Position numbers and translations under genes: made by a program
Shown: piece by piece, positions 1 through 64,000 of the stretch
How the letters are laid out: each line of letters opens with the position of its first letter
How positions within the stretch are numbered: the first letter of the stretch is position 1
Notes under the pieces: model-generated
Told to the model about the DNA's origin: nothing
Databases searched by the model: none
What the model saw: only the letters and a program-made list of their open reading frames with translations
Virus record (IMG/VR): IMGVR_UViG_3300035698_029839
Span: 62,001 to 126,000 of that record
Reading direction: 5' to 3' (one strand)
Length of the DNA stretch: 64,000 bases

Positions 1-149
1 ATATTCAAGCGGAACCAGAGAATGAAAAATTGATACCTTCTTTTATAAAAAGGTGTTTAGATCTAGATGATAGTTATAAGTTTATAAAAGATTTACCCAT
101 GGTAAAGAGTCATAATGATAAAATTAATACAGATGGTTTTGAGGATTAG
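1..149 (+). CDS. 3' end of a hypothetical protein (partial)
   Basis: Open frame from position 3 (IQAEPENEKLIPSF...DGFED) to TAG at 147-149; not in the ORF track because it has no start in the window. Confidence 0.5.
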   Translation, partial: IQAEPENEKLIPSFIKRCLDLDDSYKFIKDLPMVKSHNDKINTDGFED

Positions 150-174
150 TTAAAGGGGGGCAGATATTTAAAAT

Positions 175-723
175 ATGAGTAAAAAAGGGCCAGTAATAAA
201 AAATACTAATAAGAGTCACAATCGTCATGGGAGTAATTGTAACGATAATAGTAGAGTTATAGTTGGCAAATCCCCTGGTGATCATATTCCTTATAGTTGG
301 TCTGTTCAAAAGTCTGTAGAGCATTATATAACTAAATATGAGTTGAAATGTTCTCTTTTACAGTTTCCTAGTAGAGCACCGTGGCAGAAGCTTCTTTCTG
401 ATAACAAAGTATCTAATGAGTTTTTAGATGTTTTTGCTAATAGGGTAATTTGGAGTGCGGTTTGTAGGTATCAAAAATTATCTGAAAAGATTATGGACAA
501 ACATGCTAATCTATTAGATTGGCCAATAGTTTCTTCTTGCCAGAAAATGTCTAAAAGATTTATTTTTAGGCATAAAAAAGAATTAGATATGGATATTGTT
601 AGTAATAGATTTTTGATTACTCAAGAGGATTTAGACCAGTGTGAGAAAGAAGAAAAAGAAAGAGTCGCATTTATGGAAGGCGGCGAGGAGATAGAAGATC
701 GTTTTGATATTTTGGATATGTAG
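175..723 (+). CDS. Tryptophan-repeat-like protein
   Basis: About 3 imperfect ~22-aa repeats (W..V...Q.LS..FI..H...LDW); acidic C-terminus ending EDRFDILDM. Confidence 0.6.
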   Translation: MSKKGPVIKNTNKSHNRHGSNCNDNSRVIVGKSPGDHIPYSWSVQKSVEHYITKYELKCSLLQFPSRAPWQKLLSDNKVSNEFLDVFANRVIWSAVCRYQKLSEKIMDKHANLLDWPIVSSCQKMSKRFIFRHKKELDMDIVSNRFLITQEDLDQCEKEEKERVAFMEGGEEIEDRFDILDM

Positions 724-740
724 AAAGGTAAGAAAACAAT

Positions 741-968
741 ATGAAAGAAGAAATGGTTAAATGCCCTATATGTCAAAGAAAAACTAATTCGTCTTTTGTG
801 TGTAATGATTGTTTGAAAGTTACTGAATCTTTTCATAAATGGATGGAATCTCTTAAAAAAGATAGAAAAAAGATGACAGATCAGGGAAGGATGGTTGCTT
901 TAAAGTCAATACTTACGAGAGTTGGAGAGGTAGGACAAAAAACATTGAGAGAATGGGGCACAAAGTAA
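741..968 (+). CDS. Small zinc-ribbon hypothetical protein
   Basis: CPIC...CNDC motif; SD-like GAAAGG upstream. Confidence 0.6.
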   Translation: MKEEMVKCPICQRKTNSSFVCNDCLKVTESFHKWMESLKKDRKKMTDQGRMVALKSILTRVGEVGQKTLREWGTK

Positions 969-1009
969 TATTTATAGATAGATAAAATGGTTAAGGAGGG
1001 TTTGGAATA

Positions 1010-1282
1010 ATGGCAGGAACTGGTCATTTTCAGTCTAATATAGGAGATGATGGAGTAAAAAGATGGAAGTATATTGGTCCTCCTATTGAGATAGTAGAGA
1101 TTCCGTTTGTGGGGGGAGTATTTAATGAGCATACTTATCGAGTAGGGAGATGTTTTTTAACTGATGATTATATTCTAAGATTAGATTTTTCTAATGATGG
1201 ATATATATACATATATGGATATGATAAAATTATGGACGCTATGATATATATAGAGAAAGAAAGGATAAACAATGAAGACTAA
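1010..1282 (+). CDS. Hypothetical protein
   Basis: 90 aa ORF collinear with neighbours. Confidence 0.55.
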   Translation: MAGTGHFQSNIGDDGVKRWKYIGPPIEIVEIPFVGGVFNEHTYRVGRCFLTDDYILRLDFSNDGYIYIYGYDKIMDAMIYIEKERINNED

Positions 1283-1350
1283 AAGTTATTATGAAACTTT
1301 AAAAGAAAATAAATAAAGGATTTTGTTCTGTAATACAGAAATAATATATA

Positions 1351-1533
1351 ATGAAAAAGAATAAAGAAAAAATGACAGAGGAAATTAGAGTTATGGTTCA
1401 ACCTTCATTATATAAGTCTTTTAAAAAAACCTGTAAGGATGATTATAAAACCATATCAGATGTAATTAGAAATTATATGGTTCAATATTCCAAACAGGAG
1501 AAAAACAATGGGAAGAGTAAAAGATATAAGTAA
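1351..1533 (+). CDS. Ribbon-helix-helix (CopG/MetJ-like) DNA-binding protein
   Basis: EEIRVMVQPSLYKSFKKTCKDDYKTISDVIRNYM fits the RHH strand-helix-helix pattern; overlaps the HNH start by 26 nt; true start may be ATG 1372. Confidence 0.7.
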   Translation: MKKNKEKMTEEIRVMVQPSLYKSFKKTCKDDYKTISDVIRNYMVQYSKQEKNNGKSKRYK

Positions 1534-2088
1534 TACGAGAGTTAATAAATTATATGTTACAGATAAAAAAGAAATTAGATTTAGTTCTAATAGTAAAAAT
1601 AAAAAAATAGAGTTTCTAGTCAAAGAAGCACTTATTGGTTATGCAGGTGTGATTGTGGAAAGGAATTATGGGTTAGGTCGGATGTGTTAGCAAAAAGAAA
1701 AAGTTGTGGTTGTGATAAACGTGCTGGAGAACTTGGAGATGGAGTAATGGGGGCTGTTTATGCTAGTTATAAAGGAAATGCCAAAAGAAGAAGTATTGAG
1801 TTTGATATATCTAAAGAATTTTTTAAAGAGATAACTAGTAAACTTTGTTATTATTGTGGCTCTCTTCCAAGTAATTATAGGTGTATAAAAAATTATTATG
1901 GAGATTTTAAATATAATGGTATTGATAGAATAGATAATAATATTGGTTATGAAAAAAGTAATTGTGTTCCGTGTTGTAAAAAATGCAATAGAGCGAAGGA
2001 TATAATGTCTAAAGATGAATTTGTAAGTTGGGTTAAAAATATATATAATAATTTGAAAAATAATGGAGTTTTAAATGAAGATAACTGA
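1508..2088 (+). pseudogene. HNH-type endonuclease split by a frameshift at an A7 tract (1601-1607)
   Basis: N-terminus MGRVKDISNTRVNKLYV is in one frame. The -1 frame after 1603 reads NRVSSQRSTYWLCRCDCGKELWVRSDVLAKRKSCGC and continues into CYYCG...GIDRIDNNIGY...NCVPCCKKCNRAK. Joined product is 193 aa. Confidence 0.8.
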
Positions 2089-2593
2089 TAAATATATATT
2101 TTTTTATGGTGGAGTTTTTTCACAATGGGCAGGGAAAAGTTTTATATTAGATGGGAGTCTTTTTGGCACAGCGGAGCAGTATATGATGTATAGAAAAGCT
2201 AAACTTTTTGGGGATCATGAATCTGCCAAAAAGATATGGAGTTCTGGAGATCCTGCAAAACAAAAAGCATTGGGAAGAAAAGTAAAAAATTTCGATAAAG
2301 ATAAATGGGAAGCAATAGCAAAGACTGTTGTTTATGAAGCAAACTGGGCTAAATTTACTCAACATAAAGATTTGCAAAAGCAATTGTTAGATACAGATGA
2401 AAAAATAATAGTTGAGGCAAGTCCTTCGGATTGTATATGGGGAGTTGGTTTGTGGGCTAATGATCCTAAGATATTAGATTCTAAAAATTGGAGAGGAACT
2501 AATTGGTTGGGTGAGGCTATAATGGAAGTAAGAAGTGTTTTAAAACAATTAAATAGTACGAATGATAATCCAGATTTAAAAATAACGTGTTAA
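2075..2593 (+). CDS. NADAR family protein (YbiA/COG3236-like)
   Basis: FSQW, TAEQYMMYRKAKLFGD, GRKVKNFD, EASPSDCIWGVG and GTNWLGEAIMEVR motifs. Confidence 0.92.
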   Translation: MKITDKYIFFYGGVFSQWAGKSFILDGSLFGTAEQYMMYRKAKLFGDHESAKKIWSSGDPAKQKALGRKVKNFDKDKWEAIAKTVVYEANWAKFTQHKDLQKQLLDTDEKIIVEASPSDCIWGVGLWANDPKILDSKNWRGTNWLGEAIMEVRSVLKQLNSTNDNPDLKITC

Positions 2594-2605
2594 AGGAGAA
2601 ATAAA

Positions 2606-2875
2606 ATGGCAGATAGTCAAAAAGAGACAGAGAAAGTAACAGAGAAAAAGAAAAAAGTTGGGATAGAGATTCATGGCCCTACAATTTTACATGGGAAGAG
2701 AGCTAGATTCATGAGGGGCGAGAATGAGGTAGTAGGTGTTTTGTTAGCAAATGATCATCAAGTTAATTCTGATAAATTTGTATTTCAATTTGTTGATAAA
2801 AATGGGACAACATGCGTTAGTCCTCTTACGAGTGATGAATTAAAGAATATTGATGAAGCATTAGTGGATTTTTAA
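2606..2875 (+). CDS. Hypothetical protein
   Basis: SD AAGGAG 7-8 nt upstream; 89 aa. Confidence 0.65.
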   Translation: MADSQKETEKVTEKKKKVGIEIHGPTILHGKRARFMRGENEVVGVLLANDHQVNSDKFVFQFVDKNGTTCVSPLTSDELKNIDEALVDF

Positions 2876-2876
2876 T

Positions 2877-3260
2877 ATGGATAAGAATGTTCTTGATATT
2901 TTTATTTTAGAAGATAGCCCAGAAAGGATAAAGTGGTTCCAGCAATTTTTTGGAGATAGTAATTTAGTTCATACTAAAGATGTTAAAACTGCTTGCGATG
3001 AGTTAAGAACTAAAGATTATGATCTTGTATTTTTAGACAGAGATCTTGGTCATCCCAAAGAGAATGGGGAGGATGTTGCATGGGTTATGAAGGAAGAACA
3101 ATTATGCAAGAATGCTTGTGTTATTGTTCATACAGTTAATCCTCGCGGACAAAGAAATATTAAAAAATATTTGGGAGAGTATCATAAGAATTTCCATATT
3201 ATTAATTTTACCCAATTGAGAAAAATGAAAAGATCTGATTTTCAAATATCAGGTTCTTAA
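2877..3260 (+). CDS. Stand-alone receiver (CheY-like) domain, cyclic-phosphate-processing REC type
   Basis: IFILEDSPERIKWF, YDLVFLDRDLG (family LDHDLG) and VIVHTVNPRG motifs. Confidence 0.75.
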   Translation: MDKNVLDIFILEDSPERIKWFQQFFGDSNLVHTKDVKTACDELRTKDYDLVFLDRDLGHPKENGEDVAWVMKEEQLCKNACVIVHTVNPRGQRNIKKYLGEYHKNFHIINFTQLRKMKRSDFQISGS

Positions 3261-4085
3261 TTTATCTCTTTGCTCTTTTTCAATTTCATCGAGTTTGTCA
3301 GGTTTATATTTTAAAGTTTTAGATATAGCCTTTAAATCTCTAATAACTTTAGAAAGGCCTTGTGGTTCCAAGCTGCAAGCTGAGTCCGTATGCAAAAATG
3401 TGCGATCATCTATAAAGTGCGTTTCAAAATATGTGGCTCCTAAAGTATATGCTACGGGGAAGATAGCAATTCCAAGAGAGTGATTACTATATCCTACTTT
3501 AGGGAATATTTTTTTTATATTTTCTATTTCTTTTAAGTAGGTTTGTTCGAAGGGAACGGGATAGCCGCTAACACAACTATAAATAACAACTTTATCTTTG
3601 TAGGGAAGTAGTTTTTTATAAAGTTCTTCTCGTTCTTTTTTAGAGGTCATTCCTGTAGAGATATGTACTTCTCCTTTATAATCATTTAATAATAGATTTA
3701 TGATTTCACGATTGTGGTTGCAAGCAGAAGGTATTTTTATAAATTTAGGATTTATATTAATTATTTCTTTTGTCGAGGCTATGTCCCACACGCTCGTGGA
3801 GTAATCTATTTCTATATTTTCACAATATTCTTTTAACTCTTTGTGTTCTTCTATAGATAGTTCTAAATTTAATCTATGTTGAAGATATGTTTCCCCATAA
3901 GAGAATAATTGATTTGGATGGGGTTTGTTCCATAGTTCTTTCTTAACAGATTTGTAAGGATTTCTTTTTTGTGTTTTTAAGATATTAGCTCCTGCTAATT
4001 TGGCTAATTTGGCTAATTTCTTAGCTCTTTCTAGTGATCCGATATGAGTCCCACCTATTTCTGCTATAAAAGTAAAGTTGTTCAT
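3249..4085 (-). CDS. neuB: NeuB/SpsE family ulosonic acid synthase (no C-terminal AFP/SAF domain)
   Basis: IAEIGGTHIG, KTQKR, IKIPSA, GYSNH and FETHF motifs; start placed at ATG 4085 because of SD AGGAG at 4093-4089. Confidence 0.88.
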   Translation of the reverse strand: MNNFTFIAEIGGTHIGSLERAKKLAKLAKLAGANILKTQKRNPYKSVKKELWNKPHPNQLFSYGETYLQHRLNLELSIEEHKELKEYCENIEIDYSTSVWDIASTKEIININPKFIKIPSACNHNREIINLLLNDYKGEVHISTGMTSKKEREELYKKLLPYKDKVVIYSCVSGYPVPFEQTYLKEIENIKKIFPKVGYSNHSLGIAIFPVAYTLGATYFETHFIDDRTFLHTDSACSLEPQGLSKVIRDLKAISKTLKYKPDKLDEIEKEQRDKLRT

Positions 4086-4100
4086 ATTTCTCCTTTTTAT

Positions 4101-4117
4101 CGATATATTATATATCG
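4101..4117. promoter_or_regulatory. Palindrome CGATATAT-T-ATATATCG in the divergent neuB/kdsC intergenic region
   Basis: Perfect 8-bp arms; contains TATAAT on the - strand; near-identical site at 28892-28909. Confidence 0.6.
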
Positions 4118-4136
4118 TCAAAAAGTGAAAAATACT

Positions 4137-4166
4137 ATTTGAAAGTGATTGTGAAACGAATATAAT
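4137..4166 (+). promoter_or_regulatory. Putative sigma70-like promoter (TTGAAA-16-TATAAT)
   Basis: ATTTGAAAGTGA...TATAAT; same 12-mer at the same spacing at 62584. Confidence 0.6.
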
Positions 4167-4226
4167 GTATTTATAGATATGGTTGAAAAAGTTATTTTAA
4201 CATAAGTCTTTATTATCTGGTGATTT

Positions 4227-4796
4227 ATGATTAGTTTTAGTGATATAAAAGTTTGTTTTATAGATATTGATGGTACATTGACTAATGGCATATATCAAAT
4301 TTCTGAAAATGGAGTAGTTACAAAATCTTTTTATACAAGGGATTTTTATGCTATTGAGAGAATAATGAAAGCAGGTATAAAGGTTGTTATATTAACTCAA
4401 TCTCATGATGGTGTGATATACAAGCAAATAGAAAGAATTTGCAATCATTCTGATTATTGGAGAGATTGTTATGAAGAAAATGGGCAGTTAACTATTTTTA
4501 CAGGAATAAAAAATAAAGAATATGTTGTAGAGATTTGTTTGCAAGCAGAAGAATTAAAATGGGATAATGTTGCTTATATAGGCGATGCTGAAAATGATGT
4601 GGGATGTATGAAAAAATCATTATATATAGGTTGTCCTAAAGATGCTATTGATGATGTGATTAGTGAGGTGGAAGATAAAAAACTTGAAGAGGTAGAGGGA
4701 GAAGGATGGAGATCTACATTTAATGGTGGTAAGGGTGCTGTTCATGAAATATGTTTAAAAATTTTAAGGGAAAAAAGTGAGAATTTTAAAACCTAA
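4227..4796 (+). CDS. kdsC: KdsC/YrbI-family HAD phosphatase (Kdo-8-P or KDN-9-P phosphatase-like)
   Basis: DIDGTLTNG, GDAEND and GGKGAVHE motifs. Confidence 0.88.
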   Translation: MISFSDIKVCFIDIDGTLTNGIYQISENGVVTKSFYTRDFYAIERIMKAGIKVVILTQSHDGVIYKQIERICNHSDYWRDCYEENGQLTIFTGIKNKEYVVEICLQAEELKWDNVAYIGDAENDVGCMKKSLYIGCPKDAIDDVISEVEDKKLEEVEGEGWRSTFNGGKGAVHEICLKILREKSENFKT

Positions 4797-5121
4797 TACA
4801 GGCGAAAAAGTTGTTCCAATTGCTAAGTATCATGTATATATTTTTGCGACAGATACTAAGAATAAGTTTTTTCTAAAAGAAATAAAAGTTGATCATGGAC
4901 AACATACTTGGGAATGGGTTTCATTAAGGACAGATCGTTTTATTGATATAACTAATATAAGTGGTAATTATTGTTCTTTTGATCACGCTATCAATAAGGC
5001 AGTCAATGATCCCTATAGTACAGTTTATGAATTTGATAATTTTGATGAAGTGTTTAGTAATTGGGAAGATATTAAGTATGTTGATAGTATAATAACTATT
5101 TACACTAGCGTAGATAGTTGA
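4777..5121 (+). CDS. Hypothetical protein
   Basis: GTG start overlapping the kdsC end; 114 aa. Confidence 0.55.
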   Translation: MRILKPNTGEKVVPIAKYHVYIFATDTKNKFFLKEIKVDHGQHTWEWVSLRTDRFIDITNISGNYCSFDHAINKAVNDPYSTVYEFDNFDEVFSNWEDIKYVDSIITIYTSVDS

Positions 5122-5168
5122 AAGAAAATAGAAATTTAATTAAAAGTTAATTAAGGAAAGGATTTGAT

Positions 5169-5558
5169 ATGAGTTCATATCATGTTGTAGAGGTCGGTTT
5201 TAAAGATGAGTCATTGTTAATTCAATCTCTTAAGGAGTTAGGTTATGCTCCAACCATGCATAAAGAAGGGGTTCAATTATCTAATAGCTACAGTAAAAGT
5301 GCAGCTAAGGTTCAGATTGTTGTCCCTAAGTCACAATTTAATGGATCTTATGGAGATCTGGGTTTTGAGAAAACTAAAAAGGGTTTTACAATGCATGCAG
5401 ACCATATAGATATTTCAAAATTTAATTTAAAAGGTCTTAATAAGACATATGCAGAGAACAAATTGAAAAGATTTGTTAGTAGTACTGCACGATTTAACGT
5501 GTTCTCTCGTAGAGAAAAAGAAAATGGTCAGGTAGAGGTTCAATTGAGATTACAATAG
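5169..5558 (+). CDS. DUF1257 (Ycf35-like) protein
   Basis: N-terminal MSSYHVVEVGFKDESLLIQSLKELG, then DLGFEK and C-terminal GQVEVQL. Confidence 0.7.
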   Translation: MSSYHVVEVGFKDESLLIQSLKELGYAPTMHKEGVQLSNSYSKSAAKVQIVVPKSQFNGSYGDLGFEKTKKGFTMHADHIDISKFNLKGLNKTYAENKLKRFVSSTARFNVFSRREKENGQVEVQLRLQ

Positions 5559-5573
5559 TTGTAGGAGTGGTAT

Positions 5574-6272
5574 ATGTCTAAGATTAAAGGCAAAGCAAGA
5601 GCAAACGCTAATAGAAAAAAGAAAAATAAACAAAAAAATGATTTTTTCTTAAGACGGAAATCTCTCATAAAAGAAATTAGGAAATATGATGATCCCGCAT
5701 TAGTATATAAGTGCGAGGTAGTTTCTGAGAGCGATAGTGATATAAAAAATATCTTTAAGAAAATGAAACAAGTTCTTAATGTTACTGATAATGGAGTTGG
5801 TTTGGCTGCTTCTCAAATCGGAGTACTTAAAACAATGGTTATTATAAAGCCAGATTCTAATTCCGCTAGCATAACGTGCATGATTAATCCTGAGATAGTT
5901 TCTCATTCAGAAGAAATGAAATTTGGACGCGAGGGATGTCTTTCTTATCCAGAAACATTTGCTTTTATAGAGAGATTTACTTCGATTAAAATTTCTTATT
6001 TTGATGAAGAGTGGAAGAATCATGTTGTAGAATATAAAGAGGGTGATATTCTTGGGATTGTTGTTCAGCACGAATTAGAGCATCTTAGCTTCGGCCATTG
6101 CCAGGTTTATGGGTGGTGGAAAGATCCAGAAGGTAAGAAAAAAGAGTTAGAAGAAAGAATGAAAAAGAAAGAAGAAACTCAAGAATCATCTTCAAGTTAT
6201 GCGATAGAAGAATCTGAAGATAGAAAAAGAGAAAAAGAAGAGGAGGAGAAAAAAGAGAAAAAGAATGATTAA
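5574..6272 (+). CDS. def: Peptide deformylase with basic N-terminal and charged C-terminal extensions
   Basis: GVGLAASQIG, EGCLS and QHELEHL motifs; SD AGGAG upstream. Confidence 0.92.
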   Translation: MSKIKGKARANANRKKKNKQKNDFFLRRKSLIKEIRKYDDPALVYKCEVVSESDSDIKNIFKKMKQVLNVTDNGVGLAASQIGVLKTMVIIKPDSNSASITCMINPEIVSHSEEMKFGREGCLSYPETFAFIERFTSIKISYFDEEWKNHVVEYKEGDILGIVVQHELEHLSFGHCQVYGWWKDPEGKKKELEERMKKKEETQESSSSYAIEESEDRKREKEEEEKKEKKND

Positions 6273-6606
6273 ATCTATAAATGATGACAAATGGTTTGGG
6301 ATTCAAACTCCTGATAATATAGTGTGGTGGATAACAAATGATGAACATGATTCATGGATGACGTTTTTTTGTCGTGATACATCTAAAGGAGGAGCTGCAT
6401 ATCATCATTTGCCTATAGCAGAAGCAATAAGAGCTTATGAGTCCATTGGGTATAAGTGTGTAGAACTTGAAGTTACTATTAAAGAGAAAAAATTATTTAG
6501 AGAAGAATGTATTACTTGTGATCATATGGTTAAGGGAGAAAAGGGAGAAGCATGTTGTGATAGAGAAATCTGTAAATTTGAAGAGAATGATGGTATTTCT
6601 TCTTGA
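6265..6606 (+). CDS. Hypothetical protein with Cys-rich C-terminus
   Basis: ATGA-type overlap with def; CITC...CC...C. Confidence 0.6.
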   Translation: MIKSINDDKWFGIQTPDNIVWWITNDEHDSWMTFFCRDTSKGGAAYHHLPIAEAIRAYESIGYKCVELEVTIKEKKLFREECITCDHMVKGEKGEACCDREICKFEENDGISS

Positions 6607-6631
6607 CAATTATCTTAAAATATGATATAAT
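6603..6631 (+). promoter_or_regulatory. Consensus sigma70 promoter with extended -10
   Basis: TTGACA (6603-6608), 17 nt spacer, TG at 6623-6624, TATAAT (6626-6631); predicted +1 is about 6638, the A of the ATG. Confidence 0.88.
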
Positions 6632-6637
6632 ACTGTA

Positions 6638-7483
6638 ATGACTAATTTAAAATTATATAAAGAATCTTATGAGGACAAAGAATGCTTACTTTGTCCTCAT
6701 TTTTGTTTATTAAAGAATGGAGAAACTGGTAAATGTCGTGTTCGTAAAAATGATGGAGAAAAAATAGTATTAACTAATTATGGAATAATTACTTCTATGA
6801 CTATTTCTCCTATAGAAATAAAACCTTTTAAACATTTTCTACCAGGGACTAAGATTTTGAGTGTTGGAGGGGTAGGGTGTAATTTAAATTGCAAATTTTG
6901 CGAAAATTTTAAACTTAGTCAAAATAATAATTTAGAAGGAAAATATATTTCTCCTGAAAATATTGTTTTAGATGCCATAGAAAAACATTGTGAAAGTGTT
7001 TGTATGTCATTTAATGAACCTACTATCTCTTATGAGTTTTTAATGGATTTAGCAGAAGAATGTCATAAAAAAGATTTAAAATTTCTTCTTAAAACTAATG
7101 CGTTTATTAATAAAGAGCCATGGAGGGAGATATGCAAGGTAACAGACGCGATGAATATAGATCTTAAAGCAGGGACTAAAGAGAGTTTTAAAGCAATTAC
7201 TGGTGCTTATCAATATGTAACAAAAGATAGAATTAGAGAAGCATATGATTTAGGTGTTCATATAGAGACTAGTATTCCTTTATATTATTCTGATGATATT
7301 TTAGATAAAGAGGTTAATAATATAGGAGAATTTTTGTCATCTATTGATAAAGATATTCCTTGTCACTTGCTAAGAATCCAACCTGCGTATAAATATAGTG
7401 ATTTCATTTTTAATCCAGAGAATATGAAAAAGGCTAAAAACATATTATCAAAATATATGAATAATATATACGAAGTCATTTAG
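6638..7483 (+). CDS. amrS: AmmeMemoRadiSam-system radical SAM enzyme (PflA-like), short form
   Basis: CLLCPHFC, GKCRVR, PIEIKP..HFLPG, GCNLNCKFCEN and NEPTI motifs. Confidence 0.85.
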   Translation: MTNLKLYKESYEDKECLLCPHFCLLKNGETGKCRVRKNDGEKIVLTNYGIITSMTISPIEIKPFKHFLPGTKILSVGGVGCNLNCKFCENFKLSQNNNLEGKYISPENIVLDAIEKHCESVCMSFNEPTISYEFLMDLAEECHKKDLKFLLKTNAFINKEPWREICKVTDAMNIDLKAGTKESFKAITGAYQYVTKDRIREAYDLGVHIETSIPLYYSDDILDKEVNNIGEFLSSIDKDIPCHLLRIQPAYKYSDFIFNPENMKKAKNILSKYMNNIYEVI

Positions 7484-7510
7484 TAAGCTACATTTCTAAA
7501 AAATGTATTT

Positions 7511-7544
7511 AAGCCTCTTATCTATTAAATAAGAGGCTTTTTTT
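7511..7544 (+). terminator. Rho-independent terminator
   Basis: Perfect 11-bp stem AAGCCTCTTAT/ATAAGAGGCTT, 7-nt loop, T-run ending at 7544. Confidence 0.88.
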
Positions 7545-7619
7545 ACGCTTGTAATTTATTTTATATTTTTTTTAAAAAATAAAAAGGTAATTCATAGAAT
7601 AGTTAGAATTGTATATTTA

Positions 7620-7639
7620 TATTATGCGCGTATTATGCG
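7620..7639 (+). repeat. Direct repeat TATTATGCG x2 (11-bp period), candidate RHH operator
   Basis: Copies at 7620-7628 and 7631-7639, ending 9 nt before the RHH ATG. Confidence 0.5.
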
Positions 7640-7648
7640 TATATCATT

Positions 7649-7816
7649 ATGAAAGATAGAAAAATGGAAAGATATCATTTATACGTAACTTCTCGTCAAA
7701 AAAAACTCTTAAAGAGCAAATCGAAAGAGATAGGAATTTCTTGTGCAGAGTTGATTCGTAGAGTTTTGGACAAATATATAGATCAAAAAGAGAGGGAGGG
7801 GAAGAATGGAAAGTAA
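7649..7816 (+). CDS. Ribbon-helix-helix protein (55 aa, below the ORF-track cutoff)
   Basis: Translated by hand: MKDRKMERYHLYVTSRQKKLLKSKSKEIGISCAELIRRVLDKYIDQKEREGKNGK; overlaps the HNH start by 11 nt. Confidence 0.75.
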   Translation: MKDRKMERYHLYVTSRQKKLLKSKSKEIGISCAELIRRVLDKYIDQKEREGKNGK

Positions 7817-8804
7817 AAAATGTAGGGTTTGTGGAGAGGAGAAGTTCTTGGATGATTTTTATTTTCGTAAGGACAGTGGGACGTATAGAGGAGATTGTAA
7901 AAAGTGCAATCTATCGGGAAGAAAAAAGTATAAGAAAAAATATAGAGAAGAGAATAGAGAAAAAATAAAAGAACAAAACAAGAAGTATAAAGAGAATCTC
8001 AGTGAAGAAAAAAAATTAAAACGAAAAGATTATTTAAAGACATATCAAGAAGAAAATAAAGAAAAAAGAAAAAAATATGCTAAAGGATATCGATCAGGAA
8101 ATAAGGAAAAAGTTAGAGAAGGGCAGAAAAGATATAGAGAAGAGAATAAAGAGAAAGTTGAAGAATGCAATAAAAAATATTATAATAATAACAGAGAAAA
8201 GATACTAGAAAAGAACAAAGAATATTATCAAAATAATAAAGAAAAATTTGCAGCTAATGATAAAAAGTGGAGAGAAAATAATAAAGAAAAAATGAAAGAA
8301 ATTTATAGGGTATACGAAGAAACCAATAAAGAAGAAATAGCAGAAAGAAAAAAAGAATATTATAAAAATAATAAAGATGTAATAGATAAAAGAAATAAAG
8401 AATATAGCAAGACTCCAGAAGGAATAAGACAACGCAGGGAGAGAGATAATAAGAGAAGGGAATGTCTTATGTTTAGGTTGAACGGGAATATGTCTAGTGG
8501 AATAAGGATTTCTTTAGAAAGAGATAATTTAAGTAAAAATGGTAGGCACTGGGAATATATAGTCGGATATACCACTAAAGAATTGAAATCTCATATAGAA
8601 AAATTATTTACTAAAGGTATGAATTGGGAAAATTATGGAGAGTGGCATATAGATCATATTACGCCAAAATCATTTTTTAAATATAAATCTACAGATGATG
8701 TAGAGTTCCGTTATTGTTGGTCTCTAAATAATTTGCAGCCTTTGTGGGCGGCAGATAATATAAGAAAAAGTGATAAAATTATTTTAAGGAAAATAGCAGT
8801 ATGA
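7806..8804 (+). CDS. HNH-type (endonuclease VII-like) homing endonuclease with N-terminal Zn finger and 15-aa charged repeats
   Basis: KKCRVCG...CKKC; about 10 Y.E.NKEK..E..K repeats; GMNWENYGEWHIDHITP and NLQPLWAADNIRKSDK motifs. Confidence 0.85.
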   Translation: MESKKCRVCGEEKFLDDFYFRKDSGTYRGDCKKCNLSGRKKYKKKYREENREKIKEQNKKYKENLSEEKKLKRKDYLKTYQEENKEKRKKYAKGYRSGNKEKVREGQKRYREENKEKVEECNKKYYNNNREKILEKNKEYYQNNKEKFAANDKKWRENNKEKMKEIYRVYEETNKEEIAERKKEYYKNNKDVIDKRNKEYSKTPEGIRQRRERDNKRRECLMFRLNGNMSSGIRISLERDNLSKNGRHWEYIVGYTTKELKSHIEKLFTKGMNWENYGEWHIDHITPKSFFKYKSTDDVEFRYCWSLNNLQPLWAADNIRKSDKIILRKIAV

Positions 8805-10753
8805 ATATCGTGCATTGCATAGAAAGCCTTGGTATCGGAGGAGCACAAAGCTGTGCTTTTGAGTTATACCACTCCATTAATACTTATTATCCTCAATATT
8901 CTCAGACATTTATATATACTCAAAACAATAGGATAGATAAACAATTTGTTGCTTCTTATGGAGTCCCTTGTAGGCTCTCAAAAAATAATGATTGGATATT
9001 AAAAAAAATTAATAAAATGGGTAACGTTATAGTTGTTTTTCACAAATTAGCCAGTTCTAGTTATAAATTATTAGATTTAATTAAATCTAGAACGAAAGCT
9101 CGTATCATGGTCATCAATCATACGCTTTACAAATCTTCATCATGGAAGAATACTAAGAGTGTAGATGTAATGGTTGCTGTTAGTAAGAATATGATGGAAG
9201 CTATGAAAAAATGGTATCCTAACATTAAAAATAAAGTTCAAATTTACAACTCTGTTTCGGCTTTTAGATATGATGCAGTTGCTCCAAGAAATGGTAATAA
9301 AAAAGATATTTTTTTAACAGGCCGTTGCAATCGCATTTGCGGCTGGAAGCACTCCAATGATTGGAACACATGGTGTAGGGATATGAAGCTACCTAAGAAA
9401 ATGGTTCATGAATATATAGGTAGTGGTATTGGTAGAGGAAATAGAAGTAGTAAGCCAAGAAGAGAAAAAGGTAGAAATGTTGTTATGATGATGGGGGGTA
9501 TTAGTGATTTTTCTCAAAAAGTTTCTATTATGAAAGATTGGGACTTATTCCTTTACGAGACAAAAAAAAATGAGGGGGTTAGTATGGCTATTTTAGAGTC
9601 TTTAGCATGCGGGGTACCCGTAATGTGTAGCAGCAACTATGGTAATCTAGAGATAATAGAGGAAGGAATAAATGGATATGTTTTTAAGGACAAGAGACAT
9701 GCTCAGAAGATCCTGACTCATCTAATTAATAACCCAAAAGAATTAAAAAAATTAAGAAGAACTACAAAGGAGCATTTCCTGGAAAAATTAGATTCAAAAT
9801 TTATGGCATATAGTTATATAAAAACTATGGAAGAAATGATGGGAAATAATTCAGATAAAATTAAAAAACCTGATCAGGATTTAACAATGATTGACAAATT
9901 AAAAGAAGATAGAGTTATGGAATCAAGTATACAATTAGAGAAGCCTATAGAGATAGTTGAAAAAGATATAACCAAAGAACCTAATAGAAAATTCTCTATT
10001 CTCACATCTAGTTACAATAAAGCAGAGTTTTTAAACGATTGGTCTAGATCTGTTCTTGCACAAAAATATAGACCATTAGAAGTTGTATTCGCTAATGATT
10101 GTTCTACCGATAGTACATTACAAATGGTGGAAAATTTTAAAAAGCAATGTGATGATAATGGGATTGAGTTTGTATTAGTGAATAATGAGCAAAGATTATA
10201 TTGCGGATCATCATATAAAAACTTACTCTCATATGCTACTGGCTCTTATTTCGGAGTATTAGATGCTGATGATATGTTGGTAGATGATTCTGTAGAGTAT
10301 ATAATGAAAAAGTATGATGAGTACAAAAATGTTTCTTGGATTTATACTCAATATGAAAATTGCGATATAAAAATGAAGCCTCGTAGAAAAGGTTTCTGTT
10401 GTTGTCCAGGGAAAGGTGAAACTTTGTTGGATCTTGGTAATAAAAGAGTTCATGGTTTTGGTCATTGGAGAACATTTTGTTATAGATTTCCAAGACCAGG
10501 TAAATTATTTGAAAAAAAATTGAAATGTGGTGTTGATAAGTTTATGGGGTATAGGCTGGAAGAGTTTGGTCAGGGTATGTTTGTTGATAGGGTTTGTTAT
10601 AAATATAGGCAACATCCTGTAGGATCTCTTAAATCAGTTTCTTCTACTAAAGAAGCTATTAATGTATGGGGAGATATTAAGAGAAGGGCGAGTGCTCGTA
10701 GAAAAAGATATAATTTAAGACCTTCTCAAATAATTAATTGCAAAAAAGTTTAG
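8801..10753 (+). CDS. Two-domain glycosyltransferase: GT4 (GT-B) fused to GT2 (GT-A)
   Basis: EGVSMAILESLACGVPV in the N-half; SILTSSYN, VFANDCSTD and VLDADD in the C-half. Confidence 0.9.
   Translation: MNIVHCIESLGIGGAQSCAFELYHSINTYYPQYSQTFIYTQNNRIDKQFVASYGVPCRLSKNNDWILKKINKMGNVIVVFHKLASSSYKLLDLIKSRTKARIMVINHTLYKSSSWKNTKSVDVMVAVSKNMMEAMKKWYPNIKNKVQIYNSVSAFRYDAVAPRNGNKKDIFLTGRCNRICGWKHSNDWNTWCRDMKLPKKMVHEYIGSGIGRGNRSSKPRREKGRNVVMMMGGISDFSQKVSIMKDWDLFLYETKKNEGVSMAILESLACGVPVMCSSNYGNLEIIEEGINGYVFKDKRHAQKILTHLINNPKELKKLRRTTKEHFLEKLDSKFMAYSYIKTMEEMMGNNSDKIKKPDQDLTMIDKLKEDRVMESSIQLEKPIEIVEKDITKEPNRKFSILTSSYNKAEFLNDWSRSVLAQKYRPLEVVFANDCSTDSTLQMVENFKKQCDDNGIEFVLVNNEQRLYCGSSYKNLLSYATGSYFGVLDADDMLVDDSVEYIMKKYDEYKNVSWIYTQYENCDIKMKPRRKGFCCCPGKGETLLDLGNKRVHGFGHWRTFCYRFPRPGKLFEKKLKCGVDKFMGYRLEEFGQGMFVDRVCYKYRQHPVGSLKSVSSTKEAINVWGDIKRRASARRKRYNLRPSQIINCKKV
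10256..10311 (+). repeat. 56-nt block identical to 11772-11827 (GT2 paralogues)
   Basis: Direct comparison; encodes VLDADDMLVDDSVEYIMK. Confidence 0.9.
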
Positions 10754-10762
10754 GAAAATAAT

Positions 10763-11494
10763 ATGTTTAATTTAACTAAGGAGCAATTGGTAGAAATTGC
10801 TAAATGTGACACACCTAGTATTGCTAATGCTCTTGAAATGTGTTGCGGCAGGTCTCGTCTAGAAGGTTTTAATAAGGAGGAAGCTCATGATTTTATGCCA
10901 GATATGGGTACTATGGTTGGTTATGCAGTAACATTTAAAGTTTGTGCTAGTAGACCTCCAACAAAAGAGGAAGAACTTGTTTTTGAAAAAACTCTCAGAC
11001 TTATAGAAGGATTTCCTAAACCAATAATTATGGTGATGGAAGATATTGACTCTCCAAATGAGATAGTTGGTTCTATGTGGGGGAGAGTTACTGCAATTAC
11101 TTATAAAGCTATGGGGGTTGTTGGAGTTATTGCTGATGGGGGTGTTCGAGATTTGCCTTCAATGGCAGAGGCGGGCTTTCATGCTCTCGCTAGACGTGTT
11201 TGTGTTTCTCATGGTTATGCTCATCATATTGCCAGTGGGGAACCTGTCAATGTATTTGGCACAGAAGTTAAAACAGGTAATCTTATTGCTGCTGATCAGC
11301 ATGGTTTTATTACTATTCCATATGATTGTGCTGATAGGGTAGCAGAAATAGCGGGCATAATCGACAAACTGGAAAGAGAGTATTTGACAGATTTGACAGA
11401 AAAACCTGGTTATAATGTAGATATAAGACTTGGTGGTTTTAAGATTTTTCAAGAAAAAATGATTGCTACAAAAAATAATTTTAAAAAGACATAG
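10763..11494 (+). CDS. RraA/HMG-aldolase family protein
   Basis: DTPSIANALE, GYAVT, DGGVRDLP and GNLIAADQHG motifs. Confidence 0.85.
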   Translation: MFNLTKEQLVEIAKCDTPSIANALEMCCGRSRLEGFNKEEAHDFMPDMGTMVGYAVTFKVCASRPPTKEEELVFEKTLRLIEGFPKPIIMVMEDIDSPNEIVGSMWGRVTAITYKAMGVVGVIADGGVRDLPSMAEAGFHALARRVCVSHGYAHHIASGEPVNVFGTEVKTGNLIAADQHGFITIPYDCADRVAEIAGIIDKLEREYLTDLTEKPGYNVDIRLGGFKIFQEKMIATKNNFKKT

Positions 11495-11495
11495 T

Positions 11496-12257
11496 ATGAA
11501 TAATAAATTTACTATTTTAACAGCTTCATCTAATAAGTATCCTTATTTAAAGGATTGGATGAATTCTATTCTTGTTCAGAAATACAGGCCATTAGAAGTT
11601 GTTATGGTTGATGATTGTTCTGATGATATGACTAGAAAACTTATTAAAAGATTTAGAAAAAGATTTGGAGAAAATGATATATCTTTTAATTATTTGAGAA
11701 ATAAAAAAAGATTACATTGTAGTAGTTCTTATAGAGTAGCTATAAAAACAGCTACGGGTGATTTTATGGGGGTATTAGATGCTGATGATATGTTGGTAGA
11801 TGATTCTGTAGAGTATATAATGAAAAAATATAATCAGTATGAATATATGGCTTGGATTTATACTCAATTCCAAATTTGCGATGCTCGTATGGGGTATATT
11901 AAGGATGGTTTTTGTAGATCACCAATACCGTGGGGATCTATGCTAGATTCTGGAGAAAAAAGAAAGCAGGTTTATTCTCATTGGAGAACATTTTCTAGGC
12001 GTTGTAGTGATTTGAGTAATTTATTGCCTAAAGGACTTAGATGCGCTGTTGATAAATATATGGGGTATAAATTAGAAGAATTGGGTAATGGGATGTTTAT
12101 TAATAGGGTGTGTTATAAATATAGACAAGGAGTTAAGAGAGGAGTAGTGGCTAAAGAAAGCACAAAGAATACTTGGAAAAAATTGGTTGCTAATTTGGTA
12201 GAGGATAGGAAAAAGAATAATATAAAGCCATTTCCAATTATAGAAGGAAAAGTATAA
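11496..12257 (+). CDS. GT2 glycosyltransferase, paralogue of the C-terminal domain of 8801
   Basis: VMVDDCSDD and VLDADD motifs; start moved to ATG 11496 by alignment with the paralogue. Confidence 0.88.
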   Translation: MNNKFTILTASSNKYPYLKDWMNSILVQKYRPLEVVMVDDCSDDMTRKLIKRFRKRFGENDISFNYLRNKKRLHCSSSYRVAIKTATGDFMGVLDADDMLVDDSVEYIMKKYNQYEYMAWIYTQFQICDARMGYIKDGFCRSPIPWGSMLDSGEKRKQVYSHWRTFSRRCSDLSNLLPKGLRCAVDKYMGYKLEELGNGMFINRVCYKYRQGVKRGVVAKESTKNTWKKLVANLVEDRKKNNIKPFPIIEGKV

Positions 12258-12928
12258 TGGTAAGAACAAAAAAACAGTGGCATAGATATTTTATAAAAGA
12301 AATTTCTATGATAGTTTCTAAATATGTTGATAAAAATAAAGATTTCTTTGTTGAGTGTGGTGTTAAGCAGGGATCATCATCTGTAATAATGGCATCTAAT
12401 TTAAACATTGATGGGTATTTATTTGATACTTGGCAAGGTTTTCCTCATTTCACAGATATTGATTTAGATTTAGGTATTAATAAAGCTAAAGATAGTATGG
12501 AATATAGAATAAGAGTAGCCAAAAATACATATAAAGAGTGTGTTGATAATCTTACTAGTCATGGAGTAATTGATTTATGTCAAATGATGCAGGGTGATAT
12601 TTTAAAAATAGTTCCTAAATTTATTGAGAATTTAGAAGATTTTAATATTTCTATGATGCATATAGATACAGATCTTTATGAACCTGCAAAAGTTTCTTTA
12701 GAATCTTTTTGGCCATATGTTAAAGAATCTGGGGTAGTTTATTTTCATGACTACGAAGATAAGAAATGGAGAGGAATAAAAAAAGTTGTCGATAAATTAG
12801 TAGAGATAGATAAAAATTTGTATTTTCATATTTTTGATGCAAATAAGTTATTTTCAGCATGTGTTGTGAAAGGAAAGAGTAATGCCAGTGAAGATATTTT
12901 TAATAATATAGTTAGTTTTGATCGATAA
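12257..12928 (+). CDS. TylF/MycF-family sugar O-methyltransferase
   Basis: VECGV, LFDTWQGFP, HIDTDLYEP and GVVYFHDY motifs. Confidence 0.85.
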   Translation: MVRTKKQWHRYFIKEISMIVSKYVDKNKDFFVECGVKQGSSSVIMASNLNIDGYLFDTWQGFPHFTDIDLDLGINKAKDSMEYRIRVAKNTYKECVDNLTSHGVIDLCQMMQGDILKIVPKFIENLEDFNISMMHIDTDLYEPAKVSLESFWPYVKESGVVYFHDYEDKKWRGIKKVVDKLVEIDKNLYFHIFDANKLFSACVVKGKSNASEDIFNNIVSFDR

Positions 12929-13874
12929 TATGAAACTTCTTATGATAATGAAAAAATTTAGTGGTGGTCCAAATATATTCAGGAGGAGACTTTCGAATAT
13001 TTTAGAAAAAAGAGTTAAAGAAACTGGTATAGAAATAGTTCATGATCCAAAAGGGAATTTTGATGCTGAATTAGCTTTTGTGAGAACCTTAACACAACAT
13101 AGGAAACCTACTATTTTAAGGGTTGATGGTTGTTATCTGGGAGGTGGTTATGAGGGTAAAAATCGTCTTTATAAAGAAGCTGCTAAAAATGCTAAGTTTA
13201 TAATTTATCAGTCTGAGTTTTCTCGTAGAATGTGTGAAAGTGTATGGGGTATTAATAAACCTAATGTTGTTATTCATAATGGAATTAATTTTGATGATTT
13301 AAAAGGAATAGATAAAGATCCTGCCATACCAGAGGGATCTTTTGTTGCTTCAGCTATATGGAGAAAAAATAAAAGACCTGTTTCTATGATCCAGGGTTTT
13401 ATAGATGCTGGAATAAAAAATCATTTTTATATTATAGGTGATACATATGGTATACCAGATAAATATTTGAATAGATTTAGAAAACATAGGAATATTCATT
13501 TTCCTGGTCCTTGTGATTTTGAAAGATCTATGTCTATTTTTAAGTCATGTGATTATTTGTTACATCTTGCACAAATAGATTCGTGTCCTAATGTTGTTAT
13601 TGAGGGACTTGCATCTGGTCTTAAAGTTTTATATAGTAATTTACAAGGAACAAAAGAATTTGTACCTCCTGAAAATGGGATTAAGATTAAAACTGATAAA
13701 TGGAAGTTTCAACCAATAGGTCTAGGTCAACATGATAGAATAAAACCAGGGTTAGTAGCAGATGGAATACATAGATTAATGCAATTAAAAGGAGAGAGGA
13801 TAATGTACCCACCAGAAATTAATATTAATTTAGTAGCAGATAGATATATAAAGGTGATAAAAGAAAATGTTTAA
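12918..13874 (+). CDS. GT4 glycosyltransferase
   Basis: IYQSEFS, VIHNGI and DSCPNVVIEGLASG motifs. Confidence 0.85.
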   Translation: MIDNMKLLMIMKKFSGGPNIFRRRLSNILEKRVKETGIEIVHDPKGNFDAELAFVRTLTQHRKPTILRVDGCYLGGGYEGKNRLYKEAAKNAKFIIYQSEFSRRMCESVWGINKPNVVIHNGINFDDLKGIDKDPAIPEGSFVASAIWRKNKRPVSMIQGFIDAGIKNHFYIIGDTYGIPDKYLNRFRKHRNIHFPGPCDFERSMSIFKSCDYLLHLAQIDSCPNVVIEGLASGLKVLYSNLQGTKEFVPPENGIKIKTDKWKFQPIGLGQHDRIKPGLVADGIHRLMQLKGERIMYPPEININLVADRYIKVIKENV

Positions 13875-14598
13875 AGTATCAGTAATAACAACTTTATATA
13901 ATTATAGTGATTATATTGTAGATTGTATCGAGTCTTTTCTTAATCAAAATTTTAAAGATTCAGAGATGATTATAGTTGATGATAATTCTTTAGACAATCC
14001 TTATCCTAATATTAAAAAATATAAATCTAATAGAATTAGATATATTAGATTAAATAAAAACATGGGATATTCTTTTGCTAAAAATATAGGAATTGAAAAT
14101 TGTAATTCTGATATTTTAGTAATGTTAGATGCTGATGATATGACTACAGAAAATGGTATATCTTTGAGGTATAATAAAATACAGGAAGGTTTTGATTTTG
14201 TTCACGGTCCAGTTTTAGATTTTACAGTTAAGAATGAGGAGATGAAAACAAAAGAGTCAAGACTTTGGCCAAAATGGAAAAAAAGTAAGAAAGATGCTTC
14301 TTGCTATAGGTTAATTCATGCTCAAAGTGTAATGCTTAAAAAGAATATACATAGAAAGATTGGCTTGTATGATGAAACTTTAAGAAGCAAAAGTGATAGA
14401 GAGATGTGGGCAAGAATATTAAATCATGGTTATAAAATGTTTTATGTGGAAGATTACGTGAGCTTGTATCGTAGACATAATAAGCAAATGCACAGATCCC
14501 CAGAAAAACTAAAAATAAATGACAAATTACAGAAGCATGTTTTAGCGTTGATAGAAAAAAGAAAAAAAGATTTGTCTGGTATTAAAATGTTAAAATAG
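13867..14598 (+). CDS. GT2 glycosyltransferase
   Basis: VSVITTLYNY, IIVDDNS and MLDADD motifs. Confidence 0.9.
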   Translation: MFKVSVITTLYNYSDYIVDCIESFLNQNFKDSEMIIVDDNSLDNPYPNIKKYKSNRIRYIRLNKNMGYSFAKNIGIENCNSDILVMLDADDMTTENGISLRYNKIQEGFDFVHGPVLDFTVKNEEMKTKESRLWPKWKKSKKDASCYRLIHAQSVMLKKNIHRKIGLYDETLRSKSDREMWARILNHGYKMFYVEDYVSLYRRHNKQMHRSPEKLKINDKLQKHVLALIEKRKKDLSGIKMLK

Positions 14599-14606
14599 GA
14601 GTTATT

Positions 14607-14957
14607 GTGGATAAGCAAGGAAAAATATGGGGGTTTACTTCGGAAATATTTAATAAAAACAATGTAGAGATTCATAGAATTGTAGGAAATACTAATAGTC
14701 ATTGCTCTAAGCACAAACATGATCATAAGTTTAATATGTTTTTTGTGGAAAAAGGAATGATAATTATCAAAATATGGAAAAATGATTATGACCTTGTTGA
14801 TACAACTGTTCTAAATGAAGGACAATCATGTACTGTTCCTCCAGGGGAGTATCATCAATTTTTAGTTCAAGATAATTGTGTTGTTTATGAATTTTATTGG
14901 GTTGAAATAAGTTCAAAAGATATAGTTAGAGAAAATGTGGGAGGTATAAATGAGTAA
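14607..14957 (+). CDS. Cupin-domain protein (sugar isomerase-like)
   Basis: CSKHKH...FFVEKG and PPGEYHQF cupin motifs; GTG start with SD AGGAG. Confidence 0.8.
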   Translation: MDKQGKIWGFTSEIFNKNNVEIHRIVGNTNSHCSKHKHDHKFNMFFVEKGMIIIKIWKNDYDLVDTTVLNEGQSCTVPPGEYHQFLVQDNCVVYEFYWVEISSKDIVRENVGGINE

Positions 14958-15699
14958 AAAAGTAATATTAGTTCAAACTCCAGCATTCCTGTTTGAAGTA
15001 ATTCCCATGTTTTATGCGGAGACAAAAAAACTTGGATTTTTTGATAAAATTTATGTGGTTAGTGATTATGATGGAGATATATCTTTTGCTGAAGATGATT
15101 TTAAATTAATAAAATTAAATAAAGATTTACAATTTAGTTCTAACATACTATATGCATTAGATTTTATTGAAGAAGATATCATAACACTTTGTTGTGAAGA
15201 TCATATTTTTACTGATAAAAATAATTTAGAAAGATGGAGTGAGCATTTTGATTATTTTTATTTACATCCCGATATGGGTTTTTTAAGATTGTCTAATACT
15301 AAGAAGAAAGTTATTCCAGCTCCAGGACATGAAAAAGAAGATATATTTCCAATATCTACTAGATATAGATATCACATATCTTTACAGGTGGCTTTTTGGA
15401 GAAAAGAATATCTAAAAATAGCTTTGAATCCAGGCAATGATGCTGCAGATTTTGAAAGACGAGGAGCTAAATTAACTAGAAGAGCCTTTAGAGATGGGGA
15501 AATCAATATGAGATCTTATTGTGTTAAAGATTGTGTTGCACGTAGAACCAATTTTTATAAAGATGGTAAATATTATAGAAGACAATTTATTGATTATGCT
15601 CTTGCTCATAATATGTCATATAATAACAAGAAAAAAATAAAAACCAAACATGGTATTATAACATGCGCTGAGTACATAGAAAAAAATAAAAGGTTATAA
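14950..15699 (+). CDS. Putative GT-A-fold glycosyltransferase
   Basis: CCEDH (DxD-like) and SLQVAFWRKEYL...DFE motifs; island context. Confidence 0.55.
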   Translation: MSKKVILVQTPAFLFEVIPMFYAETKKLGFFDKIYVVSDYDGDISFAEDDFKLIKLNKDLQFSSNILYALDFIEEDIITLCCEDHIFTDKNNLERWSEHFDYFYLHPDMGFLRLSNTKKKVIPAPGHEKEDIFPISTRYRYHISLQVAFWRKEYLKIALNPGNDAADFERRGAKLTRRAFRDGEINMRSYCVKDCVARRTNFYKDGKYYRRQFIDYALAHNMSYNNKKKIKTKHGIITCAEYIEKNKRL

Positions 15700-15703
15700 A
15701 GTT

Positions 15704-16702
15704 ATGAATATACCTCCAGATAAGTATAAGAGTTTAATAGCTGTGGATAAGAAAAATAATGTTATACCTATTCCTAATAAGTTAATGAGGAAACAAAGAT
15801 GGAAAGAGGAGCAAGATAAAAGATTAACTCCTAATTCTCTTTGTATAGTTTGTAATTTTTCATATTATTACAAAGACAGAGGATGGTCAAATAATGTTAA
15901 AGCAATTTGTCATCCCTTTAGAGAATATCAGCAACCTGTGGGAGATAGGGAATTATATTTATTTTCTGAATCTGATATGTGCGATACCTTATGGATGGAC
16001 GATATTTTATTGTTGAAAAATAGAGATAATTATGAATATGATTTTTTTATTTTTACTATAGATAGTGGACAGGGAGTTAAGTGTAAGGGGGCATATTTTT
16101 TACCTCTAATATTTGAAGTGGCTAAGGAATTAGGAATGAGAGGTTTGGTATTAGATTATTATCCTCGTCAAAGACCTATTTGTGATGGTATTGGGAAATG
16201 GGATATTCAGGTAAGAGAGGTGAGATCATCTTTAAAAAAAATGGATAATATAAATATCAAAAGAGGATGGATTAGCCAAAATAAAATAAATAAATTGATG
16301 AGCCATTGCAAATTTGTAATATTTCCAAATAATAGAGATGCTAGTCCAAGAACAATACCAGAAACATTATTGAGAGGTAAACCTATTATGGTTAATAAAA
16401 ACATTTTAGGAGGATGGAAATATTGCAATGATATTAATGGAATATTGTATGATGGTGCTTTTGATGTGGAACAGTTGAAAAATAATAAGCAATATTATTA
16501 CGATGAAATTAAAAAATCTTTGATTGAGATGAGTAATAAAAAAAGTGATGCTAGTAATATTAAAAAAAATTATTTAGAAAAATATGGATTTTCTAATACG
16601 TCAAAGAGGCTAGCGTCTATTATTAATAAAATGGAAGGTCATAAAAAGTATAAATATGTGGCTTATACAGATTTTAAAAATTATTTAAAAGCTTTTGTGT
16701 AG
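15704..16702 (+). CDS. GT-B (GT4-like) glycosyltransferase
   Basis: FVIFPNNRDASPRTIPETLLRGKPIMVNKNILGGWKY acceptor/donor motif. Confidence 0.7.
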   Translation: MNIPPDKYKSLIAVDKKNNVIPIPNKLMRKQRWKEEQDKRLTPNSLCIVCNFSYYYKDRGWSNNVKAICHPFREYQQPVGDRELYLFSESDMCDTLWMDDILLLKNRDNYEYDFFIFTIDSGQGVKCKGAYFLPLIFEVAKELGMRGLVLDYYPRQRPICDGIGKWDIQVREVRSSLKKMDNINIKRGWISQNKINKLMSHCKFVIFPNNRDASPRTIPETLLRGKPIMVNKNILGGWKYCNDINGILYDGAFDVEQLKNNKQYYYDEIKKSLIEMSNKKSDASNIKKNYLEKYGFSNTSKRLASIINKMEGHKKYKYVAYTDFKNYLKAFV

Positions 16703-16712
16703 AGGTGAAGTT

Positions 16713-17207
16713 ATGGGAAAAGGTTTTTTAATGTGTAATGAAATACATGAGTGGATTGAAAATAATATTTCTAATGGTAGTACTATATTAGAATTAGGTA
16801 GTGGTAAGGGAACAGCTAGGATGGTAAAAAATTATACTGTTTATTCTATTGAGCATAGTAAAAAATGGATGAATAGATATGGATCTAATTATATTTATGC
16901 TCCTATAAAAGATGGATGGTATGATGTAGAGGCAATTAAGAAGGGTATTCCAGAGCATTATGACTTGTTATTAGTTGATGGCCCTCCTAGAAAAGTAGAT
17001 GGAGTAAAAATAGGAAGAAGACCGCTAGGAGATCATTTGGATTTATTTAAGACTAATGTGCCTATTATTGTTGATGATTCGGATAGGGGAAGAGAAATGA
17101 AGCTTCTAAAGTATATGGTAGAAAAATTAGGAAGGGATTACACAAGTCATAAAGGGAGAGATCATAGAGGTAAAGGAACCATGTTTGCAATTTTTGATAA
17201 GGAATAA
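16713..17207 (+). CDS. Short class I SAM-dependent methyltransferase-like protein (copy 1)
   Basis: ILELGSGKGT, YSIEH and YDLLLVDGP motifs; start at ATG 16713 after SD GAGGTG. Confidence 0.75.
   Translation: MGKGFLMCNEIHEWIENNISNGSTILELGSGKGTARMVKNYTVYSIEHSKKWMNRYGSNYIYAPIKDGWYDVEAIKKGIPEHYDLLLVDGPPRKVDGVKIGRRPLGDHLDLFKTNVPIIVDDSDRGREMKLLKYMVEKLGRDYTSHKGRDHRGKGTMFAIFDKE
16881..16981 (+). repeat. 101-nt block with 2 mismatches to 17383-17483
   Basis: Direct comparison, offset 502 nt; 65 contiguous identical nt. Confidence 0.9.
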
Positions 17208-17211
17208 AAAT

Positions 17212-17706
17212 ATGACAAGTGGGCATGAAATGTGTGGAGAAATTCACGATTGGATTATTAATAATATCTCTAAGGGTAGTATAATATTAGAGATTGGTAG
17301 TGGTAAAGGGACTAAAAGATTAATCGATAATGGTTTTATTGTTTATTCTATTGAGCATAATCTAAAATGGATGAATAAATACGGATCTAATTATATCTAT
17401 GCTCCTATAAAAGATGGGTGGTATGATGTAGAGGCAATTAAGAAGGGTATTCCAGAGCATTATGACTTGTTATTAGTTGATGGGCCTATTTGGAAGAATA
17501 GTAAAAATATAGGTAGAATACATTTAGTAAAATATTTAGATTTATTTAATGTTAATTGTTGTATGATTTTTGATGATTTTCACCGTAATGATGTTCCCGA
17601 ATTGGTATCGAAGGTTTCAGAAAAAGTAGGAAGGGATTATATTGGTTATAGAGGGAAGAGTGGACATAGGAGAGTGAAATTTGCAATTTTTGATAAGGTG
17701 GAATAA
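17212..17706 (+). CDS. Short class I methyltransferase-like protein (copy 2, tandem paralogue)
   Basis: ILEIGSGKGT and YDLLLVDGP motifs; start moved to ATG 17212. Confidence 0.75.
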   Translation: MTSGHEMCGEIHDWIINNISKGSIILEIGSGKGTKRLIDNGFIVYSIEHNLKWMNKYGSNYIYAPIKDGWYDVEAIKKGIPEHYDLLLVDGPIWKNSKNIGRIHLVKYLDLFNVNCCMIFDDFHRNDVPELVSKVSEKVGRDYIGYRGKSGHRRVKFAIFDKVE

Positions 17707-18509
17707 TGAAATATAATTTATCGTTTGAAGATCTTATGGATTTATGCTCTAAAAAGATAATGGCCAAAGTGCCTAAAGTTCCAGGACCTATGAAGGGAGC
17801 TTTTAATGGTGGAGATTATTTAGGAAGACCAGGAAAAGATGTATATTTTGCTTTGCCTCGATTAGATGATGGTCAAATTAATAAGGTAATTGAGCAACTA
17901 AGCTTGAGGTTTCCCTATGATCCTCCAGTTAATCATGTTGGTTATGCTGGTTGTATTAGGTATATATACGGGCAATTTGAAAAACAGGGTATTCTACGTT
18001 CAGAAGAAGATCTTAAAAGAATGCAAAGAGAAGATATAAATTGGAGTATTCCAAGAAAATTTATGTTTTCTCTTAGAGATAAATTTGAAGAGCAAAAAAA
18101 TTATTATGGTTTGTGTCTATTTTATGAAATGGAAGCTCACAGGTTGGGAGATGAATCTTTTATTAATAATGATAAGGATAAAAGAGAAGAGATGGAAAAA
18201 TATTATTTAAAATCTGTGGAGTGTGCTTCTAAATGTAATAGTTTAAAACAGTTATTTACTCCTTATTTTTGGAGTTTTAAATATTATAATAGAATGGGGA
18301 ATCATAGTAAGGCATTGGAATATGTCTTAAAGACGTTAGAAGGAATGGAAAAATATTGTGAAAGTCCTAGACAGGGTTATTTAGTAAAAGCTATGGATTG
18401 TGCTAAATATATGAAAAAAAATCATCCTAAAAAGTGGAAAGAAACGTTGTTATATTATAGAAAAAATGGGAAAAATGATTGTATAAAGAAAATGGTTAAA
18501 AAATGTTAG
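17706..18509 (+). CDS. Hypothetical helical (TPR-like C-terminus) protein
   Basis: TAATG coupling; pattern A..YYLKSVECA...ALEYVLKTLE. Confidence 0.6.
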   Translation: MKYNLSFEDLMDLCSKKIMAKVPKVPGPMKGAFNGGDYLGRPGKDVYFALPRLDDGQINKVIEQLSLRFPYDPPVNHVGYAGCIRYIYGQFEKQGILRSEEDLKRMQREDINWSIPRKFMFSLRDKFEEQKNYYGLCLFYEMEAHRLGDESFINNDKDKREEMEKYYLKSVECASKCNSLKQLFTPYFWSFKYYNRMGNHSKALEYVLKTLEGMEKYCESPRQGYLVKAMDCAKYMKKNHPKKWKETLLYYRKNGKNDCIKKMVKKC

Positions 18510-18551
18510 AAAGTAAATGAGAAAAATTATAAAACAGAAAGGATATATCTT

Positions 18552-19115
18552 ATGTGTAGGAAAAATTGTATTGATTTTTGTTATAAAAATGTAATAAAAG
18601 AAGATATTTTTAACAAAAGAGTTTTGGAGGTTGGTTCTTTTGATATTAATGGGTCTGTTCAAGAATCTATAAAAGGGTTGGGTCCTAAAGAGTATATAGG
18701 TGTTGATATTATAGAAGGTAAGGGAGTGGATCTTGTGTGTGATGCTTGTGATATTCTTGATAAATGGGGAGCTGCTGCATTTGATATTTTAATATCTACT
18801 GAAATGTTGGAGCATGTAGAAGATTGGAAAAAAATAATTCATAATTTTAAAAATATAGTTGTGCCTGGGGGTATGATTTTCATAACAACTCGTTCTTATG
18901 GTTGTAAACGTCATGATCATCCTAATGATTTTTGGAGGTATGAGGTTGACGATATGGAAAGAATATTTTCAGACTTTATTGTAAATAAAATAGTTTCAGA
19001 TCCTATTCGTCCAGGGGTATTTGTTAAAGCCACAAAACCAGATAATTTTACAGAAAACGATCTTTCAAATCATGTTTTATACAGTATGGAAGGAAAGAAA
19101 AAAAGAGAAAAATGA
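18552..19115 (+). CDS. Class I SAM-dependent methyltransferase (Methyltransf_11-like)
   Basis: VLEVGSFDINGS, YIGVD, STEMLEHV and HDHPNDFWRY motifs. Confidence 0.88.
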   Translation: MCRKNCIDFCYKNVIKEDIFNKRVLEVGSFDINGSVQESIKGLGPKEYIGVDIIEGKGVDLVCDACDILDKWGAAAFDILISTEMLEHVEDWKKIIHNFKNIVVPGGMIFITTRSYGCKRHDHPNDFWRYEVDDMERIFSDFIVNKIVSDPIRPGVFVKATKPDNFTENDLSNHVLYSMEGKKKREK

Positions 19116-19786
19116 TAGATATTATAACAACAGCTACAATTCGTCCTAATTTATTTTATCAAACTCTTAAATCTTTTACTGATAATTTATTTACTAATAA
19201 AAAAGAGTATCGTTTGATTTTAAATATAGATCCTATAGGAGAAGATGTTGATCCTATAGAGATGGTAAAAGTAGGAAAGCAGTTTTTTGATAATGTGGTT
19301 TATAATATTCCTGATAAACCTAATTTTGCACAAGCTTGTAAATGGTGCTGGGGGAAAACTTCTTCTGAATTTGTTTTTCATTTGGAGGATGATTGGACTT
19401 TATCAAGGAAGATACTTATTGGAAATCTTGTGTCTTTAATGAGAGATAATCCTATAATGATGTCTTTAAGATTACCAAAATTAAATCTTAAAAGTTTAAA
19501 AAAAGAAGATAATAAAAATAATTTTATAAAACATCATAAACTTTTGTTGAATCCAGTTATGTTTAGAGGTGATTTTATTAGAAGTATAGCGGGGTGTATG
19601 AATATTATTGATAATCCAGAAAAGCAGTTAAGAAAAGTTTTTAAATTAGATAGTGATAAAATAGCAGGTATTTATTGTGGTATAGGTAGTGGAGAATATA
19701 TTAAACATCATGGCAGAAAGTGGCAAAAAACAAGTAGTTATAAGAAGGTTAAAGGATCTAATTTTATAACATGGGAGAAAAGGTAA
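19112..19786 (+). CDS. GT2-like glycosyltransferase
   Basis: IITTATIRP, LNIDP and VFHLEDDW motifs. Confidence 0.7.
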   Translation: MIDIITTATIRPNLFYQTLKSFTDNLFTNKKEYRLILNIDPIGEDVDPIEMVKVGKQFFDNVVYNIPDKPNFAQACKWCWGKTSSEFVFHLEDDWTLSRKILIGNLVSLMRDNPIMMSLRLPKLNLKSLKKEDNKNNFIKHHKLLLNPVMFRGDFIRSIAGCMNIIDNPEKQLRKVFKLDSDKIAGIYCGIGSGEYIKHHGRKWQKTSSYKKVKGSNFITWEKR

Positions 19787-19789
19787 AGA

Positions 19790-20704
19790 ATGAAAATTTG
19801 TGTATTAGAAGATTATAATCAAGAAAGAAGTGGAAAACATAAGTTCTTAAACAGATTAGTTAGATGTTTTAAGAATAAGGGGGTTAAGGTAGTAGATAAT
19901 AACTCTGATATATTGCTTCATATAGGTAGGGATCATAAGAAGATGAAGAAGATTAGTACTAGAAAAGTTGTAATGAGGATAGATGGGCTTATTCTTAATA
20001 AATCTGCAAAGCATGAAGAAAGTAATAGAAAAATAATTAAGTACATAGGTAGGAGTGATGCTATTATTTATCAGGGAGTTTTTTGCAAAAATGCTTATGA
20101 AAAATTTTTAAATGTTGATAAGAAGAATACATGTATTCATAATGGAGCATATCCTAATGAGTTTCTTAAAAGGGATGTTAAGAATTATTATTTAACTTGT
20201 TGTAAATGGAGACCTCACAAAAGATTAAGAAATGTGTGCGAAGGATTTATTTATGCATATGATAAGGGATTGGATTCTATCTTATATGTTGGTGGGAAGG
20301 TGAACGATAAAGATAAAATAAAACATCCTAAAATTAAATATCTTGGATGGAAGACAACAGAGGAAATGAAAGCGTATTTTGCAGGAGCAATAGCATCTAT
20401 TCATTTATCTTGGTTGGATTGGTGTCCTAATGCTATGGTTGAATCCATTGTAGCAGGATGCCCTATTATTTATTCTGACTCTGGAGGATCTCCAGAAATT
20501 GGCAAGTTTGGTGGAGTACCTATAAGGGATGTCCAATGGGATTTTAAAGCATTGGAGCTTTATGATCCTCCTAAATTAGATTTAGAAGAAATTTCTAATG
20601 CTCTGTTTTATGTTAAGAATAATAATGTAGAAGTTGATGGAAATTATTTACATATAGATTATATAGCAGATAAGTATATTGAATTTTTTAAGGAAGTATT
20701 ATGA
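19790..20704 (+). CDS. GT4 glycosyltransferase (paralogue of 12918)
   Basis: MRIDG, IIYQG and DWCPNAMVESIVAGCPII motifs. Confidence 0.85.
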   Translation: MKICVLEDYNQERSGKHKFLNRLVRCFKNKGVKVVDNNSDILLHIGRDHKKMKKISTRKVVMRIDGLILNKSAKHEESNRKIIKYIGRSDAIIYQGVFCKNAYEKFLNVDKKNTCIHNGAYPNEFLKRDVKNYYLTCCKWRPHKRLRNVCEGFIYAYDKGLDSILYVGGKVNDKDKIKHPKIKYLGWKTTEEMKAYFAGAIASIHLSWLDWCPNAMVESIVAGCPIIYSDSGGSPEIGKFGGVPIRDVQWDFKALELYDPPKLDLEEISNALFYVKNNNVEVDGNYLHIDYIADKYIEFFKEVL

Positions 20705-21363
20705 AAAGTGAATTAGATATTTTAGCTAGTAAATTCGGCACTGATAAATGTAGTTTAAAACATAATTATGTTAAATGGTACGAATGGTATTTTGGACATA
20801 TTCAAAATAAAAAAATGAATATATTAGAGATAGGTATTCAAAAAGGATATTCGTTGTTGACATGGAATGAATATTTTAAAAATAGCAAAATCTTTGGCAT
20901 AGATAGAAAAAAACGTAGTGGATATAATAAAAAATTAAAAATAAATGGAATACAGTTTTTTATAGGAGATGGATCTGATTCTAATTTTTTATCAACAGTT
21001 TTATCCAGTGTCGAAGGAGGTTTTGATATTATTATAGATGATGCTAGTCATAATCCTGCTCATCAGATAGATAGTTTTAAATACTTATTTCCTAATTTGA
21101 ATCATGGAGGTATCTATGTTATTGAGGATCTCCAGACATCTTATTTTGATGAGTATGTTTCTTCAGGTATCTCTGCTGTTGATTATTTTAAAAGTCTAGT
21201 GGATGATATTAATTTTAATGGCAAAAATAGATATTATCAGAATTTTGATACTATAGAAAAGGAAAAAATAAAAGAAGCAACGGAATATGAAAAAAATGTA
21301 GAGTCTATTCATTTTCATATGGGTATATGTTTTATTTTCAAAAGGAATTGTAATGCTAAGTAG
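20701..21363 (+). CDS. Class I sugar O-methyltransferase (MycE-like core), copy 1
   Basis: FGTDK, ILEIGI, FDIIIDDASH and GGIYVIEDLQTSY motifs. Confidence 0.85.
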   Translation: MKSELDILASKFGTDKCSLKHNYVKWYEWYFGHIQNKKMNILEIGIQKGYSLLTWNEYFKNSKIFGIDRKKRSGYNKKLKINGIQFFIGDGSDSNFLSTVLSSVEGGFDIIIDDASHNPAHQIDSFKYLFPNLNHGGIYVIEDLQTSYFDEYVSSGISAVDYFKSLVDDINFNGKNRYYQNFDTIEKEKIKEATEYEKNVESIHFHMGICFIFKRNCNAK

Positions 21364-21832
21364 ATTTGATATAATTTCATCAGATTTGTTTTTTTATCGT
21401 TATAAGCCAGATATGGAATATTATTATGAAAAATATTGGGGAAAAGATGGTAATTTTTTATATATCAAGAACCACCCATTGGCTATATTTGCATCTGATT
21501 ATGTAAAGTACGGTAAAGAAATATTAAATAATTTAGATAATCATATTTTTATAAGATATGAATATGATAGGTATTCTAGTGCAGAGACTGTTAAAAATGA
21601 CACTCATAAATATAATGCTTCAAAGAGAATTATGGATATGGTTGATTCTATAAGGAAGTATGGTTATTGTTCTGGGAAATATGATAAATCAAAACATTTG
21701 ATAAGAGTTATTAAAACTGTCGATAAAAGATATATACAAGGGAAAGAGGTATATGTTTTAAAAACTAGAAAGCATAGAGCATCAGCATGTTGTGCTTTAG
21801 GCATAAAAAATATAAAAGTTAAAGTTGTTTAA
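21353..21832 (+). CDS. ParB/Srx-like domain protein (degenerate motif)
   Basis: DSIRKYGY...RKHRASACCALGIKNIKV; similar to 53723. Confidence 0.5.
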   Translation: MLSRFDIISSDLFFYRYKPDMEYYYEKYWGKDGNFLYIKNHPLAIFASDYVKYGKEILNNLDNHIFIRYEYDRYSSAETVKNDTHKYNASKRIMDMVDSIRKYGYCSGKYDKSKHLIRVIKTVDKRYIQGKEVYVLKTRKHRASACCALGIKNIKVKVV

Positions 21833-22971
21833 TGAAAAGAATATTATTAATAGCTACCATTTATAGAGTTGGCGAAAAAATATATCCCATTATAGAGGGT
21901 TTATCTAAAGAGTTTGAAATAGATGTTCTACATATGTTCCAGATGAGTCCTGATACAAAATTGCCTAAAGAAGGAGATTATAGGAAGTTATTTCAATCCA
22001 AATATAGTGATTATATTTGTAACCAATATTATGGACCATGCTTTATAAAAACTGGTGATATAGATGGAGAAAGATCAAGAAATTTCTTAAAAAGTTTTGA
22101 GAATATTGTAAAGAATAATAATTATTCTCTTGCTATATGGGATAATAATCAACCTACAAAGGGAGGGGCAATTTCAGAATTCTATCAAATGCTTTCAAAA
22201 TACAATATAAAAGTTATAGCTTCTCCTCATGCTAATAAAGATTATAAGAAATATAAATTAAGTAAAAGGATAGGAGCCACATATGATTATTCTTTTGTTT
22301 TTGGTGAAAAAGAAAGATTTAAATTATCTAGGATAAAGAAGAGAACATTATTTAGTGCCGATAAAATATATGAGAGGTTTTTACCTGCTGGTATACCATC
22401 TAATGATGCTCTGAAAAATTACGATAAGCCAGGTAAATACATTTTGATTATACCTAATTTTACTGAGGCTCAACCTAAAAATTCTAGATCAAGACATTCG
22501 AAACCATTTACTAAAGAAGTTTTTTTAAAATTAAAAATTCTTGAATTAAGTAATAAATATGGTTGCCCTATTGTTATTAAGGAAAAACCAAGAGCTTTTT
22601 ATAAAGAATATAAATTTAGAGATGTATTGAATAAGTATGATAATATAGAATTTTTATATTATTGTGAAGATGATAATAAGCTTATGGCAGATGCTAAAAT
22701 GGTTATTGGGTCTCCTTCAACATTTATGCTCAAACCAATTCAGTTGGGTATACCTACGGTTATTTTAAATGGTCAGGGAGAGATAGGCAATTTTTCTGAT
22801 TATCCTGGTTTGGTAGAACCTTCGTATGAGAATATTTTAAGATCTATTAAATTTCAAATGGATAATGGTAGATTTGATGATTATATTAAGAGGACTTTAT
22901 CGGGAGGATTAGATTTTACATCTACTAATTTATATGTTAATAATATAAGGAATTTAGTTTATGAGAAATGA
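21832..22971 (+). CDS. GT-B-fold transferase-like protein, copy 1
   Basis: ASPH, PAGIPSND, ILIIPNF and DDNKL.ADAKMVI..PST...KPIQLG motifs. Confidence 0.6.
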   Translation: MKRILLIATIYRVGEKIYPIIEGLSKEFEIDVLHMFQMSPDTKLPKEGDYRKLFQSKYSDYICNQYYGPCFIKTGDIDGERSRNFLKSFENIVKNNNYSLAIWDNNQPTKGGAISEFYQMLSKYNIKVIASPHANKDYKKYKLSKRIGATYDYSFVFGEKERFKLSRIKKRTLFSADKIYERFLPAGIPSNDALKNYDKPGKYILIIPNFTEAQPKNSRSRHSKPFTKEVFLKLKILELSNKYGCPIVIKEKPRAFYKEYKFRDVLNKYDNIEFLYYCEDDNKLMADAKMVIGSPSTFMLKPIQLGIPTVILNGQGEIGNFSDYPGLVEPSYENILRSIKFQMDNGRFDDYIKRTLSGGLDFTSTNLYVNNIRNLVYEK

Positions 22972-23605
22972 ATTAGATTTATTTGCTCAAAAATACGGAA
23001 CAGATAAGCGTAGCTCAAAACATTATTATACCAAATGGTATAATAATTATTTTAGAGATTTACGTGATAAAAAAATAAATATACTTGAAATAGGTATTAA
23101 AAAAGGAGCATCTGTTTTGATGTGGAGGGATTATTTTAAAAATGGTAATGTGTTTGGGATAGATATAGAGGATCATAAAAGTTATAGTCGTAAGTTAAAA
23201 GGCATAAAGTGCTTTATAGGAGATGCTTCTGATGATTCTTTTTTATCTAAAGTTGAGTCTAAAGTTGCAGGTGGTTTTGACATTATTATAGATGACGCTA
23301 GTCATGAACCCTCTCATCAGATATCTGGGTTTGAGTGTTTGTTTTCTAAGCTCAATAAAGGTGGAATTTATGTTGTAGAAGATTTGCATACATCTTATGA
23401 AAATAAGGATATATCTTCTTATATTAATGCTGTTGATTATTTTAAAAGACTTGTAGATGAAGTTAATTTTAATGGTAAGAATAAATATCAAAATTTTAAT
23501 AGGATTAAAGAAGAGATTATGAAAGAATCAACATATTATGAAAGAACAATAGAATCTATATGCTTTCATATGGGCATATGTTTTATTTTTAAGAGGAAAG
23601 TATAA
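22961..23605 (+). CDS. Class I sugar O-methyltransferase, copy 2 (paralogue of 20701)
   Basis: YGTDK, ILEIGI, FDIIIDDASH and GGIYVVEDL motifs. Confidence 0.85.
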   Translation: MRNELDLFAQKYGTDKRSSKHYYTKWYNNYFRDLRDKKINILEIGIKKGASVLMWRDYFKNGNVFGIDIEDHKSYSRKLKGIKCFIGDASDDSFLSKVESKVAGGFDIIIDDASHEPSHQISGFECLFSKLNKGGIYVVEDLHTSYENKDISSYINAVDYFKRLVDEVNFNGKNKYQNFNRIKEEIMKESTYYERTIESICFHMGICFIFKRKV

Positions 23606-24765
23606 TGAAAAAAAATATATTATTTATTACTACCACATACTTAACTGGGGAAAAAATATATCCTATTATACCAGTATTAAGTAAAATACATAATATTGAA
23701 GTTTTGAATTTATATAGTATGTCAAAACATACTGATTGGTCATTTGATTATGATCCGAGACAACGTTTTTATAATATGTGTGATAATTTAAATATAAAAA
23801 TGACGGATGGCCCATCTGTTTGTAGTGATAAATCTGTTGATATAAAAAAATATTCTGAATTTTTTGATAATTTTGAAAAAGTTTTAAGTAGTAATTATGA
23901 TTTAGTTATTATAGATAATAACTGGAAAGACAAACATATGGGGTGGAAGAGAATGTCCCAGTATTTTTCACAAAATAAGATACCCATTATTGCCAGTCCG
24001 CATGGTAATACTGGGGATAAAACTAATAGATTGCTGAAGAGGATGGGTTATCTTTTTGATTTTTCTTTTATATTTGGAGAAAGAAGAAAAGAAAATGTAA
24101 TTAGATATGAAAAAAGTATCTCTCAAGAGAATCTTTATAAAATAGATAGGATGTTTCCAGCAGGTATTCCATCTAATGACAAGTTAAAAGAATATGAACG
24201 AGGTAATAAATATATACTGATAATTCCTAATTTTACGATGCCTCCACCTAAGCATGGTAAAAATAAAAAATGGAATTGGAAACAATTTACAGTGGAGTTG
24301 TTTGATGAATTAAAAATACATAAATTAAGTGAAGATAATAATTGCCCAATTGTTATAAAACGAAAACATAGATTATTTTATAAAACAGGATTATTAGAGT
24401 CATCTTTTAAAAAATATAAAAAAATAGTTAAAATTATAGATGTTTGTGAAGATGACAATAAATTAATAGCAGATGCTAAAATGGTTATTAGCGCTCCTTC
24501 CACTATGTCTTTTAAGCCTATCCAATTGGGAGTACCTACTGTTTTATTAAGGGGTCATGGTCAGATCGGAGATTTTAGTAATTATCCTGGATTAATAGAT
24601 CCATCTTATGATAAAATTAAAAGGTCTCTTGAGCAACAGAAAGAACAGGGGAGAAATGTTGAATTTATTGCTGAAACTTTATCTGGGGGGGTGGAATATA
24701 ATTCTATACAGATACATATGGAATATATTAACAAGATTTTAACAGGAGAAATAAAGTGTCATTAA
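23605..24765 (+). CDS. GT-B-fold transferase-like protein, copy 2 (paralogue of 21832)
   Basis: Same motifs as 21832. Confidence 0.6.
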   Translation: MKKNILFITTTYLTGEKIYPIIPVLSKIHNIEVLNLYSMSKHTDWSFDYDPRQRFYNMCDNLNIKMTDGPSVCSDKSVDIKKYSEFFDNFEKVLSSNYDLVIIDNNWKDKHMGWKRMSQYFSQNKIPIIASPHGNTGDKTNRLLKRMGYLFDFSFIFGERRKENVIRYEKSISQENLYKIDRMFPAGIPSNDKLKEYERGNKYILIIPNFTMPPPKHGKNKKWNWKQFTVELFDELKIHKLSEDNNCPIVIKRKHRLFYKTGLLESSFKKYKKIVKIIDVCEDDNKLIADAKMVISAPSTMSFKPIQLGVPTVLLRGHGQIGDFSNYPGLIDPSYDKIKRSLEQQKEQGRNVEFIAETLSGGVEYNSIQIHMEYINKILTGEIKCH

Positions 24766-25292
24766 AATTACATCTTGGTTGCGGAGATAAACATATAGAT
24801 GGATATATTAATATTGATATCCGACCAATGGAAGAAGTTGATAAAGTTGATAATATAAAATATTTACGTTCATTTCAGAAAGATAGCGTTGACGTTATTT
24901 ATTCTGCTTCTGTTTTAGAGCATTTTATAAGATGGGAATATAAAAATGCTTTAAGAAGGTGGTACGAGATATTAAAGCTAGGAGGGATATTGAGATTAGG
25001 GGTTCCTGATTTTGAGGCTATTATAAAATATTATCAAAAAACAAATGATTTAGATGCAGTAATGGGATTATTGTATGGAGGTCAAGATTATGATCAAAAT
25101 TTTCATTATGTTTGTTGGGATTTTTATAGATTGAGCAATGACTTAAAAGAAGTTGGTTTTAAAAATATAAAGAGATATGATTGGAGAGATACAGAGCATT
25201 CAAATGTGGATGATTTTAGTCAATGTTATTTACCCCATATGGATAAAGATAATGGCATGTTGATGCACTTAAATGTAGAGGCAATTAAGTAA
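24756..25292 (+). CDS. Class I methyltransferase (Methyltransf_11-like)
   Basis: LHLGCG...GYINIDI, SVLEHF and GGILRLGVPDF motifs. Confidence 0.88.
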   Translation: MSLKLHLGCGDKHIDGYINIDIRPMEEVDKVDNIKYLRSFQKDSVDVIYSASVLEHFIRWEYKNALRRWYEILKLGGILRLGVPDFEAIIKYYQKTNDLDAVMGLLYGGQDYDQNFHYVCWDFYRLSNDLKEVGFKNIKRYDWRDTEHSNVDDFSQCYLPHMDKDNGMLMHLNVEAIK

Positions 25293-26272
25293 TGAGTCAA
25301 ATTGGTATTTTATTAACTAGTCGTAATAATTATGATTTTATGGAAAAGTTCTGGGTGCCCAATACTATGGGTAAATGTGACGTGAATTGTAAAGTTTTAA
25401 ATATAGATGAAGGTTCAAGTCTAGATGAAAAAGCTAAGGGCAAAATTTTATGTGAAAAATATGGTATAGATTACATGGATCGCGAAGAGCCAGGTATGCA
25501 TCATAATGTCTCTTCGGCTATACGTTTTTTTGGTGAGGAAGTTAAATATATAATATGGTTTCAACATGATTGTTGGCCTTTGCAAAGAGATTTTTTTACG
25601 AGATTTAACAGTATTGTTAATAGTGGCAAATTAGATGTTTTTGGGACTATTGGTTTTAATAGTCTTGCTCAAAATATGTTTAAAAGAAATAATGAGCATG
25701 AAGATATTATTATGGAATTTAAAGAAGAGAAAAAACCTATCGGAGTAATATCTAGGAGTGTTTTAGAAAGTGCTGGAGGAAGAGATCTTTATTATTGTGG
25801 GAAGAAAGTGGGCAAGAGAATACGATATCCTGTTGATAGGGATAAATTTTCTAAGCCATGTGCTATAGCTGTTCCAGTGTGGTATGCTATATCTGTGAAT
25901 GCTTCTTTATTTAAAAAAGAGATAGAGTTGGATAGAGGTATGCATTTTTTTAGATCTTGGGACGATATATCTTTTCAGTTTTTAAATAAAAATATATACA
26001 ATATAGTTCTTCCAGATTTTTATATAGAGCATAGACCAGATCTAAAAAGAGTTATTGGCCTGCCGCAACTGTCCGTTAAAAGAGTGAAAAAAGATGATAC
26101 CTATCATTCGGCAATTGGGTCAGGTCCAGAAGCATGGATAAAGGTATGGGGCTGGAATTTTGAAAAACCATCTACTTTTGAGAATGTTAAAAAAAGGTAC
26201 AAAGGAACTTTGCTAGAAAAATTCTATAAATATGATTATACAGCAGGCCCTTTGAAGATTTTTAATTTATAA
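25292..26272 (+). CDS. GT2-like glycosyltransferase
   Basis: ILLTSRN, LNIDEGS, WFQHDCW and SWDDISF motifs. Confidence 0.65.
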   Translation: MSQIGILLTSRNNYDFMEKFWVPNTMGKCDVNCKVLNIDEGSSLDEKAKGKILCEKYGIDYMDREEPGMHHNVSSAIRFFGEEVKYIIWFQHDCWPLQRDFFTRFNSIVNSGKLDVFGTIGFNSLAQNMFKRNNEHEDIIMEFKEEKKPIGVISRSVLESAGGRDLYYCGKKVGKRIRYPVDRDKFSKPCAIAVPVWYAISVNASLFKKEIELDRGMHFFRSWDDISFQFLNKNIYNIVLPDFYIEHRPDLKRVIGLPQLSVKRVKKDDTYHSAIGSGPEAWIKVWGWNFEKPSTFENVKKRYKGTLLEKFYKYDYTAGPLKIFNL

Positions 26273-26890
26273 TTTATCTCTCCATCCGCTAATCATTTTT
26301 TTAGGATCGAAGAGGATACCTAATCCATTATTATAAGCGCATTCTGCGTATCTGAACTGAGGGTATTCTTTTTGAAATCTTTCAATCCCCTCCCGTAGTC
26401 TGGCTTTTTTAAGAATAACATCATGCATTAATATCATACTTGTGGGTTTTATTTTTTTATGCCATAGTGACAGTTCTTTAAAAATCATATCTGGTTTATG
26501 TTTTGTATCTATGAATAAGATATCAATTGATTCGTCTTCCCAGTCCTTATATACTTCTCGACTGTCTCCTATTTTAAAATCCCAAAAATCGTAAGATCTG
26601 CATTCTGGGAGTCTTTTTAGTATTCCCCATCCTTTAAAATAGCTATCAGGTTGTATTTCTTTTATATCATAGCTATAAAGTTTTCCATCTGGTATGTAGG
26701 ATGTTGCTGTTAGAAAAGCTTGTGTAGACAAACCAGCTCTAACTCCTAATTCGACAATAGTTTTTGCTTGTTTAGAAATACATAGATCAAAAAGTAATGG
26801 AAGATGTTCACAGATATCTGTTTCTATATCTATATTTGATAGAGCTATTAAATTGTCCATCAGTTTTTTTTGTAATTCTTTTGTTTTCAT
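26267..26890 (-). CDS. Class I methyltransferase (Methyltransf_24-like)
   Basis: IVELGVRAGLST, IDILFIDTKH, ILMHD and NNGLG motifs. Confidence 0.85.
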   Translation of the reverse strand: MKTKELQKKLMDNLIALSNIDIETDICEHLPLLFDLCISKQAKTIVELGVRAGLSTQAFLTATSYIPDGKLYSYDIKEIQPDSYFKGWGILKRLPECRSYDFWDFKIGDSREVYKDWEDESIDILFIDTKHKPDMIFKELSLWHKKIKPTSMILMHDVILKKARLREGIERFQKEYPQFRYAECAYNNGLGILFDPKKMISGWRDKL

Positions 26891-26902
26891 TATTTGTTCC
26901 TT

Positions 26903-27943
26903 TTATAAAAAGTTGATATGATTTTTTTCTTTTTTAATGTTCCATAATATTGTGTTAAAAGTATCAGCCCTACACAGTAGGGGGCATTCTTTTAATTTTA
27001 TTTCTGATACAGCTTTTTTTCTTTGTTCTGAGTTCCATATTTCTTTTATTGAATTCTTTTTAATGTCTCCTATTACCATAGATTGTATTCCTCTTCCATG
27101 ACAACAGATATACATTTCTCCAGAAGCAGATATAGTAGTAGCGAATTGATGTCCATAGCATTTATCGTACTGTCTTTTTATATTATTATTGATCATAGCA
27201 TCGTATTTATGTTTGGAGCACAGTATGTTAGTTGTTTCATTTGCCTTTGATAGGAATTGATTGAAATCTATCGGAGTAAAATCTGTTAGGTCTTTTTTGT
27301 TTAGAGGTTTGATAAATGGTCTAAATTGTGCATAATCTACTTCTAATTCTATAGATAAATTTACGAAGTCCATCATATCGTTAAAATTATTTGTACCTAC
27401 ACCAGTTAAATATCCCACTCCTATTGTGCAATCTGATTGAATTCTTTTTTTAGTATCTACTAATGTTTTGATATCTTCTACAACTTTGCTGAAGTCTTTT
27501 GTTCCATGTACTATACGGTGAATTCTTTCTGATCCCGCGTCTAAACTTATTCTTATCCAAGTACAATTAGATAGCAAAGATTCGTTGTTGAAGTTATGCA
27601 ATAGTCCTCCATTTGTGATAAGACCTACGTCCATATTTTTAGATTTTGCATATTTTATAGCTTCTCCAGCATAGGGGTGGCAAAGTGGCTCTCCTCCTCC
27701 TGTAAAGATAATTCCCTTACATCCCATTTCAGAAACTTCTTTTATAGTTTTATTTATTTCGTTTTTAGAGAGTTCTTCTTTTAGAGAAAGATCTCCTCCT
27801 ACACATCCTGGACAGTTATGATTACATTTGTTTGTTAAATCTATTTCTAATGTTATTGCAAAAGGATTTCCTTCTTTATACCACTCATTAACTTCATCTA
27901 AGTGATTTAGTATTTTATCAGATGTGAATTGTTTTGGATTCAT
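26903..27943 (-). CDS. Radical SAM/SPASM-domain protein
   Basis: CNHNCPGC, FTGGGEP and ITNG motifs; C-terminal CYG...ICCH...CPLLC. Confidence 0.92.
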   Translation of the reverse strand: MNPKQFTSDKILNHLDEVNEWYKEGNPFAITLEIDLTNKCNHNCPGCVGGDLSLKEELSKNEINKTIKEVSEMGCKGIIFTGGGEPLCHPYAGEAIKYAKSKNMDVGLITNGGLLHNFNNESLLSNCTWIRISLDAGSERIHRIVHGTKDFSKVVEDIKTLVDTKKRIQSDCTIGVGYLTGVGTNNFNDMMDFVNLSIELEVDYAQFRPFIKPLNKKDLTDFTPIDFNQFLSKANETTNILCSKHKYDAMINNNIKRQYDKCYGHQFATTISASGEMYICCHGRGIQSMVIGDIKKNSIKEIWNSEQRKKAVSEIKLKECPLLCRADTFNTILWNIKKEKNHINFL

Positions 27944-27945
27944 AT

Positions 27946-28866
27946 CTATTTTTTTCCTATAAATTCATGTGGCACATTTGGATTATAAAGCATGGCAGCA
28001 ATTGCCATATTTGTTTCTGGATGAATTATAAAATCACATTCCGCCAAACAGAGAGTGTCTATAATATTTTCTTTTCCTGCATCTCCTTTTGTTTTGCCGT
28101 CCATCGGTCCGTAGTCGGGGTCATTCCATTGGGGATCAATATCTGAAGAATGATATCTATATCTCATGTTATTTTTATGACATATTAGATTATTCCCGAA
28201 TTCTTTCTCGAATTTTTTAACAGATTCATGGCTGTCAGAAATTAAGTAGATATGATCAGCATCAATTTTTTTCATATAGTCTTGGCATTTTTTTATATAA
28301 TCATCTATTTCAAGTTTTTTGCCAGTTTTGAAAGTAGTATTTCCTGATATGGCATTAAATTTATTTGTTCCTCTGGCAAACGTACCAATTATTTTTTTCC
28401 CCTTCATATGCTTTTCGTAAAAGTCGTTTTTTTCTTTTAGTATGTAGGGTTTTATTTTTATATATTTATCAATTATTTTTTTGAAATGATTTCTATGTTT
28501 GAAATCAAAAGTAGGTGGAGTATTATTTTTAAATCTAGATAAATACCCCTTTGCTCCTCCAGCTATTCCTAAATAATAATGTAGGTGTTGAGGGTTAGAC
28601 ATAAAAGATGATCTGATTTTTTTATTTTTTTTATCTTTTTCACTTATATTTTTATCTGAGAATTGAGATACTGGTTCAAAGTAATATTCCCACACATTGT
28701 CTCCATATTTTAAATCGTAACATAGCAATTTTGGATTTTTCATACTTATTATTGGTATGAGATCTTTTTTTTCGCATTTGCTTAGATTATCCAGCACTTG
28801 TAAAAATATAGATGTTATGGAAGCTTTTCTGCTACTACGCGTTATATATGAAAATCTTTCATTCAT
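27946..28866 (-). CDS. NodZ/O-fucosyltransferase-like GT-B protein
   Basis: NVWEYYFEP, IGTFARGTNK (family GVHVRGTDK), IYLISDS and DTLCLAECDFII motifs. Confidence 0.72.
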   Translation of the reverse strand: MNERFSYITRSSRKASITSIFLQVLDNLSKCEKKDLIPIISMKNPKLLCYDLKYGDNVWEYYFEPVSQFSDKNISEKDKKNKKIRSSFMSNPQHLHYYLGIAGGAKGYLSRFKNNTPPTFDFKHRNHFKKIIDKYIKIKPYILKEKNDFYEKHMKGKKIIGTFARGTNKFNAISGNTTFKTGKKLEIDDYIKKCQDYMKKIDADHIYLISDSHESVKKFEKEFGNNLICHKNNMRYRYHSSDIDPQWNDPDYGPMDGKTKGDAGKENIIDTLCLAECDFIIHPETNMAIAAMLYNPNVPHEFIGKK

Positions 28867-28891
28867 TTATTTATCTTTCTTATAAATTTTG

Positions 28892-28909
28892 TCGATATAT
28901 TTATATCGA
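28892..28909. promoter_or_regulatory. Palindrome TCGATATA-TT-TATATCGA in the divergent intergenic region between the two island operons
   Basis: Perfect 8-bp arms; reads TATAAATA on the - strand; matches 4101-4117. Confidence 0.62.
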
Positions 28910-28949
28910 ATTTTATAATAAAAAAGATTAATATAAGAGGAATATTAAT

Positions 28950-29903
28950 ATGAGAAAAATAATTTGTATAACACCTGTTAAACACATAGATGGAGCTATG
29001 GAAGCTCTTCAAGGACATGGAGAAGTTATTTATGACCCGTACATTAGTAAAGTAGATCTTAAAAATAAAATAATTAATAATGAAATAGATACTATATTTT
29101 GCAATCCCTGTAAACAGATTTTTAAGATTGATGAGGAATTATTGAGTGGAACAAAGATTAATACTATTTGCACTTCTTCTACGGGTAATAATCATATAGA
29201 CATGGTTTATTGTAAAATTAACAATATAAATGTTTTGGCTATAACTAAAGATTATAAAATACTTAAGACTATAACAGCTACAGCGGAAATGGCTTTTACT
29301 CTTACCCTAGCTATTATTAGGAATTTAATAAAAGCTGTTAAAAGTTCTAGTGAGTATGATTGGGACTATGAGAAACATAAGAGTAGACAATTAGATCATC
29401 TGTCTGTTGGTATTATCGGATATGGTAGACTGGGAGAGATTTATGCTAGGTTTTGTAGTCCTTTCTTTAAAGATATTTTGGTTGTAGATCCTTATAAAAA
29501 TGTCCCCAACGATTATCAACAAGTAGAGTTTGATGAATTATTGAAAGAGTCAGATGTTATTGCTCTTCATATTCATCTTAACAAAGAGAATCGTCATATA
29601 ATAAATGAAAAGTCAATTAATAAAATGAAAGATGGTGTTTATTTAATTAATACTTCTAGGGGTGACATAGTAGATGAAAAAGCGGTTATAGAAGCTATTA
29701 GAAGCGGAAAGATAAAAGGTTATGCTGCCGATGTTATATCAGATGAGTATAAAGACGGAGTTGCAGGAAGCGAATTAATTAAAGCTATGAATGAAGGATT
29801 GAATATTATTATTACTCCTCATATTTCTGGTTGTACTAAAGAATCTCAAAAAATAGCGTACTTATATGTTATATCTAAATTAGGAAAGAAGAGAAATGAT
29901 TAA
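28950..29903 (+). CDS. D-isomer-specific 2-hydroxyacid dehydrogenase (SerA-like)
   Basis: GIIGYGRLG, LINTSRGDIVDE and ITPHISG motifs. Confidence 0.9.
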   Translation: MRKIICITPVKHIDGAMEALQGHGEVIYDPYISKVDLKNKIINNEIDTIFCNPCKQIFKIDEELLSGTKINTICTSSTGNNHIDMVYCKINNINVLAITKDYKILKTITATAEMAFTLTLAIIRNLIKAVKSSSEYDWDYEKHKSRQLDHLSVGIIGYGRLGEIYARFCSPFFKDILVVDPYKNVPNDYQQVEFDELLKESDVIALHIHLNKENRHIINEKSINKMKDGVYLINTSRGDIVDEKAVIEAIRSGKIKGYAADVISDEYKDGVAGSELIKAMNEGLNIIITPHISGCTKESQKIAYLYVISKLGKKRND

Positions 29904-30606
29904 TAATAAAAAAATATTAGCTATCACTCTGGCAAGAGGAGGATCTAAAGCAGTTAAAAAGAAAAATATTGTCGATATCTGCGGCAAACCATTATTACAA
30001 TATACAACTGACGAAGTTAAGAAAAGTAAATATATTGATAGATATATAGTTTCTACTGACGCTGATGATATTAAAGAAGTTTGTGAAGAATTAGATGTTG
30101 AATATTATAATAGATCTAAAGAATTTGCTCAATCCACTTCTACAACTGAAGATGCATTGATAGAGGTTGTAAACAATATAGGTGAAAATTTTGATTATAT
30201 TGTTGAAATAATGTGTACAAATCCACTTAAGACTATTGAAGATATAGATGGATGTATAGAAAAAATAGAAAATACTGATGCTGATTCTGTTACGTCAGTT
30301 GTAAGGATATGGGACCATCATCCATCAAGAGCAAAATATATTGAGGACGATTTATTAAAAGATTTTTTTCCAGAAAAGCAGCACAGGCGACAAGATTTAA
30401 AACCTCCTGCTTATGTTAGGAATGGATCTGTCTATATTACATATGTAGATAAATTATTAAAATACAAAAATAGATTAAATGGTCTTATTAGGCCATATAT
30501 TATGTCAGAGGATAATACAATCAATATAGATGAACATAGAGATTTAGAATTAGCTAGAATTTTAATAAAAATATTAAGTAAGGATAAAAAAAATGAAAAA
30601 AATTAA
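29896..30606 (+). CDS. neuA: Acylneuraminate cytidylyltransferase (CMP-ulosonate synthetase)
   Basis: LARGGSKAVKKKNI, VSTD, RRQDL, RNGSVY and INIDE..D motifs. Confidence 0.9.
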   Translation: MINNKKILAITLARGGSKAVKKKNIVDICGKPLLQYTTDEVKKSKYIDRYIVSTDADDIKEVCEELDVEYYNRSKEFAQSTSTTEDALIEVVNNIGENFDYIVEIMCTNPLKTIEDIDGCIEKIENTDADSVTSVVRIWDHHPSRAKYIEDDLLKDFFPEKQHRRQDLKPPAYVRNGSVYITYVDKLLKYKNRLNGLIRPYIMSEDNTINIDEHRDLELARILIKILSKDKKNEKN

Positions 30607-31405
30607 GTTAATAGCGGAATTAGGATGGAATTGGATCGGAGATATTTCTCTTGCTAAAGAGATGATTTCAGCAGCAAAAGAATCAGGTGCTGATTATGCC
30701 AAATTTCAATCTTGGAAGGTTGATAGATTATTACCAGGTGCTTGGGATACAGATGGTAGAAGAGAGATATATAAAAAAGCAGAATTAACAGAAGAAAAAC
30801 ATCATATTATGAAAGAATACTGCGATTCTGTAGGAATTAAATTTCTTACTTCTTGTTTTTGCGAGAGAGATATAGATACTATGTTAAATTCTATTTTAAA
30901 TTTTACTAATGAGATTAAAATCCCAGGTGGCGATACGGGATGTCCTGAATTGGTGGAACCAGCTATAGAGAAATTTGATCATGTTTATATGTCTGTAGGT
31001 GCATTGGGTCTAGAAGAATATATTAAATGGGCATCTTATGACAACGTGACATTGATGCATTGTGTTTCTTCTTATCCTTGTAGTTTAGATCACGCTAACT
31101 TCCCAAAAATGAAATTCTTACAATCTCTTACTCCTCGAGTTGGGTATAGCGGACATGTTTTAGGTAATAGAGATGCGATGATTGCTATTGCCATGGGCGC
31201 TACTGTTATTGAGAAGCATTTTACTATTGATAATAATTTACCAGGAAAAGACAATCAGTTTTCTATTGAACCTCATGAGATGAAAGAAATAAAAGATTTT
31301 ATCGATGATTATGAAAAAGTAACAATTAATAGAGGGCTATTAGTACAAGAATGTGAGAGAGTTTATAAGGATAATTATGTAGGTAGATGGATGGGAGGAG
31401 AGTAA
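30593..31405 (+). CDS. neuB: NeuB-family synthase, tandem copy 1
   Basis: IAELGWNWIG, AKFQ, MHCVSSYP, GYSGH and IEKHFT motifs. Confidence 0.88.
   Translation: MKKIKLIAELGWNWIGDISLAKEMISAAKESGADYAKFQSWKVDRLLPGAWDTDGRREIYKKAELTEEKHHIMKEYCDSVGIKFLTSCFCERDIDTMLNSILNFTNEIKIPGGDTGCPELVEPAIEKFDHVYMSVGALGLEEYIKWASYDNVTLMHCVSSYPCSLDHANFPKMKFLQSLTPRVGYSGHVLGNRDAMIAIAMGATVIEKHFTIDNNLPGKDNQFSIEPHEMKEIKDFIDDYEKVTINRGLLVQECERVYKDNYVGRWMGGE
31025..31166 (+). repeat. 142-nt block with 3 mismatches to 31829-31970; 31194-31251 is also identical to 31998-32055
   Basis: Direct comparison, offset 804 nt. Confidence 0.9.
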
Positions 31406-31408
31406 AAA

Positions 31409-32203
31409 ATGAAAAAAGTTAAATTAGTTGCGGAGTTAGGTTGGAGTTGGGTTGGAGATGTTTCTCTTGCTAAAGAGATGGTTTTTGCAGCAAAAGAATC
31501 AGGTGCTGATTGTGCTAAATTTCAAACTTGGAAAGCGGAAAGATTAATACCTGGGCCTTGGGACGAGGATGGCAGAAGAGAGATATATAAAAAAGCAGAA
31601 TTTACAGTAGAAAAACATCATATTATGAAGGACTACTGTGATTCTCTAGGAATAGAATTTATGACTTCTTGTTTTTGCGAGAGAGATATAGATACTATTT
31701 TAGAGTTTGCCAATGAAGTTAAGATTCCAGGTGCAGATGGAAGTTGTATTCCATTAATAGAAAAAGTAGTAGAGAAATTTGATCACGTTTATTTGTCTAC
31801 TGGTGCATTGGGTTTAGAAGAATATATCAAATGGGCATCTTATGACAACGTGACATTGATGCATTGTGTTTCTTCTTATCCTTGTAGTTTAGAGAATGCT
31901 AACTTCCCAAAAATGAAATTCTTACAATCTCTTACTCCTCGAGTTGGGTATAGCGGACATGTTTTAGGTAGCCTGGATGCTATTCTTGCTATCGCTTTGG
32001 GCGCTACTGTTATTGAGAAGCATTTTACTATTGATAATAATTTACCAGGAAAAGATAATAAAATGTCTATTCTTCCAAGTCATATGAAAGAAATAAAAGA
32101 TTTTAGAGATGCTTATGATAAAATGACAATTGATAATGGATTATTAATACAAGAATGTGAGAAAAATTTTAGAAAATGTATGACTGGAAGGTGGGATGGG
32201 TGA
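31409..32203 (+). CDS. neuB: NeuB-family synthase, tandem copy 2
   Basis: VAELGWSWVG, MHCVSSYP, GYSGH and IEKHFT motifs. Confidence 0.88.
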   Translation: MKKVKLVAELGWSWVGDVSLAKEMVFAAKESGADCAKFQTWKAERLIPGPWDEDGRREIYKKAEFTVEKHHIMKDYCDSLGIEFMTSCFCERDIDTILEFANEVKIPGADGSCIPLIEKVVEKFDHVYLSTGALGLEEYIKWASYDNVTLMHCVSSYPCSLENANFPKMKFLQSLTPRVGYSGHVLGSLDAILAIALGATVIEKHFTIDNNLPGKDNKMSILPSHMKEIKDFRDAYDKMTIDNGLLIQECEKNFRKCMTGRWDG

Positions 32204-33012
32204 ATAAAGATTGGCTTTTAAATATTGAAAGTTATGAAAACAAAATATATTCTCAAGGAGGACAAGACGGAGTTATTGAATATATTTTTAATAATATAAG
32301 AACAAAAAATAACCCACCTTATTGTGTTGAGTTTGGATTTAATTCAGATACTTTAACTGGAGGTTCAGGTCCTAATGTTGCGAATCTTATTAAATATAAA
32401 GGATGGAAGGGTTTATTGTTAGATAGGGATTATGAGAATTTGGAAATTAATTTACATAAGCATTTTTTAACAAGCGATAATATTTGTGATATATTTAAAA
32501 TACATAATGTTCCTAAAGAGCCAGAATATGTTAGTATTGATATTGACTCTATAGACTTATGGTTATTTGAAGCGATTTTATCAGATTATAGGCCACTTGT
32601 TGTTTCGGTTGAATATAATTCTCTTTTTCCATTTGAGAGGGCTATAACTGTTTGTAATAACAATGATTTTAAAAAAAGAAAAGGTATGTATGGAGCATCT
32701 TTAAAAGCTTTAAAATTAGTTGGTGATAAATTCGGTTATGATATTATTAACATAGTGAGGGAAGATGTATTTTTTATAAGACATGATTTAATTGAAGATG
32801 TTAGTGCTATTCCTATAGAATATTTTAGAAATAAAACTTCTGTGGTTAGTAAGACACCTATACTTATATCAAAAAGGGGTTATAAGCTTGCTGATAAACT
32901 AGCTAAAAACTCTTTAGATTATGAAGTTTATTTAAAAACAGGCGGGGATATAAAAAAAAGTAGACAAGAAGCTTTTTTAATTAGCAGAGAATGTCTTCTA
33001 AAAAAGAAATAA
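32200..33012 (+). CDS. FkbM-like methyltransferase-fold protein
   Basis: YSQGGQDGVIEYIF, CVEFG, SIDIDSID and RPLVVSVEYN motifs; GTGA overlap start. Confidence 0.7.
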   Translation: MNKDWLLNIESYENKIYSQGGQDGVIEYIFNNIRTKNNPPYCVEFGFNSDTLTGGSGPNVANLIKYKGWKGLLLDRDYENLEINLHKHFLTSDNICDIFKIHNVPKEPEYVSIDIDSIDLWLFEAILSDYRPLVVSVEYNSLFPFERAITVCNNNDFKKRKGMYGASLKALKLVGDKFGYDIINIVREDVFFIRHDLIEDVSAIPIEYFRNKTSVVSKTPILISKRGYKLADKLAKNSLDYEVYLKTGGDIKKSRQEAFLISRECLLKKK

Positions 33013-33022
33013 TGGAGTAATA

Positions 33023-33667
33023 ATGAATAGAACATTAATAGTTATACTTACATGGAATCGTTTGGAAAAAACTAAACATACCCTTAAGACTTTAAAAAAA
33101 CATAATGGTAGAGATCTAGATTTTTTATTCGTTGATAATGGATCAACTGATGGTACTGTAGAATTTGTAGAAAGAAAAGGCTGGAAAATAATTAAGAACA
33201 AAACTAATGAGGGTATTTTTAGAGCCACTACTAAAGCTTGGATGGAAGGAGTTAAGATGGGATATGATTTTATTCTGAATCTTCAGAACGATTTCCCATG
33301 TTCACGAAGAATACCTTTTAATACTCTTGAGTCATATATGGACAATAATTCTGATGTTTGTTATATAAGGTTAAATAAGAAGAAAGATAAAAAGAAAAAT
33401 ATTGTCACAAATGCTCTTATTAAATATCAGGAGGAAGAGAAATTTGAAGACTATAGAATATTAAAATGTAATTACCATGCAGGTTTTAATCCTTCTATGA
33501 TTAGATCTACTATTATAAAAGACTATATAAAATATGATGGAGACAATCCGAGAGAACGTATTCTTATGAATAATTTTGAAAAAATGGGTAAGCAGTGTGC
33601 CAAATTGTATCCAGAAGTTTTTGAAACATTAAGACAGAACCATCATATACCAGGTTGGATACATTAA
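33023..33667 (+). CDS. GT2 glycosyltransferase
   Basis: VILTWNR, FVDNGSTDGT and NLQND motifs. Confidence 0.85.
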   Translation: MNRTLIVILTWNRLEKTKHTLKTLKKHNGRDLDFLFVDNGSTDGTVEFVERKGWKIIKNKTNEGIFRATTKAWMEGVKMGYDFILNLQNDFPCSRRIPFNTLESYMDNNSDVCYIRLNKKKDKKKNIVTNALIKYQEEEKFEDYRILKCNYHAGFNPSMIRSTIIKDYIKYDGDNPRERILMNNFEKMGKQCAKLYPEVFETLRQNHHIPGWIH

Positions 33668-34407
33668 TGGGTCTTTTTTTAAATCATGAATTTGATAAAA
33701 ATAATAGAACTAAAACTGTAGTTATATATGGTTGTGGATCTTCTTTGAATGATCTTACCGATTTAGATAGTTATGTTCTGAGCCAGTTCGATAGTGTGGC
33801 GTTCAACTGGTTTTGTTTTTCCCATATTCCTGTTACTTATTACTTAGTTAGAGAGCAGGCTAATATTCCTAAAAGAGTTCATGGAGAAGAGACAGTCGAT
33901 AATTTTTACAATTTAATTAACAAGTATTATAAAAAAAGTTGTTTAGTTATTCATGATTTATATAATCATTCTCCTAATGCTTATCCTTACTGGCATGTCA
34001 ATAATGAAAAAGAATTTATTCCTAATTCTATTTATGTGCAAGATACAAAATTAAAAGGGAATGATCCAGGAGTGGATAGGTGGGGGAAAGAGAATATTTT
34101 GAAAGATGGTATATATCATGGAAAAACTACATTAACTAATACTTTACATTTTGCGGTATGGATGGGTTATGAAAGAATTATTTTTGTTGGTATAGATCTT
34201 TATGATTCTAAATATTTTTGGTTGAAAGATAATGAAACAAGATATTCTGTAAAGAATAAGAAAAAGACAAAAGATTCTAAGCACCAAGCGGCAAAGGACA
34301 CTTTGGGTTTAATTGAAAAAGTTAAAAAAATTTATCCAGATATAGAAATGTATACATATAATAAAAAATCTTTGTTATCTGGTGTTATTGGGGTGTGGAA
34401 TAGCTAA
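33667..34407 (+). CDS. Maf/DUF115 (Cst-II sialyltransferase-like) protein 1
   Basis: VVIYGCGSSL, VAFNW and GYERIIFVGIDLY motifs; TAATG-coupled start. Confidence 0.65.
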   Translation: MGLFLNHEFDKNNRTKTVVIYGCGSSLNDLTDLDSYVLSQFDSVAFNWFCFSHIPVTYYLVREQANIPKRVHGEETVDNFYNLINKYYKKSCLVIHDLYNHSPNAYPYWHVNNEKEFIPNSIYVQDTKLKGNDPGVDRWGKENILKDGIYHGKTTLTNTLHFAVWMGYERIIFVGIDLYDSKYFWLKDNETRYSVKNKKKTKDSKHQAAKDTLGLIEKVKKIYPDIEMYTYNKKSLLSGVIGVWNS

Positions 34408-34921
34408 GCCAAGAAATAAAAGATATGAGTATATCCTTAAACATCTTAAGAGATTAAGAGTAAGGCCAGGTTCAGTAGTTATCGATTGTGCTTGTGGAGA
34501 TGGATATGGATCTAGTATTTTAAATTCAGCAGATATGAGTGTTATAGGGTATGATATATCAGAAGAATTAGTATTTGCAGCTATCGAAAGAGGCATAGAA
34601 GCAGATATATCTAATATTTGTAATCTTCCATGCGAAGATGATATGGCTGATGTATTTGTTTGTTCAGAAACGCTGGAACATTTAGATAAACAAGAATCTC
34701 AAAAGGCAGTTAATGAAATAAAAAGAACTACTAAAAAAAATGGAATTATTTGTGTGACGGTTCCATCAGATCCTAAGTTGTGTCTTAGAAATAAAAATCA
34801 TAAACAATATTTATCTTTGAAAAATTTGAAAGATATTTTTAGCGATTGTCATATATTATTTCATGGAGAGTTTTGTAAGAAACCAGGAAAATGTAATACA
34901 GTAGTTTTTTTTAGAAAATAG
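34382..34921 (+). CDS. Class I methyltransferase (start uncertain)
   Basis: VIDCACGDGYG, GYDIS and VCSETLEHL motifs. Confidence 0.85.
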   Translation: MLLGCGIAKPRNKRYEYILKHLKRLRVRPGSVVIDCACGDGYGSSILNSADMSVIGYDISEELVFAAIERGIEADISNICNLPCEDDMADVFVCSETLEHLDKQESQKAVNEIKRTTKKNGIICVTVPSDPKLCLRNKNHKQYLSLKNLKDIFSDCHILFHGEFCKKPGKCNTVVFFRK

Positions 34922-34923
34922 AT

Positions 34924-35784
34924 ATGAACATACTTTTTGTAACTGATAAACAAGGCAGGATTCAGTATAACAGGGCAAAGATATTACAAAATTTAATTAA
35001 GAATCATTCAATAGAAGTCGCCACATTAAAAGATAGAAATATTAATTGGAAGAGATATGATTTAATTTACTATTCTCATTTTTCCCTGCATAAGAAAATT
35101 CCTGCTCCAGAAAATAAAACAATTCTCACATCTATAACTAGTCATAAATGTTTGTCAGATTTTAAAAAGACTTTAAAAATTTTAGATAAGTTTGATAGAG
35201 TATCGGTCAATAATACAATTCTGTTTGATAAATTTAAAGATAATATTAAAAACTTATATTACACTCCTAATGGGGTAGACACTTCTTTTTTCGCACCTGA
35301 TTATAATGATCTTCATGATGATATTATTTTTGGGTGGGTTGGGAATATTGATAGAGCTACTAAAAGGTATAATGAAATTGTTATTCCTTTGAGTAAGAAA
35401 TATACTTTCAAGATAATAGGGACTTCTAAAAAAGATTGTATAGATAAATTATTAAACAAGCAAGAGATGAGAGATTATTATAATAGTATCGATTATTTTG
35501 TTGTTTCTAGTGATACGGAGGGAACTCCAAATCCTGCTCTTGAGGCCATGTCCTGTGGTATTCCTGTAATAACCACTAAAGTGGGCAATATGATAGAGAT
35601 TGTTGATTCTGGGGTATCTGGTTTCTTTGTAGAGGGTGATATGCAATCATTTATAGATGTTATAAAAAATTTATCAAAAAGTGATTACCAAGAAATGTGT
35701 ATTAAATCTAGAAATAGGATTGAATCATGGGATTGGTCGATAAAATATAGGGATTGGTGTAATTTTTTATTTAATAAAGGTTAG
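34924..35784 (+). CDS. GT4 glycosyltransferase
   Basis: TPNGVD and EGTPNPALEAMSCGIPV motifs. Confidence 0.9.
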   Translation: MNILFVTDKQGRIQYNRAKILQNLIKNHSIEVATLKDRNINWKRYDLIYYSHFSLHKKIPAPENKTILTSITSHKCLSDFKKTLKILDKFDRVSVNNTILFDKFKDNIKNLYYTPNGVDTSFFAPDYNDLHDDIIFGWVGNIDRATKRYNEIVIPLSKKYTFKIIGTSKKDCIDKLLNKQEMRDYYNSIDYFVVSSDTEGTPNPALEAMSCGIPVITTKVGNMIEIVDSGVSGFFVEGDMQSFIDVIKNLSKSDYQEMCIKSRNRIESWDWSIKYRDWCNFLFNKG

Positions 35785-35787
35785 TTT

Positions 35788-36660
35788 ATGGCAAACATAG
35801 ATTTTATTACTTTTTTGACCAGGCACTCGTCAGCATATGCTGCTTTTCTTAGAAAAACAGGAGAAGCTCTTAAAAGTAATAAGCATAATATTTTATGGAA
35901 ATGTGTTTTATCTAATAAAGCGAAAAAAATTCCAGAAAATTATGAGAATATTAATAAAGTTAATTTTGCTGTAAAGAATTCATCGCTAAGACATGGCTTA
36001 ACAATTAACTCGACCTTGCCCAAGGTTTCTAGTGACTATGTTATTATATCAGATGTAGATGTAGCTATGACATATAAAAATTGGGACGATGAAATTGTAA
36101 AAATCTTAGATGGAGATTATTCATGTTTTGGCTCTGAAAATATTGTAAGAGAAAGGGAGCATTTACATTTTCCTAATGTGCCTTTCTTTTGTTTTAAAAA
36201 AGATATCATGAAAGAAATACAATTAGATTTTACACCAAGAATGAAAAATGGTGATCTCGAGAGATTGATTATAAAAACTAAGGAAGAGGCAGAATTTTAC
36301 GAAAAAAAGATAGGAGAAATAGTAATTTTTAATAGCGGAAGTAGATTGTATAAGCTTTTTAAAGAATCTGGGTTAAAAGGTAAAAGTTTATCTCCAGTAT
36401 TAATTGGATCTAATGATATTCAACTAGAATTTATGAGCAAAAAAGAAAAAGGTGATATATTAAAAGATAATGAAATATCTACTCGTGGTTTATCAGAATT
36501 TCATTATAATGGAAATGTGTTTTTAACACATGTTGGAAGAAGTCATAAAAGAAATTTTAAAATAGGTTATATTAAAAACTGGGTAGAGAGAATTCAAAAA
36601 TATGTTAAAAAGAAATATAATATAGTTTTAAGGAATGAGCCGTATGGATATAAAACTTAA
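35788..36660 (+). CDS. GT-A-like protein (paralogue of 38009)
   Basis: SDYVIISDVDVAMTYKNWD motif. Confidence 0.6.
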   Translation: MANIDFITFLTRHSSAYAAFLRKTGEALKSNKHNILWKCVLSNKAKKIPENYENINKVNFAVKNSSLRHGLTINSTLPKVSSDYVIISDVDVAMTYKNWDDEIVKILDGDYSCFGSENIVREREHLHFPNVPFFCFKKDIMKEIQLDFTPRMKNGDLERLIIKTKEEAEFYEKKIGEIVIFNSGSRLYKLFKESGLKGKSLSPVLIGSNDIQLEFMSKKEKGDILKDNEISTRGLSEFHYNGNVFLTHVGRSHKRNFKIGYIKNWVERIQKYVKKKYNIVLRNEPYGYKT

Positions 36661-37348
36661 TAAATTTAATTGTTGTGATTTTTCTAAAGTAGATTCTATA
36701 GGAGTGATGTGTAGAGGAAGATCTTTGGGAAGCATAGGAGAATATAAAAAGCATTTTAAAAATATATTTATTGTGGGTCAACATGTGAGATCTCTTAGTC
36801 TTATAGGAAAATATGTTAAGGGGGCTAATATGGTGAGAGTGTGGGGAAGTACTTACGATAAGCCATCTGTAGAAGTTAAAGCGATGTATAAAGAGTATAA
36901 TATAAGAGATATTCAAACATATTTAGCTCCTACTGTGAGCGATAGAAAAGCTCATAAATTTAAAAAACTTTTTAAGAGATTTTCTGATTTAGCGCAGGTA
37001 TTTCCTCTTCCTTTGAATTTTCATCAAAGAAACAAGAGATTTATTTTAAAGAGAAAATATAGAGATAGAGAGAGATTGCATCATCCTACTTTGGGGTTGT
37101 ATGGTGTTGATTTGGCTTGTGCCTACAAACCTATATCAATTCATATTATAGGTTTAGATTTCTATACTGTCCCTGATTTTGTAGCGGAAAAAAATCATAT
37201 TAATATTGCTAAAAATGCGCCTAGATGCCATGGGATGATCGAATATTTTAAGTTATTGTGTAAAGAAGAATCAGATATACAATTTTATTTATACACATGC
37301 TGTAAAACAATAAAGAGTGAAGGTAATTTAAAAGTCATAAGAGTATGA
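36635..37348 (+). CDS. Maf/Cst-II-like protein 2 (divergent)
   Basis: IGVMCRGRSL and IHIIGLDFY motifs. Confidence 0.5.
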   Translation: MSRMDIKLNKFNCCDFSKVDSIGVMCRGRSLGSIGEYKKHFKNIFIVGQHVRSLSLIGKYVKGANMVRVWGSTYDKPSVEVKAMYKEYNIRDIQTYLAPTVSDRKAHKFKKLFKRFSDLAQVFPLPLNFHQRNKRFILKRKYRDRERLHHPTLGLYGVDLACAYKPISIHIIGLDFYTVPDFVAEKNHINIAKNAPRCHGMIEYFKLLCKEESDIQFYLYTCCKTIKSEGNLKVIRV

Positions 37349-38016
37349 TAAAATTGCATGGAATGATAGATGTTTTTATTATAACAAATGGACGTTCTAC
37401 TTTTGAGTATTGTAAAAAATCTATTAAGAATCAGTTGGGAGTGCATTTTAGTCCTATTTATATTAGAGATAAGGACTGGCAGGAATCTCATGAAATATTA
37501 TTAAAAAAGTGTAGATCTAATTATGCTCTTAGAGTAGATGATGATATGCTCCTTCACCAATTAGCTTTAAAATTCATGTATAAATGTATTAAAAACCAGA
37601 ATAGTAATATAGCTTTAAGAGGATGGAGGTTATGGGAGCCGTGGAGTAATAAGATTTGTAAGGGTATTAAGGTATATAATACTAAAATAGCAAGACAAAT
37701 AGGTTTTAAATTAGATCATTTGGGAAAAATTGATAAGCCGTTTACAAAAAATGCAGAAAAAGCTGGTTATAAAATAAAATATTCTAAAGATATAGTTGCT
37801 ATTCATTCTTGCGGCACTTTTGATGAGCATTTTAAATATTGGGTAATGAGGGGAGAATCAAATGGTAAAAAATTTGAAGAAAAAAGGAAGTGGGCTAAGA
37901 ATCTTATAGAAAATTGTCCTTATAGTTTAAAAGAGCAATATAATTTAAATAAAAAATTTATTCCAAAAGAGAATATTAAAAGAGGGACGAAATTCGGAGA
38001 CTTTTTAAATGAATAA
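37345..38016 (+). CDS. GT2-like protein
   Basis: VFIITNGR and LRVDDDMLLH motifs. Confidence 0.6.
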   Translation: MIKLHGMIDVFIITNGRSTFEYCKKSIKNQLGVHFSPIYIRDKDWQESHEILLKKCRSNYALRVDDDMLLHQLALKFMYKCIKNQNSNIALRGWRLWEPWSNKICKGIKVYNTKIARQIGFKLDHLGKIDKPFTKNAEKAGYKIKYSKDIVAIHSCGTFDEHFKYWVMRGESNGKKFEEKRKWAKNLIENCPYSLKEQYNLNKKFIPKENIKRGTKFGDFLNE

Positions 38017-38845
38017 AATTGATTTATTTACATTCGTCTATGCTGATTTATATAAGTATGCGGAACTATTTCATAGATCTTGTGAAGCAATGAAGAGTGG
38101 TGATGTTGAAATTAATTATAAATGTATAGAATCTATTTCTATGGATAAAAAACCAGAAGGATATAAACGTGTTGCCACAACAGGCAAGAGTAATAAAGGA
38201 GATTCTTTTAATCATTCTATTGCTGTGAATGAGGCATTTAATCATATTGAGAGTAAATATGTTATTTTTGCTGATGCAGACGTAGCTATTACTTACAAGG
38301 ACTGGGATAAGGTAGTTATAGATAAATTAGATTCTGGATTGTCATGTTTCGGTTTCGATTATTATAGGAAGTCAAGACGTTATTTTAATTTTCCTAATAT
38401 TTATTTCTTTGCTTTTAATAATGAATTGATTAGTGATGTTAATTTGGATTTTAGACCTAGAATAAGTAATGGGAAAATAGACGATGAAAATATTGATACT
38501 GATCAAAAATCTTATCTTTCAGGCAAACCATTTGGCGAATATATTAAATGTGATACAGGATGGAACGTTCCTTTTACTATTAAGGGTGCTGGGTTGAAAG
38601 GAGAATCTATTCCTTGTTTTAGAAGTGATACGGAGGGTCAAATTTTACCATTTAGAAATGATAAGCAAAAGAAATTATCCTTTAAGAAGCATAGGTTAAT
38701 GAATGAGTTTATTTACAATGGAGAATTATTTGGAACTCATTTGAAGAGATGTAGATTTAATAATTATGATAGCAAATATGGAAAAATATGGAGAGATAGA
38801 ATTTCTTTATATTTTAATAAAAAGTATGGTATTAAATTTGAATAG
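38009..38845 (+). CDS. GT-A-like protein (paralogue of 35788)
   Basis: SKYVIFADADVAITYKDWD and KCDTGW motifs. Confidence 0.62.
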   Translation: MNKIDLFTFVYADLYKYAELFHRSCEAMKSGDVEINYKCIESISMDKKPEGYKRVATTGKSNKGDSFNHSIAVNEAFNHIESKYVIFADADVAITYKDWDKVVIDKLDSGLSCFGFDYYRKSRRYFNFPNIYFFAFNNELISDVNLDFRPRISNGKIDDENIDTDQKSYLSGKPFGEYIKCDTGWNVPFTIKGAGLKGESIPCFRSDTEGQILPFRNDKQKKLSFKKHRLMNEFIYNGELFGTHLKRCRFNNYDSKYGKIWRDRISLYFNKKYGIKFE

Positions 38846-38849
38846 CAAT

Positions 38850-39755
38850 ATGAAAAAAATATTATTCAATATTTTAACGTGTAACAGATTTTATTATTTT
38901 AAAAATTGTATAGAATCAATTATTAAATGTGTTGATATGAATTGTATTGATATATTGATATGTGATAACAATACTATTGAAAAAGGTTTTGATGAATATG
39001 TTAATAATTTATGTTCTAAACATAGTAATATTGTTATTAAGAAATTCACTGATAGGACAAGAGGTGAATTATATAGAGCTATGAACTGGGCTATTGACTA
39101 CGCAAAAAAGAACGAATATGGGATAATAAATTTTATTCAAGATGATATCCAATATCTTTATAATATACCTTCTCATTTGGATGATATCGTTAATATTTTT
39201 GAAAATTATAAAAATATAGTTCAAATTAATTGTAATTTAGCATGGAGAAGAAAAATAGACAAGATCGGAAAAATTAAAAATATAGAAACTAACGGTCATA
39301 AATATGGGATATTGTTAGATAAGAGAGCTTGCGATAGCGGGTTTACAAGGGTGGCTATTTACGATCAAATAGGGAGTTATCCGATGGAAGCTATAAGCTG
39401 GGGGATGGAAAAAGATAGATATGTGGGTAAAACTAATGGGGAGATATGGTTTGGTAAAAGATGTTATAAGCATGGTTATAATAGAGCATTAACTTATCAT
39501 GCTAATTCGGGAATGATTTTTGATTGTGCCTATGTCAGAGGTGATGAAAGATATGGAAATTACTTTCCTGCTCCTAAAGAATTTTATTTTAAAATGCTTG
39601 ATAAATCTCATATTAGAAAAATAAGGGAAAGATCTAAAAAGAATAAGTTTTCTTATATGGAAGATTTTTGCATACCTGATGGATGGAAACCTAAAACATA
39701 TGGGAAGCATGGAGATATTAATATTATAAATAAAATTGGAGAACAGAATGAGTAA
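38850..39755 (+). CDS. GT2-like glycosyltransferase
   Basis: ILTCNR, ILICDNNT and FIQDD motifs; start moved to ATG 38850. Confidence 0.7.
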   Translation: MKKILFNILTCNRFYYFKNCIESIIKCVDMNCIDILICDNNTIEKGFDEYVNNLCSKHSNIVIKKFTDRTRGELYRAMNWAIDYAKKNEYGIINFIQDDIQYLYNIPSHLDDIVNIFENYKNIVQINCNLAWRRKIDKIGKIKNIETNGHKYGILLDKRACDSGFTRVAIYDQIGSYPMEAISWGMEKDRYVGKTNGEIWFGKRCYKHGYNRALTYHANSGMIFDCAYVRGDERYGNYFPAPKEFYFKMLDKSHIRKIRERSKKNKFSYMEDFCIPDGWKPKTYGKHGDINIINKIGEQNE

Positions 39756-40569
39756 ATTTTATTATGTAACACACGCTGCTGGAGATAAATTTATAAAAGA
39801 TTATGCTCACTATGCCATTAAAACATTAATAAATGTAGGTGTTGATAAAAATGATATTCATATGATTTGTAATAATCGTAAAGAAATAAATTTATTTGAG
39901 AAGTTTGGTTGTAAGGGTATTAATTATTATGAAGCTAATATAGATTTTTCTCATGTTAAATGGAAATATATGGGAGGTAAAAGAAGGTACGCGTGGTTAA
40001 AATCAGCTTCTATAAATAAGTTTTTTCCTAAGCCTATTGAAGGTAGGCATATGGTTTATTTTGATGGTGATGTTCTTTTTTATAAGAACCCTGAATCATT
40101 TTTAGAAAAGCATTGTAGTAAAACATGGTACCATCATGGGAAATCGTTAAGAGAAAGATGCCCAGCAGGGAAGGCTGGTAAAACTGTTAACGATATAGAC
40201 GTTACAAATTATGATAGTTTATCACAATGGGCTAGTGCTCCTCAAGCTCATTTGATGGTTAAATTTGGAGCTAAGAAAGTTCCTGAGTACGAAGTATGTT
40301 CTGGATTTTATATCCTTCACCCAAAAGATCATGAAGCTCTCATGAAATGGACTTTAAAAGGATGCGAAGAAAATGCTGATAAATTTGTCAAGCATGAGGG
40401 GGGTGGAGAGCAGAAGCCCATGAACGCGGCTTTAGCTATCTGCGATATAGATTGGGATGGTGGTAGCAAGTTCTTTTGTCCTGATTGGATAAAATATTTT
40501 GATCATTTTTTTGGAGCAAAAAATTATAAAGATAGATTTAGAAAAAAAGTTATAGAGATGAGTTTGTAA
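39748..40569 (+). CDS. Nucleotide-diphospho-sugar transferase (GT8/GT77-like)
   Basis: YAWLK, VYFDGDVLF, CSGFY and EQKPMN motifs. Confidence 0.65.
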   Translation: MSKFYYVTHAAGDKFIKDYAHYAIKTLINVGVDKNDIHMICNNRKEINLFEKFGCKGINYYEANIDFSHVKWKYMGGKRRYAWLKSASINKFFPKPIEGRHMVYFDGDVLFYKNPESFLEKHCSKTWYHHGKSLRERCPAGKAGKTVNDIDVTNYDSLSQWASAPQAHLMVKFGAKKVPEYEVCSGFYILHPKDHEALMKWTLKGCEENADKFVKHEGGGEQKPMNAALAICDIDWDGGSKFFCPDWIKYFDHFFGAKNYKDRFRKKVIEMSL

Positions 40570-40572
40570 TAT

Positions 40573-41067
40573 ATGGATGTTATTAGACCAGTTATTGGGA
40601 TACCCAATTACCCTTGGAAAAAAGCGGCAATTAAATTTGTAAAAAATAATCCATATATCATAAAATTAGAGGTTAAAAATTTATGTTATGAATGTGATCG
40701 GCATCGTGATCTTCTAAAAATGTTTGATGAAGAAAAAACAGATTATGAGAACAGTATTTATTTTAAGTACAGTATAGAAAAAAGTAAAAAAACAAAGAAA
40801 GTTGCTTTAAAAAAAATACATAAATATAAAGATTTATATTTCAACATGAAAAAAGTTATTTGCGAACTTCCTAAAAATAAATTACCAATCATAACAGAGG
40901 ACGGTTGTCGTTTAGATGGTTCTCATAAATTAACTATTTTAGAACATCTAAATTATGAAGAAGCAGATGTTAATATTGTTTTTTATAATAAAATATTTTC
41001 TAAAAAAGAAATTAAAAAAATACTGAAAGATAATCTTAACTACAGGAAAGAAGTATATAATTTATGA
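40573..41067 (+). CDS. ParB/Srx-like domain protein
   Basis: LPIIT..GCRLDGSHKLTILEHLNYEEADV motif. Confidence 0.55.
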   Translation: MDVIRPVIGIPNYPWKKAAIKFVKNNPYIIKLEVKNLCYECDRHRDLLKMFDEEKTDYENSIYFKYSIEKSKKTKKVALKKIHKYKDLYFNMKKVICELPKNKLPIITEDGCRLDGSHKLTILEHLNYEEADVNIVFYNKIFSKKEIKKILKDNLNYRKEVYNL

Positions 41068-41972
41068 AAATTTTAATTTTAGTAGACAAACCAAATTGGG
41101 CATATCATAGTATAGCTAAATCTTTGTGTAAGTATAACACGTGTAAATCTTGTTTTTTTAATATTATTGCTATAAAAAATGGTGTGGATAAGATTCAGAG
41201 AGAATATAAAAAATATGATTTATTTTACGTAATGGGGTTTCAGACTTATAAGAAAATAGAATTTTTACCTAAAAATAAAACAATGGTTGGTATTCATTCT
41301 TGCCACTCATGGGATAACAAGAAAACTACTCCTACGAATATTGTTTATCCTGATAAGAAGCTGATTAAATATTTAAATGGATTTTTAAGAGTTAACGCTG
41401 TTTCTAAGTACTTGTATGATATTTTTAAAAAATCAGGATTAAATAATTTATATTACACACCGAATGGAGTAGATTCTAACGTTTTTGTCCCTATTAGTAG
41501 GGATGGTGATTGTTTTACCGTGGGTTATTCTGGTACTAAATCACATGACTGGAGAAAAGGGATAACAGAGTTTATAATTCCTGCTGCTAAAAAATCTAAA
41601 GTTAAGATTAATTTAGCAATGAGGGCAACTGGTAGCCATATATCTTTAGAAGAAATGCCATCATTTTATAATACTTTAGATGCTTATATATGTGCTTCTT
41701 CGTCTGAAGGTTTTTCATTAAGCGTTCTAGAAGCAGCTTCTTGCGGAGTTCCTATTATTTCAACAAGAGTAACTGGATGTACAGAATTAATACGACATGG
41801 AGAGAATGGTTTATTTGTCGATAGAACTGTAGAAGATATTGTTGAAAAAATAAATATTATGAAAGATTATGAGTTTAGAAAATTTATGAGTAAAAATATT
41901 AGGAGTGATGTTGTTAAGTACCATTGTTGGGCTAAGAAGATAAATGAATGGATTAATTTTTTGATAGGATAA
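41064..41972 (+). CDS. GT4 glycosyltransferase (paralogue of 34924)
   Basis: TPNGVD and EGFSLSVLEAASCGVPII motifs. Confidence 0.9.
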   Translation: MKILILVDKPNWAYHSIAKSLCKYNTCKSCFFNIIAIKNGVDKIQREYKKYDLFYVMGFQTYKKIEFLPKNKTMVGIHSCHSWDNKKTTPTNIVYPDKKLIKYLNGFLRVNAVSKYLYDIFKKSGLNNLYYTPNGVDSNVFVPISRDGDCFTVGYSGTKSHDWRKGITEFIIPAAKKSKVKINLAMRATGSHISLEEMPSFYNTLDAYICASSSEGFSLSVLEAASCGVPIISTRVTGCTELIRHGENGLFVDRTVEDIVEKINIMKDYEFRKFMSKNIRSDVVKYHCWAKKINEWINFLIG

Positions 41973-41978
41973 ATTTTT

Positions 41979-42497
41979 ATGCCAATTTCAGAAGATTTAT
42001 TAAAAAATAATATAAATGATTTTTTTATAGAAACGGGATCTGCTAATGGGGTAACAATATCCAAAGCCCTTACGGCTGGTTTTAAAAAGATATTTAGTGT
42101 AGAAATTTTTAAACGAAGATATAAACGTTGTAAAAAGAAATTTTTAAAAAATAATAAAGTTAATTTATTTTTTGGAGAGTCTCCTCAGTTTATTAGAAAA
42201 GTAATAAACGAAATAGATGGCAATATAACATTTTGGCTAGATGCTCATCCTAACAGTGTGGAAAATATCAACCCATTACTTGATGAATTGTCTGAAATTT
42301 CAAAGCATCATATAAAAACTCATACAATTTTAATAGATGATATGAGGCTAATGGGGCATGGAGTTTGGCCTTCCAAAGAAAAAATAATAGAATGTATTAA
42401 GAAAATTAATAATGATTATATTATTTCTTATGAAGATAACTATGATGCTAAGCATGATATTCATAGACAAAATGAAGTTATGGTATGTAAGGTATGA
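41979..42497 (+). CDS. Class I methyltransferase-fold protein
   Basis: FIETGS, SVEI, TFWLDAH and ILIDDMR motifs. Confidence 0.7.
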   Translation: MPISEDLLKNNINDFFIETGSANGVTISKALTAGFKKIFSVEIFKRRYKRCKKKFLKNNKVNLFFGESPQFIRKVINEIDGNITFWLDAHPNSVENINPLLDELSEISKHHIKTHTILIDDMRLMGHGVWPSKEKIIECIKKINNDYIISYEDNYDAKHDIHRQNEVMVCKV

Positions 42498-43327
42498 TTA
42501 TAGTTTTAAATCATTATAACACAAATAGGGAGAGTCCTTATGGTGACACTTGGAGAAATATTATTTTTTCTTGTTTGAAAAATTTCCCCAATATTAAGAA
42601 AATAGTTATAGATTGGGGTTCTAATGATGGCTCTAATATTTTAGCAAAAGAGACATGTGAAAAAGAAGGATATATATATGAGGAAATAAGAAAAGAAGGA
42701 AAAAATAAAAAGTTTAGCTGGTTTGAATATTTATGTTATTGGATGGATATTATGTTGAAATATATTGATTATAAGGAATATATTTTATATTTAGAAGCTG
42801 ATACCTATATATGTGGAGATGAAAATCAATTATTTAAAGCTGAGCAAATTTTAAAAAATAATAAGAACATAGGAATGGTTAATTTGCTTAGGTTGGATTG
42901 GGACGGACTAAGACCAACATATGTTTATAGACAAATAGAAAATGGTTTTATATTGCCTAGAATAAAAGAACCCAAGAAGTCATTAGAATTTAAAAAACAA
43001 AATAATGAGTTGTTATCAGCTAGGAGACATATAAGAGGAATATGGAATAATTGGGATATTAAATGCACCTTATTTAAATTTTCTTGTTTTCACTCAGCGT
43101 TTAAAGATCTGCATCGTTCTAAAATTCATAGGAAGGATAAAAAAAGGGGGTTTTATAATTTTGCTGTTATATTTTGTAATAAGTATCAATGTTCAATAAG
43201 TGATTATTTTTTCTCTTATAATTACGGGACTCTTGGCCGTCAATATGATAAAGCTATAGAAATTTGTAATAATTATTGGAATGATAAAATAATAGATATT
43301 TGTAAAGAATCTATTTTATATGTATAA
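42494..43327 (+). CDS. GT2-like protein
   Basis: VIDWGSNDGS and LYLEADT motifs. Confidence 0.6.
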   Translation: MIIVLNHYNTNRESPYGDTWRNIIFSCLKNFPNIKKIVIDWGSNDGSNILAKETCEKEGYIYEEIRKEGKNKKFSWFEYLCYWMDIMLKYIDYKEYILYLEADTYICGDENQLFKAEQILKNNKNIGMVNLLRLDWDGLRPTYVYRQIENGFILPRIKEPKKSLEFKKQNNELLSARRHIRGIWNNWDIKCTLFKFSCFHSAFKDLHRSKIHRKDKKRGFYNFAVIFCNKYQCSISDYFFSYNYGTLGRQYDKAIEICNNYWNDKIIDICKESILYV

Positions 43328-43345
43328 ATTAAAGGAACTACCCAA

Positions 43346-44005
43346 ATGAAAAAAATTAAAGAATATAAAAGGAAATGGGATAATTATGAAATTGGGAATG
43401 TTAAATGGATCGATATTAATAGAGAACATTATAGTAGAAGAAAATTTATAGAATATATTAAAAAAGATAAAATAAAAACAATTATAGAAGTTGGAGGAGG
43501 AGAGCTTATTGAAGCTCAAGATATATTATCTAAGGGTTTGGTTGATAATTATTCTGTTGTTGATGTTTCAGATGTGTTTTTAAAATTTGCTCAAAGTATT
43601 AATGGGCTGAAATCATTCAGGGGGGACATGATTGATATTCCTATGAAAGATAAAGAGTTTGATCTTATTTATTGTAGTTCTGTATTAGAGCATTCTCCAG
43701 ATATTAGAAAGACTATTTCTGAAGCTAGAAGAGTGAGTAGAAAATTTTATTTTACTATGTTTAAATGGAGAATGAAGACAGGTGGGTTAGAATCTGTTTT
43801 TCGTCATAAAAAGGGATATTTTTCGACAGAGTTTAATATAGATATGTTATTAGATTTAATAACAAAATATGGGAATATTAAATATCTTGGAATAAATGGT
43901 AGAGAGGGAGGGGAAGAAGTATTTGATGAATATAGGAAAAATAATCAAGATATCGATTTAAATAGAAATGGCAAGTATCTGAGTATTCAGGGGTCCTGGG
44001 GATAA
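43346..44005 (+). CDS. Class I methyltransferase (Methyltransf_11-like)
   Basis: IIEVGGG, VVDVS and FDLIYCSSVLEH motifs. Confidence 0.85.
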   Translation: MKKIKEYKRKWDNYEIGNVKWIDINREHYSRRKFIEYIKKDKIKTIIEVGGGELIEAQDILSKGLVDNYSVVDVSDVFLKFAQSINGLKSFRGDMIDIPMKDKEFDLIYCSSVLEHSPDIRKTISEARRVSRKFYFTMFKWRMKTGGLESVFRHKKGYFSTEFNIDMLLDLITKYGNIKYLGINGREGGEEVFDEYRKNNQDIDLNRNGKYLSIQGSWG

Positions 44006-44014
44006 TAACTTTTT

Positions 44015-44551
44015 ATGAGTAAAATTGAAAAATATATGAAAAGATATTGTCTAAAGTTTGCTGAATTTAAAAAAGTAGATTTGCGGACTTTATATTGCCA
44101 ATATCGTCCTGGCATTGATCCTAGCGATTTAAAAATTATCAATTCTTCTCATTTTGAATTGGCAGATTTATATTATAAAAATGGATTATCTTGGTTGGAA
44201 AAAAACTTTAGTAATACCAAATATTTTACATTCCAAAAATATATATTAAAAATAAATCCTCATTTTCCTAAAAAAAAGATACATTTATTTGATTCCTTAA
44301 AGAAAGGATATCTAAGGAAAGGTCATGAAAAAGATCATGTTGTGATTTTGAATATCCCTTTTATTTGTAGTAGATATGGATTGAAAAATGTTTTTGCATA
44401 TTCTCCTGAAATTTATATAGGCCATCATAGATCCGCTGCATTAATTGCTTTAGGAGAATATATGTCGGAGGTTATGGTAGCTACTGATGACCAACCAATG
44501 ACTCATAAATGCAATAGTAAATTACATAAGATATATAAGGAAATAAAATAA
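44015..44551 (+). CDS. ParB/Srx-like domain protein
   Basis: LFDSLKKGY...EIYIGHHRSAALIALG motif. Confidence 0.6.
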   Translation: MSKIEKYMKRYCLKFAEFKKVDLRTLYCQYRPGIDPSDLKIINSSHFELADLYYKNGLSWLEKNFSNTKYFTFQKYILKINPHFPKKKIHLFDSLKKGYLRKGHEKDHVVILNIPFICSRYGLKNVFAYSPEIYIGHHRSAALIALGEYMSEVMVATDDQPMTHKCNSKLHKIYKEIK

Positions 44552-44552
44552 T

Positions 44553-45227
44553 ATGGAATATTTAAAAGATTATGTTGGTAGTGGTGAAAATAAAGATTTT
44601 CTTATTGTCGGTGGAGGACGTACTATTAAGGATTATGAAGATAAAATTATAGATTTTATAAAGTCTAATTCTATTGTGACTATAGGTATCAATAAATTAC
44701 TTCCATCTATACCAATAAATTATCAATTATGGACTAATAAACAAAGATATATTACTTTGAAAGATGGTGTTATTAAAGAATCTAAATTAATGTTTGGGTG
44801 TAATTTAGATAAGAGGATTATTAAAAAGAATTATGAAGGAGAAGATTATATTTGTGTTAATTATACTTCTCAGTTTTCTGAAGCTATGAAAGAAGAAATA
44901 GATTATAAAGATGGCAAGATATTTGGATTTTTTAGAACGGCAGGAACTTTAGCTATTATGATTGCTCATATTTTTGGAGCTAATAATATTTATATAGTAG
45001 GTATGGATGGTTATACTCTATATGGTAAGGAAGATTTGTTATCTAAGAACAAACATCACCATTGTTATGGGGAAGGATATACTGATGATGCTAATTGGGA
45101 GAAATGTAAGAAAAAAGATGATCAAGTTGATGAAAATTTAAAAGAACTACATAGTTATGGGGTTAATTTTAAAATTATTACCCCTACTAAATTTAAAGAT
45201 TTTTATGATTTTAATATTTTAGGATAA
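44553..45227 (+). CDS. Maf/DUF115 (Cst-II-like) protein 3
   Basis: FLIVGGGRTI, TIGINK and GANNIYIVGMDGY motifs. Confidence 0.68.
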   Translation: MEYLKDYVGSGENKDFLIVGGGRTIKDYEDKIIDFIKSNSIVTIGINKLLPSIPINYQLWTNKQRYITLKDGVIKESKLMFGCNLDKRIIKKNYEGEDYICVNYTSQFSEAMKEEIDYKDGKIFGFFRTAGTLAIMIAHIFGANNIYIVGMDGYTLYGKEDLLSKNKHHHCYGEGYTDDANWEKCKKKDDQVDENLKELHSYGVNFKIITPTKFKDFYDFNILG

Positions 45228-45231
45228 TAAT

Positions 45232-45834
45232 ATGGGAAGTCCAAATAAGGAAGAGCTAAAAATATTATATAAATATGCTAGTAGATGTAATTTTATTATT
45301 GAAACTGGAGGTGGGGGAAAATCAACAATATGGTTAGCTAAAGCTGCTTTAAAATCTGGAGCTACTTTTGTATCCATAGAGGCTGATAAGAATAGAAAGA
45401 TTCCTATTGAAAAAGAATTGGAAGAAGTAATTAATTATAAATATGGATGGTCTGTTACTTATGATGATATTGTTAAAATAGGGGACTCTAGATTTGTAGA
45501 GTCCAGATATAAAACTATAGATGCAGAGATAGCATTTGGGAGAAAAGATCTTATGATAGGAGAAGTGGATTTAATAAGGAAAACTATTGAAGAATTAAAA
45601 TTGCATCTTGATTTCTTTTTTTGTGATACTGGAGAGTATTGCGGTATAGCAGAGTGGAATATAGTAAAAAATAAAATTAAACAGGGAGGCTATTTTGTAG
45701 CCCATGATATATATTTTCCGAAAAGTATAAAATGTTTTCAAGTTATTGAAGAAATTGAAAATAGTAAGGATTGGGAAATGATTATTAAAACTAATAGCAG
45801 ACAGGAATTAGCAGTGGCATGTAAATTAAGGTGA
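45232..45834 (+). CDS. Class I methyltransferase-fold protein
   Basis: IIETGGG, VSIEAD, DFFFCD and GGYFVAHD motifs. Confidence 0.7.
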   Translation: MGSPNKEELKILYKYASRCNFIIETGGGGKSTIWLAKAALKSGATFVSIEADKNRKIPIEKELEEVINYKYGWSVTYDDIVKIGDSRFVESRYKTIDAEIAFGRKDLMIGEVDLIRKTIEELKLHLDFFFCDTGEYCGIAEWNIVKNKIKQGGYFVAHDIYFPKSIKCFQVIEEIENSKDWEMIIKTNSRQELAVACKLR

Positions 45835-45837
45835 TTT

Positions 45838-46542
45838 ATGAAATATCCGATAATGAATAATTTAAATACTGATTTTAAAATGAATAATACATATAGTAAG
45901 TATATTGATGATCAGATGAGTGCAGGGAAAGATTTTCTATTTTCATTGGATGGAGTACCAATTTCTAAAGAGTATCCTGAAAAAGAAGTTTCTTCAGAGA
46001 TATATGATAAGATTTGGGATAAGAAACCTCATCATAATAATGTGCATCCATATATGTCAATAATGGCAGAATTATGTAAAAAGCATTCTCCAGATGTTAA
46101 GCATATTATTGATGTTGGAGCAGGGTTTGGGAATATGGCAATTATGTTTATAGATAAAATTAAACCATTGTCTTATACAGCTTATGAATTTTCAAATGCT
46201 CATGAGAAGATAACGGAACGTTTTAAAAATGTCTCTTGTGAAACAAATGTGATAGTAGATTCATTCAGAGAATGTAGTTTAGAAAAATTTGACTGTGTTG
46301 TTGCAACAGAAATATTTGAACATATTTGTTGGGATATTGAATTTTTATCTAAGATACCTAGCGGTACATATATTTATTTTTCCGTACCATCTCATCACTC
46401 TATAGTGCATGTTCGTGCATTTTTGGTCCCTGAAAGTATATATCTTAGGTATGATGATGTGGTTGATATTATTGATATAAAGACTGTTTATAGACATAAA
46501 GATATTCCTAAATGGTGGTGTGTTGCTGCTAGGAAAAAATAA
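45838..46542 (+). CDS. Class I methyltransferase
   Basis: IIDVGAGFG and FDCVVATEIFEHI motifs. Confidence 0.82.
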   Translation: MKYPIMNNLNTDFKMNNTYSKYIDDQMSAGKDFLFSLDGVPISKEYPEKEVSSEIYDKIWDKKPHHNNVHPYMSIMAELCKKHSPDVKHIIDVGAGFGNMAIMFIDKIKPLSYTAYEFSNAHEKITERFKNVSCETNVIVDSFRECSLEKFDCVVATEIFEHICWDIEFLSKIPSGTYIYFSVPSHHSIVHVRAFLVPESIYLRYDDVVDIIDIKTVYRHKDIPKWWCVAARKK

Positions 46543-46563
46543 TTATAGTTTAGGAGAATAAAA

Positions 46564-47379
46564 ATGAAAGAAGAAACATATATAGGTATTATACCTGCAA
46601 GATATCAATCATCACGTTTCCCAGGAAAACCTCTTTGTGATATCTTAGGACAACCTATGATTAGAATAGTTTATGATTCGGTTATGAAGTGGAATAGGTG
46701 GAAAAATGTTTATGTAGCCACTGATAGTGAAAAAATAAAAAAGAGATGTGAGGAATTTAAAGTGCCTGTTATTATGACAAAAGATACTCATACTGATTGT
46801 TTAGATAGAGCGGCAGAAGTGGTGGAAATTTTAGAATCTAATAAAAATGGTGCTGATAAATATGTAGTAGTGCAAGGAGATGAACCTCTATTTAATGTTG
46901 ACACTTTAGATACTGATCTAACTCCTTCCATTATTAATTTTTATACGGAAGTTCATGATCAATATGATAAATATGATAGTAATGCTGTTAAAGTAGTAAT
47001 TTCAAATAATTGTAAGGCTTTATATTTTTCAAGATATTCAGTGCCATATCATGATAATAAAACTAAAAGAACTGATGATGAAGAAGTTGTTTTAAAACAA
47101 ATAGGTGTATATGTTTTTAGCGGAGAAATGTTGAAAATTTATACTAGTTTAAAACAAACTTCTTTAGAGAATATGGAGGGAATTGGGCTAAATCGTCTTA
47201 TAGAAAATGATATAGAAGTACATATGAGATATACTAAGCACGATAGTATAAGTGTTGATACTCCAGAAGATAGAAATAGAATTATAAAATTAATTAAAAA
47301 ATATTATAGTGATATTGGTTCTTCTATTAATGATGATGGTAGTGTTATAAATTGTGATGGAAATAGTAGGATGATATAA
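46564..47379 (+). CDS. kdsB: 3-deoxy-manno-octulosonate cytidylyltransferase family (CMP-Kdo synthetase)
   Basis: IIPARYQSSRFPGKPL, VQGDEP, ALYFSR and SVDTPED motifs. Confidence 0.92.
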   Translation: MKEETYIGIIPARYQSSRFPGKPLCDILGQPMIRIVYDSVMKWNRWKNVYVATDSEKIKKRCEEFKVPVIMTKDTHTDCLDRAAEVVEILESNKNGADKYVVVQGDEPLFNVDTLDTDLTPSIINFYTEVHDQYDKYDSNAVKVVISNNCKALYFSRYSVPYHDNKTKRTDDEEVVLKQIGVYVFSGEMLKIYTSLKQTSLENMEGIGLNRLIENDIEVHMRYTKHDSISVDTPEDRNRIIKLIKKYYSDIGSSINDDGSVINCDGNSRMI

Positions 47380-48308
47380 TGAAATTAATATTGTCAGTTA
47401 CTAAAAGATGTAATATGAGATGTCCTAATTGTTTGTGGATTTTAGAAAAAGGAGATTTTTTTAATAAAGACGATATGCCTCTTCAAGATGCTATAGATAT
47501 TTTTGAATATTATAAAAAAAATAAGTTAAAAAACGTAGTTTTGCAAGGAGAGGGAGAGGTTTTTTTATATCCTTATTTTAAAGAACTTTATTCTTATTTT
47601 CTTAAATCTAAAGTTGCTTTGAATGGAATTACAACTAATGGTTTGATTCTTGATAAATTTTTATATGTTGCTAAAGATGTTGGGCTAACAATTAGCTTAG
47701 ATGGATATGATAGTCAAAGTTATATGGAACATAGAGGTGGTGGGGAAGATCAATTTAACAAAGTATTAGATAATATAAGAGAAGTTTTAAAAGTTAAAAA
47801 TAGAAAAAAAATAGTTATAAATTGTATCGTCTCCCTTACTGATTATAAAAAAATACCAGGCATGATAGCACTAGCAGAATCCTTAGGCGTAGATTATATG
47901 AGATTTGGAAACTACCATCCCATAGCGGGTGATTTAAAACCTTTGTTTGATACTGATAAAGAAGTTGTTGATTTTTATAAAAATATTATTAGCAAAGATG
48001 ATTATAAAGTTAATATCACGCTGCCAGGTTTGATGAGTACAAATAAAGGGAAGCTTAAATGCAGTATGCTTAAGTGCAAAAACGTTGGTTCTGAAGGTTT
48101 TTATTCTCCATGTTGTCATATATCTACAGATGTTAAATATGGATCTTTCCCTAATGAATCAAAAAGTTTAACGGAATTTAAAAAACAATTTAGTAATGCT
48201 AAAAAAATAACCGATCTTCCAGAGCCATGTAGATTATGTCCTAGATTATTTAAAAATAGAATAATTTTTAATAAAGATAGCAAAAAGTGGAGTAAAAAAT
48301 TATTGTGA
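47379..48308 (+). CDS. Radical SAM/SPASM(twitch)-domain protein
   Basis: CNMRCPNC and TTNG motifs; C-terminal C...SPCC...CRLCP. Confidence 0.9.
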   Translation: MKLILSVTKRCNMRCPNCLWILEKGDFFNKDDMPLQDAIDIFEYYKKNKLKNVVLQGEGEVFLYPYFKELYSYFLKSKVALNGITTNGLILDKFLYVAKDVGLTISLDGYDSQSYMEHRGGGEDQFNKVLDNIREVLKVKNRKKIVINCIVSLTDYKKIPGMIALAESLGVDYMRFGNYHPIAGDLKPLFDTDKEVVDFYKNIISKDDYKVNITLPGLMSTNKGKLKCSMLKCKNVGSEGFYSPCCHISTDVKYGSFPNESKSLTEFKKQFSNAKKITDLPEPCRLCPRLFKNRIIFNKDSKKWSKKLL

Positions 48309-49255
48309 ATATACTAATAACTGTATATCCATTTGGTAAGTGTGGAGATAAACCTATTACACTTCTTGAAGGTAGGGGGTGGAATCTAATATTTAATCCT
48401 TTAGAGAGAAGATTGAAAGAAGACGAAGTTAGAGAAATGGTAAAAGGAGTGGATGCAGTAATAGCTGGAACTGAACCATATAACAGAAGAACTATTCAAT
48501 ATGCTAAAGATTTAAAAGTTATTTCTAGATCAGGAATAGGTCTTGATAGTATCGATTATCAAGCGTGTAAAGAGAAAAATATATTAGTTGCAAATACTCC
48601 AGAAGCTCCTTCTGATGCTGTGTCAGATTTAACTATTGCTCAAATTTTTAATTTATTGAGAAATATTTATATATCTAATCAATTCATTAAAAATGGCATG
48701 TGGAAAAGGTTTACAGGCTTATCAATTAGGCAAATAAAAATAGGTATTTTGGGAGTAGGTAGGATAGGTGGTAGAGTTATAAATAGATTAAAGTCATTTG
48801 ATGCAAATATTTTAGCTTGTGATGTAGATATAAATAAAGATATAGATGGAGTTATATGGGTTGATAAGGATACTTTATTTAAAGAATCTGATTTAATATC
48901 TATTCATATCCCGTTAACTAAAAAAAATTATCATTTTGTTGGTATGAATGAATTGAGCATGATGAAAAAAGGTGCATATTTAATTAATACTTCTAGAGGC
49001 AGCGTGTTGAATGAGAGAGATCTGGAATCATGTCTTATTAACCATCATCTAGCAGGGGCAGCTTTAGATGTTTTTGAAAAAGAGCCATATGAGGGATGTA
49101 TGAAGGATATGGATAATGTTCTATTGACTGCTCATCATGCTTCTTCTGATAGATTATCAAAATATAAAATGGAATTAGGAGCAGTTGAAAATTGTATAAA
49201 ACTTCTTAATGGAGAAATTCCAAAAGACATAGTTACGGAGAAAGATTTTGAATAA
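48305..49255 (+). CDS. Phosphoglycerate-dehydrogenase-like 2-hydroxyacid dehydrogenase
   Basis: SRSGIGLDSID, GILGVGRIG, LINTSRG and LDVFEKEP motifs. Confidence 0.9.
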   Translation: MNILITVYPFGKCGDKPITLLEGRGWNLIFNPLERRLKEDEVREMVKGVDAVIAGTEPYNRRTIQYAKDLKVISRSGIGLDSIDYQACKEKNILVANTPEAPSDAVSDLTIAQIFNLLRNIYISNQFIKNGMWKRFTGLSIRQIKIGILGVGRIGGRVINRLKSFDANILACDVDINKDIDGVIWVDKDTLFKESDLISIHIPLTKKNYHFVGMNELSMMKKGAYLINTSRGSVLNERDLESCLINHHLAGAALDVFEKEPYEGCMKDMDNVLLTAHHASSDRLSKYKMELGAVENCIKLLNGEIPKDIVTEKDFE

Positions 49256-50000
49256 ATTAAAAGAAGCATTAAAAAATAATAAAGTATCGTTGGGGACTTG
49301 GATTCAAATTCCTCATCCTTCTATCGTAGAAATTATTGCTCATAATTGTAGAGGTAAATTAGATTGGATGTGTATAGATATGGAGCATGGTTCTATAGAT
49401 ATAGAGTCTATGACTAATCTAATTAGAACTATTGAGAAGTATAATATCACTCCTATTGTGAGGATACCTAAGAATGATTATATATGGATTCACAGGGTTT
49501 TAGATGCTGGGGCTAAGGGTCTAGTCATACCTATGGTGAAAAGTGAATCTGAGGCATCTGATGCTGTTTTAGAGACATTGTATCCTCCGTTAGGAAATAG
49601 AAGCTTTGGATATAGTCGTGCTAATATATATGGGGCTGATTTTGAAGAATATATTAAAAGTGCTAATGACGATATAGCTATAATTATTCAAATTGAACAT
49701 ATTGATTCTATAAATGAATTAGATTTTATTTTATCTGTTAAGGGTATAGATGGGACATTTATTGGACCTTATGATCTGTCAGGATCTTTAGGAGTATCTG
49801 GAGATTTTGATAATGAAGCATATCAGAATGCTTTATCATTTTATATATCAAAATCTAATGAGCATAAAATTCCGATGGGTATTCATATTGTTAGACCGAA
49901 TTTGGAAAAAGTAAAATTTTGTAAAAATGTTGGGTATAAAATGATAGCAATTGGTACTGATGCTGTTCTTCTTGAAGAGAAATGCAAAGAAATTTTTTAA
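49248..50000 (+). CDS. HpcH/HpaI class II pyruvate aldolase
   Basis: CIDMEHG, VLDAGA, YPPLGNRS, QIEH and FIGPYDLSGSLG motifs. Confidence 0.92.
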   Translation: MNKLKEALKNNKVSLGTWIQIPHPSIVEIIAHNCRGKLDWMCIDMEHGSIDIESMTNLIRTIEKYNITPIVRIPKNDYIWIHRVLDAGAKGLVIPMVKSESEASDAVLETLYPPLGNRSFGYSRANIYGADFEEYIKSANDDIAIIIQIEHIDSINELDFILSVKGIDGTFIGPYDLSGSLGVSGDFDNEAYQNALSFYISKSNEHKIPMGIHIVRPNLEKVKFCKNVGYKMIAIGTDAVLLEEKCKEIF

Positions 50001-50010
50001 GGATATATCT

Positions 50011-50673
50011 ATGAGTAAAAATGAAGAGTTATTTTTATTTGGTAATAAGGGTAAATTAGATAATCCACCACAAGTAAAAATTATTGATATAATTCCTCTT
50101 TATCCTAATAAAGATAATATGTTTTTTATAGAAGTTGGTGCTAACAACGGAGTTGATAATGATCCAATTAGAGGTTGGGTTGAAGAATACAATTGGACAG
50201 GTATTTTAATAGAGCCTGTTGAGCAAGCATTTGAAGAGTTGAGGAGTAATTATGAAGGTATAAAAAATGTTTATTTTGAGAATGTGGCTATTTCTAACTC
50301 TGATGAAAAAAATGTTATCATGTATAAACCAAAATCTTCTAAAATAGCATCTCTTGATAAGAATCATCCTCCTATGAAAAACAAATACAAAAAAATAGAT
50401 GTTAGATTAAAAAAACTTAATGATATAGTCGATAAATATAATGTAGATCATATAGATTTGTTAAATATAGATGCGGAAGGTTATGATTTTGAAGTTATAA
50501 AGAGTTTAGATTTAAATAAGTGTAGGCCTATTATAGTTCATTATGAGCATAGGCATTTAGGTGATTGGAAAGTTGATTGTGAAACTTATTTACTTAATAA
50601 TGGATATTTTTTATGTTGGAATAGAAATAATACAATAGCAATAGATAGGGTGTTTAAGGAGAGTTTTGAATGA
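50011..50673 (+). CDS. FkbM-family methyltransferase
   Basis: FIEVGANNG, ILIEP, IDAEGYD and YEHRH motifs; start moved to ATG 50011. Confidence 0.88.
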   Translation: MSKNEELFLFGNKGKLDNPPQVKIIDIIPLYPNKDNMFFIEVGANNGVDNDPIRGWVEEYNWTGILIEPVEQAFEELRSNYEGIKNVYFENVAISNSDEKNVIMYKPKSSKIASLDKNHPPMKNKYKKIDVRLKKLNDIVDKYNVDHIDLLNIDAEGYDFEVIKSLDLNKCRPIIVHYEHRHLGDWKVDCETYLLNNGYFLCWNRNNTIAIDRVFKESFE

Positions 50674-51674
50674 AAGTTTTATATCAGGGGCCATTAAAAC
50701 AAGGGACACCATTGCCCGATTTAATAAAGATGGTTCATTATAATCATCCAAAAGTGGAATTTGTTCCTTATGAAAGAGGAAGAGAAGGAGATGTTATATT
50801 GACCCTTAATAGAACTGGAATTACTCCTGAGGATATTAATAAAAAGGATGAAATAATTAGAAAAGACATAAGAAGGATAGTTCATATCGGATCTATTCCT
50901 ACTTTTATGAAAAGAGGGCGTAACAAATATTCTGATAAAATTAGCCATGTTTTTTATAATTCCAATTTTTGTAAAAATATTATTCAGCCCACTTCCGATT
51001 TTAAAGAATTTTCTTCATTTTTAGTTTTTGGAGGGATGCCCGCTGATGATAATATGTCCCCAATAAGAGGCCCTCGTAAAATTAATGGGAACATCCATTT
51101 TATTGCTTTGGCAAAATGGTTTAAAAGACCATACAAAAGACTTCCACAAATAATTAGGCTTTATAATAAATTTTTGATAAAGGAATATCCTGATTCTATA
51201 TTGAATATTGTAGGATTTAAAAAAGATTATAGAGAAGGTAATATACATTATTATAGGAAGAGTTCTCATGACAAACGTTTGATAAGTATTTTTAAAAACT
51301 CTCATATCCAGTTAATGCCAACTCCTTTTGATACAGGTCCCAAAACTTTAGCTGAATCTCTTCATTATAGAGTTCCATTTATTTGTAGTAATAATTGTGC
51401 TGGCAAAGAGTATATAAAAATTTTAGGGAAATGCGGTATAGAAATAGAAACTGATATTTTTATTGATACTTATTCAAAATATAGAATACATCAACCTATT
51501 TCTATTATTGCTAAAAATAAATTTTACAAAAATGCACTTCCTTATGAAAAATATTTTGAAGCTGTGAAAGAAATAGTAAATAATTTTGAAGAATATACTT
51601 CATGGGAGTGGAATGAAAAATTAAATTATAAAGATCAATCTGATAAATTATATAATATACTAAAGGGTAAATAA
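50670..51674 (+). CDS. GT4-like glycosyltransferase
   Basis: FYNSNF and DTGPKTLAESLHYRVP motifs. Confidence 0.7.
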   Translation: MKVLYQGPLKQGTPLPDLIKMVHYNHPKVEFVPYERGREGDVILTLNRTGITPEDINKKDEIIRKDIRRIVHIGSIPTFMKRGRNKYSDKISHVFYNSNFCKNIIQPTSDFKEFSSFLVFGGMPADDNMSPIRGPRKINGNIHFIALAKWFKRPYKRLPQIIRLYNKFLIKEYPDSILNIVGFKKDYREGNIHYYRKSSHDKRLISIFKNSHIQLMPTPFDTGPKTLAESLHYRVPFICSNNCAGKEYIKILGKCGIEIETDIFIDTYSKYRIHQPISIIAKNKFYKNALPYEKYFEAVKEIVNNFEEYTSWEWNEKLNYKDQSDKLYNILKGK

Positions 51675-52349
51675 ATGCAATTATCTAAAAGATTAAATTA
51701 TTTAACCCATCTTCCAGTATTAAAAGCTATGTGTAAAACATTTTCTCCAACAGGTATTTTAGAATTGGGGTGTGGGAAACATAGTACTTCTTTTTTTTAT
51801 AATTATGATGGTGATATTGTGTCTTTGGAAAATGATGAAAAGTGGTGTGAAAGTATTAGAAAAATATGCCCAGATAAGGATAATTTTAAATTGATTTTTC
51901 ACGATGTCGGAGACGGAATTACTAAAAGAACAAAACATAATGAATTATCTGAAGAAAAAATTAATAATATAAATAATTTTTATGATGATATATTGTCTCG
52001 ATATAATTTGAATTTTTTATTTGTAGATCACTGGAAGTCCATTCGTTGCAGGTCTATAAGATATTTATCTCATAAATTTGACATAATAGCTTATCACGAT
52101 GCAGAAGATAAAAATAAGCAGTACTATTATAGGACTTTAATTTCTGAACCATTGGATGGTTTTTTCCATTGGATATATTGTTCTTTTACTACTCAGACTG
52201 GTATTCTAATTAATAAAAAATATAGTGATAAATTAGAAATTTTTGATAAGAATATTGAGTACTATCACGAAGAATTTTGTAAAAGTATAGGTAAAAAGTG
52301 TAAGTGTAAAATTAAAAGGATAAAAAATGAAAAAAATAATATTACTTAG
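51675..52349 (+). CDS. Class I methyltransferase-fold protein
   Basis: ILELGCGKHST, VSLEND, LFVDH and AYHD motifs. Confidence 0.65.
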   Translation: MQLSKRLNYLTHLPVLKAMCKTFSPTGILELGCGKHSTSFFYNYDGDIVSLENDEKWCESIRKICPDKDNFKLIFHDVGDGITKRTKHNELSEEKINNINNFYDDILSRYNLNFLFVDHWKSIRCRSIRYLSHKFDIIAYHDAEDKNKQYYYRTLISEPLDGFFHWIYCSFTTQTGILINKKYSDKLEIFDKNIEYYHEEFCKSIGKKCKCKIKRIKNEKNNIT

Positions 52350-53043
52350 TACAGATACAATGCATCATCGATATTTTATAAACAAACTTATTGATGAAAA
52401 CATATATATTGACAAATGCTTTTTTCAGACGGATCATCTACAGCCAAAATTTCCTGTTGCCCCTTTGTATGAGAAAGAGGAAGAGTTGTTCGAGTCGAAT
52501 AACTTCTTTAAATCGACTAGAAAAGATCTTGATAGAGTGCAGGTTGAGTATGTTCCCACATTCAATTGTAGGGAATGTATCGAACAAATCTCCGATTTGA
52601 AACCTGATTTCGGTATTGTATTTGGTGCAGGTATAATATATGTTCCTACAATAGAACTATTCAAAGATTATCTAATTAATGTGCATCGAGGTATAGCTCA
52701 AAAATACCGAGGTCTTGAATCCGATCTATGGGCGATATATCATAAAGATTATGCTAATATTGGAGTGACGGTTCATTTTGTTGAAAAAGAGCTTGATACG
52801 GGAGATATTGTCGGCCAAAAAAGGATACCTATCAATAATAATATGAAAATATGGCAGCTAAGATATCACTGGACTCTAATAGCCACGGAGTTAGTAACCA
52901 ATGCTATTGAAATGTATGTTGCAGGAAAAATGAGTGCATATAGCCAGCAAAGTAAGGGGAGATATTATTCATTCATGCCTTCGGAACTGAAAAATATTAT
53001 GGCTTCCCGCTTTAATACTTATTGTGAGAAACTCGATGAATAA
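52327..53043 (+). CDS. N10-formyl-THF-dependent formyltransferase (sugar N-formyltransferase-like)
   Basis: INVHRGIAQKYRG and GVTVHFVEKELDTGDIV motifs. Confidence 0.85.
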   Translation: MKKIILLSTDTMHHRYFINKLIDENIYIDKCFFQTDHLQPKFPVAPLYEKEEELFESNNFFKSTRKDLDRVQVEYVPTFNCRECIEQISDLKPDFGIVFGAGIIYVPTIELFKDYLINVHRGIAQKYRGLESDLWAIYHKDYANIGVTVHFVEKELDTGDIVGQKRIPINNNMKIWQLRYHWTLIATELVTNAIEMYVAGKMSAYSQQSKGRYYSFMPSELKNIMASRFNTYCEKLDE

Positions 53044-53092
53044 AAATAAGAATGACATAATATATTATATATAAATTGTAATAAGAAATTAA

Positions 53093-53710
53093 ATGAAAAA
53101 AATTAATTTAACTAATCAAGATAAAAAAGAAATTTTAGAAGTAGTAAAACTTACTAATAAAAAACATAGAAAAGATCCATATCAGGCAATTGGGGATATA
53201 AAAGGAGTTAGAAACACAGATTATAGATGCGAGTTTATGAAACTGCCAAAAGATTTCAAAGGGAAATCGGTATTAGATATAGGATGTAATTTAGGAGCTA
53301 TGTGTTATATTGCTAAAAGTAGAGGTGCGGGTCGCGTTGTCGGTATCGATTACAATACAGTTCTTTTAGATATGTCATCTAATGTGTTTTCAAGACATAA
53401 TTACGATATATCTCTTATTAGTTATGATTTAAATACTCAAGGGTATACTCCTTTGACAGAAATTTTAGGAAAAGATAAATTTGATTATATATTTGCGTTA
53501 TCAATTTATCATCATATTAACGATAAAAATGTATTATGGAATATTATTAATAATTATTGTTGCGATACTTGCTGGTTTGAAGGCCATAAAAGAAACAAGA
53601 GGGAAGAATTACAAAAAGTTTTAACACTGAATATTAAAGCAAAAAAAATAGATTTTGTAGGCAATATAGATGACCATGTTCGTAGATCAATTTTTAAATG
53701 TGTATTTTAA
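53093..53710 (+). CDS. Class I methyltransferase
   Basis: GKSVLDIGCNLG, VVGID and FDYIFALSIYHHI motifs. Confidence 0.85.
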   Translation: MKKINLTNQDKKEILEVVKLTNKKHRKDPYQAIGDIKGVRNTDYRCEFMKLPKDFKGKSVLDIGCNLGAMCYIAKSRGAGRVVGIDYNTVLLDMSSNVFSRHNYDISLISYDLNTQGYTPLTEILGKDKFDYIFALSIYHHINDKNVLWNIINNYCCDTCWFEGHKRNKREELQKVLTLNIKAKKIDFVGNIDDHVRRSIFKCVF

Positions 53711-53722
53711 AAGGAAAAGAAT

Positions 53723-54349
53723 ATGGTAAAAGGAGAAACTTCTGAAGAAAGAAAAAAGAGAAAATTAGCGAAAAAAAGAGAAAATAGAAGACAGAGGAAA
53801 GAAAGAAGAATACAGAGAGGAGAACGTCATAATAATATTTTAAGAGAAATAAAAGATATAGATGTAGAATTAATATATTATCCATATCGTACTTGGGATG
53901 AACCGTATGTAAAATATTGGAGACAAAATAATGGGCACCTATTAAGATTTATTAATTGCCCATGGGCATTATTTATTGAAGATTATGTGAGATTGGGAGA
54001 TAAGATATGGAGAGATTTAGACAATCATATTTTTATTCAATGGGAACGTGATATATTCTTAACAGCTAATAGGAAGGTAGATAGGCTGGAGAGAGAAAAG
54101 ATTGAAAAAGGTACTCATTCAATAAAAGCAGCTTTAAGGTTGATAAAATTGGCAAACAGTATACAAAAGTATGGATATTGTAAGGGGGTACATGCTGTAG
54201 ATAAGAATCTTATTAATGTTGTAGCGAATTACACATCTCCACATGGAGGTAGTGGATATAGAGTATTATGGGGGAATCATAGAGCAGCGGTATGTGCTGG
54301 TCTGGGGATGAAAAAAATAAAAGTGAGATGTTGGGATTCTTATTCTTAA
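53723..54349 (+). CDS. ParB/Srx-like domain protein with basic N-terminal extension
   Basis: NSIQKYGY...YRVLWGNHRAAVCAGLGMKKIKV motif. Confidence 0.62.
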   Translation: MVKGETSEERKKRKLAKKRENRRQRKERRIQRGERHNNILREIKDIDVELIYYPYRTWDEPYVKYWRQNNGHLLRFINCPWALFIEDYVRLGDKIWRDLDNHIFIQWERDIFLTANRKVDRLEREKIEKGTHSIKAALRLIKLANSIQKYGYCKGVHAVDKNLINVVANYTSPHGGSGYRVLWGNHRAAVCAGLGMKKIKVRCWDSYS

Positions 54350-54406
54350 ATTATAAAATTAAGGGTAAATGATATAAAAAAGTTATGTAAAAGAAGAGAG
54401 AATTAA

Positions 54407-55480
54407 ATGAAAAAAGTTTTTGTTTCTGGATGTTATGATATTATTCATGGAGGACACATCCAGTTTTTTAAGGATGCTAAAAAATATGGAGATTTTTTAA
54501 TTGTTAATATAGCTTCTGATGAAGTTATTAAATTAGCTAAAAATAAAAGACCTTCATTACCAGTTGAGCATAGGATATCAATTTTAGAATCATTAGAAAT
54601 AGTGGATAAAGTTTATGTTAGTAGCGATGTTGATAGTGTGTTAGATTTTAAAACTAATTTTATAAATGAGAAACCTGATTTACTAGTGTTTTCTGGAGAT
54701 GAAAAAAACAAAGATATTAAGAAAGAGTTTTGTAAAGAAGTTGGATCAGAGTGTGTCCAGATAGATAAGATTAATCCTTTTAATTATGATTCATCAATTT
54801 CTACTTCTAAAATAATTAATCTGGTTAAAAGACCAAAGAAAATACCTTTAAGAGTAGATTTTGCTGGCGGTTGGTTAGATGTCCCTTCTTTATCAAGACA
54901 AAATGCTTTTATAGTTAATTGTACAATTAATAAATTTATGGATGAAGATTGTGAGTTCGATCCAGGAGCTGGTGTAGGAGGATCTGCTGCTTACTGGCTT
55001 TATAAGGGACAGAATACATTAGAAAGTGAGTTAAAGAATGGAGCTGGATGGCAAGATCCTGCTGTTATTACAGAAACAGGATTATGTGTGTGGAGGTCTG
55101 GTATGATTCCTATTTTGGAATTAAAAATAAATCCTGATTTCCTAAATAATAAAATGGCTCTTTTATATGATAGAACTCCTCATGATACTCCCTCACTAAG
55201 AGAAATAGAAAGAGATTATAAATTGATTGAAGAAGCAGGATCTAAAGCTTATGAGGCAGTTATTAACAAAAATTTATTTCTTCTTAATGATGCGGTCGAT
55301 ATATCTTATAAAGCTCAATTAAAAGAGGGAATGAATAAATTAAAATCGTATGGAGAGATGAGTAAAAAATATTGTGGTTCAGGATGGGGAGGATGTTCTT
55401 TATATGTTTTTTATAATCATGAAAGAGTTCCTGACAATATGATAAAAATACAACCATATATAAGAAATATTGACGAATAG
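54407..55480 (+). CDS. Cytidylyltransferase (TagD/RfaE-like) fused to a GHMP sugar-kinase domain
   Basis: GCYDIIHGGH and SISTSKI, then PLRVDFAGGWLD, PGAGVGGSAA, GWQD and CGSGWGG. Confidence 0.85.
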   Translation: MKKVFVSGCYDIIHGGHIQFFKDAKKYGDFLIVNIASDEVIKLAKNKRPSLPVEHRISILESLEIVDKVYVSSDVDSVLDFKTNFINEKPDLLVFSGDEKNKDIKKEFCKEVGSECVQIDKINPFNYDSSISTSKIINLVKRPKKIPLRVDFAGGWLDVPSLSRQNAFIVNCTINKFMDEDCEFDPGAGVGGSAAYWLYKGQNTLESELKNGAGWQDPAVITETGLCVWRSGMIPILELKINPDFLNNKMALLYDRTPHDTPSLREIERDYKLIEEAGSKAYEAVINKNLFLLNDAVDISYKAQLKEGMNKLKSYGEMSKKYCGSGWGGCSLYVFYNHERVPDNMIKIQPYIRNIDE

Positions 55481-55509
55481 ATTATAAGTTAAAAGATACA
55501 GGAGATAAT

Positions 55510-56328
55510 ATGACCAAAGTAGGAATTATAGGTTATGGAATTATAGGAAAAGCAGTATTAAAAATGTTTAAGGACAAAGTAGAACTTTGTGTTCATGATA
55601 TAAATATTTCTACTGATGATAAAATATATTTAAATATGGTTGGAATAGAATATTCTGATAAGGAAGAAATTAATAGTTGTGATATTGCTTTTGTTTGTGT
55701 CCCTACCCCACATAATAAGTATGATGGCTTGGATATGTCTATTGTTGAAAGTGTTATAAAAGAGTTTAATCCAGGAATGTTTGTTATATGTTCTGCTTTA
55801 CAACCTGGCACAGCAGATATTTTAATGAATAAATATGGAAAGAAAATAGTTGTACAGCCAGAATATTTTGGAGAGACAACGAATCATCCTCTTACTAATT
55901 TATCTCAAAATCCATTTATGATTTTAGGCGGTAAAAATGAAGATGTTGATGAAGTCATAAAACTTTATCAAAAAGTTTATAATGCTAATATCAGAATTAG
56001 AAAGGTGACAGCTTTAGAAGCTGAAGTGATTAAACTTTCTGAGAATAGAGCTATAGCATATAAGGTTGCTCAATGTCAAGAATTGTATGATGCTTGTAAA
56101 AATTCTAAGGTAGATTATGAAACTATTAGACAAGCTGTTTATGGGGATGACCCAAGATTTAATTTATGGTGGACTTTTGTTTATGAAGATAACAGAGGTA
56201 TGAATAGTAAGTGTATTCCTAAGGATGTTTACGGGTGGTATAGGTGGGCAGATGATTCAGGAGTTAATCCACGATTAACTGAAGCCTTATTAGATTATAA
56301 CCACAGTTTAGTAAAGAAAGATGAGTAA
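55510..56328 (+). CDS. UDP-glucose/GDP-mannose dehydrogenase family protein (short, intein-free)
   Basis: GIIGYGIIG, CVPTP and divergent catalytic GMNSKCIPKD; lacks the C-terminal UDP-binding domain. Confidence 0.82.
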   Translation: MTKVGIIGYGIIGKAVLKMFKDKVELCVHDINISTDDKIYLNMVGIEYSDKEEINSCDIAFVCVPTPHNKYDGLDMSIVESVIKEFNPGMFVICSALQPGTADILMNKYGKKIVVQPEYFGETTNHPLTNLSQNPFMILGGKNEDVDEVIKLYQKVYNANIRIRKVTALEAEVIKLSENRAIAYKVAQCQELYDACKNSKVDYETIRQAVYGDDPRFNLWWTFVYEDNRGMNSKCIPKDVYGWYRWADDSGVNPRLTEALLDYNHSLVKKDE

Positions 56329-57421
56329 TATGAAAGATACTATTGGAGTAATTGGTTGCGGTTTTGTGGGGAAGGCAGTTGTAAAAGGTTTCGAGCAATT
56401 TGCAGATGTTAAAATCTATGATACGGATGAAAAAAAATCAATACATGATTTTAAAGAAGTAGTAAATTGTGATTTTGTTTTTATATGTTTGCCTACACCA
56501 ATGATATCATCAGAAGGAGGAAGAGCTAATTTATCAATACTTGAGAAATGTATGGAAGATATTAGTAATGTAGAAAATAGAAATAAAGATTCTATTTATG
56601 TTATTAAATCGACAGTCCCAATTGGGACAACAAAAAGATTTGTATCTCAGTATAAAAATTTGCGTATAGTTCATAATCCAGAATTTCTAACTGCACGTTC
56701 TGCTATAATAGATTTTATTTGTCCTGCAAGAAATATTGTTGGTGCAGATTGGGGACGTGATGGCAAACCTGTTCAGGATTTATTAATAGATAGATTTCCA
56801 GGTACTCGTTGTATAGCTATGACATCTGAAGAATCAGAAACGGTTAAATATATGGCAAATTCTTTTTTAGCAACAAAGGTTATATTTTTCAATGAAATGA
56901 GATTGCTAGTTGATAAGAAAAATTTAGACTGGGATAGAGTCATAAGTGGAGTTATGTCAGATGGTAGGATAGGAACTTCTCATTATCAAGTACCAGGACA
57001 TGATGGGGACAGGGGTTTTGGTGGATTGTGTGTTTTACCTGATGCTAAAGTTAGTGTGAGTAGTAATTTTTGTTACTTCCCAGAATTTTTAAATGATGAA
57101 GATAGTAGCTATATGAGAAGTCATGCTTATTCTAATAGGGAAATAAGAATAGAAGATTTATATGACGAATTTAAAGATAGAAAGAAATTTCATTTTTTGT
57201 TAATACAATCTTGCAATGATAAAATAGAAGAAATTGAAGATAAATATATCAGAGATGTGACTGTTAGGGATATAGATGAAGAAATTTATTGTTTTGAAAC
57301 TTCAAATGGTTTGTTTCGTTGCACATCTAATCATTTAATGCCTGTCGAAAGACAAGGAAAAATAATTATTATTCCTGCAAAAGAAATAAAGGAAACGGAT
57401 TTGCTTTTCTCGAAAGTATAA
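56321..57421 (+). CDS. ugd: UDP-glucose 6-dehydrogenase N-extein (236 aa) plus split intein N-fragment (130 aa)
   Basis: GCGFVG, KSTVP, NPEFL, KYMANSFLATK and GFGGL, then intein block A CVLPDAKV from 57029 and block B CTSNHLMPV. Confidence 0.92.
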   Translation: MSNMKDTIGVIGCGFVGKAVVKGFEQFADVKIYDTDEKKSIHDFKEVVNCDFVFICLPTPMISSEGGRANLSILEKCMEDISNVENRNKDSIYVIKSTVPIGTTKRFVSQYKNLRIVHNPEFLTARSAIIDFICPARNIVGADWGRDGKPVQDLLIDRFPGTRCIAMTSEESETVKYMANSFLATKVIFFNEMRLLVDKKNLDWDRVISGVMSDGRIGTSHYQVPGHDGDRGFGGLCVLPDAKVSVSSNFCYFPEFLNDEDSSYMRSHAYSNREIRIEDLYDEFKDRKKFHFLLIQSCNDKIEEIEDKYIRDVTVRDIDEEIYCFETSNGLFRCTSNHLMPVERQGKIIIIPAKEIKETDLLFSKV

Positions 57422-58364
57422 TGGATAAACAGGTTTCTTAAAATACTGGATAGAAAATGTTAATAGAATATTTATCAGAAAAAATTAATACAAAAACGAA
57501 TATAAGGTTCAAATGTGATCAGTGTGGAAACTTATATATTAGGAATAATAAACCATATATAAATATGAAAAAAAGTATTTATTATGATAAGGATTATTGT
57601 TGTTTATGCTGGAGAAAAATTTTAAATAATCGTCCTGAATATAAAAAGAATATGAGTATATCTATACGGAAGATGTATGAAGATCATCCAGAGATAAGAA
57701 GTAAAATTTCTAAAACTTTGAAAAAAAATGGGGCAAATATAGGGAATAAAAATGGGATGAAACAAATTAAAGCAAGAATAAAGGCATCGATGACAAGAAA
57801 AAAAAAGTTTTTAGATCCAGTTTTTAGAAAAGCTCATTCTGATATGATTAAAAAGGCGTGGGCAGATGGTAAATTTGATGGAGTTAGAGTTGGGCAGTGT
57901 AAATGGCATGAATATAAACATTCTAATGGGAATGTTTATAAAGTTCAGGGAACATGGGAGCTAGCATTTATAAAATGGTTAGATGAAAATAATTTGAAAT
58001 TTAAATGCCATAGAGGAAGAATTCCATACAGAATTAAAGGGGAAAATAGAAATTATTATCCAGATTTTTGGGTTGATAAATGGGATGCTTTTATCGATGT
58101 AAAGTGTAGATATTTTTATGATATAAGTAAGAATAAGTTTAAAGCTATAAAAAAAAGTAATCCAAATATAAATATAAAAATTTTATTTAAAAAAGATTTA
58201 TTAAAATTAGGAGTTGTTTTGTGAAAAAAATAAAAATTAATAAAATAAAAAAAGAAAGCTATAAGGGTAAAGTTTATAATCTTGAATTAGAAACAGAAAA
58301 TTTTGATACTGATGGAGATGATTTGTTCTGGATAGAGCAGGAAACAGGAATTGTTACTCATAAT
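57029..58364 (+). mobile_element. Split intein plus free-standing endonuclease (fractured-gene element)
   Basis: IntN 57029-57421, endonuclease 57457-58224 and IntC 58221-58364, each in a different reading frame. Confidence 0.88.
57457..58224 (+). CDS. Free-standing homing endonuclease: NUMOD3-like basic region plus PD-(D/E)xK (TnsA-N-like) nuclease domain
   Basis: CDQCG...CCLC; EIRSKISKTLK; VQGTWELAFIKWLD, IPY and YYPDFWV...FIDVK motifs. Confidence 0.8.
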   Translation: MLIEYLSEKINTKTNIRFKCDQCGNLYIRNNKPYINMKKSIYYDKDYCCLCWRKILNNRPEYKKNMSISIRKMYEDHPEIRSKISKTLKKNGANIGNKNGMKQIKARIKASMTRKKKFLDPVFRKAHSDMIKKAWADGKFDGVRVGQCKWHEYKHSNGNVYKVQGTWELAFIKWLDENNLKFKCHRGRIPYRIKGENRNYYPDFWVDKWDAFIDVKCRYFYDISKNKFKAIKKSNPNINIKILFKKDLLKLGVVL

Positions 58365-58523
58365 TGCTTTAGTAAAGATATTAATTCTTTAATTGATACC
58401 ATGGAAAAGGAAGGTCTTGATCCATTGGTTTTAAAAGCAGTATGGGAACAAAATAAAAGAGTTAGAAAAAAATGGGACTGGGCCGATGAGTCTTCAGCCG
58501 TTTTAGGGGAGGAAAAGTCATGA
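58221..58523 (+). CDS. ugd: Split intein C-fragment (48 aa) plus dehydrogenase C-extein (52 aa)
   Basis: GTG start with SD AGGAG at 58209-58213; block F KVYNLELE; block G GIVTHN, then CFSKDINSL. Confidence 0.92.
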   Translation: MKKIKINKIKKESYKGKVYNLELETENFDTDGDDLFWIEQETGIVTHNCFSKDINSLIDTMEKEGLDPLVLKAVWEQNKRVRKKWDWADESSAVLGEEKS

Positions 58524-59251
58524 GTGTTGTAAGGGGGGTTATATTAGCAGGTGGACATGGGAAGAGACTTTATCCTATGACTAAGGTTATAAATAAGCAT
58601 TTATTGAATGTTTATAATAAACCCATGATTTATTACCCGATAGAGACTATGATTAATGCTGGGATTGATCAAATTATGATAGTAACAGGGGGAAATAATG
58701 CAGGTAGTTTTTTGGAGCTTATTGGGAATGGGGAAGAGTTCGGATTAAAAGAAATGCACTATTCTTATCAAAAAGGAGCAGGAGGTATAGCGGAAGCTTT
58801 ATCTTTAGCAGAGAATTTTACGGCTGGAGATAAGTTTGTAGTTATTTTAGGAGATAATATACTAGAAAAAAGTATTAAGCCTTATGTGGATAATTTTAAA
58901 TGTCAACAAGGAGGAGCAAAAATACTTTTAACTAAGTCTATGACTCCAGAACGTTTTGGGGTAGCGGAGATTGACGATAATAATAATGTTACTTGTATAG
59001 TTGAGAAGCCACGAGAACCTAAAAGTGACAGTATAGTTATTGGCGTATATATGTATGATGGAGAAGTTTTCGAAGCTATTAAACAACAACAACGTTCTGA
59101 CAGAGGAGAATTAGAGATTACTGATGTGAATAATTATTATATAGAAAAGAGTAAGCTAACAAGTGATTTTATTGATGGATGGTGGACAGACGCTGGGACT
59201 ATTCCTTCTCTATTTAAAGCCAATGCGTTACTAAAGGATAATAATGAGTAA
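58520..59251 (+). CDS. rmlA: Glucose-1-phosphate thymidylyltransferase (short form)
   Basis: ILAGGHGKRLYPMT, EKP, SDRGELEITD and WWTDAGT motifs. Confidence 0.93.
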   Translation: MSVVRGVILAGGHGKRLYPMTKVINKHLLNVYNKPMIYYPIETMINAGIDQIMIVTGGNNAGSFLELIGNGEEFGLKEMHYSYQKGAGGIAEALSLAENFTAGDKFVVILGDNILEKSIKPYVDNFKCQQGGAKILLTKSMTPERFGVAEIDDNNNVTCIVEKPREPKSDSIVIGVYMYDGEVFEAIKQQQRSDRGELEITDVNNYYIEKSKLTSDFIDGWWTDAGTIPSLFKANALLKDNNE

Positions 59252-60068
59252 TATAATTTTTGGAAACGGTTTTATAGGTAATATTTTAAATAATAAGTTA
59301 GATGATTATGAATTATCAGATTTAAACCCATTATTTTATGGAACTCTTTGTAAGGCATTAGATGTACATAAACCAGAAGTTATTATTAATTGTATTGGTA
59401 AAACAGGAAGACCCAATATAGATTGGTGCGAGAATAATAAAGAAGATACAATATTATCCAATATCGCCGTACCATCAATACTTGCATCTGAATGTTCTAA
59501 AAGAGGTATATATTTTGTCCATATGGGAAGCGGTTGTATTTATTCTGATAGGGACGGAGAGAATAATTTTTCTGAAGATGATGAACCAAATTTCTATAAA
59601 TATCAGACTTACGCAAGAACTAAAATATTAGCTGAAAAAATTGTTAAAAATGTACCCTCTTTGCAGGTGCGTATTAGAATGCCTATTTGTTCTTATCCTC
59701 ATGATAGAAATTTAATAACAAAATTATCAAAGTATGAAAAAGTAATTGATATTAAAAATTCTATGACAGTTATAGAGGATTTTTTACCTGTGTTTAAGAC
59801 ACTTGTAGATAATAGGGCTACGGGTATATATAATGTTGTGAATGAAGGGGCTATATCTGCTTATGAGATTATGAAGTTGTATGCAGAAATTGTAGATTTA
59901 TCATATAGGGTGTCTTTATTAAGTAAAGAAGAGTTAAATAGGATAACAGTTGGTGAAAGATCCAATTGTATTATTTTGTCGGAAAAGATTAAAAAATATG
60001 GAATATCTATGCCCAATATAAGAGAATCTATAGAGAAAGTTCTTTATGAATATAAGGAAAATTTATGA
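59244..60068 (+). CDS. rmlD: NRS/ER-type NDP-4-keto-6-deoxyglucose 3,5-epimerase/4-reductase (RmlD-like)
   Basis: GNGFIG, GKTGRPNIDWCE, GSGCIY, RIRMPI and RSNC motifs. Confidence 0.85.
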   Translation: MSNIIFGNGFIGNILNNKLDDYELSDLNPLFYGTLCKALDVHKPEVIINCIGKTGRPNIDWCENNKEDTILSNIAVPSILASECSKRGIYFVHMGSGCIYSDRDGENNFSEDDEPNFYKYQTYARTKILAEKIVKNVPSLQVRIRMPICSYPHDRNLITKLSKYEKVIDIKNSMTVIEDFLPVFKTLVDNRATGIYNVVNEGAISAYEIMKLYAEIVDLSYRVSLLSKEELNRITVGERSNCIILSEKIKKYGISMPNIRESIEKVLYEYKENL

Positions 60069-61009
60069 ATATATTAGTTACGGGCGGTGCGGGTTTTATA
60101 GGCTCTAATTTTATAGAAATACTTTTAGAAAAAACAAATCATAATATTGTAGTTTATGATTGTTTAACATATGCTGGTAATATAAATAATATTAAAGAAT
60201 TTATAGAAGATCGAAGATTAACTTTTGTAGAAGGCGATATACGAAATGGAAGTGTTGTTGATTGTTCTATAAAGAGTACTGATGTGGTTGTTAACTTTGC
60301 AGCGGAGACTCATGTTGATAATAGTATTTCATCTTGTAAGGATTTCTTAACTACCAATATTATTGGGACTGCTGTGTTGGCTGATTCAGCTATAAAATAT
60401 AAGGTTAAGAAATTTGTTCAAATATCTACAGATGAGGTTTATGGAGCTATTAATTACCCACATTCTTCTATAGAAACAGATGTATTAAAACCTCAGAATC
60501 CATATAGTGCTTCTAAGGCTTCTGCTGATATGTTGTTACTTTCTTATTATAACACTTATAAATTTCCAGTTGTTATAACAAGGTGCACTAATAATTATGG
60601 GAAGAAACAATATCCTGAGAAAATTATACCTTTATTTATATCAAATTTAATGAATGATAAAAAGGTTCCTGTCTATGGAGATGGGCTACAAATAAGAGAC
60701 TGGATACATGTAAGTGATCATTGCAATGCTATTCTTAATGTTATGGAAAAAGGAAGGGTTGGGGAGGTATATAATATAGGTTCTTCCAATGAAATTAAAA
60801 ATATTGATTTAACAAAAATTTTAATAAGTAAAATGGAAAAAGATGAAACATCTATAAAATATGTAGAAGATCGTCTTGGACACGATAAAAGATATTCTTT
60901 AAATACCGAAAAAATAAAAAATGAGCTAGAATGGAAATCTGTAGTTAATTTTGAAGAAGGAATTGATTCTACTGTCAAATGGTACAAAGATGCATTTCAA
61001 CAGAAATAA
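60065..61009 (+). CDS. rmlB: dTDP-glucose 4,6-dehydratase
   Basis: GGAGFIGSN, TYAGN, AAETHVDNS, STDEVYG, PYSASK and DRLGHDKRY motifs. Confidence 0.95.
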   Translation: MNILVTGGAGFIGSNFIEILLEKTNHNIVVYDCLTYAGNINNIKEFIEDRRLTFVEGDIRNGSVVDCSIKSTDVVVNFAAETHVDNSISSCKDFLTTNIIGTAVLADSAIKYKVKKFVQISTDEVYGAINYPHSSIETDVLKPQNPYSASKASADMLLLSYYNTYKFPVVITRCTNNYGKKQYPEKIIPLFISNLMNDKKVPVYGDGLQIRDWIHVSDHCNAILNVMEKGRVGEVYNIGSSNEIKNIDLTKILISKMEKDETSIKYVEDRLGHDKRYSLNTEKIKNELEWKSVVNFEEGIDSTVKWYKDAFQQK

Positions 61010-61829
61010 AATAAAACAAAATAAATTAAAGATTTCTCCTAGGGGTGGAAAAAAAAAGAAAATAAAAACTGCTAGCTCAAATAAGATTGTTCGCCCTGTC
61101 AAGAAGTCTAAAAAGAAAAATAGAAAATTAAAAATAACTTCTACATCTGGTTCTAGTGCTTTAAATATTAAAAAATTCGGGGATAAATCTATTTATAAGC
61201 CTATGGATGAATGGAAAAATTTATTAGAAGGACATGTGGTATTTATACTAGGTAATTCTCCTGGGATATCTAAACAAAATTTAGATATTTTGAAACCTTA
61301 TTTTACGATAGGTATTAATAGAATATTTTATATTTATACTTCTACTATCTTAATGTGGCAAGATATTCAAATGTGGAACAGTGAAAAGAATAAAATAGCC
61401 AATAATAAATCATTAAGAATATGTAATACTGCTAGCGATCCTAGAAAATTTTTCTTAAATTTCAAAGTTAAGGGTGGAAGTTTTAAATTTGGTAAGAATC
61501 CTTCTGTTCTATATGGAACTGGAAATACGACAGCGCTTGCTGCTCAATTAGCTGTTAGTTTGGGTTGTTCAGATATAGTTTTATTGGGAACAGACTGTAA
61601 GTATCAGGGGGGTAAAACTGATTTTTATGGAAAGAATAAAGATCACAAATCATATACATTAAAAATGTGTGATACAGCCATGAAATGGATAAAAAATGAT
61701 TGTCCCATTCCAGTTCATAATTGTAGTAGTAATAAGTTATTACCAGAAGAGAATCTAATAGACGTTATAAAAAAATTAAGACCAGAAAAAATGAGTAGAA
61801 AAGAATATATAAGGAAATTCAAAATATAA
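60951..61829 (+). CDS. Maf/DUF115 (Cst-II-like) protein 4 with Lys-rich N-terminal extension (start may be 60990)
   Basis: VFILGNSPGI, FTIGINRI and GCSDIVLLGTDC motifs. Confidence 0.68.
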   Translation: MKKELILLSNGTKMHFNRNKIKQNKLKISPRGGKKKKIKTASSNKIVRPVKKSKKKNRKLKITSTSGSSALNIKKFGDKSIYKPMDEWKNLLEGHVVFILGNSPGISKQNLDILKPYFTIGINRIFYIYTSTILMWQDIQMWNSEKNKIANNKSLRICNTASDPRKFFLNFKVKGGSFKFGKNPSVLYGTGNTTALAAQLAVSLGCSDIVLLGTDCKYQGGKTDFYGKNKDHKSYTLKMCDTAMKWIKNDCPIPVHNCSSNKLLPEENLIDVIKKLRPEKMSRKEYIRKFKI

Positions 61830-62086
61830 TGTATGGAGTAGATTTTAATAACCAATTAGCCGATTATTTGTTAGATGATAACAGAAAAATTTCTAAGGCA
61901 CATTTGAATAGCGTCTGCAAAATAGAGCAGAAGGATAAAACTTGTAGGTATATATCTTTATCAAAAATAGGATATGTGTGCATGAAGAAAAGTCCAGCCA
62001 AAGAAAAATTAGACGAAATGGTAAAAGGTGAAAATATGATTGCACGATCAGATAACTGCGAAGGACTGGGAGATATGCATGGCTAA
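61829..62086 (+). CDS. Small Cys-containing hypothetical protein
   Basis: VCKIEQ...CRYI...YVCMK...DNCEG; TAATG coupling. Confidence 0.65.
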   Translation: MYGVDFNNQLADYLLDDNRKISKAHLNSVCKIEQKDKTCRYISLSKIGYVCMKKSPAKEKLDEMVKGENMIARSDNCEGLGDMHG

Positions 62087-62534
62087 AGCTACTAAGAAAA
62101 AGACTTTAAAAGTGAAAAGCAAAACGGTAAAATCTAAAAATAAGGTTACTAAGAAAAAAGTAACTAAAAAAAAGATTAAGAAAAAGTCCCTTGCTAAGAA
62201 AAAGACTACTAGAAAAAAGGTTAAGAAAAAAACTAAAAAGAGAGTCAAGAAGAGAGCAAGGAGAAAGAAAATATTAATGGAAGATATTTATTCTATCATC
62301 AATAAGGTACAATTTGGTAAAAGAAAAACTACATTTGTTACCGAAATAACGGACGCACCTACAATAGAAAATAATATTAAAGATGTAGATTTAAGGTATG
62401 ATAAGGTAGAAATGAAAACTCAAGTAGTTTTTACTCTTTATCCTAATGAACAACAACATAATGACGAAATGGATACTATACATTTCGAAATAATGGATGA
62501 TGAAATTCCCGATATAGGGCAAATTTTTGGGTAA
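62079..62534 (+). CDS. Protein with histone-H1-like Lys-rich N-terminus and acidic C-terminus
   Basis: MAKATKKKTLKVKSK...KKRARRKK; SD GGGAGA 5 nt before ATG 62079. Confidence 0.7.
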   Translation: MAKATKKKTLKVKSKTVKSKNKVTKKKVTKKKIKKKSLAKKKTTRKKVKKKTKKRVKKRARRKKILMEDIYSIINKVQFGKRKTTFVTEITDAPTIENNIKDVDLRYDKVEMKTQVVFTLYPNEQQHNDEMDTIHFEIMDDEIPDIGQIFG

Positions 62535-62555
62535 GTCGTTTGCTAATAACGATTT
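62533..62555 (+). terminator. Possible weak hairpin terminator
   Basis: AAGTCGTT-TGCTAAT-AACGATTT, 8-bp stem with one G.U pair; only a patchy T-rich tail. Confidence 0.3.
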
Positions 62556-62583
62556 ATATTATTTCTTTATAATTTAAAAAAAC

Positions 62584-62613
62584 ATTTGAAAGTGAAAACG
62601 AATCAATTATAAT
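62584..62613 (+). promoter_or_regulatory. Putative sigma70-like promoter (TTGAAA-16-TATAAT)
   Basis: ATTTGAAAGTGA...TATAAT, same as 4137-4166. Confidence 0.6.
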
Positions 62614-62668
62614 AATTATTCATAGTGGGTTGAGATCAATAAAAGTAGAAATTGTGATAGGATAAAGT

Positions 62669-63553
62669 GTGAAAGTAAAAGATGAACAATTATTAGAAGA
62701 AGCTCTTAAAACTCCAGATTTTCTTTGTGAATCAGGTAGTCATTTGTACGGAATGACTACGCCTACATCAGATTATGATTTGAGAGGTTTTGTATTCCCA
62801 CCATTTGCTTATTTTGTAGGTGTTAAGAAATTTGAATGTAGAGAGATGGAGGGAGATAAAAAAGTTTATAGTGCTGCTCATTTTCTTAAGTTAGTTATGA
62901 AAGGAGATCCTCAATGTTCAGAATTGTTCTTTGCTAGTGATAAGAATATCATTAATTGCTCTGATCTCGGTAAGGAAATAATGGATATGAGGGACGATAT
63001 AATTAGTAATGCTATTTATGGCAGGATTATGGGTTATAGTACTGGGGAATGGCGTAAGGCAATGGCTGTTCGTCTTGTCTCTAAAGAGCGTAGCAAAAAT
63101 AAGAAAGAAGTTATTAATGATGTCAGAACATTTTGGCAACTCAATAAAGAGAAGATGGATAATATTATTGAGATTTTAGATTCTGTTGATGAGAAAAAAA
63201 TGATTTCTTCTCAAGCTGGGTTGGGAGTAAAAAGAAAAGCAGATATTAAGAAATATGGCTTTTGTAGAAAAAGTGCTGCCCACTCTATTCGTCTTGTAAA
63301 GCAGTTAACAGAACTTATGAATACTGGCAAAATGGTATTTCCTCTTTCTTTCAAAGAGATGTTGTTGGATATTAAAAATGGCAAGTACACTAAAAAAGAG
63401 CTAGAATTAATTCATGATGAAGTTGTTGCTGATGCAGAAAAAATGCGTGATAGATCTGTTCTTCCAGATAAACCAAATGAGAAAAAAGTTTGGAATACAT
63501 ATCTAAAATTAGTAAAAAAAGTAATAAAAAAAGATAAAGAATTTTTAAATTAA
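62669..63553 (+). CDS. DNA polymerase beta superfamily nucleotidyltransferase (RlaP/YcgL-like)
   Basis: GSHLYGMTTPTSDYDLRGF, GDPQCSELFF, AAHSIRL and LLDIKNG motifs. Confidence 0.85.
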   Translation: MKVKDEQLLEEALKTPDFLCESGSHLYGMTTPTSDYDLRGFVFPPFAYFVGVKKFECREMEGDKKVYSAAHFLKLVMKGDPQCSELFFASDKNIINCSDLGKEIMDMRDDIISNAIYGRIMGYSTGEWRKAMAVRLVSKERSKNKKEVINDVRTFWQLNKEKMDNIIEILDSVDEKKMISSQAGLGVKRKADIKKYGFCRKSAAHSIRLVKQLTELMNTGKMVFPLSFKEMLLDIKNGKYTKKELELIHDEVVADAEKMRDRSVLPDKPNEKKVWNTYLKLVKKVIKKDKEFLN

Positions 63554-63567
63554 AGGAGCTTCTTGTT

Positions 63568-64000
63568 ATGCAATCAAAAAGAAAATATAGAGGTTTAAAA
63601 AAATATGAGTCTCTTTTGCAGGTTATTTGTAAAACTGAAAGTCCTGAGTGGCTTATGGCAAAGGAGTGGGAAAATTATTTGGGTATTCAAGGTCTTTCTT
63701 CTCATATAAAAAATAACTATGATAATTTAACAGAAGAAGAATGGGAGGGGTGCTTAGGGGTGGCGTGTGTTATTTCTGTTATAGAGGGCGTGAATTCTAG
63801 TTTGTTCTCTCTATCAAAACATTTAGATATTTCTAATAATAATCCTCATTTACAGAATGCTTTTGAGAGGTTAAGGGTTAGTGGTGTTTTTAATGCTAAG
63901 AGAGATATTAGGAATGATCCGTTATTGACGGGAAATGGTAAGGATAAGGAATTGAGAGCTGCTGCTGATTCTGAAAGAAGCGCATGGTGTCATATTGCTG
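63568..64000 (+). CDS. Hypothetical protein (partial, runs off the window)
   Basis: SD AGGAG at 63554-63558; open frame MQSKRKYRGLKKYESLLQVICK... to the window end. Confidence 0.7.
   Translation, partial: MQSKRKYRGLKKYESLLQVICKTESPEWLMAKEWENYLGIQGLSSHIKNNYDNLTEEEWEGCLGVACVISVIEGVNSSLFSLSKHLDISNNNPHLQNAFERLRVSGVFNAKRDIRNDPLLTGNGKDKELRAAADSERSAWCHIA

What the first reader, a model, noticed from the sequence alone, without database searches (positions are those of the whole stretch)
33667..61829. Four Maf/DUF115 (Cst-II-like) proteins as candidate ulosonate transferases
Seen: 33667, 36635, 44553 and 60951 share (I/V)xG.G.S/T, GxN and G...I.(I/L).G.D motifs. Established: Maf proteins have a sialyltransferase-like domain and attach nonulosonic acids directly to flagellin in the cytoplasm, without lipid carriers. 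Inference: with NeuA/KdsB donors these give a lipid-independent route to glycosylate proteins, fitting the absence of membrane machinery. Targets could be tail fibres, capsid or host flagellin.
Basis: partly seen in the sequence, partly recalled or inferred. Interest (0 to 1): 0.66.

Follow-up and report, generated by a model that had tools for sequence, protein, structure and literature searches.

The report
Megaphage sialyltransferase-like sugar-acid transferases
A giant salt-lake bacteriophage carries six diverged copies of a sialyltransferase-like enzyme beside its own pathways for activated acidic sugars, so it probably builds an unusual acidic glycan, but what that glycan is attached to is still unknown.

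Summary
All four ORFs are real, tightly packed genes in a glycan-biosynthesis island of about 54 kb. The island lies in a 298-kb megaphage fragment found only in salt-lake metagenomes.

- **Family:** all four belong to the sialyltransferase-like GT-A-variant superfamily (GT42 Cst-I/Cst-II, WaaZ, Maf/PF01973, MptE).
- **w33655, w44553, w60951:** these are linked by profile-profile comparison (90-98%). Their joint profile hits Cst-II over its full length (E 2e-9).
- **w36635:** it has no Pfam hit. Its model (pLDDT 91) matches Cst-II/Cst-I best (Z 12.9), and its wider-family profile hits three GT42-type sialyltransferases (E 5e-7 to 1e-4).
- **w60951:** its model matches the Maf central domain best (Z 14.8) and MptE second (Z 12.3).
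- **More copies:** two further paralogs lie upstream of the window. Related megaphages carry 5-7 copies.
- **Donors:** the phage encodes a NeuA-like and a KdsB-like cytidylyltransferase plus a third paralog, three NeuB synthases and an HpcH aldolase.

The reading as CMP-ulosonate transferases is well supported. The Maf-style reading (direct, lipid-free protein glycosylation) is not. The proteins are single-domain and lack Maf's flanking domains. Their closest characterised relatives extend lipid-anchored glycans. The lack of phage membrane genes does not discriminate between targets. I file this as a new member of a known kind, of moderate interest.

The parts
33667..34407 (+). w33655: GT42-like (Cst-II-like) transferase paralog, 246 aa from the ATG at 33667 (longest ORF starts at the TTG at 33655)
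   Evidence: PF01973 at 27.5 bits, below the 34.6 cut-off. The family profile A3 hits Cst-II over its full length at E 2.5e-4 and Cst-I at 1.3e-3, with the G-x-G-x-S motif, the Asn31-equivalent and both Tyr156/Tyr162-equivalents conserved.
36635..37348 (+). w36635: divergent GT42-like transferase paralog, 237 aa, in a family not covered by Pfam
   Evidence: No Pfam or PHROG hit. AF2 model pLDDT 90.8. Z 12.9 Cst-II, 12.5 Cst-I, 12.1 P. multocida LOS sialyltransferase, 10.7 Maf, 9.7 MptE, then a drop to 5.1. The wider-family profile A7 hits 9c08 at 4.9e-7, Cst-I at 1.1e-6 and Cst-II at 1.3e-4.
44553..45227 (+). w44553: GT42/DUF115-like transferase paralog, 224 aa
   Evidence: PF01973 at 22.8 bits, below the cut-off. 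hhalign to the w33655 family 90% and to the w60951 group 97.7%. The Atlas model matches bacterial fusion proteins carrying HMGL-like aldolase and CTP_transf_3 domains.
60990..61829 (+). w60951: Maf/WaaZ-like (PF01973-type) transferase paralog, 279 aa from the ATG at 60990, with a conserved Lys/Arg-rich disordered N-terminus of about 70 aa
   Evidence: PF01973 at 26.8 bits; phrog_4603 'alpha-2,3-sialyltransferase' at 1.9e-11. AF2 model: Z 14.8 to Maf residues 257-527, 12.3 to MptE, 10.1 to Cst-I. Atlas: TM 0.82 to a bacterial MptE-like/WaaZ_KDO_III cluster. Orthologs are aligned.
29896..30606 (+). NeuA-like CMP-nonulosonate synthetase (donor activation)
   Evidence: PF02348 at 1.7e-25. The best PDB hits are all CMP-Neu5Ac synthetases, at 3.5e-24.
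30593..32203 (+). Two tandem NeuB-family synthases (30593-31405 and 31409-32203)
   Evidence: PF03102 at 4.5e-48 and 1.2e-50. The nearest solved proteins are PseI, SpsE and NeuB.
3249..4796 (.). Third NeuB paralog (3249-4121, minus strand) and an adjacent HAD phosphatase (4227-4796, plus strand)
   Evidence: PF03102 at 1.1e-52; HAD families. Paralogy shown.
46564..50000 (+). KdsB-like cytidylyltransferase (46564-47379), radical SAM (47379-48308), 2-hydroxyacid dehydrogenase (48305-49255) and HpcH/HpaI aldolase (49248-50000): a second ulosonate-type donor module
   Evidence: All the top PDB hits of w46564 are KdsB, at 1.3e-33. No KdsA was found in the fragment.
7806..61829 (+). Glycan island holding the above: at least 10 GT2/GT4 glycosyltransferases, about 11 methyltransferases, 3 radical SAM enzymes, a formyltransferase, sugar-nucleotide dehydrogenases and RmlA/RmlB/RmlD-like genes
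   Evidence: Pfam scans. No multi-pass membrane protein.

Best explanation
The four ORFs, with two further paralogs upstream of the window, are soluble single-domain glycosyltransferases. They belong to the sialyltransferase-like GT-A-variant superfamily that holds GT42 (Cst-I/Cst-II), WaaZ (the Kdo-III transferase) and the Maf central domain.

The most likely mechanism is this. Each enzyme takes a CMP-activated 2-keto-3-deoxy sugar acid made by the phage's own modules. One module is NeuB synthases with a NeuA-like synthetase. Another is an HpcH aldolase, a dehydrogenase, a radical SAM enzyme and a KdsB-like synthetase. The enzyme transfers that acid, with release of CMP, onto a sugar of a glycan built by the island's many GT2/GT4 enzymes and decorated by its methyltransferases. 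Each paralog is a separately conserved lineage, so each probably has its own donor, acceptor or linkage.

Shown here: fold, homology, donor genes, paralog conservation and the lack of phage membrane proteins. Inferred: the CMP-ulosonate donor, the glycan (rather than bare protein) acceptor, and the carrier of the glycan. The carrier could be a host lipid-linked glycan or a phage protein; this is undecided.
For: Structure and sequence:
- w36635 model: Z 12.9/12.5/12.1 to three sialyltransferases, then Maf, ST8SiaIII and MptE, then a gap to 5.1.
- w60951 model: Z 14.8 to the Maf central domain.
- Combined profile A6: Cst-II E 1.8e-9 over its full length, Cst-I 2.1e-7, MptE only 0.02.
- A3: Cst-II 2.5e-4 with the CMP-loop motif and both phosphate-binding Tyr equivalents conserved.
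- A7: LOS sialyltransferase 9c08 at 4.9e-7.
- E. coli WaaZ is homologous: hhalign 90.7% over 161 columns. WaaZ is described as the transferase of the third Kdo (PMC6358824).

Context:
- NeuA-like, KdsB-like and a third CTP_transf_3 gene, three NeuB genes and an HpcH aldolase lie in or next to the island.
- The Atlas model of w44553 matches bacterial proteins that fuse HMGL-like aldolase and CTP_transf_3 with a further domain.
- The w60951 model matches bacterial MptE-like domains fused to GT2 or TagF-like enzymes, and a WaaZ_KDO_III cluster.
- No pterin pathway partner (FolP) is present.

Conservation:
- Related megaphage records of 351 kb and 219 kb carry 6+1 and 4+1 members.
- Orthologs are 50-80% identical, while paralogs are under 25% identical.
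Against: - No activity was measured, and a shared fold does not prove function.
- None of the six matches the Pfam GT42 model PF06002.
- The four window proteins are below the PF01973 cut-off.
- A His at the place of the Cst-II catalytic His188 is plausible in the w33655 and w44553 families. It is not conserved in the w36635 family or in the w60951 group.
- The w36635 clade has replaced three residues that are conserved in its wider family: N48 to G, N71 to G, and Y181 to D/F.
- MptE is the second-best structural match of w60951 (Z 12.3), and profile A5 hits the N-terminus of MptE at 8e-5.
- The fragment lacks NeuC-, DegT- and KdsA-type genes, so the actual sugar acids are unknown.
Confidence: 0.62

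Rival explanations
1. One reading: Maf-like protein glycosyltransferases. The enzymes would add ulosonic acids directly to Ser/Thr of proteins (virion proteins or host flagellin) in the cytoplasm, without a lipid carrier.
For: - w60951 matches the Maf central domain best (Z 14.8, 201 residues).
- Maf enzymes do O-link Neu5Ac, Kdo, Pse and Leg directly to flagellin (10.1101/2020.06.03.131540).
- There is no phage-encoded flippase, polymerase or initiating transferase.
- The genome encodes a Cys-rich protein with a run of about 60 Ser, next to a glycosyltransferase paralog. This is a conceivable acceptor.
Against: - All six are single-domain proteins of 224-292 aa. They lack the N- and C-terminal domains of Maf, whose solved chain has 666 residues; the match covers only Maf residues 257-527.
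- Three of the four window proteins are nearer to GT42 enzymes, which act on glycans.
- More than 10 GT2/GT4 genes in the island argue for a composite glycan rather than single-sugar decoration.
- No acceptor was identified.
Confidence: 0.2
2. Some copies, above all the w60951 group, are not glycosyltransferases. They would be MptE/thiamine-pyrophosphokinase-like phosphotransfer enzymes acting on a small molecule.
For: - Their Pfam family is named after MptE.
- MptE is the second-best structural match of w60951 (Z 12.3, rmsd 3.2, 17% identity), and thiamine pyrophosphokinases appear at Z 8-9.
- Profile A5 hits the N-terminal region of MptE at 8.2e-5.
Against: - Maf scores higher (14.8), and the match to MptE by sequence covers only the N-terminal motif.
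- The context is sugar-nucleotide genes. The gene overlaps an RmlB-like dehydratase gene.
- No FolP is present.
- Five to seven copies per genome do not fit a single metabolic kinase.
- The PHROG family is labelled sialyltransferase.
- Bacterial look-alikes are fused to GT2 or TagF-like enzymes, or fall in a WaaZ_KDO_III cluster.
Confidence: 0.07
3. w36635 is a catalytically altered or inactive paralog. It would serve as a scaffold or specificity subunit rather than as an active transferase.
For: In the megaphage clade of w36635, three positions that are conserved in the wider family and in GT42 enzymes are replaced: N48 to G, N71 to G, and Y181 to D/F. No conserved His precedes the last helix.
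Against: - The clade keeps R27, G28, S30, T152, G154, G173, D175, F176 and Y177 invariant. It also has new invariant residues (Q49, G71, E185, N194), as expected for changed specificity rather than decay.
- The orthologs are 50-70% identical with no truncation.
Confidence: 0.1

Closest known systems
Campylobacter jejuni Cst-II / Cst-I and Pasteurella multocida LOS alpha-2,3-sialyltransferase (CAZy GT42; PDB 1ro7, 2p2v, 9c08)
   Same: - Single-domain proteins of about 220-290 aa with the same GT-A-variant fold.
- An N-terminal G-x-G-x-S nucleotide loop, an Asn after strand 2, the I-x-h-x-G-x-D-F/L-Y block, and a second Tyr in the w33655 family and the wider w36635 family.
- Full-length profile matches.
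- CMP-sugar pathway genes lie nearby.
   Different: - No match to the Pfam GT42 model PF06002.
- Identity is only 14-20%.
- A catalytic His188 equivalent is not conserved in two of the lineages.
- The genes are phage-borne, in 5-7 diverged copies.
- Donors and acceptors are unknown.
E. coli WaaZ (transferase of the third Kdo of the LPS inner core; listed from my own knowledge as CAZy GT73)
   Same: - A short single-domain protein, homologous by hhalign (90.7% with A6, 83% with A5).
- It transfers an octulosonic acid to a glycan (PMC6358824).
- Atlas clusters nearest to w60951 carry the WaaZ_KDO_III family.
   Different: - WaaZ acts on host LPS core in a waa operon.
- The Pfam WaaZ model (PF27901) is not in the local library, so membership could not be scored.
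Maf flagellin nonulosonic-acid transferases (PF01973 central domain; PDB 5mu5)
   Same: - Best structural match of w60951 (Z 14.8).
- The same superfamily.
- The invariant Asp of the G-x-D block sits where the critical Maf Asp is expected.
- Donors are CMP-Pse, CMP-Leg, CMP-Neu5Ac and CMP-Kdo.
   Different: - Maf has additional N- and C-terminal domains that are absent here. Its solved chain has 666 residues, and only residues 257-527 match.
- Maf genes lie next to flagellin genes; no such neighbour is seen here.
- The four window proteins score below the PF01973 cut-off.
MptE (archaeal 6-hydroxymethyl-dihydropterin pyrophosphokinase; PDB 8sd5)
   Same: The same fold class: Z 12.3 for w60951 and 9.7 for w36635. 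It shares the Pfam family name.
   Different: It is a kinase, not a transferase. There is no pterin pathway context here, and it ranks below the transferases in every comparison.
Viral look-alikes: phrog_4603 'alpha-2,3-sialyltransferase', 'MptE-like' proteins of uncultured Caudovirales, and the GT29 and DUF115 proteins of Mimiviridae sp. ChoanoV1
   Same: Short viral proteins with the same fold. This shows that the kind is already catalogued in viruses.
   Different: None of them is characterised. Among isolated phages, only three jumbo Brevundimonas phages have a detectable relative of w60951, and none has one of w33655.

Membership tests
GT42 sialyltransferases (Cst-I/Cst-II) | Match to the curated family model PF06002 (CST-I) | tested here: not met
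   No match at E<=10 anywhere in the 298-kb record. The control genomes also gave nothing, so the test is weak. hmmscan of the four proteins did not list PF06002.
GT42 sialyltransferases (Cst-I/Cst-II) | Full-length sequence-profile similarity to solved GT42 enzymes | tested here: met
   A6 to Cst-II 1.8e-9 and Cst-I 2.1e-7. A3 to Cst-II 2.5e-4. A7 to 9c08 4.9e-7, Cst-I 1.1e-6 and Cst-II 1.3e-4. A4 alone gave no hit.
GT42 sialyltransferases (Cst-I/Cst-II) | GT-A-variant sialyltransferase fold | tested here: met
   w36635: Z 12.9 (198 aligned, rmsd 3.8) to 1ro8 and 12.5 to 2p2v. w60951: Z 10.1 and 9.8. w33655 and w44553 were not folded here.
GT42 sialyltransferases (Cst-I/Cst-II) | Catalytic base His188 and phosphate-binding Tyr156/Tyr162 (residue roles recalled from the Cst-II literature, not re-read here) | tested here: inconclusive
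   Both Tyr are conserved in the w33655 family (Y179, Y183). A nearly invariant His lies 1-3 alignment positions from Cst-II His184/His188. In the wider w36635 family both Tyr are conserved (91/97 and 94/97), but w36635 itself has D/F at the second, and there is no conserved His. The w44553 family has an invariant His170. The w60951 group has none.
GT42 sialyltransferases (Cst-I/Cst-II) | CMP-sialic acid dependent transfer to a glycan acceptor | not testable with these tools
   This needs enzyme assays.
Maf (motility-associated factor) flagellin glycosyltransferases | Central Maf_flag10/PF01973 domain above the curated cut-off | tested here: not met
   w33655 27.5 bits, w44553 22.8 and w60951 26.8, against a cut-off of 34.6; w36635 has no hit. 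Only the upstream paralog at genome 53705-54412 passes, with 44.1 bits.
Maf (motility-associated factor) flagellin glycosyltransferases | Multi-domain architecture with N- and C-terminal domains flanking the catalytic domain | tested here: not met
   The proteins are 224-292 aa. The w60951 model aligns only to Maf residues 257-527 of a 632-residue chain. Its own N-terminus is a disordered basic tail.
Maf (motility-associated factor) flagellin glycosyltransferases | Critical acidic residues (E324 and D415 of M. magneticum Maf) and a conserved Ser | tested here: inconclusive
   The Asp of the G-x-D block is invariant in all families. An invariant Asp (D125) follows strand 3 in the w60951 group. 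No residue-level alignment to 5mu5 was available.
Maf (motility-associated factor) flagellin glycosyltransferases | Genomic association with flagellin and direct Ser/Thr O-linkage | not tested
   No flagellin search was run. The linkage needs mass spectrometry.
WaaZ-type Kdo transferases | Homology to E. coli WaaZ | tested here: met
   hhalign of A6 against WaaZ gives 90.7% over 161 columns, and A5 against WaaZ gives 83.2% over 103 columns. Nearest Atlas clusters carry PF27901 WaaZ_KDO_III.
WaaZ-type Kdo transferases | Match to the curated model PF27901 | not testable with these tools
   The model is absent from the local Pfam copy.
MptE-like pterin pyrophosphokinases | Fold similarity to MptE (8sd5) | tested here: met
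   Z 12.3 for w60951 and 9.7 for w36635, but always ranked below a transferase.
MptE-like pterin pyrophosphokinases | Pterin/folate pathway context | tested here: not met
   No Pterin_bind (FolP) match in the record. The neighbours are sugar-nucleotide and glycosyltransferase genes. The record is only about 62% complete.

The most novel reading that the evidence does not exclude
The megaphage runs an autonomous, membrane-independent glycosylation factory in the host cytoplasm. In this reading more than 10 GT2/GT4 enzymes, about 11 methyltransferases and six sialyltransferase-like enzymes assemble a heavily methylated glycan. The glycan would contain up to three different phage-made ulosonic acids, one from an aldolase/KdsB-like route with no KdsA. 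It would be built directly on virion or other phage proteins, for example the Cys-rich protein with a run of about 60 Ser. This would be the bacteriophage counterpart of the self-encoded glycosylation of chloroviruses and mimiviruses.
Probability: 0.2. Interest if true: 0.8.

Novelty: new member of a known kind. Interest (0 to 1): 0.5.

Why it matters
Transferases for nonulosonic and octulosonic acids are far less well known than the pathways that make these sugars. Very few families are characterised: GT42, WaaZ, Maf and a few others.

This locus offers six diverged, short, soluble members in one genome, each next to candidate donor pathways. One of them belongs to a family of about 190 sequence clusters that Pfam does not cover.

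If the enzymes are active, they would be a compact toolbox for glyco-engineering with unusual acidic sugars. They would also show that megaphages invest more than 50 kb in an acidic, methylated glycan. That glycan could disguise the virion, or it could remodel the host surface against competing phages.

The proteins themselves belong to a catalogued fold that is already labelled 'sialyltransferase' in PHROGs. The surprise therefore lies in the scale and context, not in the kind.

Tried and rejected
- **Phage databases.** Megablast of 13 kb of the island against 50,697 phage records found nothing. tblastn of w33655 found nothing. tblastn of w60951 found only three jumbo Brevundimonas phages at 26% identity.
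- **Single-sequence and narrow-profile PDB searches.** These were uninformative for w36635 (A2), w60951 and A4. Broader profiles were needed.
- **hhalign of the narrow w36635 alignment.** Against the other families it gave only 2-43% probability, limited to the G-x-D block. Taken alone this would have suggested no relationship. Structure and the wider profile A7 overturned that.
- **PF06002 (GT42 model).** No hit, and no control genome responded.
- **Virus type.** Terminase_6N and the NCLDV capsid models gave no hit. PHROG scans of the ten largest proteins found phage DNA polymerase, helicases and a methyltransferase, but no structural protein. Structural genes were therefore not located and no acceptor could be proposed from them.
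- **Alternative genetic code.** Rejected. Coding density under table 11 is 0.8-1.0 in the island, and recoding a stop gives no gain there.
- **Donor precursors.** NeuC (Epimerase_2), DegT aminotransferase and KdsA were not found. The classical Neu5Ac, Pse, Leg and Kdo routes therefore cannot be asserted.
- **Literature.** No open paper on the MptE structure was found. No paper on phage DUF115 proteins was found.

Full report
**Setting.** The window is bases 62001-126000 of a 297,710-bp linear IMG/VR virus record, about 62% complete by CheckV.
- G+C is about 29%, and almost all genes lie on the + strand.
- Table 11 reads the island without gaps, so no other code was used.
- PHROG hits to phage DNA polymerase and helicases mark it as a bacteriophage of megaphage size. 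So do a Tad5 anti-Thoeris gene and an Apyc1 anti-Pycsar gene just upstream.
- The DNA is found only in runs labelled salt lake metagenome.
- Related contigs of 219, 351 and 548 kb carry the same kind of island.

**The observation.** All four ORFs exist.
- The called start of the first is the ATG at 33667.
- Orthologs of the last start at the ATG at 60990.
- The three motifs are present only in degenerate form in two of the four.
- They are nevertheless exactly the invariant columns of a 70-sequence family alignment.

**Homology.**
- Ortholog alignments were built for each paralog.
- Profile-profile comparison links the families of w33655, w44553 and w60951 at 90-98% probability.
- Within the 426 ORFs of the genome, the family HMMs find only each other and two further paralogs at genome 53705-54412 and 57172-57891.
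- w36635 has no Pfam or PHROG hit and only 29 close relatives by word search. Its narrow profile touches the others only at the G-x-D block.
- I therefore folded w36635 and ran the exhaustive profile search on it.

**Fold of w36635.**
- The model is confident: pLDDT 90.8, pTM 0.90.
- Foldseek's first ten hits are all Cst-II or Cst-I.
- By VIA-align the order is Cst-II Z 12.9, Cst-I 12.5, P. multocida LOS sialyltransferase 12.1, Maf 10.7, ST8SiaIII 10.5, MptE 9.7 and SteA 8.5. The next match drops to 5.1.

**Wider family of w36635.**
- The exhaustive search found 189 cluster representatives at E<=1e-3.
- A 97-sequence alignment of these hits 9c08 at 4.9e-7, Cst-I at 1.1e-6 and Cst-II at 1.3e-4.
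- It reaches 93% with the w33655 family by hhalign, and it cross-hits members of the other group in related phages.
- Only 5 of 97 members touch PF01973, weakly, and none touches PF06002. This is a GT42-like branch that Pfam does not cover.
- Within it, the clade of w36635 has replaced three otherwise conserved positions: N48, N71 and Y181.

**Fold of w60951.**
- The model is pLDDT 74 overall and above 85 in most of the domain. The first 64 residues are disordered.
- It matches the Maf central domain best (Z 14.8, 201 residues). MptE follows at 12.3, then Cst-I at 10.1, SteA, Cst-II and thiamine pyrophosphokinases.
- In the ESM Atlas its nearest bacterial look-alikes are a cluster carrying MptE-like and WaaZ_KDO_III families (TM 0.82, rmsd 2.4). 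Others are MptE-like domains fused to GT2 or TagF-like enzymes.
- E. coli WaaZ, the transferase of the third Kdo (PMC6358824), is homologous to the combined family: 90.7% by hhalign.
- The combined profile is much closer to Cst-II (1.8e-9) than to MptE (0.02) or Maf (0.28).

**Donors.**
- w29896 is NeuA-like, and all its PDB hits are CMP-Neu5Ac synthetases. It is followed by two NeuB genes.
- A third NeuB, with a HAD phosphatase beside it, lies at 3249-4796.
- w46564 is KdsB-like. It is followed by a radical SAM enzyme, a 2-hydroxyacid dehydrogenase and an HpcH aldolase.
- A third CTP_transf_3 paralog lies upstream of the window.
- NeuC, DegT and KdsA homologs were not found. The sugar acids are therefore probably not the textbook ones.
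- The Atlas model of w44553 matches bacterial proteins in which an HMGL-like aldolase and a CTP_transf_3 domain are fused to a further domain. I read that as a fusion link between this fold and CMP-ulosonate metabolism. This is an inference, because the matched segment of the fusion is not reported.

**Island and membranes.**
- From about 7.8 to 61.8 kb the window holds at least ten GT2/GT4 genes and about eleven methyltransferases. It also holds three radical SAM enzymes, a formyltransferase, sugar-nucleotide dehydrogenases and RmlA/B/D-like genes.
- A hydropathy scan finds no multi-pass membrane protein in the island or the fragment.
Cst-II-type enzymes and WaaZ work on host lipid-anchored glycans, for which host carriers and exporters would suffice.

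**Verdict.**
- The enzymatic reading, CMP-ulosonate transferases, is well supported by fold, profile matches, homology to WaaZ, donor genes and fusion partners. It remains untested biochemically.
- The Maf-specific reading is not supported by architecture. It stays a minority possibility, strongest for w60951.
- The MptE-kinase rival is weak. There is no pterin context, there are 5-7 copies per genome, and a transferase ranks first in every comparison.
- Each paralog has its own orthologs in related megaphages at 50-80% identity, while paralogs share under 25%. The copies are therefore old and functionally distinct.
- Similar short proteins are already catalogued in viruses: phrog_4603, BFVD entries from uncultured Caudovirales, and ChoanoV1. 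Jumbo phages with surface-polysaccharide clusters have been discussed before (PMC7824862).
- I file this as a new member of a known kind, with an unusually rich context.

Noticed in passing
Genome 153628-155076 (L010:7628-9076, +), with a paralog at L010:4776-5822 and a 571-aa gene between them (L010:5901-7616): A Cys-rich 482-aa protein carries an uninterrupted run of about 60 Ser near its C-terminus. Its paralog has no such run. The gene between them groups by blastp with the island's GT2/GT4 genes. It is a conceivable O-glycosylation acceptor, untested.
   Followed up: partly
L001:10937-11533 and L001:16618-17400 (genome 54937-55533 and 60618-61400), just upstream of the window: A Tad5 (type I Thoeris inhibitor, 8e-32) gene and an Apyc1 (anti-Pycsar, 4e-19) gene sit between the two upstream DUF115 paralogs and the island. 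They point to a bacterial host.
   Followed up: no
window 60990-61200 (residues 1-70 of w60951): A Lys/Arg-rich, predicted-disordered N-terminal tail is conserved in the orthologs of two related megaphages. It is absent from the two upstream paralogs. Its function is unknown.
   Followed up: partly
Related contig of 547,943 bp (L003; JGI 3300033145): This contig carries orthologs of three of the four genes. At NCBI it is labelled as a 'Candidatus Asgardarchaeia archaeon' MAG. By gene content it looks like a megaphage, so the label is probably a binning error.
   Followed up: no
window 46564-50000: A KdsB-like cytidylyltransferase is coupled to a radical SAM enzyme, a 2-hydroxyacid dehydrogenase and an HpcH/HpaI aldolase, with no KdsA in the record. 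A similar trio (radical SAM/SPASM, dehydrogenase, NeuA-like) lies at 26903-30606. This may be a non-canonical route to a CMP-activated keto-deoxy acid.
   Followed up: partly
Homologs of w44553 (P0094, P0150): Some short homologs carry the source label '4-hydroxy 2-oxovalerate aldolase' (K01666). The label was probably transferred from bacterial fusion proteins that join an HMGL-like aldolase to this domain.
   Followed up: no
window 57457-58224 and 62669-63553: A phage endonuclease I-like/DUF7487 gene interrupts the sugar-nucleotide genes. An RlaP (RNA-repair-associated nucleotidyltransferase) gene follows the island.
   Followed up: no
L002:15301-17310 (related 219-kb contig): The dehydratase/epimerase gene of the related phage carries an intein (Intein_splicing, weak hit) and is 669 aa long.
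   Followed up: no
window 5574-6272: A phage-encoded peptide deformylase (PF01327, 1.8e-34) lies at the edge of the island.
   Followed up: no

What the first reader, a model, noticed from the sequence alone, without database searches (positions are those of the whole stretch)
46564..50000. KdsB - radical SAM - 2-hydroxyacid dehydrogenase - HpcH aldolase module: possible new 2-keto-acid sugar pathway
Seen: four coupled genes, with no kdsA or kdsD in the window. A parallel module at 28950-32203 pairs another 2-hydroxyacid dehydrogenase with NeuA and NeuB. Established: HpcH aldolases condense pyruvate with aldehydes to give 4-hydroxy-2-keto acids, and KdsB activates 2-keto acids with CTP. Inference: an aldolase rather than KdsA supplies a non-Kdo ulosonate or short acyl substituent, which is redox- and radically tailored and CMP-activated.
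Basis: inference. Interest (0 to 1): 0.62.

Follow-up and report, generated by a model that had tools for sequence, protein, structure and literature searches.

The report
Aldolase-based CMP-sugar-acid cassette in huge phage
A giant bacteriophage from salt lakes carries a conserved gene cassette that appears to build and CTP-activate an unusual acidic sugar with a pyruvate-type aldolase instead of the usual Kdo or sialic-acid synthase, which would be a new way for viruses and a few bacteria to make surface sugars.

Summary
The four genes are real, same-strand and joined by overlapping stop and start codons. The window is part of a 298-kb IMG/VR virus contig with 33 tRNAs and a tmRNA, so it is a huge phage. 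The genes sit in a ~55-kb glycan-synthesis island.

The conserved unit is three genes: a KdsB-like cytidylyltransferase, a 2-hydroxyacid dehydrogenase and an HpcH aldolase. In 15 related loci, the aldolase lies near the KdsB-like gene in 11 and the dehydrogenase in 10. One of these loci is a planctomycete polysaccharide locus. The radical SAM gene is an accessory, present at the same spot in only two other contigs.

Upstream, a sialyltransferase-fold (MptE/Maf-like) gene and methyltransferases recur with the three genes. Two phages add a HAD phosphatase after the aldolase.

No KdsA or KdsD homologue is on this contig or in a complete 548-kb relative. The KdsB-like clade keeps its catalytic residues but has replaced residues invariant in 23 canonical KdsBs. 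The planctomycete also keeps a canonical KdsB.

Best reading: an aldolase-based route to a non-Kdo CMP-ulosonic acid. The sugar's identity and the dehydrogenase's role are inferred only. I rate it a new variant of a known kind, interest 0.62.

The parts
46564..47379 (+). KdsB-like CMP-ulosonate synthetase (clade 'KdsBL')
   Evidence: Pfam and NCBIfam hits. It is 33-36% identical to solved KdsBs. Catalytic and CTP-binding residues are kept, but G79C, T80L, N102V, H179Q, E208G, Q209L, L210N and G216D are fixed in 121 clade members against 23 canonical KdsBs. The split between the two groups has SH-like support 1.0 and a stem of 1.45 substitutions per site.
47379..48308 (+). Accessory radical SAM enzyme with a Cys-rich C-terminus (SPASM/twitch-like)
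   Evidence: CX3CX2C at residues 11-18. C149, C228, C245 and C246 are invariant; C284 and C287 are present in the four sequences that reach that region. The word search found only three homologues. One of them has the same KdsBL-rSAM-2HADH-HpcH order in L015. The gene is absent at this position in L001, L006, L011, L069 and L072. The fold matches generic SPASM/twitch radical SAM enzymes.
48305..49255 (+). NAD-type D-2-hydroxyacid dehydrogenase (SerA/GhrB-like)
   Evidence: Both Pfam domains are present. The PGDH and glyoxylate-reductase equivalog models score far below their cut-offs. The best PDB match is the P. horikoshii 'PGDH' 1WWK at 185 bits. The GxGxxG motif and the Arg, Glu and His residues are present. 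A homologue lies within 6 kb of KdsBL in 10 of 15 loci.
49248..50000 (+). Class II (metal-dependent) HpcH/HpaI-family keto-acid aldolase
   Evidence: Pfam scores 98 bits; the HpaI, GarL and RhmA equivalog models score below their cut-offs. The equivalents of H45, R70, E149 and D175 are kept. A homologue lies within 6 kb of KdsBL in 11 of 15 loci. The clade also contains PVC-bacterial enzymes paired with a 2HADH.
44553..45227 (+). MptE/Maf-like protein, candidate CMP-ulosonate glycosyltransferase
   Evidence: The PF01973 hit is weak. The AF2 model has pLDDT 86. Foldseek matches MptE HPPK and the CMP-dependent sialyltransferases Cst-I/Cst-II and GT29, at TM 0.41-0.54 normalised by the query. Homologues lie near KdsBL in 6 of 14 other loci, including bacterial L011 at 47% identity; L006 has three copies.
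45232..45834 (+). Methyltransf_24-type SAM methyltransferase
   Evidence: Weak Pfam hit. Homologues lie directly upstream of KdsBL in L011 (57%), L006 (50%) and L069 (43%).
45838..46542 (+). Methyltransf_23/12-type SAM methyltransferase
   Evidence: Pfam hit. Homologues lie upstream of KdsBL in L015 and L069.
43346..44005 (+). Methyltransf_11-type SAM methyltransferase
   Evidence: Pfam hit. Homologues are found in L001, L014, L015 and L064 near the cassette.
28950..32203 (+). Parallel module: 2HADH, NeuA-like cytidylyltransferase and two NeuB-family synthases in which only the NeuB domain was detected
   Evidence: Pfam hits. The NeuA-like (63%), 2HADH (45%) and NeuB (49%) genes recur together in marine L012, with a radical SAM/SPASM gene and a GFO_IDH_MocA gene.
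26903..27943 (-). Radical SAM/SPASM enzyme beside the NeuB module
   Evidence: Pfam Radical_SAM plus SPASM.

Best explanation
The genes form a biosynthetic cassette for a CMP-activated 2-ulosonic acid that is not Kdo, carried by a huge phage inside a ~55-kb glycan island.

Shown here: the gene families, their intact catalytic motifs, their coupling, their co-conservation, the lack of KdsA and KdsD, and the remodelling of the KdsB-like clade.

Inferred mechanism:
1. The class II HpcH aldolase replaces KdsA or NeuB as the carbon-carbon bond-forming enzyme. It condenses a three-carbon 2-keto acid with an aldose or aldose phosphate.
2. The SerA/GhrB-like dehydrogenase supplies that keto acid. My favoured version is hydroxypyruvate or 3-phosphohydroxypyruvate made from D-glycerate or 3-phosphoglycerate, which would give a 3-hydroxylated, Ko-like ulosonate.
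3. Where present (L001, L015), a HAD phosphatase removes a phosphate.
4. The KdsB-like enzyme forms the CMP-glycoside.
5. SAM methyltransferases modify the sugar. In this phage and a few relatives the radical SAM enzyme does so too.
6. The MptE/Maf-like sialyltransferase-fold protein transfers the sugar to an unknown acceptor, either a virion protein or a host surface.
For: - Family assignments and intact motifs.
- Overlapping stop and start codons between successive genes.
- KdsBL, 2HADH and HpcH are contiguous in L001, L006, L011, L015, L069 and L072. They are permuted but contiguous in L063, and lie within 4 kb in L064.
- L011 is a cellular contig carrying ribosomal genes. There the cassette MptE-like / MTase_24 / KdsBL / 2HADH / HpcH sits among dTDP-sugar, DegT aminotransferase and methyltransferase genes, a biosynthetic context.
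- No PF00793 or SIS match in the own contig. No PF00793 match in the 548-kb relative that CheckV rates 100% complete.
- Among 301 Planctomycetota genomes only G001 has the clade type (70% identity); the next best match is 37%.
- G001 also has a canonical KdsB carrying the HQSGTDR, RHLGIY and LEQLR motifs, plus two DAHP_synth_1 genes.
- Residues invariant in canonical KdsB are replaced and fixed in the clade, and the two groups split with SH-like support 1.0.
- The MptE-like model matches CMP-dependent sialyltransferases. Full-length Maf enzymes can use CMP-Kdo (10.1101/2020.06.03.131540).
- A HAD phosphatase follows HpcH in L015 and L001.
- Some HpcH-family enzymes accept hydroxypyruvate as donor (PMC7610986).
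- A 2HADH-HpcH pair recurs in PVC bacteria, beside BNR sialidase-like genes in two loci and SASA/GDSL esterase genes in one. This fits a keto-acid link between the two enzymes.
Against: - No enzyme was assayed, and the sugar is unknown.
- The dehydrogenase's role is inference. It scores similarly against PGDH and glyoxylate/hydroxypyruvate reductase models, all below cut-off.
- Only 19 of 571 class II aldolases screened accepted hydroxypyruvate.
- A second 2HADH pairs with PEP-dependent NeuB genes. Hydroxypyruvate supply does not obviously explain that pairing.
- Marine loci L012 and L068 have KdsBL next to a distant HpcH without a 2HADH. L014, L066 and L071 have KdsBL without an aldolase in the flanks.
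- The own contig is only about 62% complete, so a kdsA elsewhere in this phage cannot be excluded, and the host surely has one if it is Gram-negative.
- I could not verify from the open literature which Kdo hydroxyls are contacted by the replaced residues. Only Q98, Y185 and the metal-binding aspartates were confirmed, and those are conserved here.
Confidence: 0.6

Rival explanations
1. This is ordinary auxiliary metabolism. The phage KdsB simply boosts host CMP-Kdo, using Kdo made by host KdsA. The aldolase and dehydrogenase are unrelated central-metabolism helpers that happen to sit next to it.
For: The protein passes two NCBIfam KdsB cut-offs. Some deposited phages encode canonical KdsB. 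The host would supply KdsA. The catalytic residues Q98, Y185 and the aspartates are kept.
Against: The three genes stay together across 45-78% protein identity, in phages and in one bacterium. The clade has fixed replacements at positions invariant in canonical KdsB. G001 keeps a canonical KdsB as well. The neighbours are glycosyltransferase-like and methyltransferase genes, not central metabolism.
Confidence: 0.1
2. The KdsB-like enzyme activates a nonulosonic acid made by one of the island's NeuB synthases. The aldolase and dehydrogenase only make a small hydroxy-acid, such as glycerate or lactate, that is attached to that sugar as a substituent.
For: The window has three NeuB-family genes. 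The contig has three strong CTP_transf_3 genes. Many methyltransferases are present. Glyceroyl-type groups are known on Campylobacter nonulosonic acids, for example the 2,3-di-O-methylglyceroyl group reported in 10.64898/2026.04.20.719630.
Against: No NeuB lies within the flanks of L011, L015, L069 or L072, yet all carry KdsBL-2HADH-HpcH. A pyruvate aldolase is not needed to make glycerate or lactate. The island's NeuB modules have their own NeuA-like partner.
Confidence: 0.12
3. The aldolase and dehydrogenase work in the breakdown direction. The phage salvages or degrades a host ulosonic acid, and the KdsB-like enzyme re-activates salvaged sugar.
For: The closest cellular aldolases (50-55% identity) sit with a 2HADH. 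In L002 and L004 a BNR sialidase-like gene is adjacent, and L002 also has SASA, GDSL esterase, MFS transporter and GntR genes, a catabolic-looking context. Aldolases are reversible.
Against: The phage and L011 contexts contain no hydrolase, transporter or regulator. They do contain transferase-like, methyltransferase and nucleotide-sugar genes. A HAD phosphatase after the aldolase in two phages mirrors biosynthetic synthase-phosphatase-cytidylyltransferase logic.
Confidence: 0.08

Closest known systems
Canonical CMP-Kdo pathway (KdsD, KdsA, KdsC, KdsB)
   Same: The last step uses a KdsB-family cytidylyltransferase with the same catalytic and CTP-binding motifs. Two phages have a phosphatase after the condensing enzyme, giving the order synthase, phosphatase, cytidylyltransferase.
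   Different: No KdsA or KdsD is present. The condensing enzyme is a metal-dependent HpcH aldolase using a free keto acid, not PEP. A 2-hydroxyacid dehydrogenase is added. The KdsB-like clade has replaced H181, the EQL of the EQLR motif, and the G-T of the SGTDR motif (E. coli-type numbering, as recalled).
Nonulosonic acid pathways (NeuB/PseI/LegI with NeuA/PseF/LegF) and Maf flagellin glycosyltransferases
   Same: The sugar is CMP-activated, is followed by an MptE/Maf-domain or sialyltransferase-fold protein, and methyltransferases are abundant. Such modules lie in the same island.
   Different: The synthase is not NeuB-type. The cytidylyltransferase is KdsB-type, not NeuA-type. The MptE-like protein is a minimal 224-aa domain scoring below the Pfam cut-off.
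Class II pyruvate aldolases HpaI, GarL and YfaU/RhmA, and SwHKA (hydroxyketoacid aldolase)
   Same: Same fold and same catalytic His, Arg, Glu and Asp. The family is known to condense pyruvate or hydroxypyruvate with hydroxy-aldehydes.
   Different: All characterised members are catabolic or used as biocatalysts. I found none described as the synthase of a nucleotide-sugar pathway. This clade has its own invariant polar residues (Q20, R83, Y122, R124, N126, H213).
Chemoenzymatic one-pot synthesis of CMP-sialic acids (sialic acid aldolase plus CMP-sialic acid synthetase)
   Same: The same two-step logic: a reversible aldolase pulled forward by CTP-driven activation.
   Different: That scheme is a laboratory design using the class I aldolase NanA. 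Here the arrangement is natural, uses a class II aldolase, and is coupled to a dehydrogenase.
Virus-encoded glycan machineries (for example the Kdo genes of giant viruses and the KdsB genes of some phages)
   Same: A virus carries its own nucleotide-sugar genes.
   Different: In GenBank phages the best KdsB match is 36% identical (canonical type) and the best HpcH match is 32%. KdsBL, HpcH and the MptE-like protein match no PHROG family.

Membership tests
KdsB (CMP-Kdo synthetase) | Scores above the curated family HMM cut-offs | tested here: met
   NF003952 scores 231.2 against 193. TIGR00466 scores 157.5 against 155.2, barely above. Three other KdsB models score below their cut-offs.
KdsB (CMP-Kdo synthetase) | CTP-binding P-loop, the QGDEP motif and the metal-binding aspartates | tested here: met
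   P11, R13, S16, R18, K22, Q104, D106, E107, P108, K143, R157, Y183, R211 and D232 are the same in the clade and in canonical KdsB.
KdsB (CMP-Kdo synthetase) | Remaining residues that are invariant in canonical KdsB (SGTDR, N before QGDEP, H of RHxGxY, EQLR) | tested here: not met
   G79C, T80L, N102V, H179Q, E208G, Q209L, L210N, G216D and a 5-residue insert are fixed in 121 clade members against 23 canonical sequences.
KdsB (CMP-Kdo synthetase) | Works with KdsA, KdsC and KdsD in the same genome | tested here: not met
   No PF00793 or SIS match in the own contig, which is 62% complete. No PF00793 match in complete G002. KdsC was not searched.
KdsB (CMP-Kdo synthetase) | Catalytic preference for Kdo | not testable with these tools
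   Needs an enzyme assay.
HpcH/HpaI class II aldolase (PF03328) | Family HMM match and the catalytic His45, Arg70, Glu149 and Asp175 | tested here: met
   Pfam scores 98.3 against 25. H47, R72, E150 and D176 are invariant in 117 clade members.
HpaI, GarL or RhmA (specific equivalogs) | Score above the equivalog cut-off | tested here: not met
   Scores of 178.5, 151.6 and 137.2 bits against cut-offs of 368.8, 406.8 and 441.
D-2-hydroxyacid dehydrogenase | Both domains, a GxGxxG NAD site and the Arg-Glu-His catalytic residues | tested here: met
   Pfam scores 161 and 78 bits. The sequence was read directly.
3-phosphoglycerate dehydrogenase, or glyoxylate/hydroxypyruvate reductase | Score above the equivalog cut-off | tested here: not met
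   PGDH scores 209.5 against 454. Glyoxylate reductase scores 184.3 against 455. GhrB scores 140.8 against 492.
Radical SAM, SPASM/twitch subgroup | CX3CX2C motif plus C-terminal auxiliary-cluster cysteines | tested here: inconclusive
   CX3CX2C is present and the C-terminal cysteines are conserved. There is no Pfam SPASM hit, and the C-terminal part of the model has low confidence.
Maf / MptE-like (PF01973) CMP-sugar transferases | Family HMM match and a sialyltransferase-like fold | tested here: inconclusive
   PF01973 scores 22.8 against a cut-off of 34.6. The fold matches MptE, Cst-I/II and GT29 at TM 0.41-0.54 (query-normalised) with probability 1.00. Transferase activity was not tested.

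The most novel reading that the evidence does not exclude
Huge phages, and by transfer a few bacteria, carry a KdsA- and NeuB-independent route to a previously undescribed CMP-activated ulosonic acid. A class II aldolase condenses hydroxypyruvate or phosphohydroxypyruvate, made by the adjacent SerA-like dehydrogenase, with an aldose. The resulting 3-hydroxylated (Ko-like) or otherwise non-Kdo acid sugar is methylated, in some phages radical-SAM-tailored, and installed by a minimal Maf-like transferase. PVC bacteria would hold the matching catabolic pair.
Probability: 0.3. Interest if true: 0.78.

Novelty: new variant of a known kind. Interest (0 to 1): 0.62.

Why it matters
All known CMP-activated sugar acids (Kdo, sialic, legionaminic and pseudaminic acids) are built by PEP-dependent synthases. 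A natural pathway using a reversible keto-acid aldolase pulled forward by CTP activation would add a new biosynthetic logic. It would also add a new sugar to the glycan repertoire.

Further consequences would follow:
- It would give biocatalysis a ready-made enzyme pair.
- It would explain what a widespread clade of genes annotated 'KdsB' in organisms and viruses without LPS synthesis genes is doing.
- It would show that huge phages invest about 55 kb in making complex acidic, methylated glycans. That bears on how such phages decorate virions or remodel host surfaces.

Tried and rejected
- A viral-contig scan with the radical SAM protein found no relative.
- The word search for the radical SAM protein gave only three homologues.
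The only clade-type hit was the 'Woesearchaeota' contig already in hand. That scan therefore says little about distribution in cells.
- Literature look-ups for the roles of KdsB pocket residues confirmed only Q98, Y185 and the metal-binding aspartates. My recollection that His181 and Glu210/Gln211 line the Kdo pocket is unverified.
- No paper in the library links HpcH with a cytidylyltransferase or an ulosonic acid.
- Laying salt-lake contigs on the module gave only short pieces. They confirm both junctions of the radical SAM gene but show no credible variant lacking it. The single 1,994-base 'joint' has a 21-base side and was disregarded.
- The fold search for the radical SAM model was generic, matching SuiB, MoaA, SkfB, BlsE and viperin at TM about 0.5, and assigns no reaction.
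- My first reading of the KdsB tree was wrong because the tree's root lay inside the clade. Searches corrected it.
- NF003952 does not discriminate the clade from canonical KdsB.
- I considered that the KdsB-like enzyme might cytidylylate an open-chain 2-hydroxy acid made by the dehydrogenase. I rejected this on chemical grounds, because a CMP monoester of a simple secondary alcohol is not a usable group-transfer donor.
- I considered glyoxylate as the aldolase acceptor and rejected it, because the product, 4-hydroxy-2-oxoglutarate, cannot form a sugar ring.
- The alignment of the clade's invariant His213 with EcHpaI Leu212 or SwHKA Phe210, next to donor C3, could not be fixed without the SwHKA sequence. 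It remains a lead only.


Full report
**Observation**

Successive genes overlap by 1, 4 and 8 bases, the usual sign of translational coupling.

Pfam and NCBIfam identify the four proteins:
- A KdsB-family cytidylyltransferase. NF003952 scores 231 bits against a cut-off of 193. TIGR00466 scores 157.5 against 155.2.
- A radical SAM protein with CX3CX2C at residues 11-18 and a Cys-rich C-terminus.
- A two-domain D-2-hydroxyacid dehydrogenase. It is closest to the PGDH and glyoxylate/hydroxypyruvate reductase models, but all score far below their cut-offs.
- An HpcH/HpaI class II aldolase. The HpaI, GarL and RhmA models all score below their cut-offs.

The catalytic residues of the aldolase (equivalents of His45, Arg70, Glu149 and Asp175) are present. 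So are the GxGxxG motif and the Arg, Glu and His residues of the dehydrogenase.

The parallel module at 28950-32203 is also real. It holds a 2HADH, a NeuA-like gene and two tandem NeuB-family genes in which only the NeuB domain was detected.

**Context**

The window is bases 62001-126000 of a single 297,710-bp contig of 31% G+C. IMG/VR lists the contig as a linear virus record, and CheckV rates it about 62% complete. It carries 33 tRNA genes within about 12 kb, plus a tmRNA. This is a huge phage. Near-identical DNA occurs in salt-lake metagenomes from twelve studies.

Almost the whole window is one same-strand glycan island. It contains:
- GT1, GT2 and GT4 glycosyltransferases.
- More than a dozen SAM methyltransferases.
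- Three NeuB-family genes.
- Three radical SAM genes.
- Three MptE-like genes.
- Two 2HADHs.
- UDP-sugar dehydrogenase-like genes.
- RmlA-, RmlB- and RmlD-like genes.
- A second pyruvate-aldolase-type gene of the RraA-like family.

**What is conserved**

A 548-kb phage that CheckV rates 100% complete (IMGVR_UViG_3300033145_003233; L001, G002) has a syntenic island. In it, KdsB-like (75% identity), 2HADH (59%) and HpcH (70%) are adjacent, with no radical SAM gene between them.

The same trio, again without the radical SAM gene, occurs in several other places:
- A 394-kb contig and L006.
- L069, L070 and L072.
- L063, in permuted order.
- L064, spread over 4 kb.

The trio also occurs in a cellular contig, L011, from Planctomycetes bacterium ADurb.Bin401. 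That contig carries ribosomal protein, SSB and PRPP synthetase genes. There the cassette reads MptE-like (47%), Methyltransf_24 (57%), KdsB-like (70%), 2HADH (49%), HpcH (55%). It sits inside a dTDP-sugar, aminotransferase and methyltransferase locus. Its G+C is lower than that of its flanks.

Across 15 distinct loci that hold a clade-type KdsB-like gene (window included), an HpcH homologue lies within 6 kb in 11. A 2HADH homologue of 40% identity or more lies within 6 kb in 10. Among the 14 loci other than the window, an MptE-like homologue is present in 6.

The radical SAM gene has only three homologues in the word search. One of them (63% identity) sits in L015 in the same KdsB-like, radical SAM, 2HADH, HpcH order. 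A 38% relative lies 6 kb from the KdsB-like gene in L014. The radical SAM gene is therefore an accessory tailoring gene of one sub-lineage, not part of the core.

A HAD-type phosphatase directly follows HpcH in both L015 and L001. No homologue of it is on the window's own contig.

**Is the KdsB-like enzyme a Kdo enzyme?**

No KdsA (PF00793) or KdsD (SIS) homologue is on the contig. None for KdsA is in the complete 548-kb relative either.

The KdsB-like proteins form a clade that is 54-80% identical internally but only 30-40% identical to canonical KdsBs. In 301 Planctomycetota genomes only G001 has the clade type, at 70% identity; the next best match is 37%. In a tree, 23 canonical and 121 clade sequences split with SH-like support 1.0 on a stem of 1.45 substitutions per site.

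The clade keeps the CTP-binding and catalytic residues, including the equivalents of Gln98 and Tyr185. Those two bind Kdo O5 in E. coli KdsB (PMC12199768). The metal-binding aspartates are kept too (PMC2901514).

Positions invariant in the canonical set are replaced and fixed in the clade:
- SGTDR becomes DCLDR.
- The Asn before QGDEP becomes Val.
- The His of RHxGxY becomes Gln.
- LEQLR becomes IGLNR.
- A Gly becomes Asp.
- Five residues are inserted.

The planctomycete that carries the cassette also has a canonical KdsB with all the canonical motifs, split over two contig ends. It has two DAHP_synth_1 genes as well.

Taken together, the KdsB-like gene is a paralogue with a different sugar substrate. 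Which sugar positions the replaced residues contact I could not verify.

**The transferase**

The 224-aa MptE-like protein at 44553-45227 gave a confident model, with pLDDT 86. Its best structural matches are the MptE kinase fold and the CMP-dependent sialyltransferases Cst-I, Cst-II and GT29. Full-length Maf proteins, which contain this domain, can transfer Kdo from CMP-Kdo. I therefore take it as the candidate transferase for the cassette's product. This is inference.

**The dehydrogenase**

Enzymes of the 2HADH family act on small 2-keto or 2-hydroxy acids. The HpcH clade that includes the phage enzymes also includes PVC-bacterial enzymes of 50-55% identity. Three of the four I examined are again directly preceded by a 2HADH. 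Two of those three (L002, L004) sit beside BNR sialidase-like genes, and L002 also has SASA and GDSL esterase, MFS transporter and GntR genes. Two different 2HADH lineages, only 30% identical to each other, are thus paired with one aldolase clade. This argues for a direct metabolic link.

The link that makes chemical sense in both directions is the three-carbon keto acid. In biosynthesis, hydroxypyruvate or 3-phosphohydroxypyruvate would be made from D-glycerate or 3-PG. In catabolism, hydroxypyruvate would be reduced to glycerate. Some HpcH-family enzymes accept hydroxypyruvate as donor and then give 3,4-dihydroxy-2-keto acids. The HAD phosphatase in two phages would fit a phosphorylated intermediate.

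This step is the least secure part of the model, for two reasons. The second 2HADH of the island pairs with PEP-dependent NeuB genes. And marine loci have the KdsB-like gene plus a distant HpcH without any 2HADH.

**The radical SAM enzyme**

The model (pLDDT 72) matches generic SPASM/twitch radical SAM enzymes. I can say only that it is likely to tailor the sugar or the CMP-sugar. Oxidation, epimerisation, dehydration or decarboxylation are the precedented reactions for sugar-modifying members of this group, by my own knowledge.

**Comparison with what is known**

The logic resembles the Kdo and nonulosonic-acid pathways: condensation, an optional phosphatase, CTP activation, then a Maf or sialyltransferase-like transfer. 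The condensing enzyme, however, is a class II keto-acid aldolase.

I found no paper linking HpcH with a cytidylyltransferase or an ulosonic acid. No GenBank phage has the clade-type KdsB or this HpcH clade; the best matches are 36% and 32% identical. The KdsB-like protein, HpcH and the MptE-like protein match no PHROG family. New CMP-activated ulosonic acids are still being discovered by mass spectrometry.

**Verdict**

The ideas of an aldolase replacing KdsA and of a non-Kdo ulosonate stand. The four-gene unit should be redrawn as a three-gene core with variable accessories (radical SAM, HAD) and conserved upstream partners (MptE-like transferase, methyltransferases).
- The finding is a new variant of a known kind of system, carried mainly by huge phages.
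- Confidence is about 0.6 for the general mechanism and about 0.3 for the hydroxypyruvate version.

Noticed in passing
whole contig G000:C1 (window = 62001-126000); tRNAs at C1:246009-257786, tmRNA at C1:177330-177679: The contig is a huge-phage fragment of 298 kb, about 62% complete. It has 33 clustered tRNA genes and a tmRNA. Near-identical DNA occurs in salt-lake metagenomes from 12 studies.
   Followed up: partly
window 10763-11494 (+): An RraA-like gene of the HMG/CHA aldolase family (PF03737) sits between glycosyltransferases. It is a second pyruvate-aldolase-type enzyme in the same glycan island.
   Followed up: no
window 3249-4121 (-), 6638-7483 (+), 5574-6272 (+): A third NeuB-family gene lies on the opposite strand. 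A third radical SAM gene and a peptide deformylase-like gene lie upstream of the main island.
   Followed up: no
window 30593-31405 and 31409-32203 (+): Two tandem NeuB-family paralogues of about 265 aa show only the NeuB domain. They are preceded by a 2HADH and a NeuA-like gene. The same 2HADH, NeuA and NeuB association, with a radical SAM/SPASM gene and a GFO_IDH_MocA gene, recurs in marine L012 and L013.
   Followed up: partly
window 60951-61829 (+) and 33655-34407 (+): Two further MptE-like (Maf-domain) genes are present, making three candidate CMP-sugar transferases in the window.
   Followed up: no
window 55510-56328 and 56321-57421 (+); 57457-58224 (+): Two adjacent, overlapping UDPG/GDP-mannose dehydrogenase-like ORFs each have the N-terminal and central domains only. 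They are followed by an endonuclease I-like / DUF7487 gene inside the sugar island, possibly a homing-endonuclease insertion.
   Followed up: no
L001/L065 (IMGVR_UViG_3300033145_003233, 548 kb); L014/L079; proteins P0017, P0155, P0217, P0222: Contigs that look viral are deposited at NCBI under MAGs labelled Asgardarchaeia, Woesearchaeota and Lokiarchaeota. One is a 548-kb IMG/VR record; L014 carries topoisomerase and dCMP deaminase genes and many small ORFs. This may be mis-binning or may hint at the host. One KdsB-like locus (L066) comes from a record named GVMAG.
   Followed up: no
L002 8997-10753, L004 9000-10774, L078 7012-8765: In Planctomycetota, Omnitrophota and Phycisphaerae MAGs a 2HADH-HpcH pair recurs. 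In L002 and L004 it sits next to BNR sialidase-like genes, and in L002 also next to SASA, GDSL esterase, MFS and GntR genes. This may be an undescribed catabolic route for an acidic sugar.
   Followed up: partly
L015 7278-9255: TPP-dependent E1 alpha and beta (transketolase-like) genes, an SDR and epimerase/dehydratase genes follow the cassette. They hint at two-carbon branching of a sugar in that phage.
   Followed up: no
window 49951-50673 (+): An FkbM-family methyltransferase ORF, as called from its first TTG, overlaps the last 50 bases of the aldolase gene. Its true start is probably further downstream.
   Followed up: no

Follow-up and report, generated by a model that had tools for sequence, protein, structure and literature searches.

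Evidence for a naturally split intein, interrupted by a predicted free-standing nuclease gene, at the catalytic cysteine of a nucleotide-sugar-dehydrogenase-family enzyme

Fractured genes have a three-ORF layout in which the N-terminal part of a host protein fused to an N-intein is followed by a free-standing nuclease and then by a C-intein fused to the remainder of the host protein (Dassa et al. 2009, PMC2677866). Loci of this kind yielded the gp41-1, gp41-8, NrdJ-1 and IMPDH-1 split inteins. Inteins have also been described in UDP-glucose 6-dehydrogenases of archaea and of a few (thermophilic) bacteria, where the ‘udp’ allele is contiguous (Novikova 2016, PMC4760082; Soucy 2014, PMC4071816).

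We analyzed a locus in a viral DNA stretch of 64,000 nucleotides (hereafter the window, to which all positions refer). The first-pass annotation had proposed a naturally split intein there, and this is supported by intein motifs, profile matches to solved inteins, a HINT model of a contiguous relative and a series of alleles. The evidence points to a class-1 intein inserted immediately before the catalytic cysteine of an enzyme of the UDP-glucose/GDP-mannose-dehydrogenase family. The same annotation had seen two split halves only; the split itself holds, but the middle ORF, which it had left unidentified, is predicted to be a free-standing nuclease, and the locus would thus fit the fractured-gene definition of Dassa et al. 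We give a probability of about 0.8 to this reading, in which a split intein with an inserted PD-(D/E)xK nuclease gene splices in trans and spreads as a cassette by homing.

Layout of the locus and its host enzyme

The features of the locus are collected in Table 1. Cys1 of the N-intein corresponds to Cys237 of ORF1 (TGT codon at 57029) and the N-intein ends in ...KEIKETDLLFSKV before the TAA codon (57419–57421). The TGA stop of the nuclease gene overlaps the GTG start of ORF3, and the AGGAG preceding ORF3 lies seven nt upstream of this GTG, within the last nuclease codons (...KLGVVL). ORF3 begins with MKKIKINKIKK, reaches GIVTHN at residue 48 and continues with Cys49 (TGC, 58365), which is at once the +1 Cys of the intein and the family catalytic cysteine in GGxCxxKD. 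The extein/intein boundary, the ORF1 stop, the separate GTG-started ORF with its own Shine-Dalgarno sequence and the VTHN-CFSKD junction are all present in the sequence as first annotated. The same is true of the three different reading frames (1, 0 and 2 for ORF1, nuclease and ORF3), of the lengths given for the predicted spliced product (236 + 52 = 288 aa) and the paralogue, and of the acidic N-intein and basic C-intein start, whose net charges are −8 and +7 (first 16 C-intein residues).

Table 1. Positions of the features of the locus in the window
Feature	Position	Strand	Content	Evidence
Uninterrupted paralogue	55510–56328	+	272 aa, own Cys (NSKCIPKD)	same two-domain dehydrogenase family
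ORF1	56321–57421	+	366 aa: N-extein 236 aa + N-intein 130 aa	
N-extein	56321–57028	+	residues 1–236, ending GDRGFGGL	PF03721, PF00984, PDB 7kws matches
N-intein	57029–57421	+	130 aa + TAA stop	Alignment A2, solved-intein profile matches
Non-coding spacer	57422–57456	+	35 nt, N-intein stop to nuclease start	
Predicted free-standing nuclease gene	57457–58224	+	255 aa	Pfam, PHROG, T7 endonuclease I matches
Ribosome-binding site of C-intein ORF	58209–58213	+	AGGAG	read from sequence
ORF3	58221–58523	+	GTG start; C-intein 48 aa, then Cys-led 52-aa C-extein	
C-intein	58221–58364	+	48 aa, GTG start	Alignment A2
C-extein	58365–58523	+	52 aa + stop, from CFSKD	aligns with 2y0c and with the C-termini of intein-free alleles

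Some fractured genes reportedly have a hairpin ahead of the nuclease; a search for one here gave nothing significant (z 0.15). Similarly, a scan of positions 55400–58800 returned fewer promoter-like sites than shuffled sequences and no terminator; with neither signal above background, separate transcription units find no support. A tRNA scan of the window found none.

The N-extein covers the Rossmann NAD domain (PF03721, 9e-19) and the first two thirds of the central domain (PF00984, 8e-13), and its alignment with solved UDP-glucose dehydrogenases (PDB 7kws, E 4.6e-26) reaches the GGxC motif. The C-extein resumes the same alignment from the Cys, at residues 277 onward of UDP-glucose dehydrogenase 2y0c. 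The NAD domain and the central domain with its GGxCxxKD cysteine are therefore both present, and on joining the motif reads GFGGL-CFSKD, the restoration foreseen in the first-pass annotation: the joined flanks are colinear with intein-free alleles with zero indels, 76 of 96 nt matching in the comparison with allele L161. For this L161 allele, selenocysteine insertion or recoding at the catalytic Cys was considered and rejected, since its TGA is six codons upstream of the Cys. Neither ORF1 nor ORF3 contains the C-terminal UDP-binding domain PF03720, which is also missing in the paralogue and in the intein-free allele P0004, and the family profile match spans positions 67–298 of 413 only. With a score of 162.9, P0004 does not reach the NCBIfam TIGR03026 cut-off of 189.8, and the equivalog models stay far under theirs. 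Membership of the family and the catalytic cysteine are thus retained from the earlier assignment, while the missing domain and the low score reduce ‘UDP-glucose dehydrogenase’ and ‘sugar-acid synthesis’ to family-level guesses.

Neighbouring genes include RmlA, RmlB and RmlD-like genes and glycosyltransferases, and the host gene lies in a glycan-synthesis island of a viral source resembling a very large marine phage. By blastn, no close relative of the locus was present in GenBank phage records. When the N-fragment was used as query against GenBank phages, only UDP-glucose dehydrogenases of 25–36% identity were recovered, and the N-intein was unmatched, as these matches stop at or soon after the extein/intein boundary (furthest query residue 277). 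Identity was at most 47% in GTDB genomes, against up to 55% in viral contigs, which makes a cellular origin unlikely.

The intein halves and the intervening nuclease

We examined the intein motifs in Alignment A2, composed of five split and three contiguous alleles. Cys1 is conserved in all eight N-side sequences, as are the T and H of block B (T99-S-N-H102; CTSNH, 57323–57334), and HN|C of block G (GIVTHN|C, ORF3 residues 43–49) is found in all eight C-side sequences. Block F of the C-intein, VYNLELE (58272–58292), carries an Asn at the position where most class-1 inteins have Asp. Profile searches matched 2jmz (KlbA, 1.6e-7), the Aes123 PolB1 split intein (1e-6) and the NrdJ-1 split intein (1.4e-5), the identity to solved split inteins being merely 15–18%.

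The fold was modelled on L176, a natural contiguous relative with 52% identity to the window in the N-half and 65% in the C-half. Its AlphaFold model (pLDDT 92.9, pTM 0.86) retrieved by Foldseek only inteins or HINT domains among the best 50 matches, with best TM values of 0.74–0.82. On this model, the split point of the window maps to the turn between strands 100–105 and 108–132.

The middle ORF encodes a Cys4 motif (CDQC...CCLC) at the N-terminus, helical repeats that are NUMOD3-like and, at the C-terminus, a PD-(D/E)xK domain with E168, P202-D203, D214 and K216 as presumptive core residues. Sequence-specific homing nucleases are usually built from such a combination. Two Pfam matches remained under their cut-offs (PF05367, 1.5e-5, score 25.1 versus 29.1; DUF7487, 1.2e-4), PHROG searches matched endonuclease families, and T7 endonuclease I was matched at 2e-5 by sequence and at 7e-6 by a profile of 30 relatives. 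E168 is invariant in these 30 relatives, with D203, D214 and K216 present in at least 90% of the sequences; the catalytic core is likewise conserved across 120 relatives, and the KLGV C-terminus throughout the family. No Vsr, I-Bth0305I or GIY-YIG name appeared at E≤1 in a PDB search with the profile of 30 relatives. The structural model was good per residue, though with a pTM of only 0.48, and its Foldseek matches, assorted PD-(D/E)xK nucleases, were non-significant, hence the identity rests on sequence matches. In GenBank phages, the closest matches are 33%-identical ‘endonuclease’ ORFs of T4-like coliphages. Taken together, the middle ORF probably encodes a T7-endonuclease-I-like PD-(D/E)xK nuclease, presumed to be a homing endonuclease. 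We found no mention of DUF7487 in the literature.

Allele series and competing explanations

An exhaustive search returned 392 representatives at E≤1e-3. Intein-free alleles (P0004, P0009 and P0068) and contiguous mini-intein alleles (P0006, P0020, P0029 and P0032) are compared in Alignment A1, the N-extein of the window being 72–80% identical to the intein-free ones. Split alleles with a homologous nuclease include L165–169 (five samples), L170 and L112. The best 120 matches include 24 N-fragments, 4 contiguous and 90 intein-free alleles, and most of these 24 N-fragment clusters terminate at the same point; C-fragment clusters number 27. In metagenomes, more than 20 clusters of split alleles carry the same nuclease, which accompanies split alleles on at least 13 contigs, paired by their length. 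Related mini-inteins, ending HHN|CLRKD at the same catalytic Cys, were also seen in metagenomes in uncultured three-domain enzymes. The distribution is patchy: mapped on the extein tree, the presence of the intein must have changed 14 times or more, with well-supported branches forcing 8 of these changes, and the nearest extein relative of the window is intein-free.

Could the true gene be a continuous intein with an in-frame endonuclease domain, broken only by assembly or sequencing? At 57529–59377, 57870–58920 and 57849–58953 the window is matched with 100% identity by three independent metagenome contigs, which span the nuclease/C-intein junction, and the protein encoded by a fourth agrees exactly with ORF1 over its first 344 residues. 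Samples with identical contigs are JGI 3300005918, JGI 3300031227 and ENA ERZ27316532. Although the stop codon of ORF1 and the 35-nt gap lie outside these identical contigs, which leaves some room for an artefact, both recur in homologous loci, where the N-fragment of more than 20 diverged homologues stops at the same residue and a separately initiated nuclease ORF follows. Moreover, three frames and a gap would require several errors at once. We regard this explanation as extremely improbable. The extein matches, the colinear flanks and the identical contigs also place the layout well outside what chance could produce.

Decay of the locus deserves somewhat more weight, though it too is improbable. 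Insertion of the nuclease would here have killed both intein and enzyme, leaving the halves as non-splicing relics while the paralogue covers the function. That paralogue is intact and directly upstream, and an intein-free allele in one related genome has an in-frame TGA, indicating that the gene can be lost; however, the paralogue is just 24% identical to the split gene. The alleles in Alignment A2 are only 35–66% identical, yet all retain the catalytic intein residues wherever covered. Homologues of the C-intein ORF have an ATG at the same start position with a conserved ribosome-binding site, and L174, a split allele without the nuclease, still has both halves intact. Between the window and L165, Ka is 0.16–0.32 for N-intein, nuclease and C-intein, with saturated Ks, and Ka is far below Ks in both intein halves and both exteins. 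Judged from these substitution rates, all parts of the locus are under purifying selection.

No more probable than decay is an enzyme of two unspliced pieces held together non-covalently by the intein halves, comparable to the T4-like ‘genes-in-pieces’ ribonucleotide reductase split by mobE. Phage split genes that function without ligation exist, as cited in PMC3322345, and the block F Asn might slow splicing. Cys1, TxxH and HN, though, serve splicing only and are nevertheless strictly conserved, and without ligation the catalytic Cys would adjoin a HINT domain of 178 aa, folded and lodged within the loop of the active site. The fractured gene with trans-splicing halves thus remains the preferred reading.

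Proposed mechanism and comparison with known systems

According to the fractured-gene model, a short dehydrogenase would at first have carried a mini-intein in frame, directly ahead of its catalytic cysteine, and a free-standing PD-(D/E)xK nuclease gene, with start and stop codons of its own, would then have entered the intein loop. This loop is the usual seat of an intein endonuclease. Two polypeptides would be expressed, N-extein with N-intein and C-intein with C-extein, and the nuclease would be a third protein, probably encoded on the same mRNA. The N-intein, which is acidic, and the C-intein, with its basic start, would associate and fold into a HINT domain. Trans-splicing would proceed by Cys1 thioester formation, attack of the +1 Cys and Asn48 cyclisation, yielding the 288-aa enzyme with a restored GFGGL-CFSKD. 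Since the catalytic Cys of the enzyme doubles as the +1 nucleophile, no active enzyme is expected without splicing. The most likely targets of the nuclease are the intein-free alleles of co-infecting relatives, whose cleavage would spread the whole N-intein/nuclease/C-intein cassette by homing. The place of the nuclease inside the intein, its company with split alleles and the patchy intein distribution give this homing role indirect support.

A broader proposal, which we hold only tentatively and at slightly less than even odds, is that DUF7487/T7-endonuclease-I-like proteins constitute an unrecognised homing-endonuclease family moving a split-intein cassette among very large marine phages, and that the intein, with its block F Asn and dozens of split, contiguous and nuclease-free variants, represents a new, possibly orthogonal trans-splicing family. 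More speculatively still, splicing might serve as a checkpoint by which glycan synthesis directed by the phage is gated. The fastest split inteins in protein engineering (gp41-1, NrdJ-1 and IMPDH-1) come from fractured-gene loci, and a further family could give an orthogonal ligation pair. The more than 20 split variants with their contiguous and nuclease-free relatives also offer a natural data set on split-intein function and capture, in a single gene family, several steps of the gene-breaking pathway that has been proposed.

Comparison with T7 endonuclease I (PDB 1m0d, 1fzr and 2pfj) shows an aligned core with PDF...(E/D)xK conserved; the T7 protein is a junction-resolving enzyme of 149 aa, whereas here the domain is fused to the Cys4 motif and the NUMOD3-like repeats. 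The cyanobacterial DnaE split intein (Ssp/Npu) shares Cys1, Cys+1, the acidic N-half, the basic C-half and class-1 features with the intein described here, and the fold search with the L176 model also matched the DnaE structures of Npu and Ssp (TM about 0.72). Its halves are however far apart in the genome, without a nuclease between them and in a different host enzyme. The ‘udp’ allele (InBase Mja UDP-GD) occupies the same enzyme family as the host of the window but is contiguous and resides in full three-domain enzymes, while the intein of the window is split and its host is without the C-terminal domain. The novelty first claimed is narrowed by these contiguous UDP-glucose dehydrogenase inteins. 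What stands is the split form: as far as we found, a fractured layout in a sugar-pathway enzyme, or with this nuclease type, is unreported, and no paper was found joining ‘intein’ with ‘nucleotide sugar dehydrogenase’.

Fractured genes remain the closest parallel. The published ones have hosts in DNA synthesis or repair and GIY-YIG or Vsr-like nucleases; here the host belongs to the nucleotide-sugar-dehydrogenase family and the predicted nuclease is of the classical E...PD...DxK, DUF7487/T7-endonuclease-I-like type. The locus would thus take the fractured-gene layout beyond DNA metabolism, to an enzyme of a glycan pathway, and add a third nuclease type to the two described. The N-intein is also longer (130 aa versus the reported 88–105 aa), owing to a variable insert after block A. 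Otherwise the likeness is close: the three ORFs follow the same order on one strand, with a gap of 35 nt compared with 27–51 nt in published loci (PMC2677866), and the C-intein ORF overlaps the nuclease stop in both. NUMOD3-type repeats precede the nuclease domain as in IMPDH-1, and a nuclease-free allele occurs here (L174) as it does among fractured genes (gp41-7). In both, finally, the insertion is at an active-site residue, the halves are locally of opposite charge and the setting is phage or metagenomic.

Layout of the locus and its host enzyme

Three closely packed ORFs, each in a different frame, occupy positions 56321-58523 on the + strand. The first-pass annotation had read them as a split intein at the catalytic Cys of a UDP-glucose dehydrogenase, and on re-reading the sequence all its coordinates and numbers for this stretch were borne out. 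ORF1 (N-extein and N-intein) matched Pfam PF03721 at 9e-19 and PF00984 at 8e-13, and solved UDP-glucose dehydrogenases with an E-value of 4.6e-26. This dehydrogenase similarity stops at GDRGFGGL, and the 130-aa segment starting at Cys237 (57029) is absent from intein-free members of the family. The ORF1 TAA stop is followed by 35 non-coding bases and then by ORF2. ORF3 (C-intein and C-extein), with AGGAG 7 nt 5′ of its GTG, encodes 48 residues up to GIVTHN and continues with CFSKDINSLIDTMEKEG...; this second part, which begins with the catalytic Cys, aligns with a solved UDP-glucose dehydrogenase from residue 277 on.

Features of the locus and its surroundings (window coordinates)
Feature	Position	Strand	Description
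Small ORF near window start	1684-2088		HNH/endonuclease-VII-like; PHROG match at 6e-17
Glycan-synthesis island	7800-62000	almost entirely +	at least 55 kb; 29% GC
Upstream paralogue	55510-56328		272 aa; 24% identical; same truncated build
ORF1	56321-57421	+	366 aa; N-terminal part of the UDP-glucose/GDP-mannose dehydrogenase family
N-intein variable insert	57068-57150		about 25-35 residues, after block A
ORF2	57457-58224	+	255 aa; TGA stop overlapping the GTG of ORF3
ORF3	58221-58523	+	100 aa; GTG start
C-intein block F	58272-58292		VYNLELE

The predicted spliced product (288 aa) comprises the NAD domain and a central domain carrying GGxCxxKD; the UDP-binding C-terminal domain is absent. The closest intein-free allele, P0004 (80% identity), scored 162.9 on TIGR03026, under the cut-off of 189.8, and matched only profile positions 67-298 of 413. 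Hence, of the enzyme proposed initially, the family and the catalytic-Cys motif stand, but since the UDP-binding domain is absent and P0004 falls below the cut-off, ‘UDP-glucose dehydrogenase’ is used as a family label only. About 90 intein-free relatives (280-290 aa) likewise are without the UDP-binding domain.

The intein halves and the nuclease between them

The two halves were aligned with seven other alleles, four of them split and three contiguous; in the contiguous ones the intein is in one piece. Cys1, block B TxxH (CTSNH in the window, with T99 and H102 in intein numbering), block F V[YF]N[LF].L, the HN end of block G and the +1 Cys were found in every covering sequence. The resulting profile matched solved inteins: Mja KlbA (1.6e-7), the Aes123 PolB1 split intein (1e-6), Pab PolII (8e-6) and the NrdJ-1 split intein (1.4e-5). 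For L176, a natural contiguous relative of 154 aa, the AlphaFold model reached pLDDT 92.9 and pTM 0.86, and the 50 PDB structures most similar to it all belong to inteins or HINT domains (TM 0.74-0.82 for the top ones). On this model, the break seen in the window falls at the turn joining strands 100-105 and 108-132, the usual place of endonuclease insertion and natural splits. Net charge is -8 for the N-intein and +7 for the first 16 C-intein residues, and halves of opposite charge have been described for split inteins. Motifs, profile matches and the modelled HINT fold of a relative thus argue for the split-intein reading of the first-pass annotation, and the products of ORF1 and ORF3 would be joined by trans-splicing.

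Two peculiarities of the halves were observed. The N-intein owes its length of 130 aa to the variable insert after block A; the related locus L165 has this insert too, whereas L170, L174 and L176 have a shorter one or none. In block F, the Asn was kept in 8/8 sequences examined, whereas most class-1 inteins have Asp there.

The first-pass annotation had left ORF2 uninterpreted; its three-ORF split reading holds, and we read ORF2 as a putative nuclease. The C-terminal 90 residues align with T7 endonuclease I (2e-5 for the sequence by itself, 7e-6 when a profile of 30 relatives was used), with the PD...DxK residues in register. All of these 30 relatives have E168, and P202, D203, D214 and K216 are each kept in at least 90% of them. 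N-terminal to this domain lie a CDQC...CCLC motif and NUMOD3-type helical repeats, and one relative carries Pfam NUMOD3. On ORF2 itself Pfam gave Phage_endo_I and DUF7487, both under threshold, and PHROGs several ‘endonuclease’ families; profile search found nothing akin to Vsr, or to the homing enzymes related to it, at E<=1. A structural search with a model of ORF2 gave only non-significant matches, to various PD-(D/E)xK nucleases. Judged by its sequence, ORF2 is a classical PD-(D/E)xK protein, and its specificity as a nuclease is a presumed one.

In the metagenome protein collection, the ORF2 family falls into about 120 clusters, and no cluster bears a functional name. For at least 13 of them, the longest contig equals in size that of an intein-bearing N-fragment, which suggests, without proving, that both lie on the same contigs. 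Six other members (P0192, P0199, P0215, P0220, P0222 and P0227), some with a different N-terminal region, are on large contigs (194-305 kb) whose sizes match no listed N- or C-fragment contig; they may be free-standing or interrupt other genes. The separate HNH/endonuclease-VII-like ORF near the window start may be another mobile nuclease.

Related alleles, mobility and genome setting

The best 120 relatives of ORF1 were sorted into 90 intein-free alleles (about 280-290 aa), 24 N-fragments with N-intein (326-400 aa), four contiguous mini-intein alleles (432-478 aa) and two partial sequences (213-227 aa). The N-fragments mostly end in ...KEIK(E/D)(S/T)DxLFSK, the same point as in the window; C-fragments formed 27 clusters. 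N-fragment, nuclease and C-fragment measure 375, 221 and 96 aa in L165-169 (five samples) and 330, 246 and 84 aa in L170; L112 has fragments of 397 and 128 aa with a 93-aa nuclease remnant. In L172, the gene is contiguous (478 aa) and its neighbourhood is syntenic with the window, being flanked upstream by an MptE-like gene and downstream by RlaP and topoisomerase IA. The two fragments of L174 lie only 16 nt apart (6036-6051), without nuclease. This spacer, ATTTAGGAGTTGATTT, has TTAGGAGTTG in common with the 3′ end of the window nuclease gene (58207-58216), which may be what loss of the nuclease, once the gene was split, left behind; a ribosome-binding site also constrains the sequence.

When 1.84 billion representatives were searched exhaustively with a profile, 392 proteins passed E<=1e-3. 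The best matches had the same host architecture again. Further matches were three-domain UDP-glucose dehydrogenases of 573-593 aa (P0291, P0304, P0282 and P0345), whose related contiguous mini-inteins end in HHN|CLRKD at the very same catalytic Cys; P0324, an anaerobic ribonucleotide reductase, and P0368, a prohead-protease-like protein, contain more distant relatives of the intein. Separately, an intein-free allele on a 393-kb metagenome contig (L161, 8682-8684; also L162-L164) is interrupted by TGA in frame, six codons ahead of its catalytic Cys (GHDGD*GFGGTCFPKD), identically in four assemblies; another relative, P0019, has Trp in this column. Genes around it look intact in the standard code, and the TGA could reflect a pseudogene, readthrough or local recoding.

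An assembly or sequencing artefact would be another source of such breaks. Window 57529-59377, 57870-58920 and 57849-58953 each recur at 100% identity in an independent contig, the three contigs coming from different samples, and a fourth encodes ORF1 residues 1-344 identically. The ORF1 stop and the 35-nt gap fall outside this coverage and are reproduced in diverged homologues, which have the same breaks. When joined, the window flanks are colinear with an intein-free allele (76/96 nt, no indel). These observations argue against an artefact: the split-intein locus is real and was correctly read. In the comparison of the window with L165, Ka was 0.21 (N-extein), 0.32 (N-intein), 0.25 (nuclease), 0.16 (C-intein) and 0.20 (C-extein), against saturated synonymous sites (pS 0.62-0.81), which make any Ka/Ks ratio only rough. 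Purifying selection thus acts on each of the five parts. A tree of the N-extein alone needs at least 14 changes to account for intein presence, and well-supported branches force at least eight of these. Neither P0004, the nearest relative of the window on this tree, nor the sister of P0003, another related protein, has an intein. Such a patchy distribution agrees with recurrent gain by homing, and with loss, and not with a single old event.

The surrounding island, unusually large for a phage, has a strong G-over-C skew (0.25-0.46) and encodes many GT1, GT2 and GT4 glycosyltransferases, three radical SAM enzymes, methyltransferases, RmlA, RmlB, an RmlD-like gene and cytidylyltransferase(s). 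Phage-type genes lie at its edges (HNH/EndoVII-like nuclease, phrog_1017, peptide deformylase, RlaP nucleotidyltransferase). Relatives of the locus occur on contigs up to 393 kb, beside topoisomerase IA, ClpP, deoxynucleotide monophosphate kinase and phage metallopeptidase genes, and the closest relatives reach 55% on viral contigs versus at most 47% in genomes of cellular species. The likeliest source would be a very large uncultured marine phage.

Comparison with known fractured genes

Contiguous inteins in UDP-glucose dehydrogenase are already on record (InBase UDP-GD entry, ‘udp’ allele; PMC4760082, PMC4071816), in methanococci, halobacteria, Thermococcus, Dictyoglomus and others. In the searchable literature and GenBank phage records we found no report of a split intein in this family, of a fractured gene outside nucleic-acid metabolism, or of a T7-endonuclease-I-like (DUF7487) intein-associated nuclease. 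The locus is of value chiefly for protein engineering and for the understanding of split-intein evolution.

In the fractured genes of Dassa et al. (PMC2677866), all ORFs are on one strand and 27-51 non-coding bases precede the endonuclease; the window locus fits their definition. Two differences are seen. Their hosts are eight DNA synthesis and repair enzymes, whereas the host here is a sugar-pathway enzyme; and their endonucleases are GIY-YIG or Vsr-like, whereas the window nuclease is predicted to be of the classical PD-(D/E)xK type.
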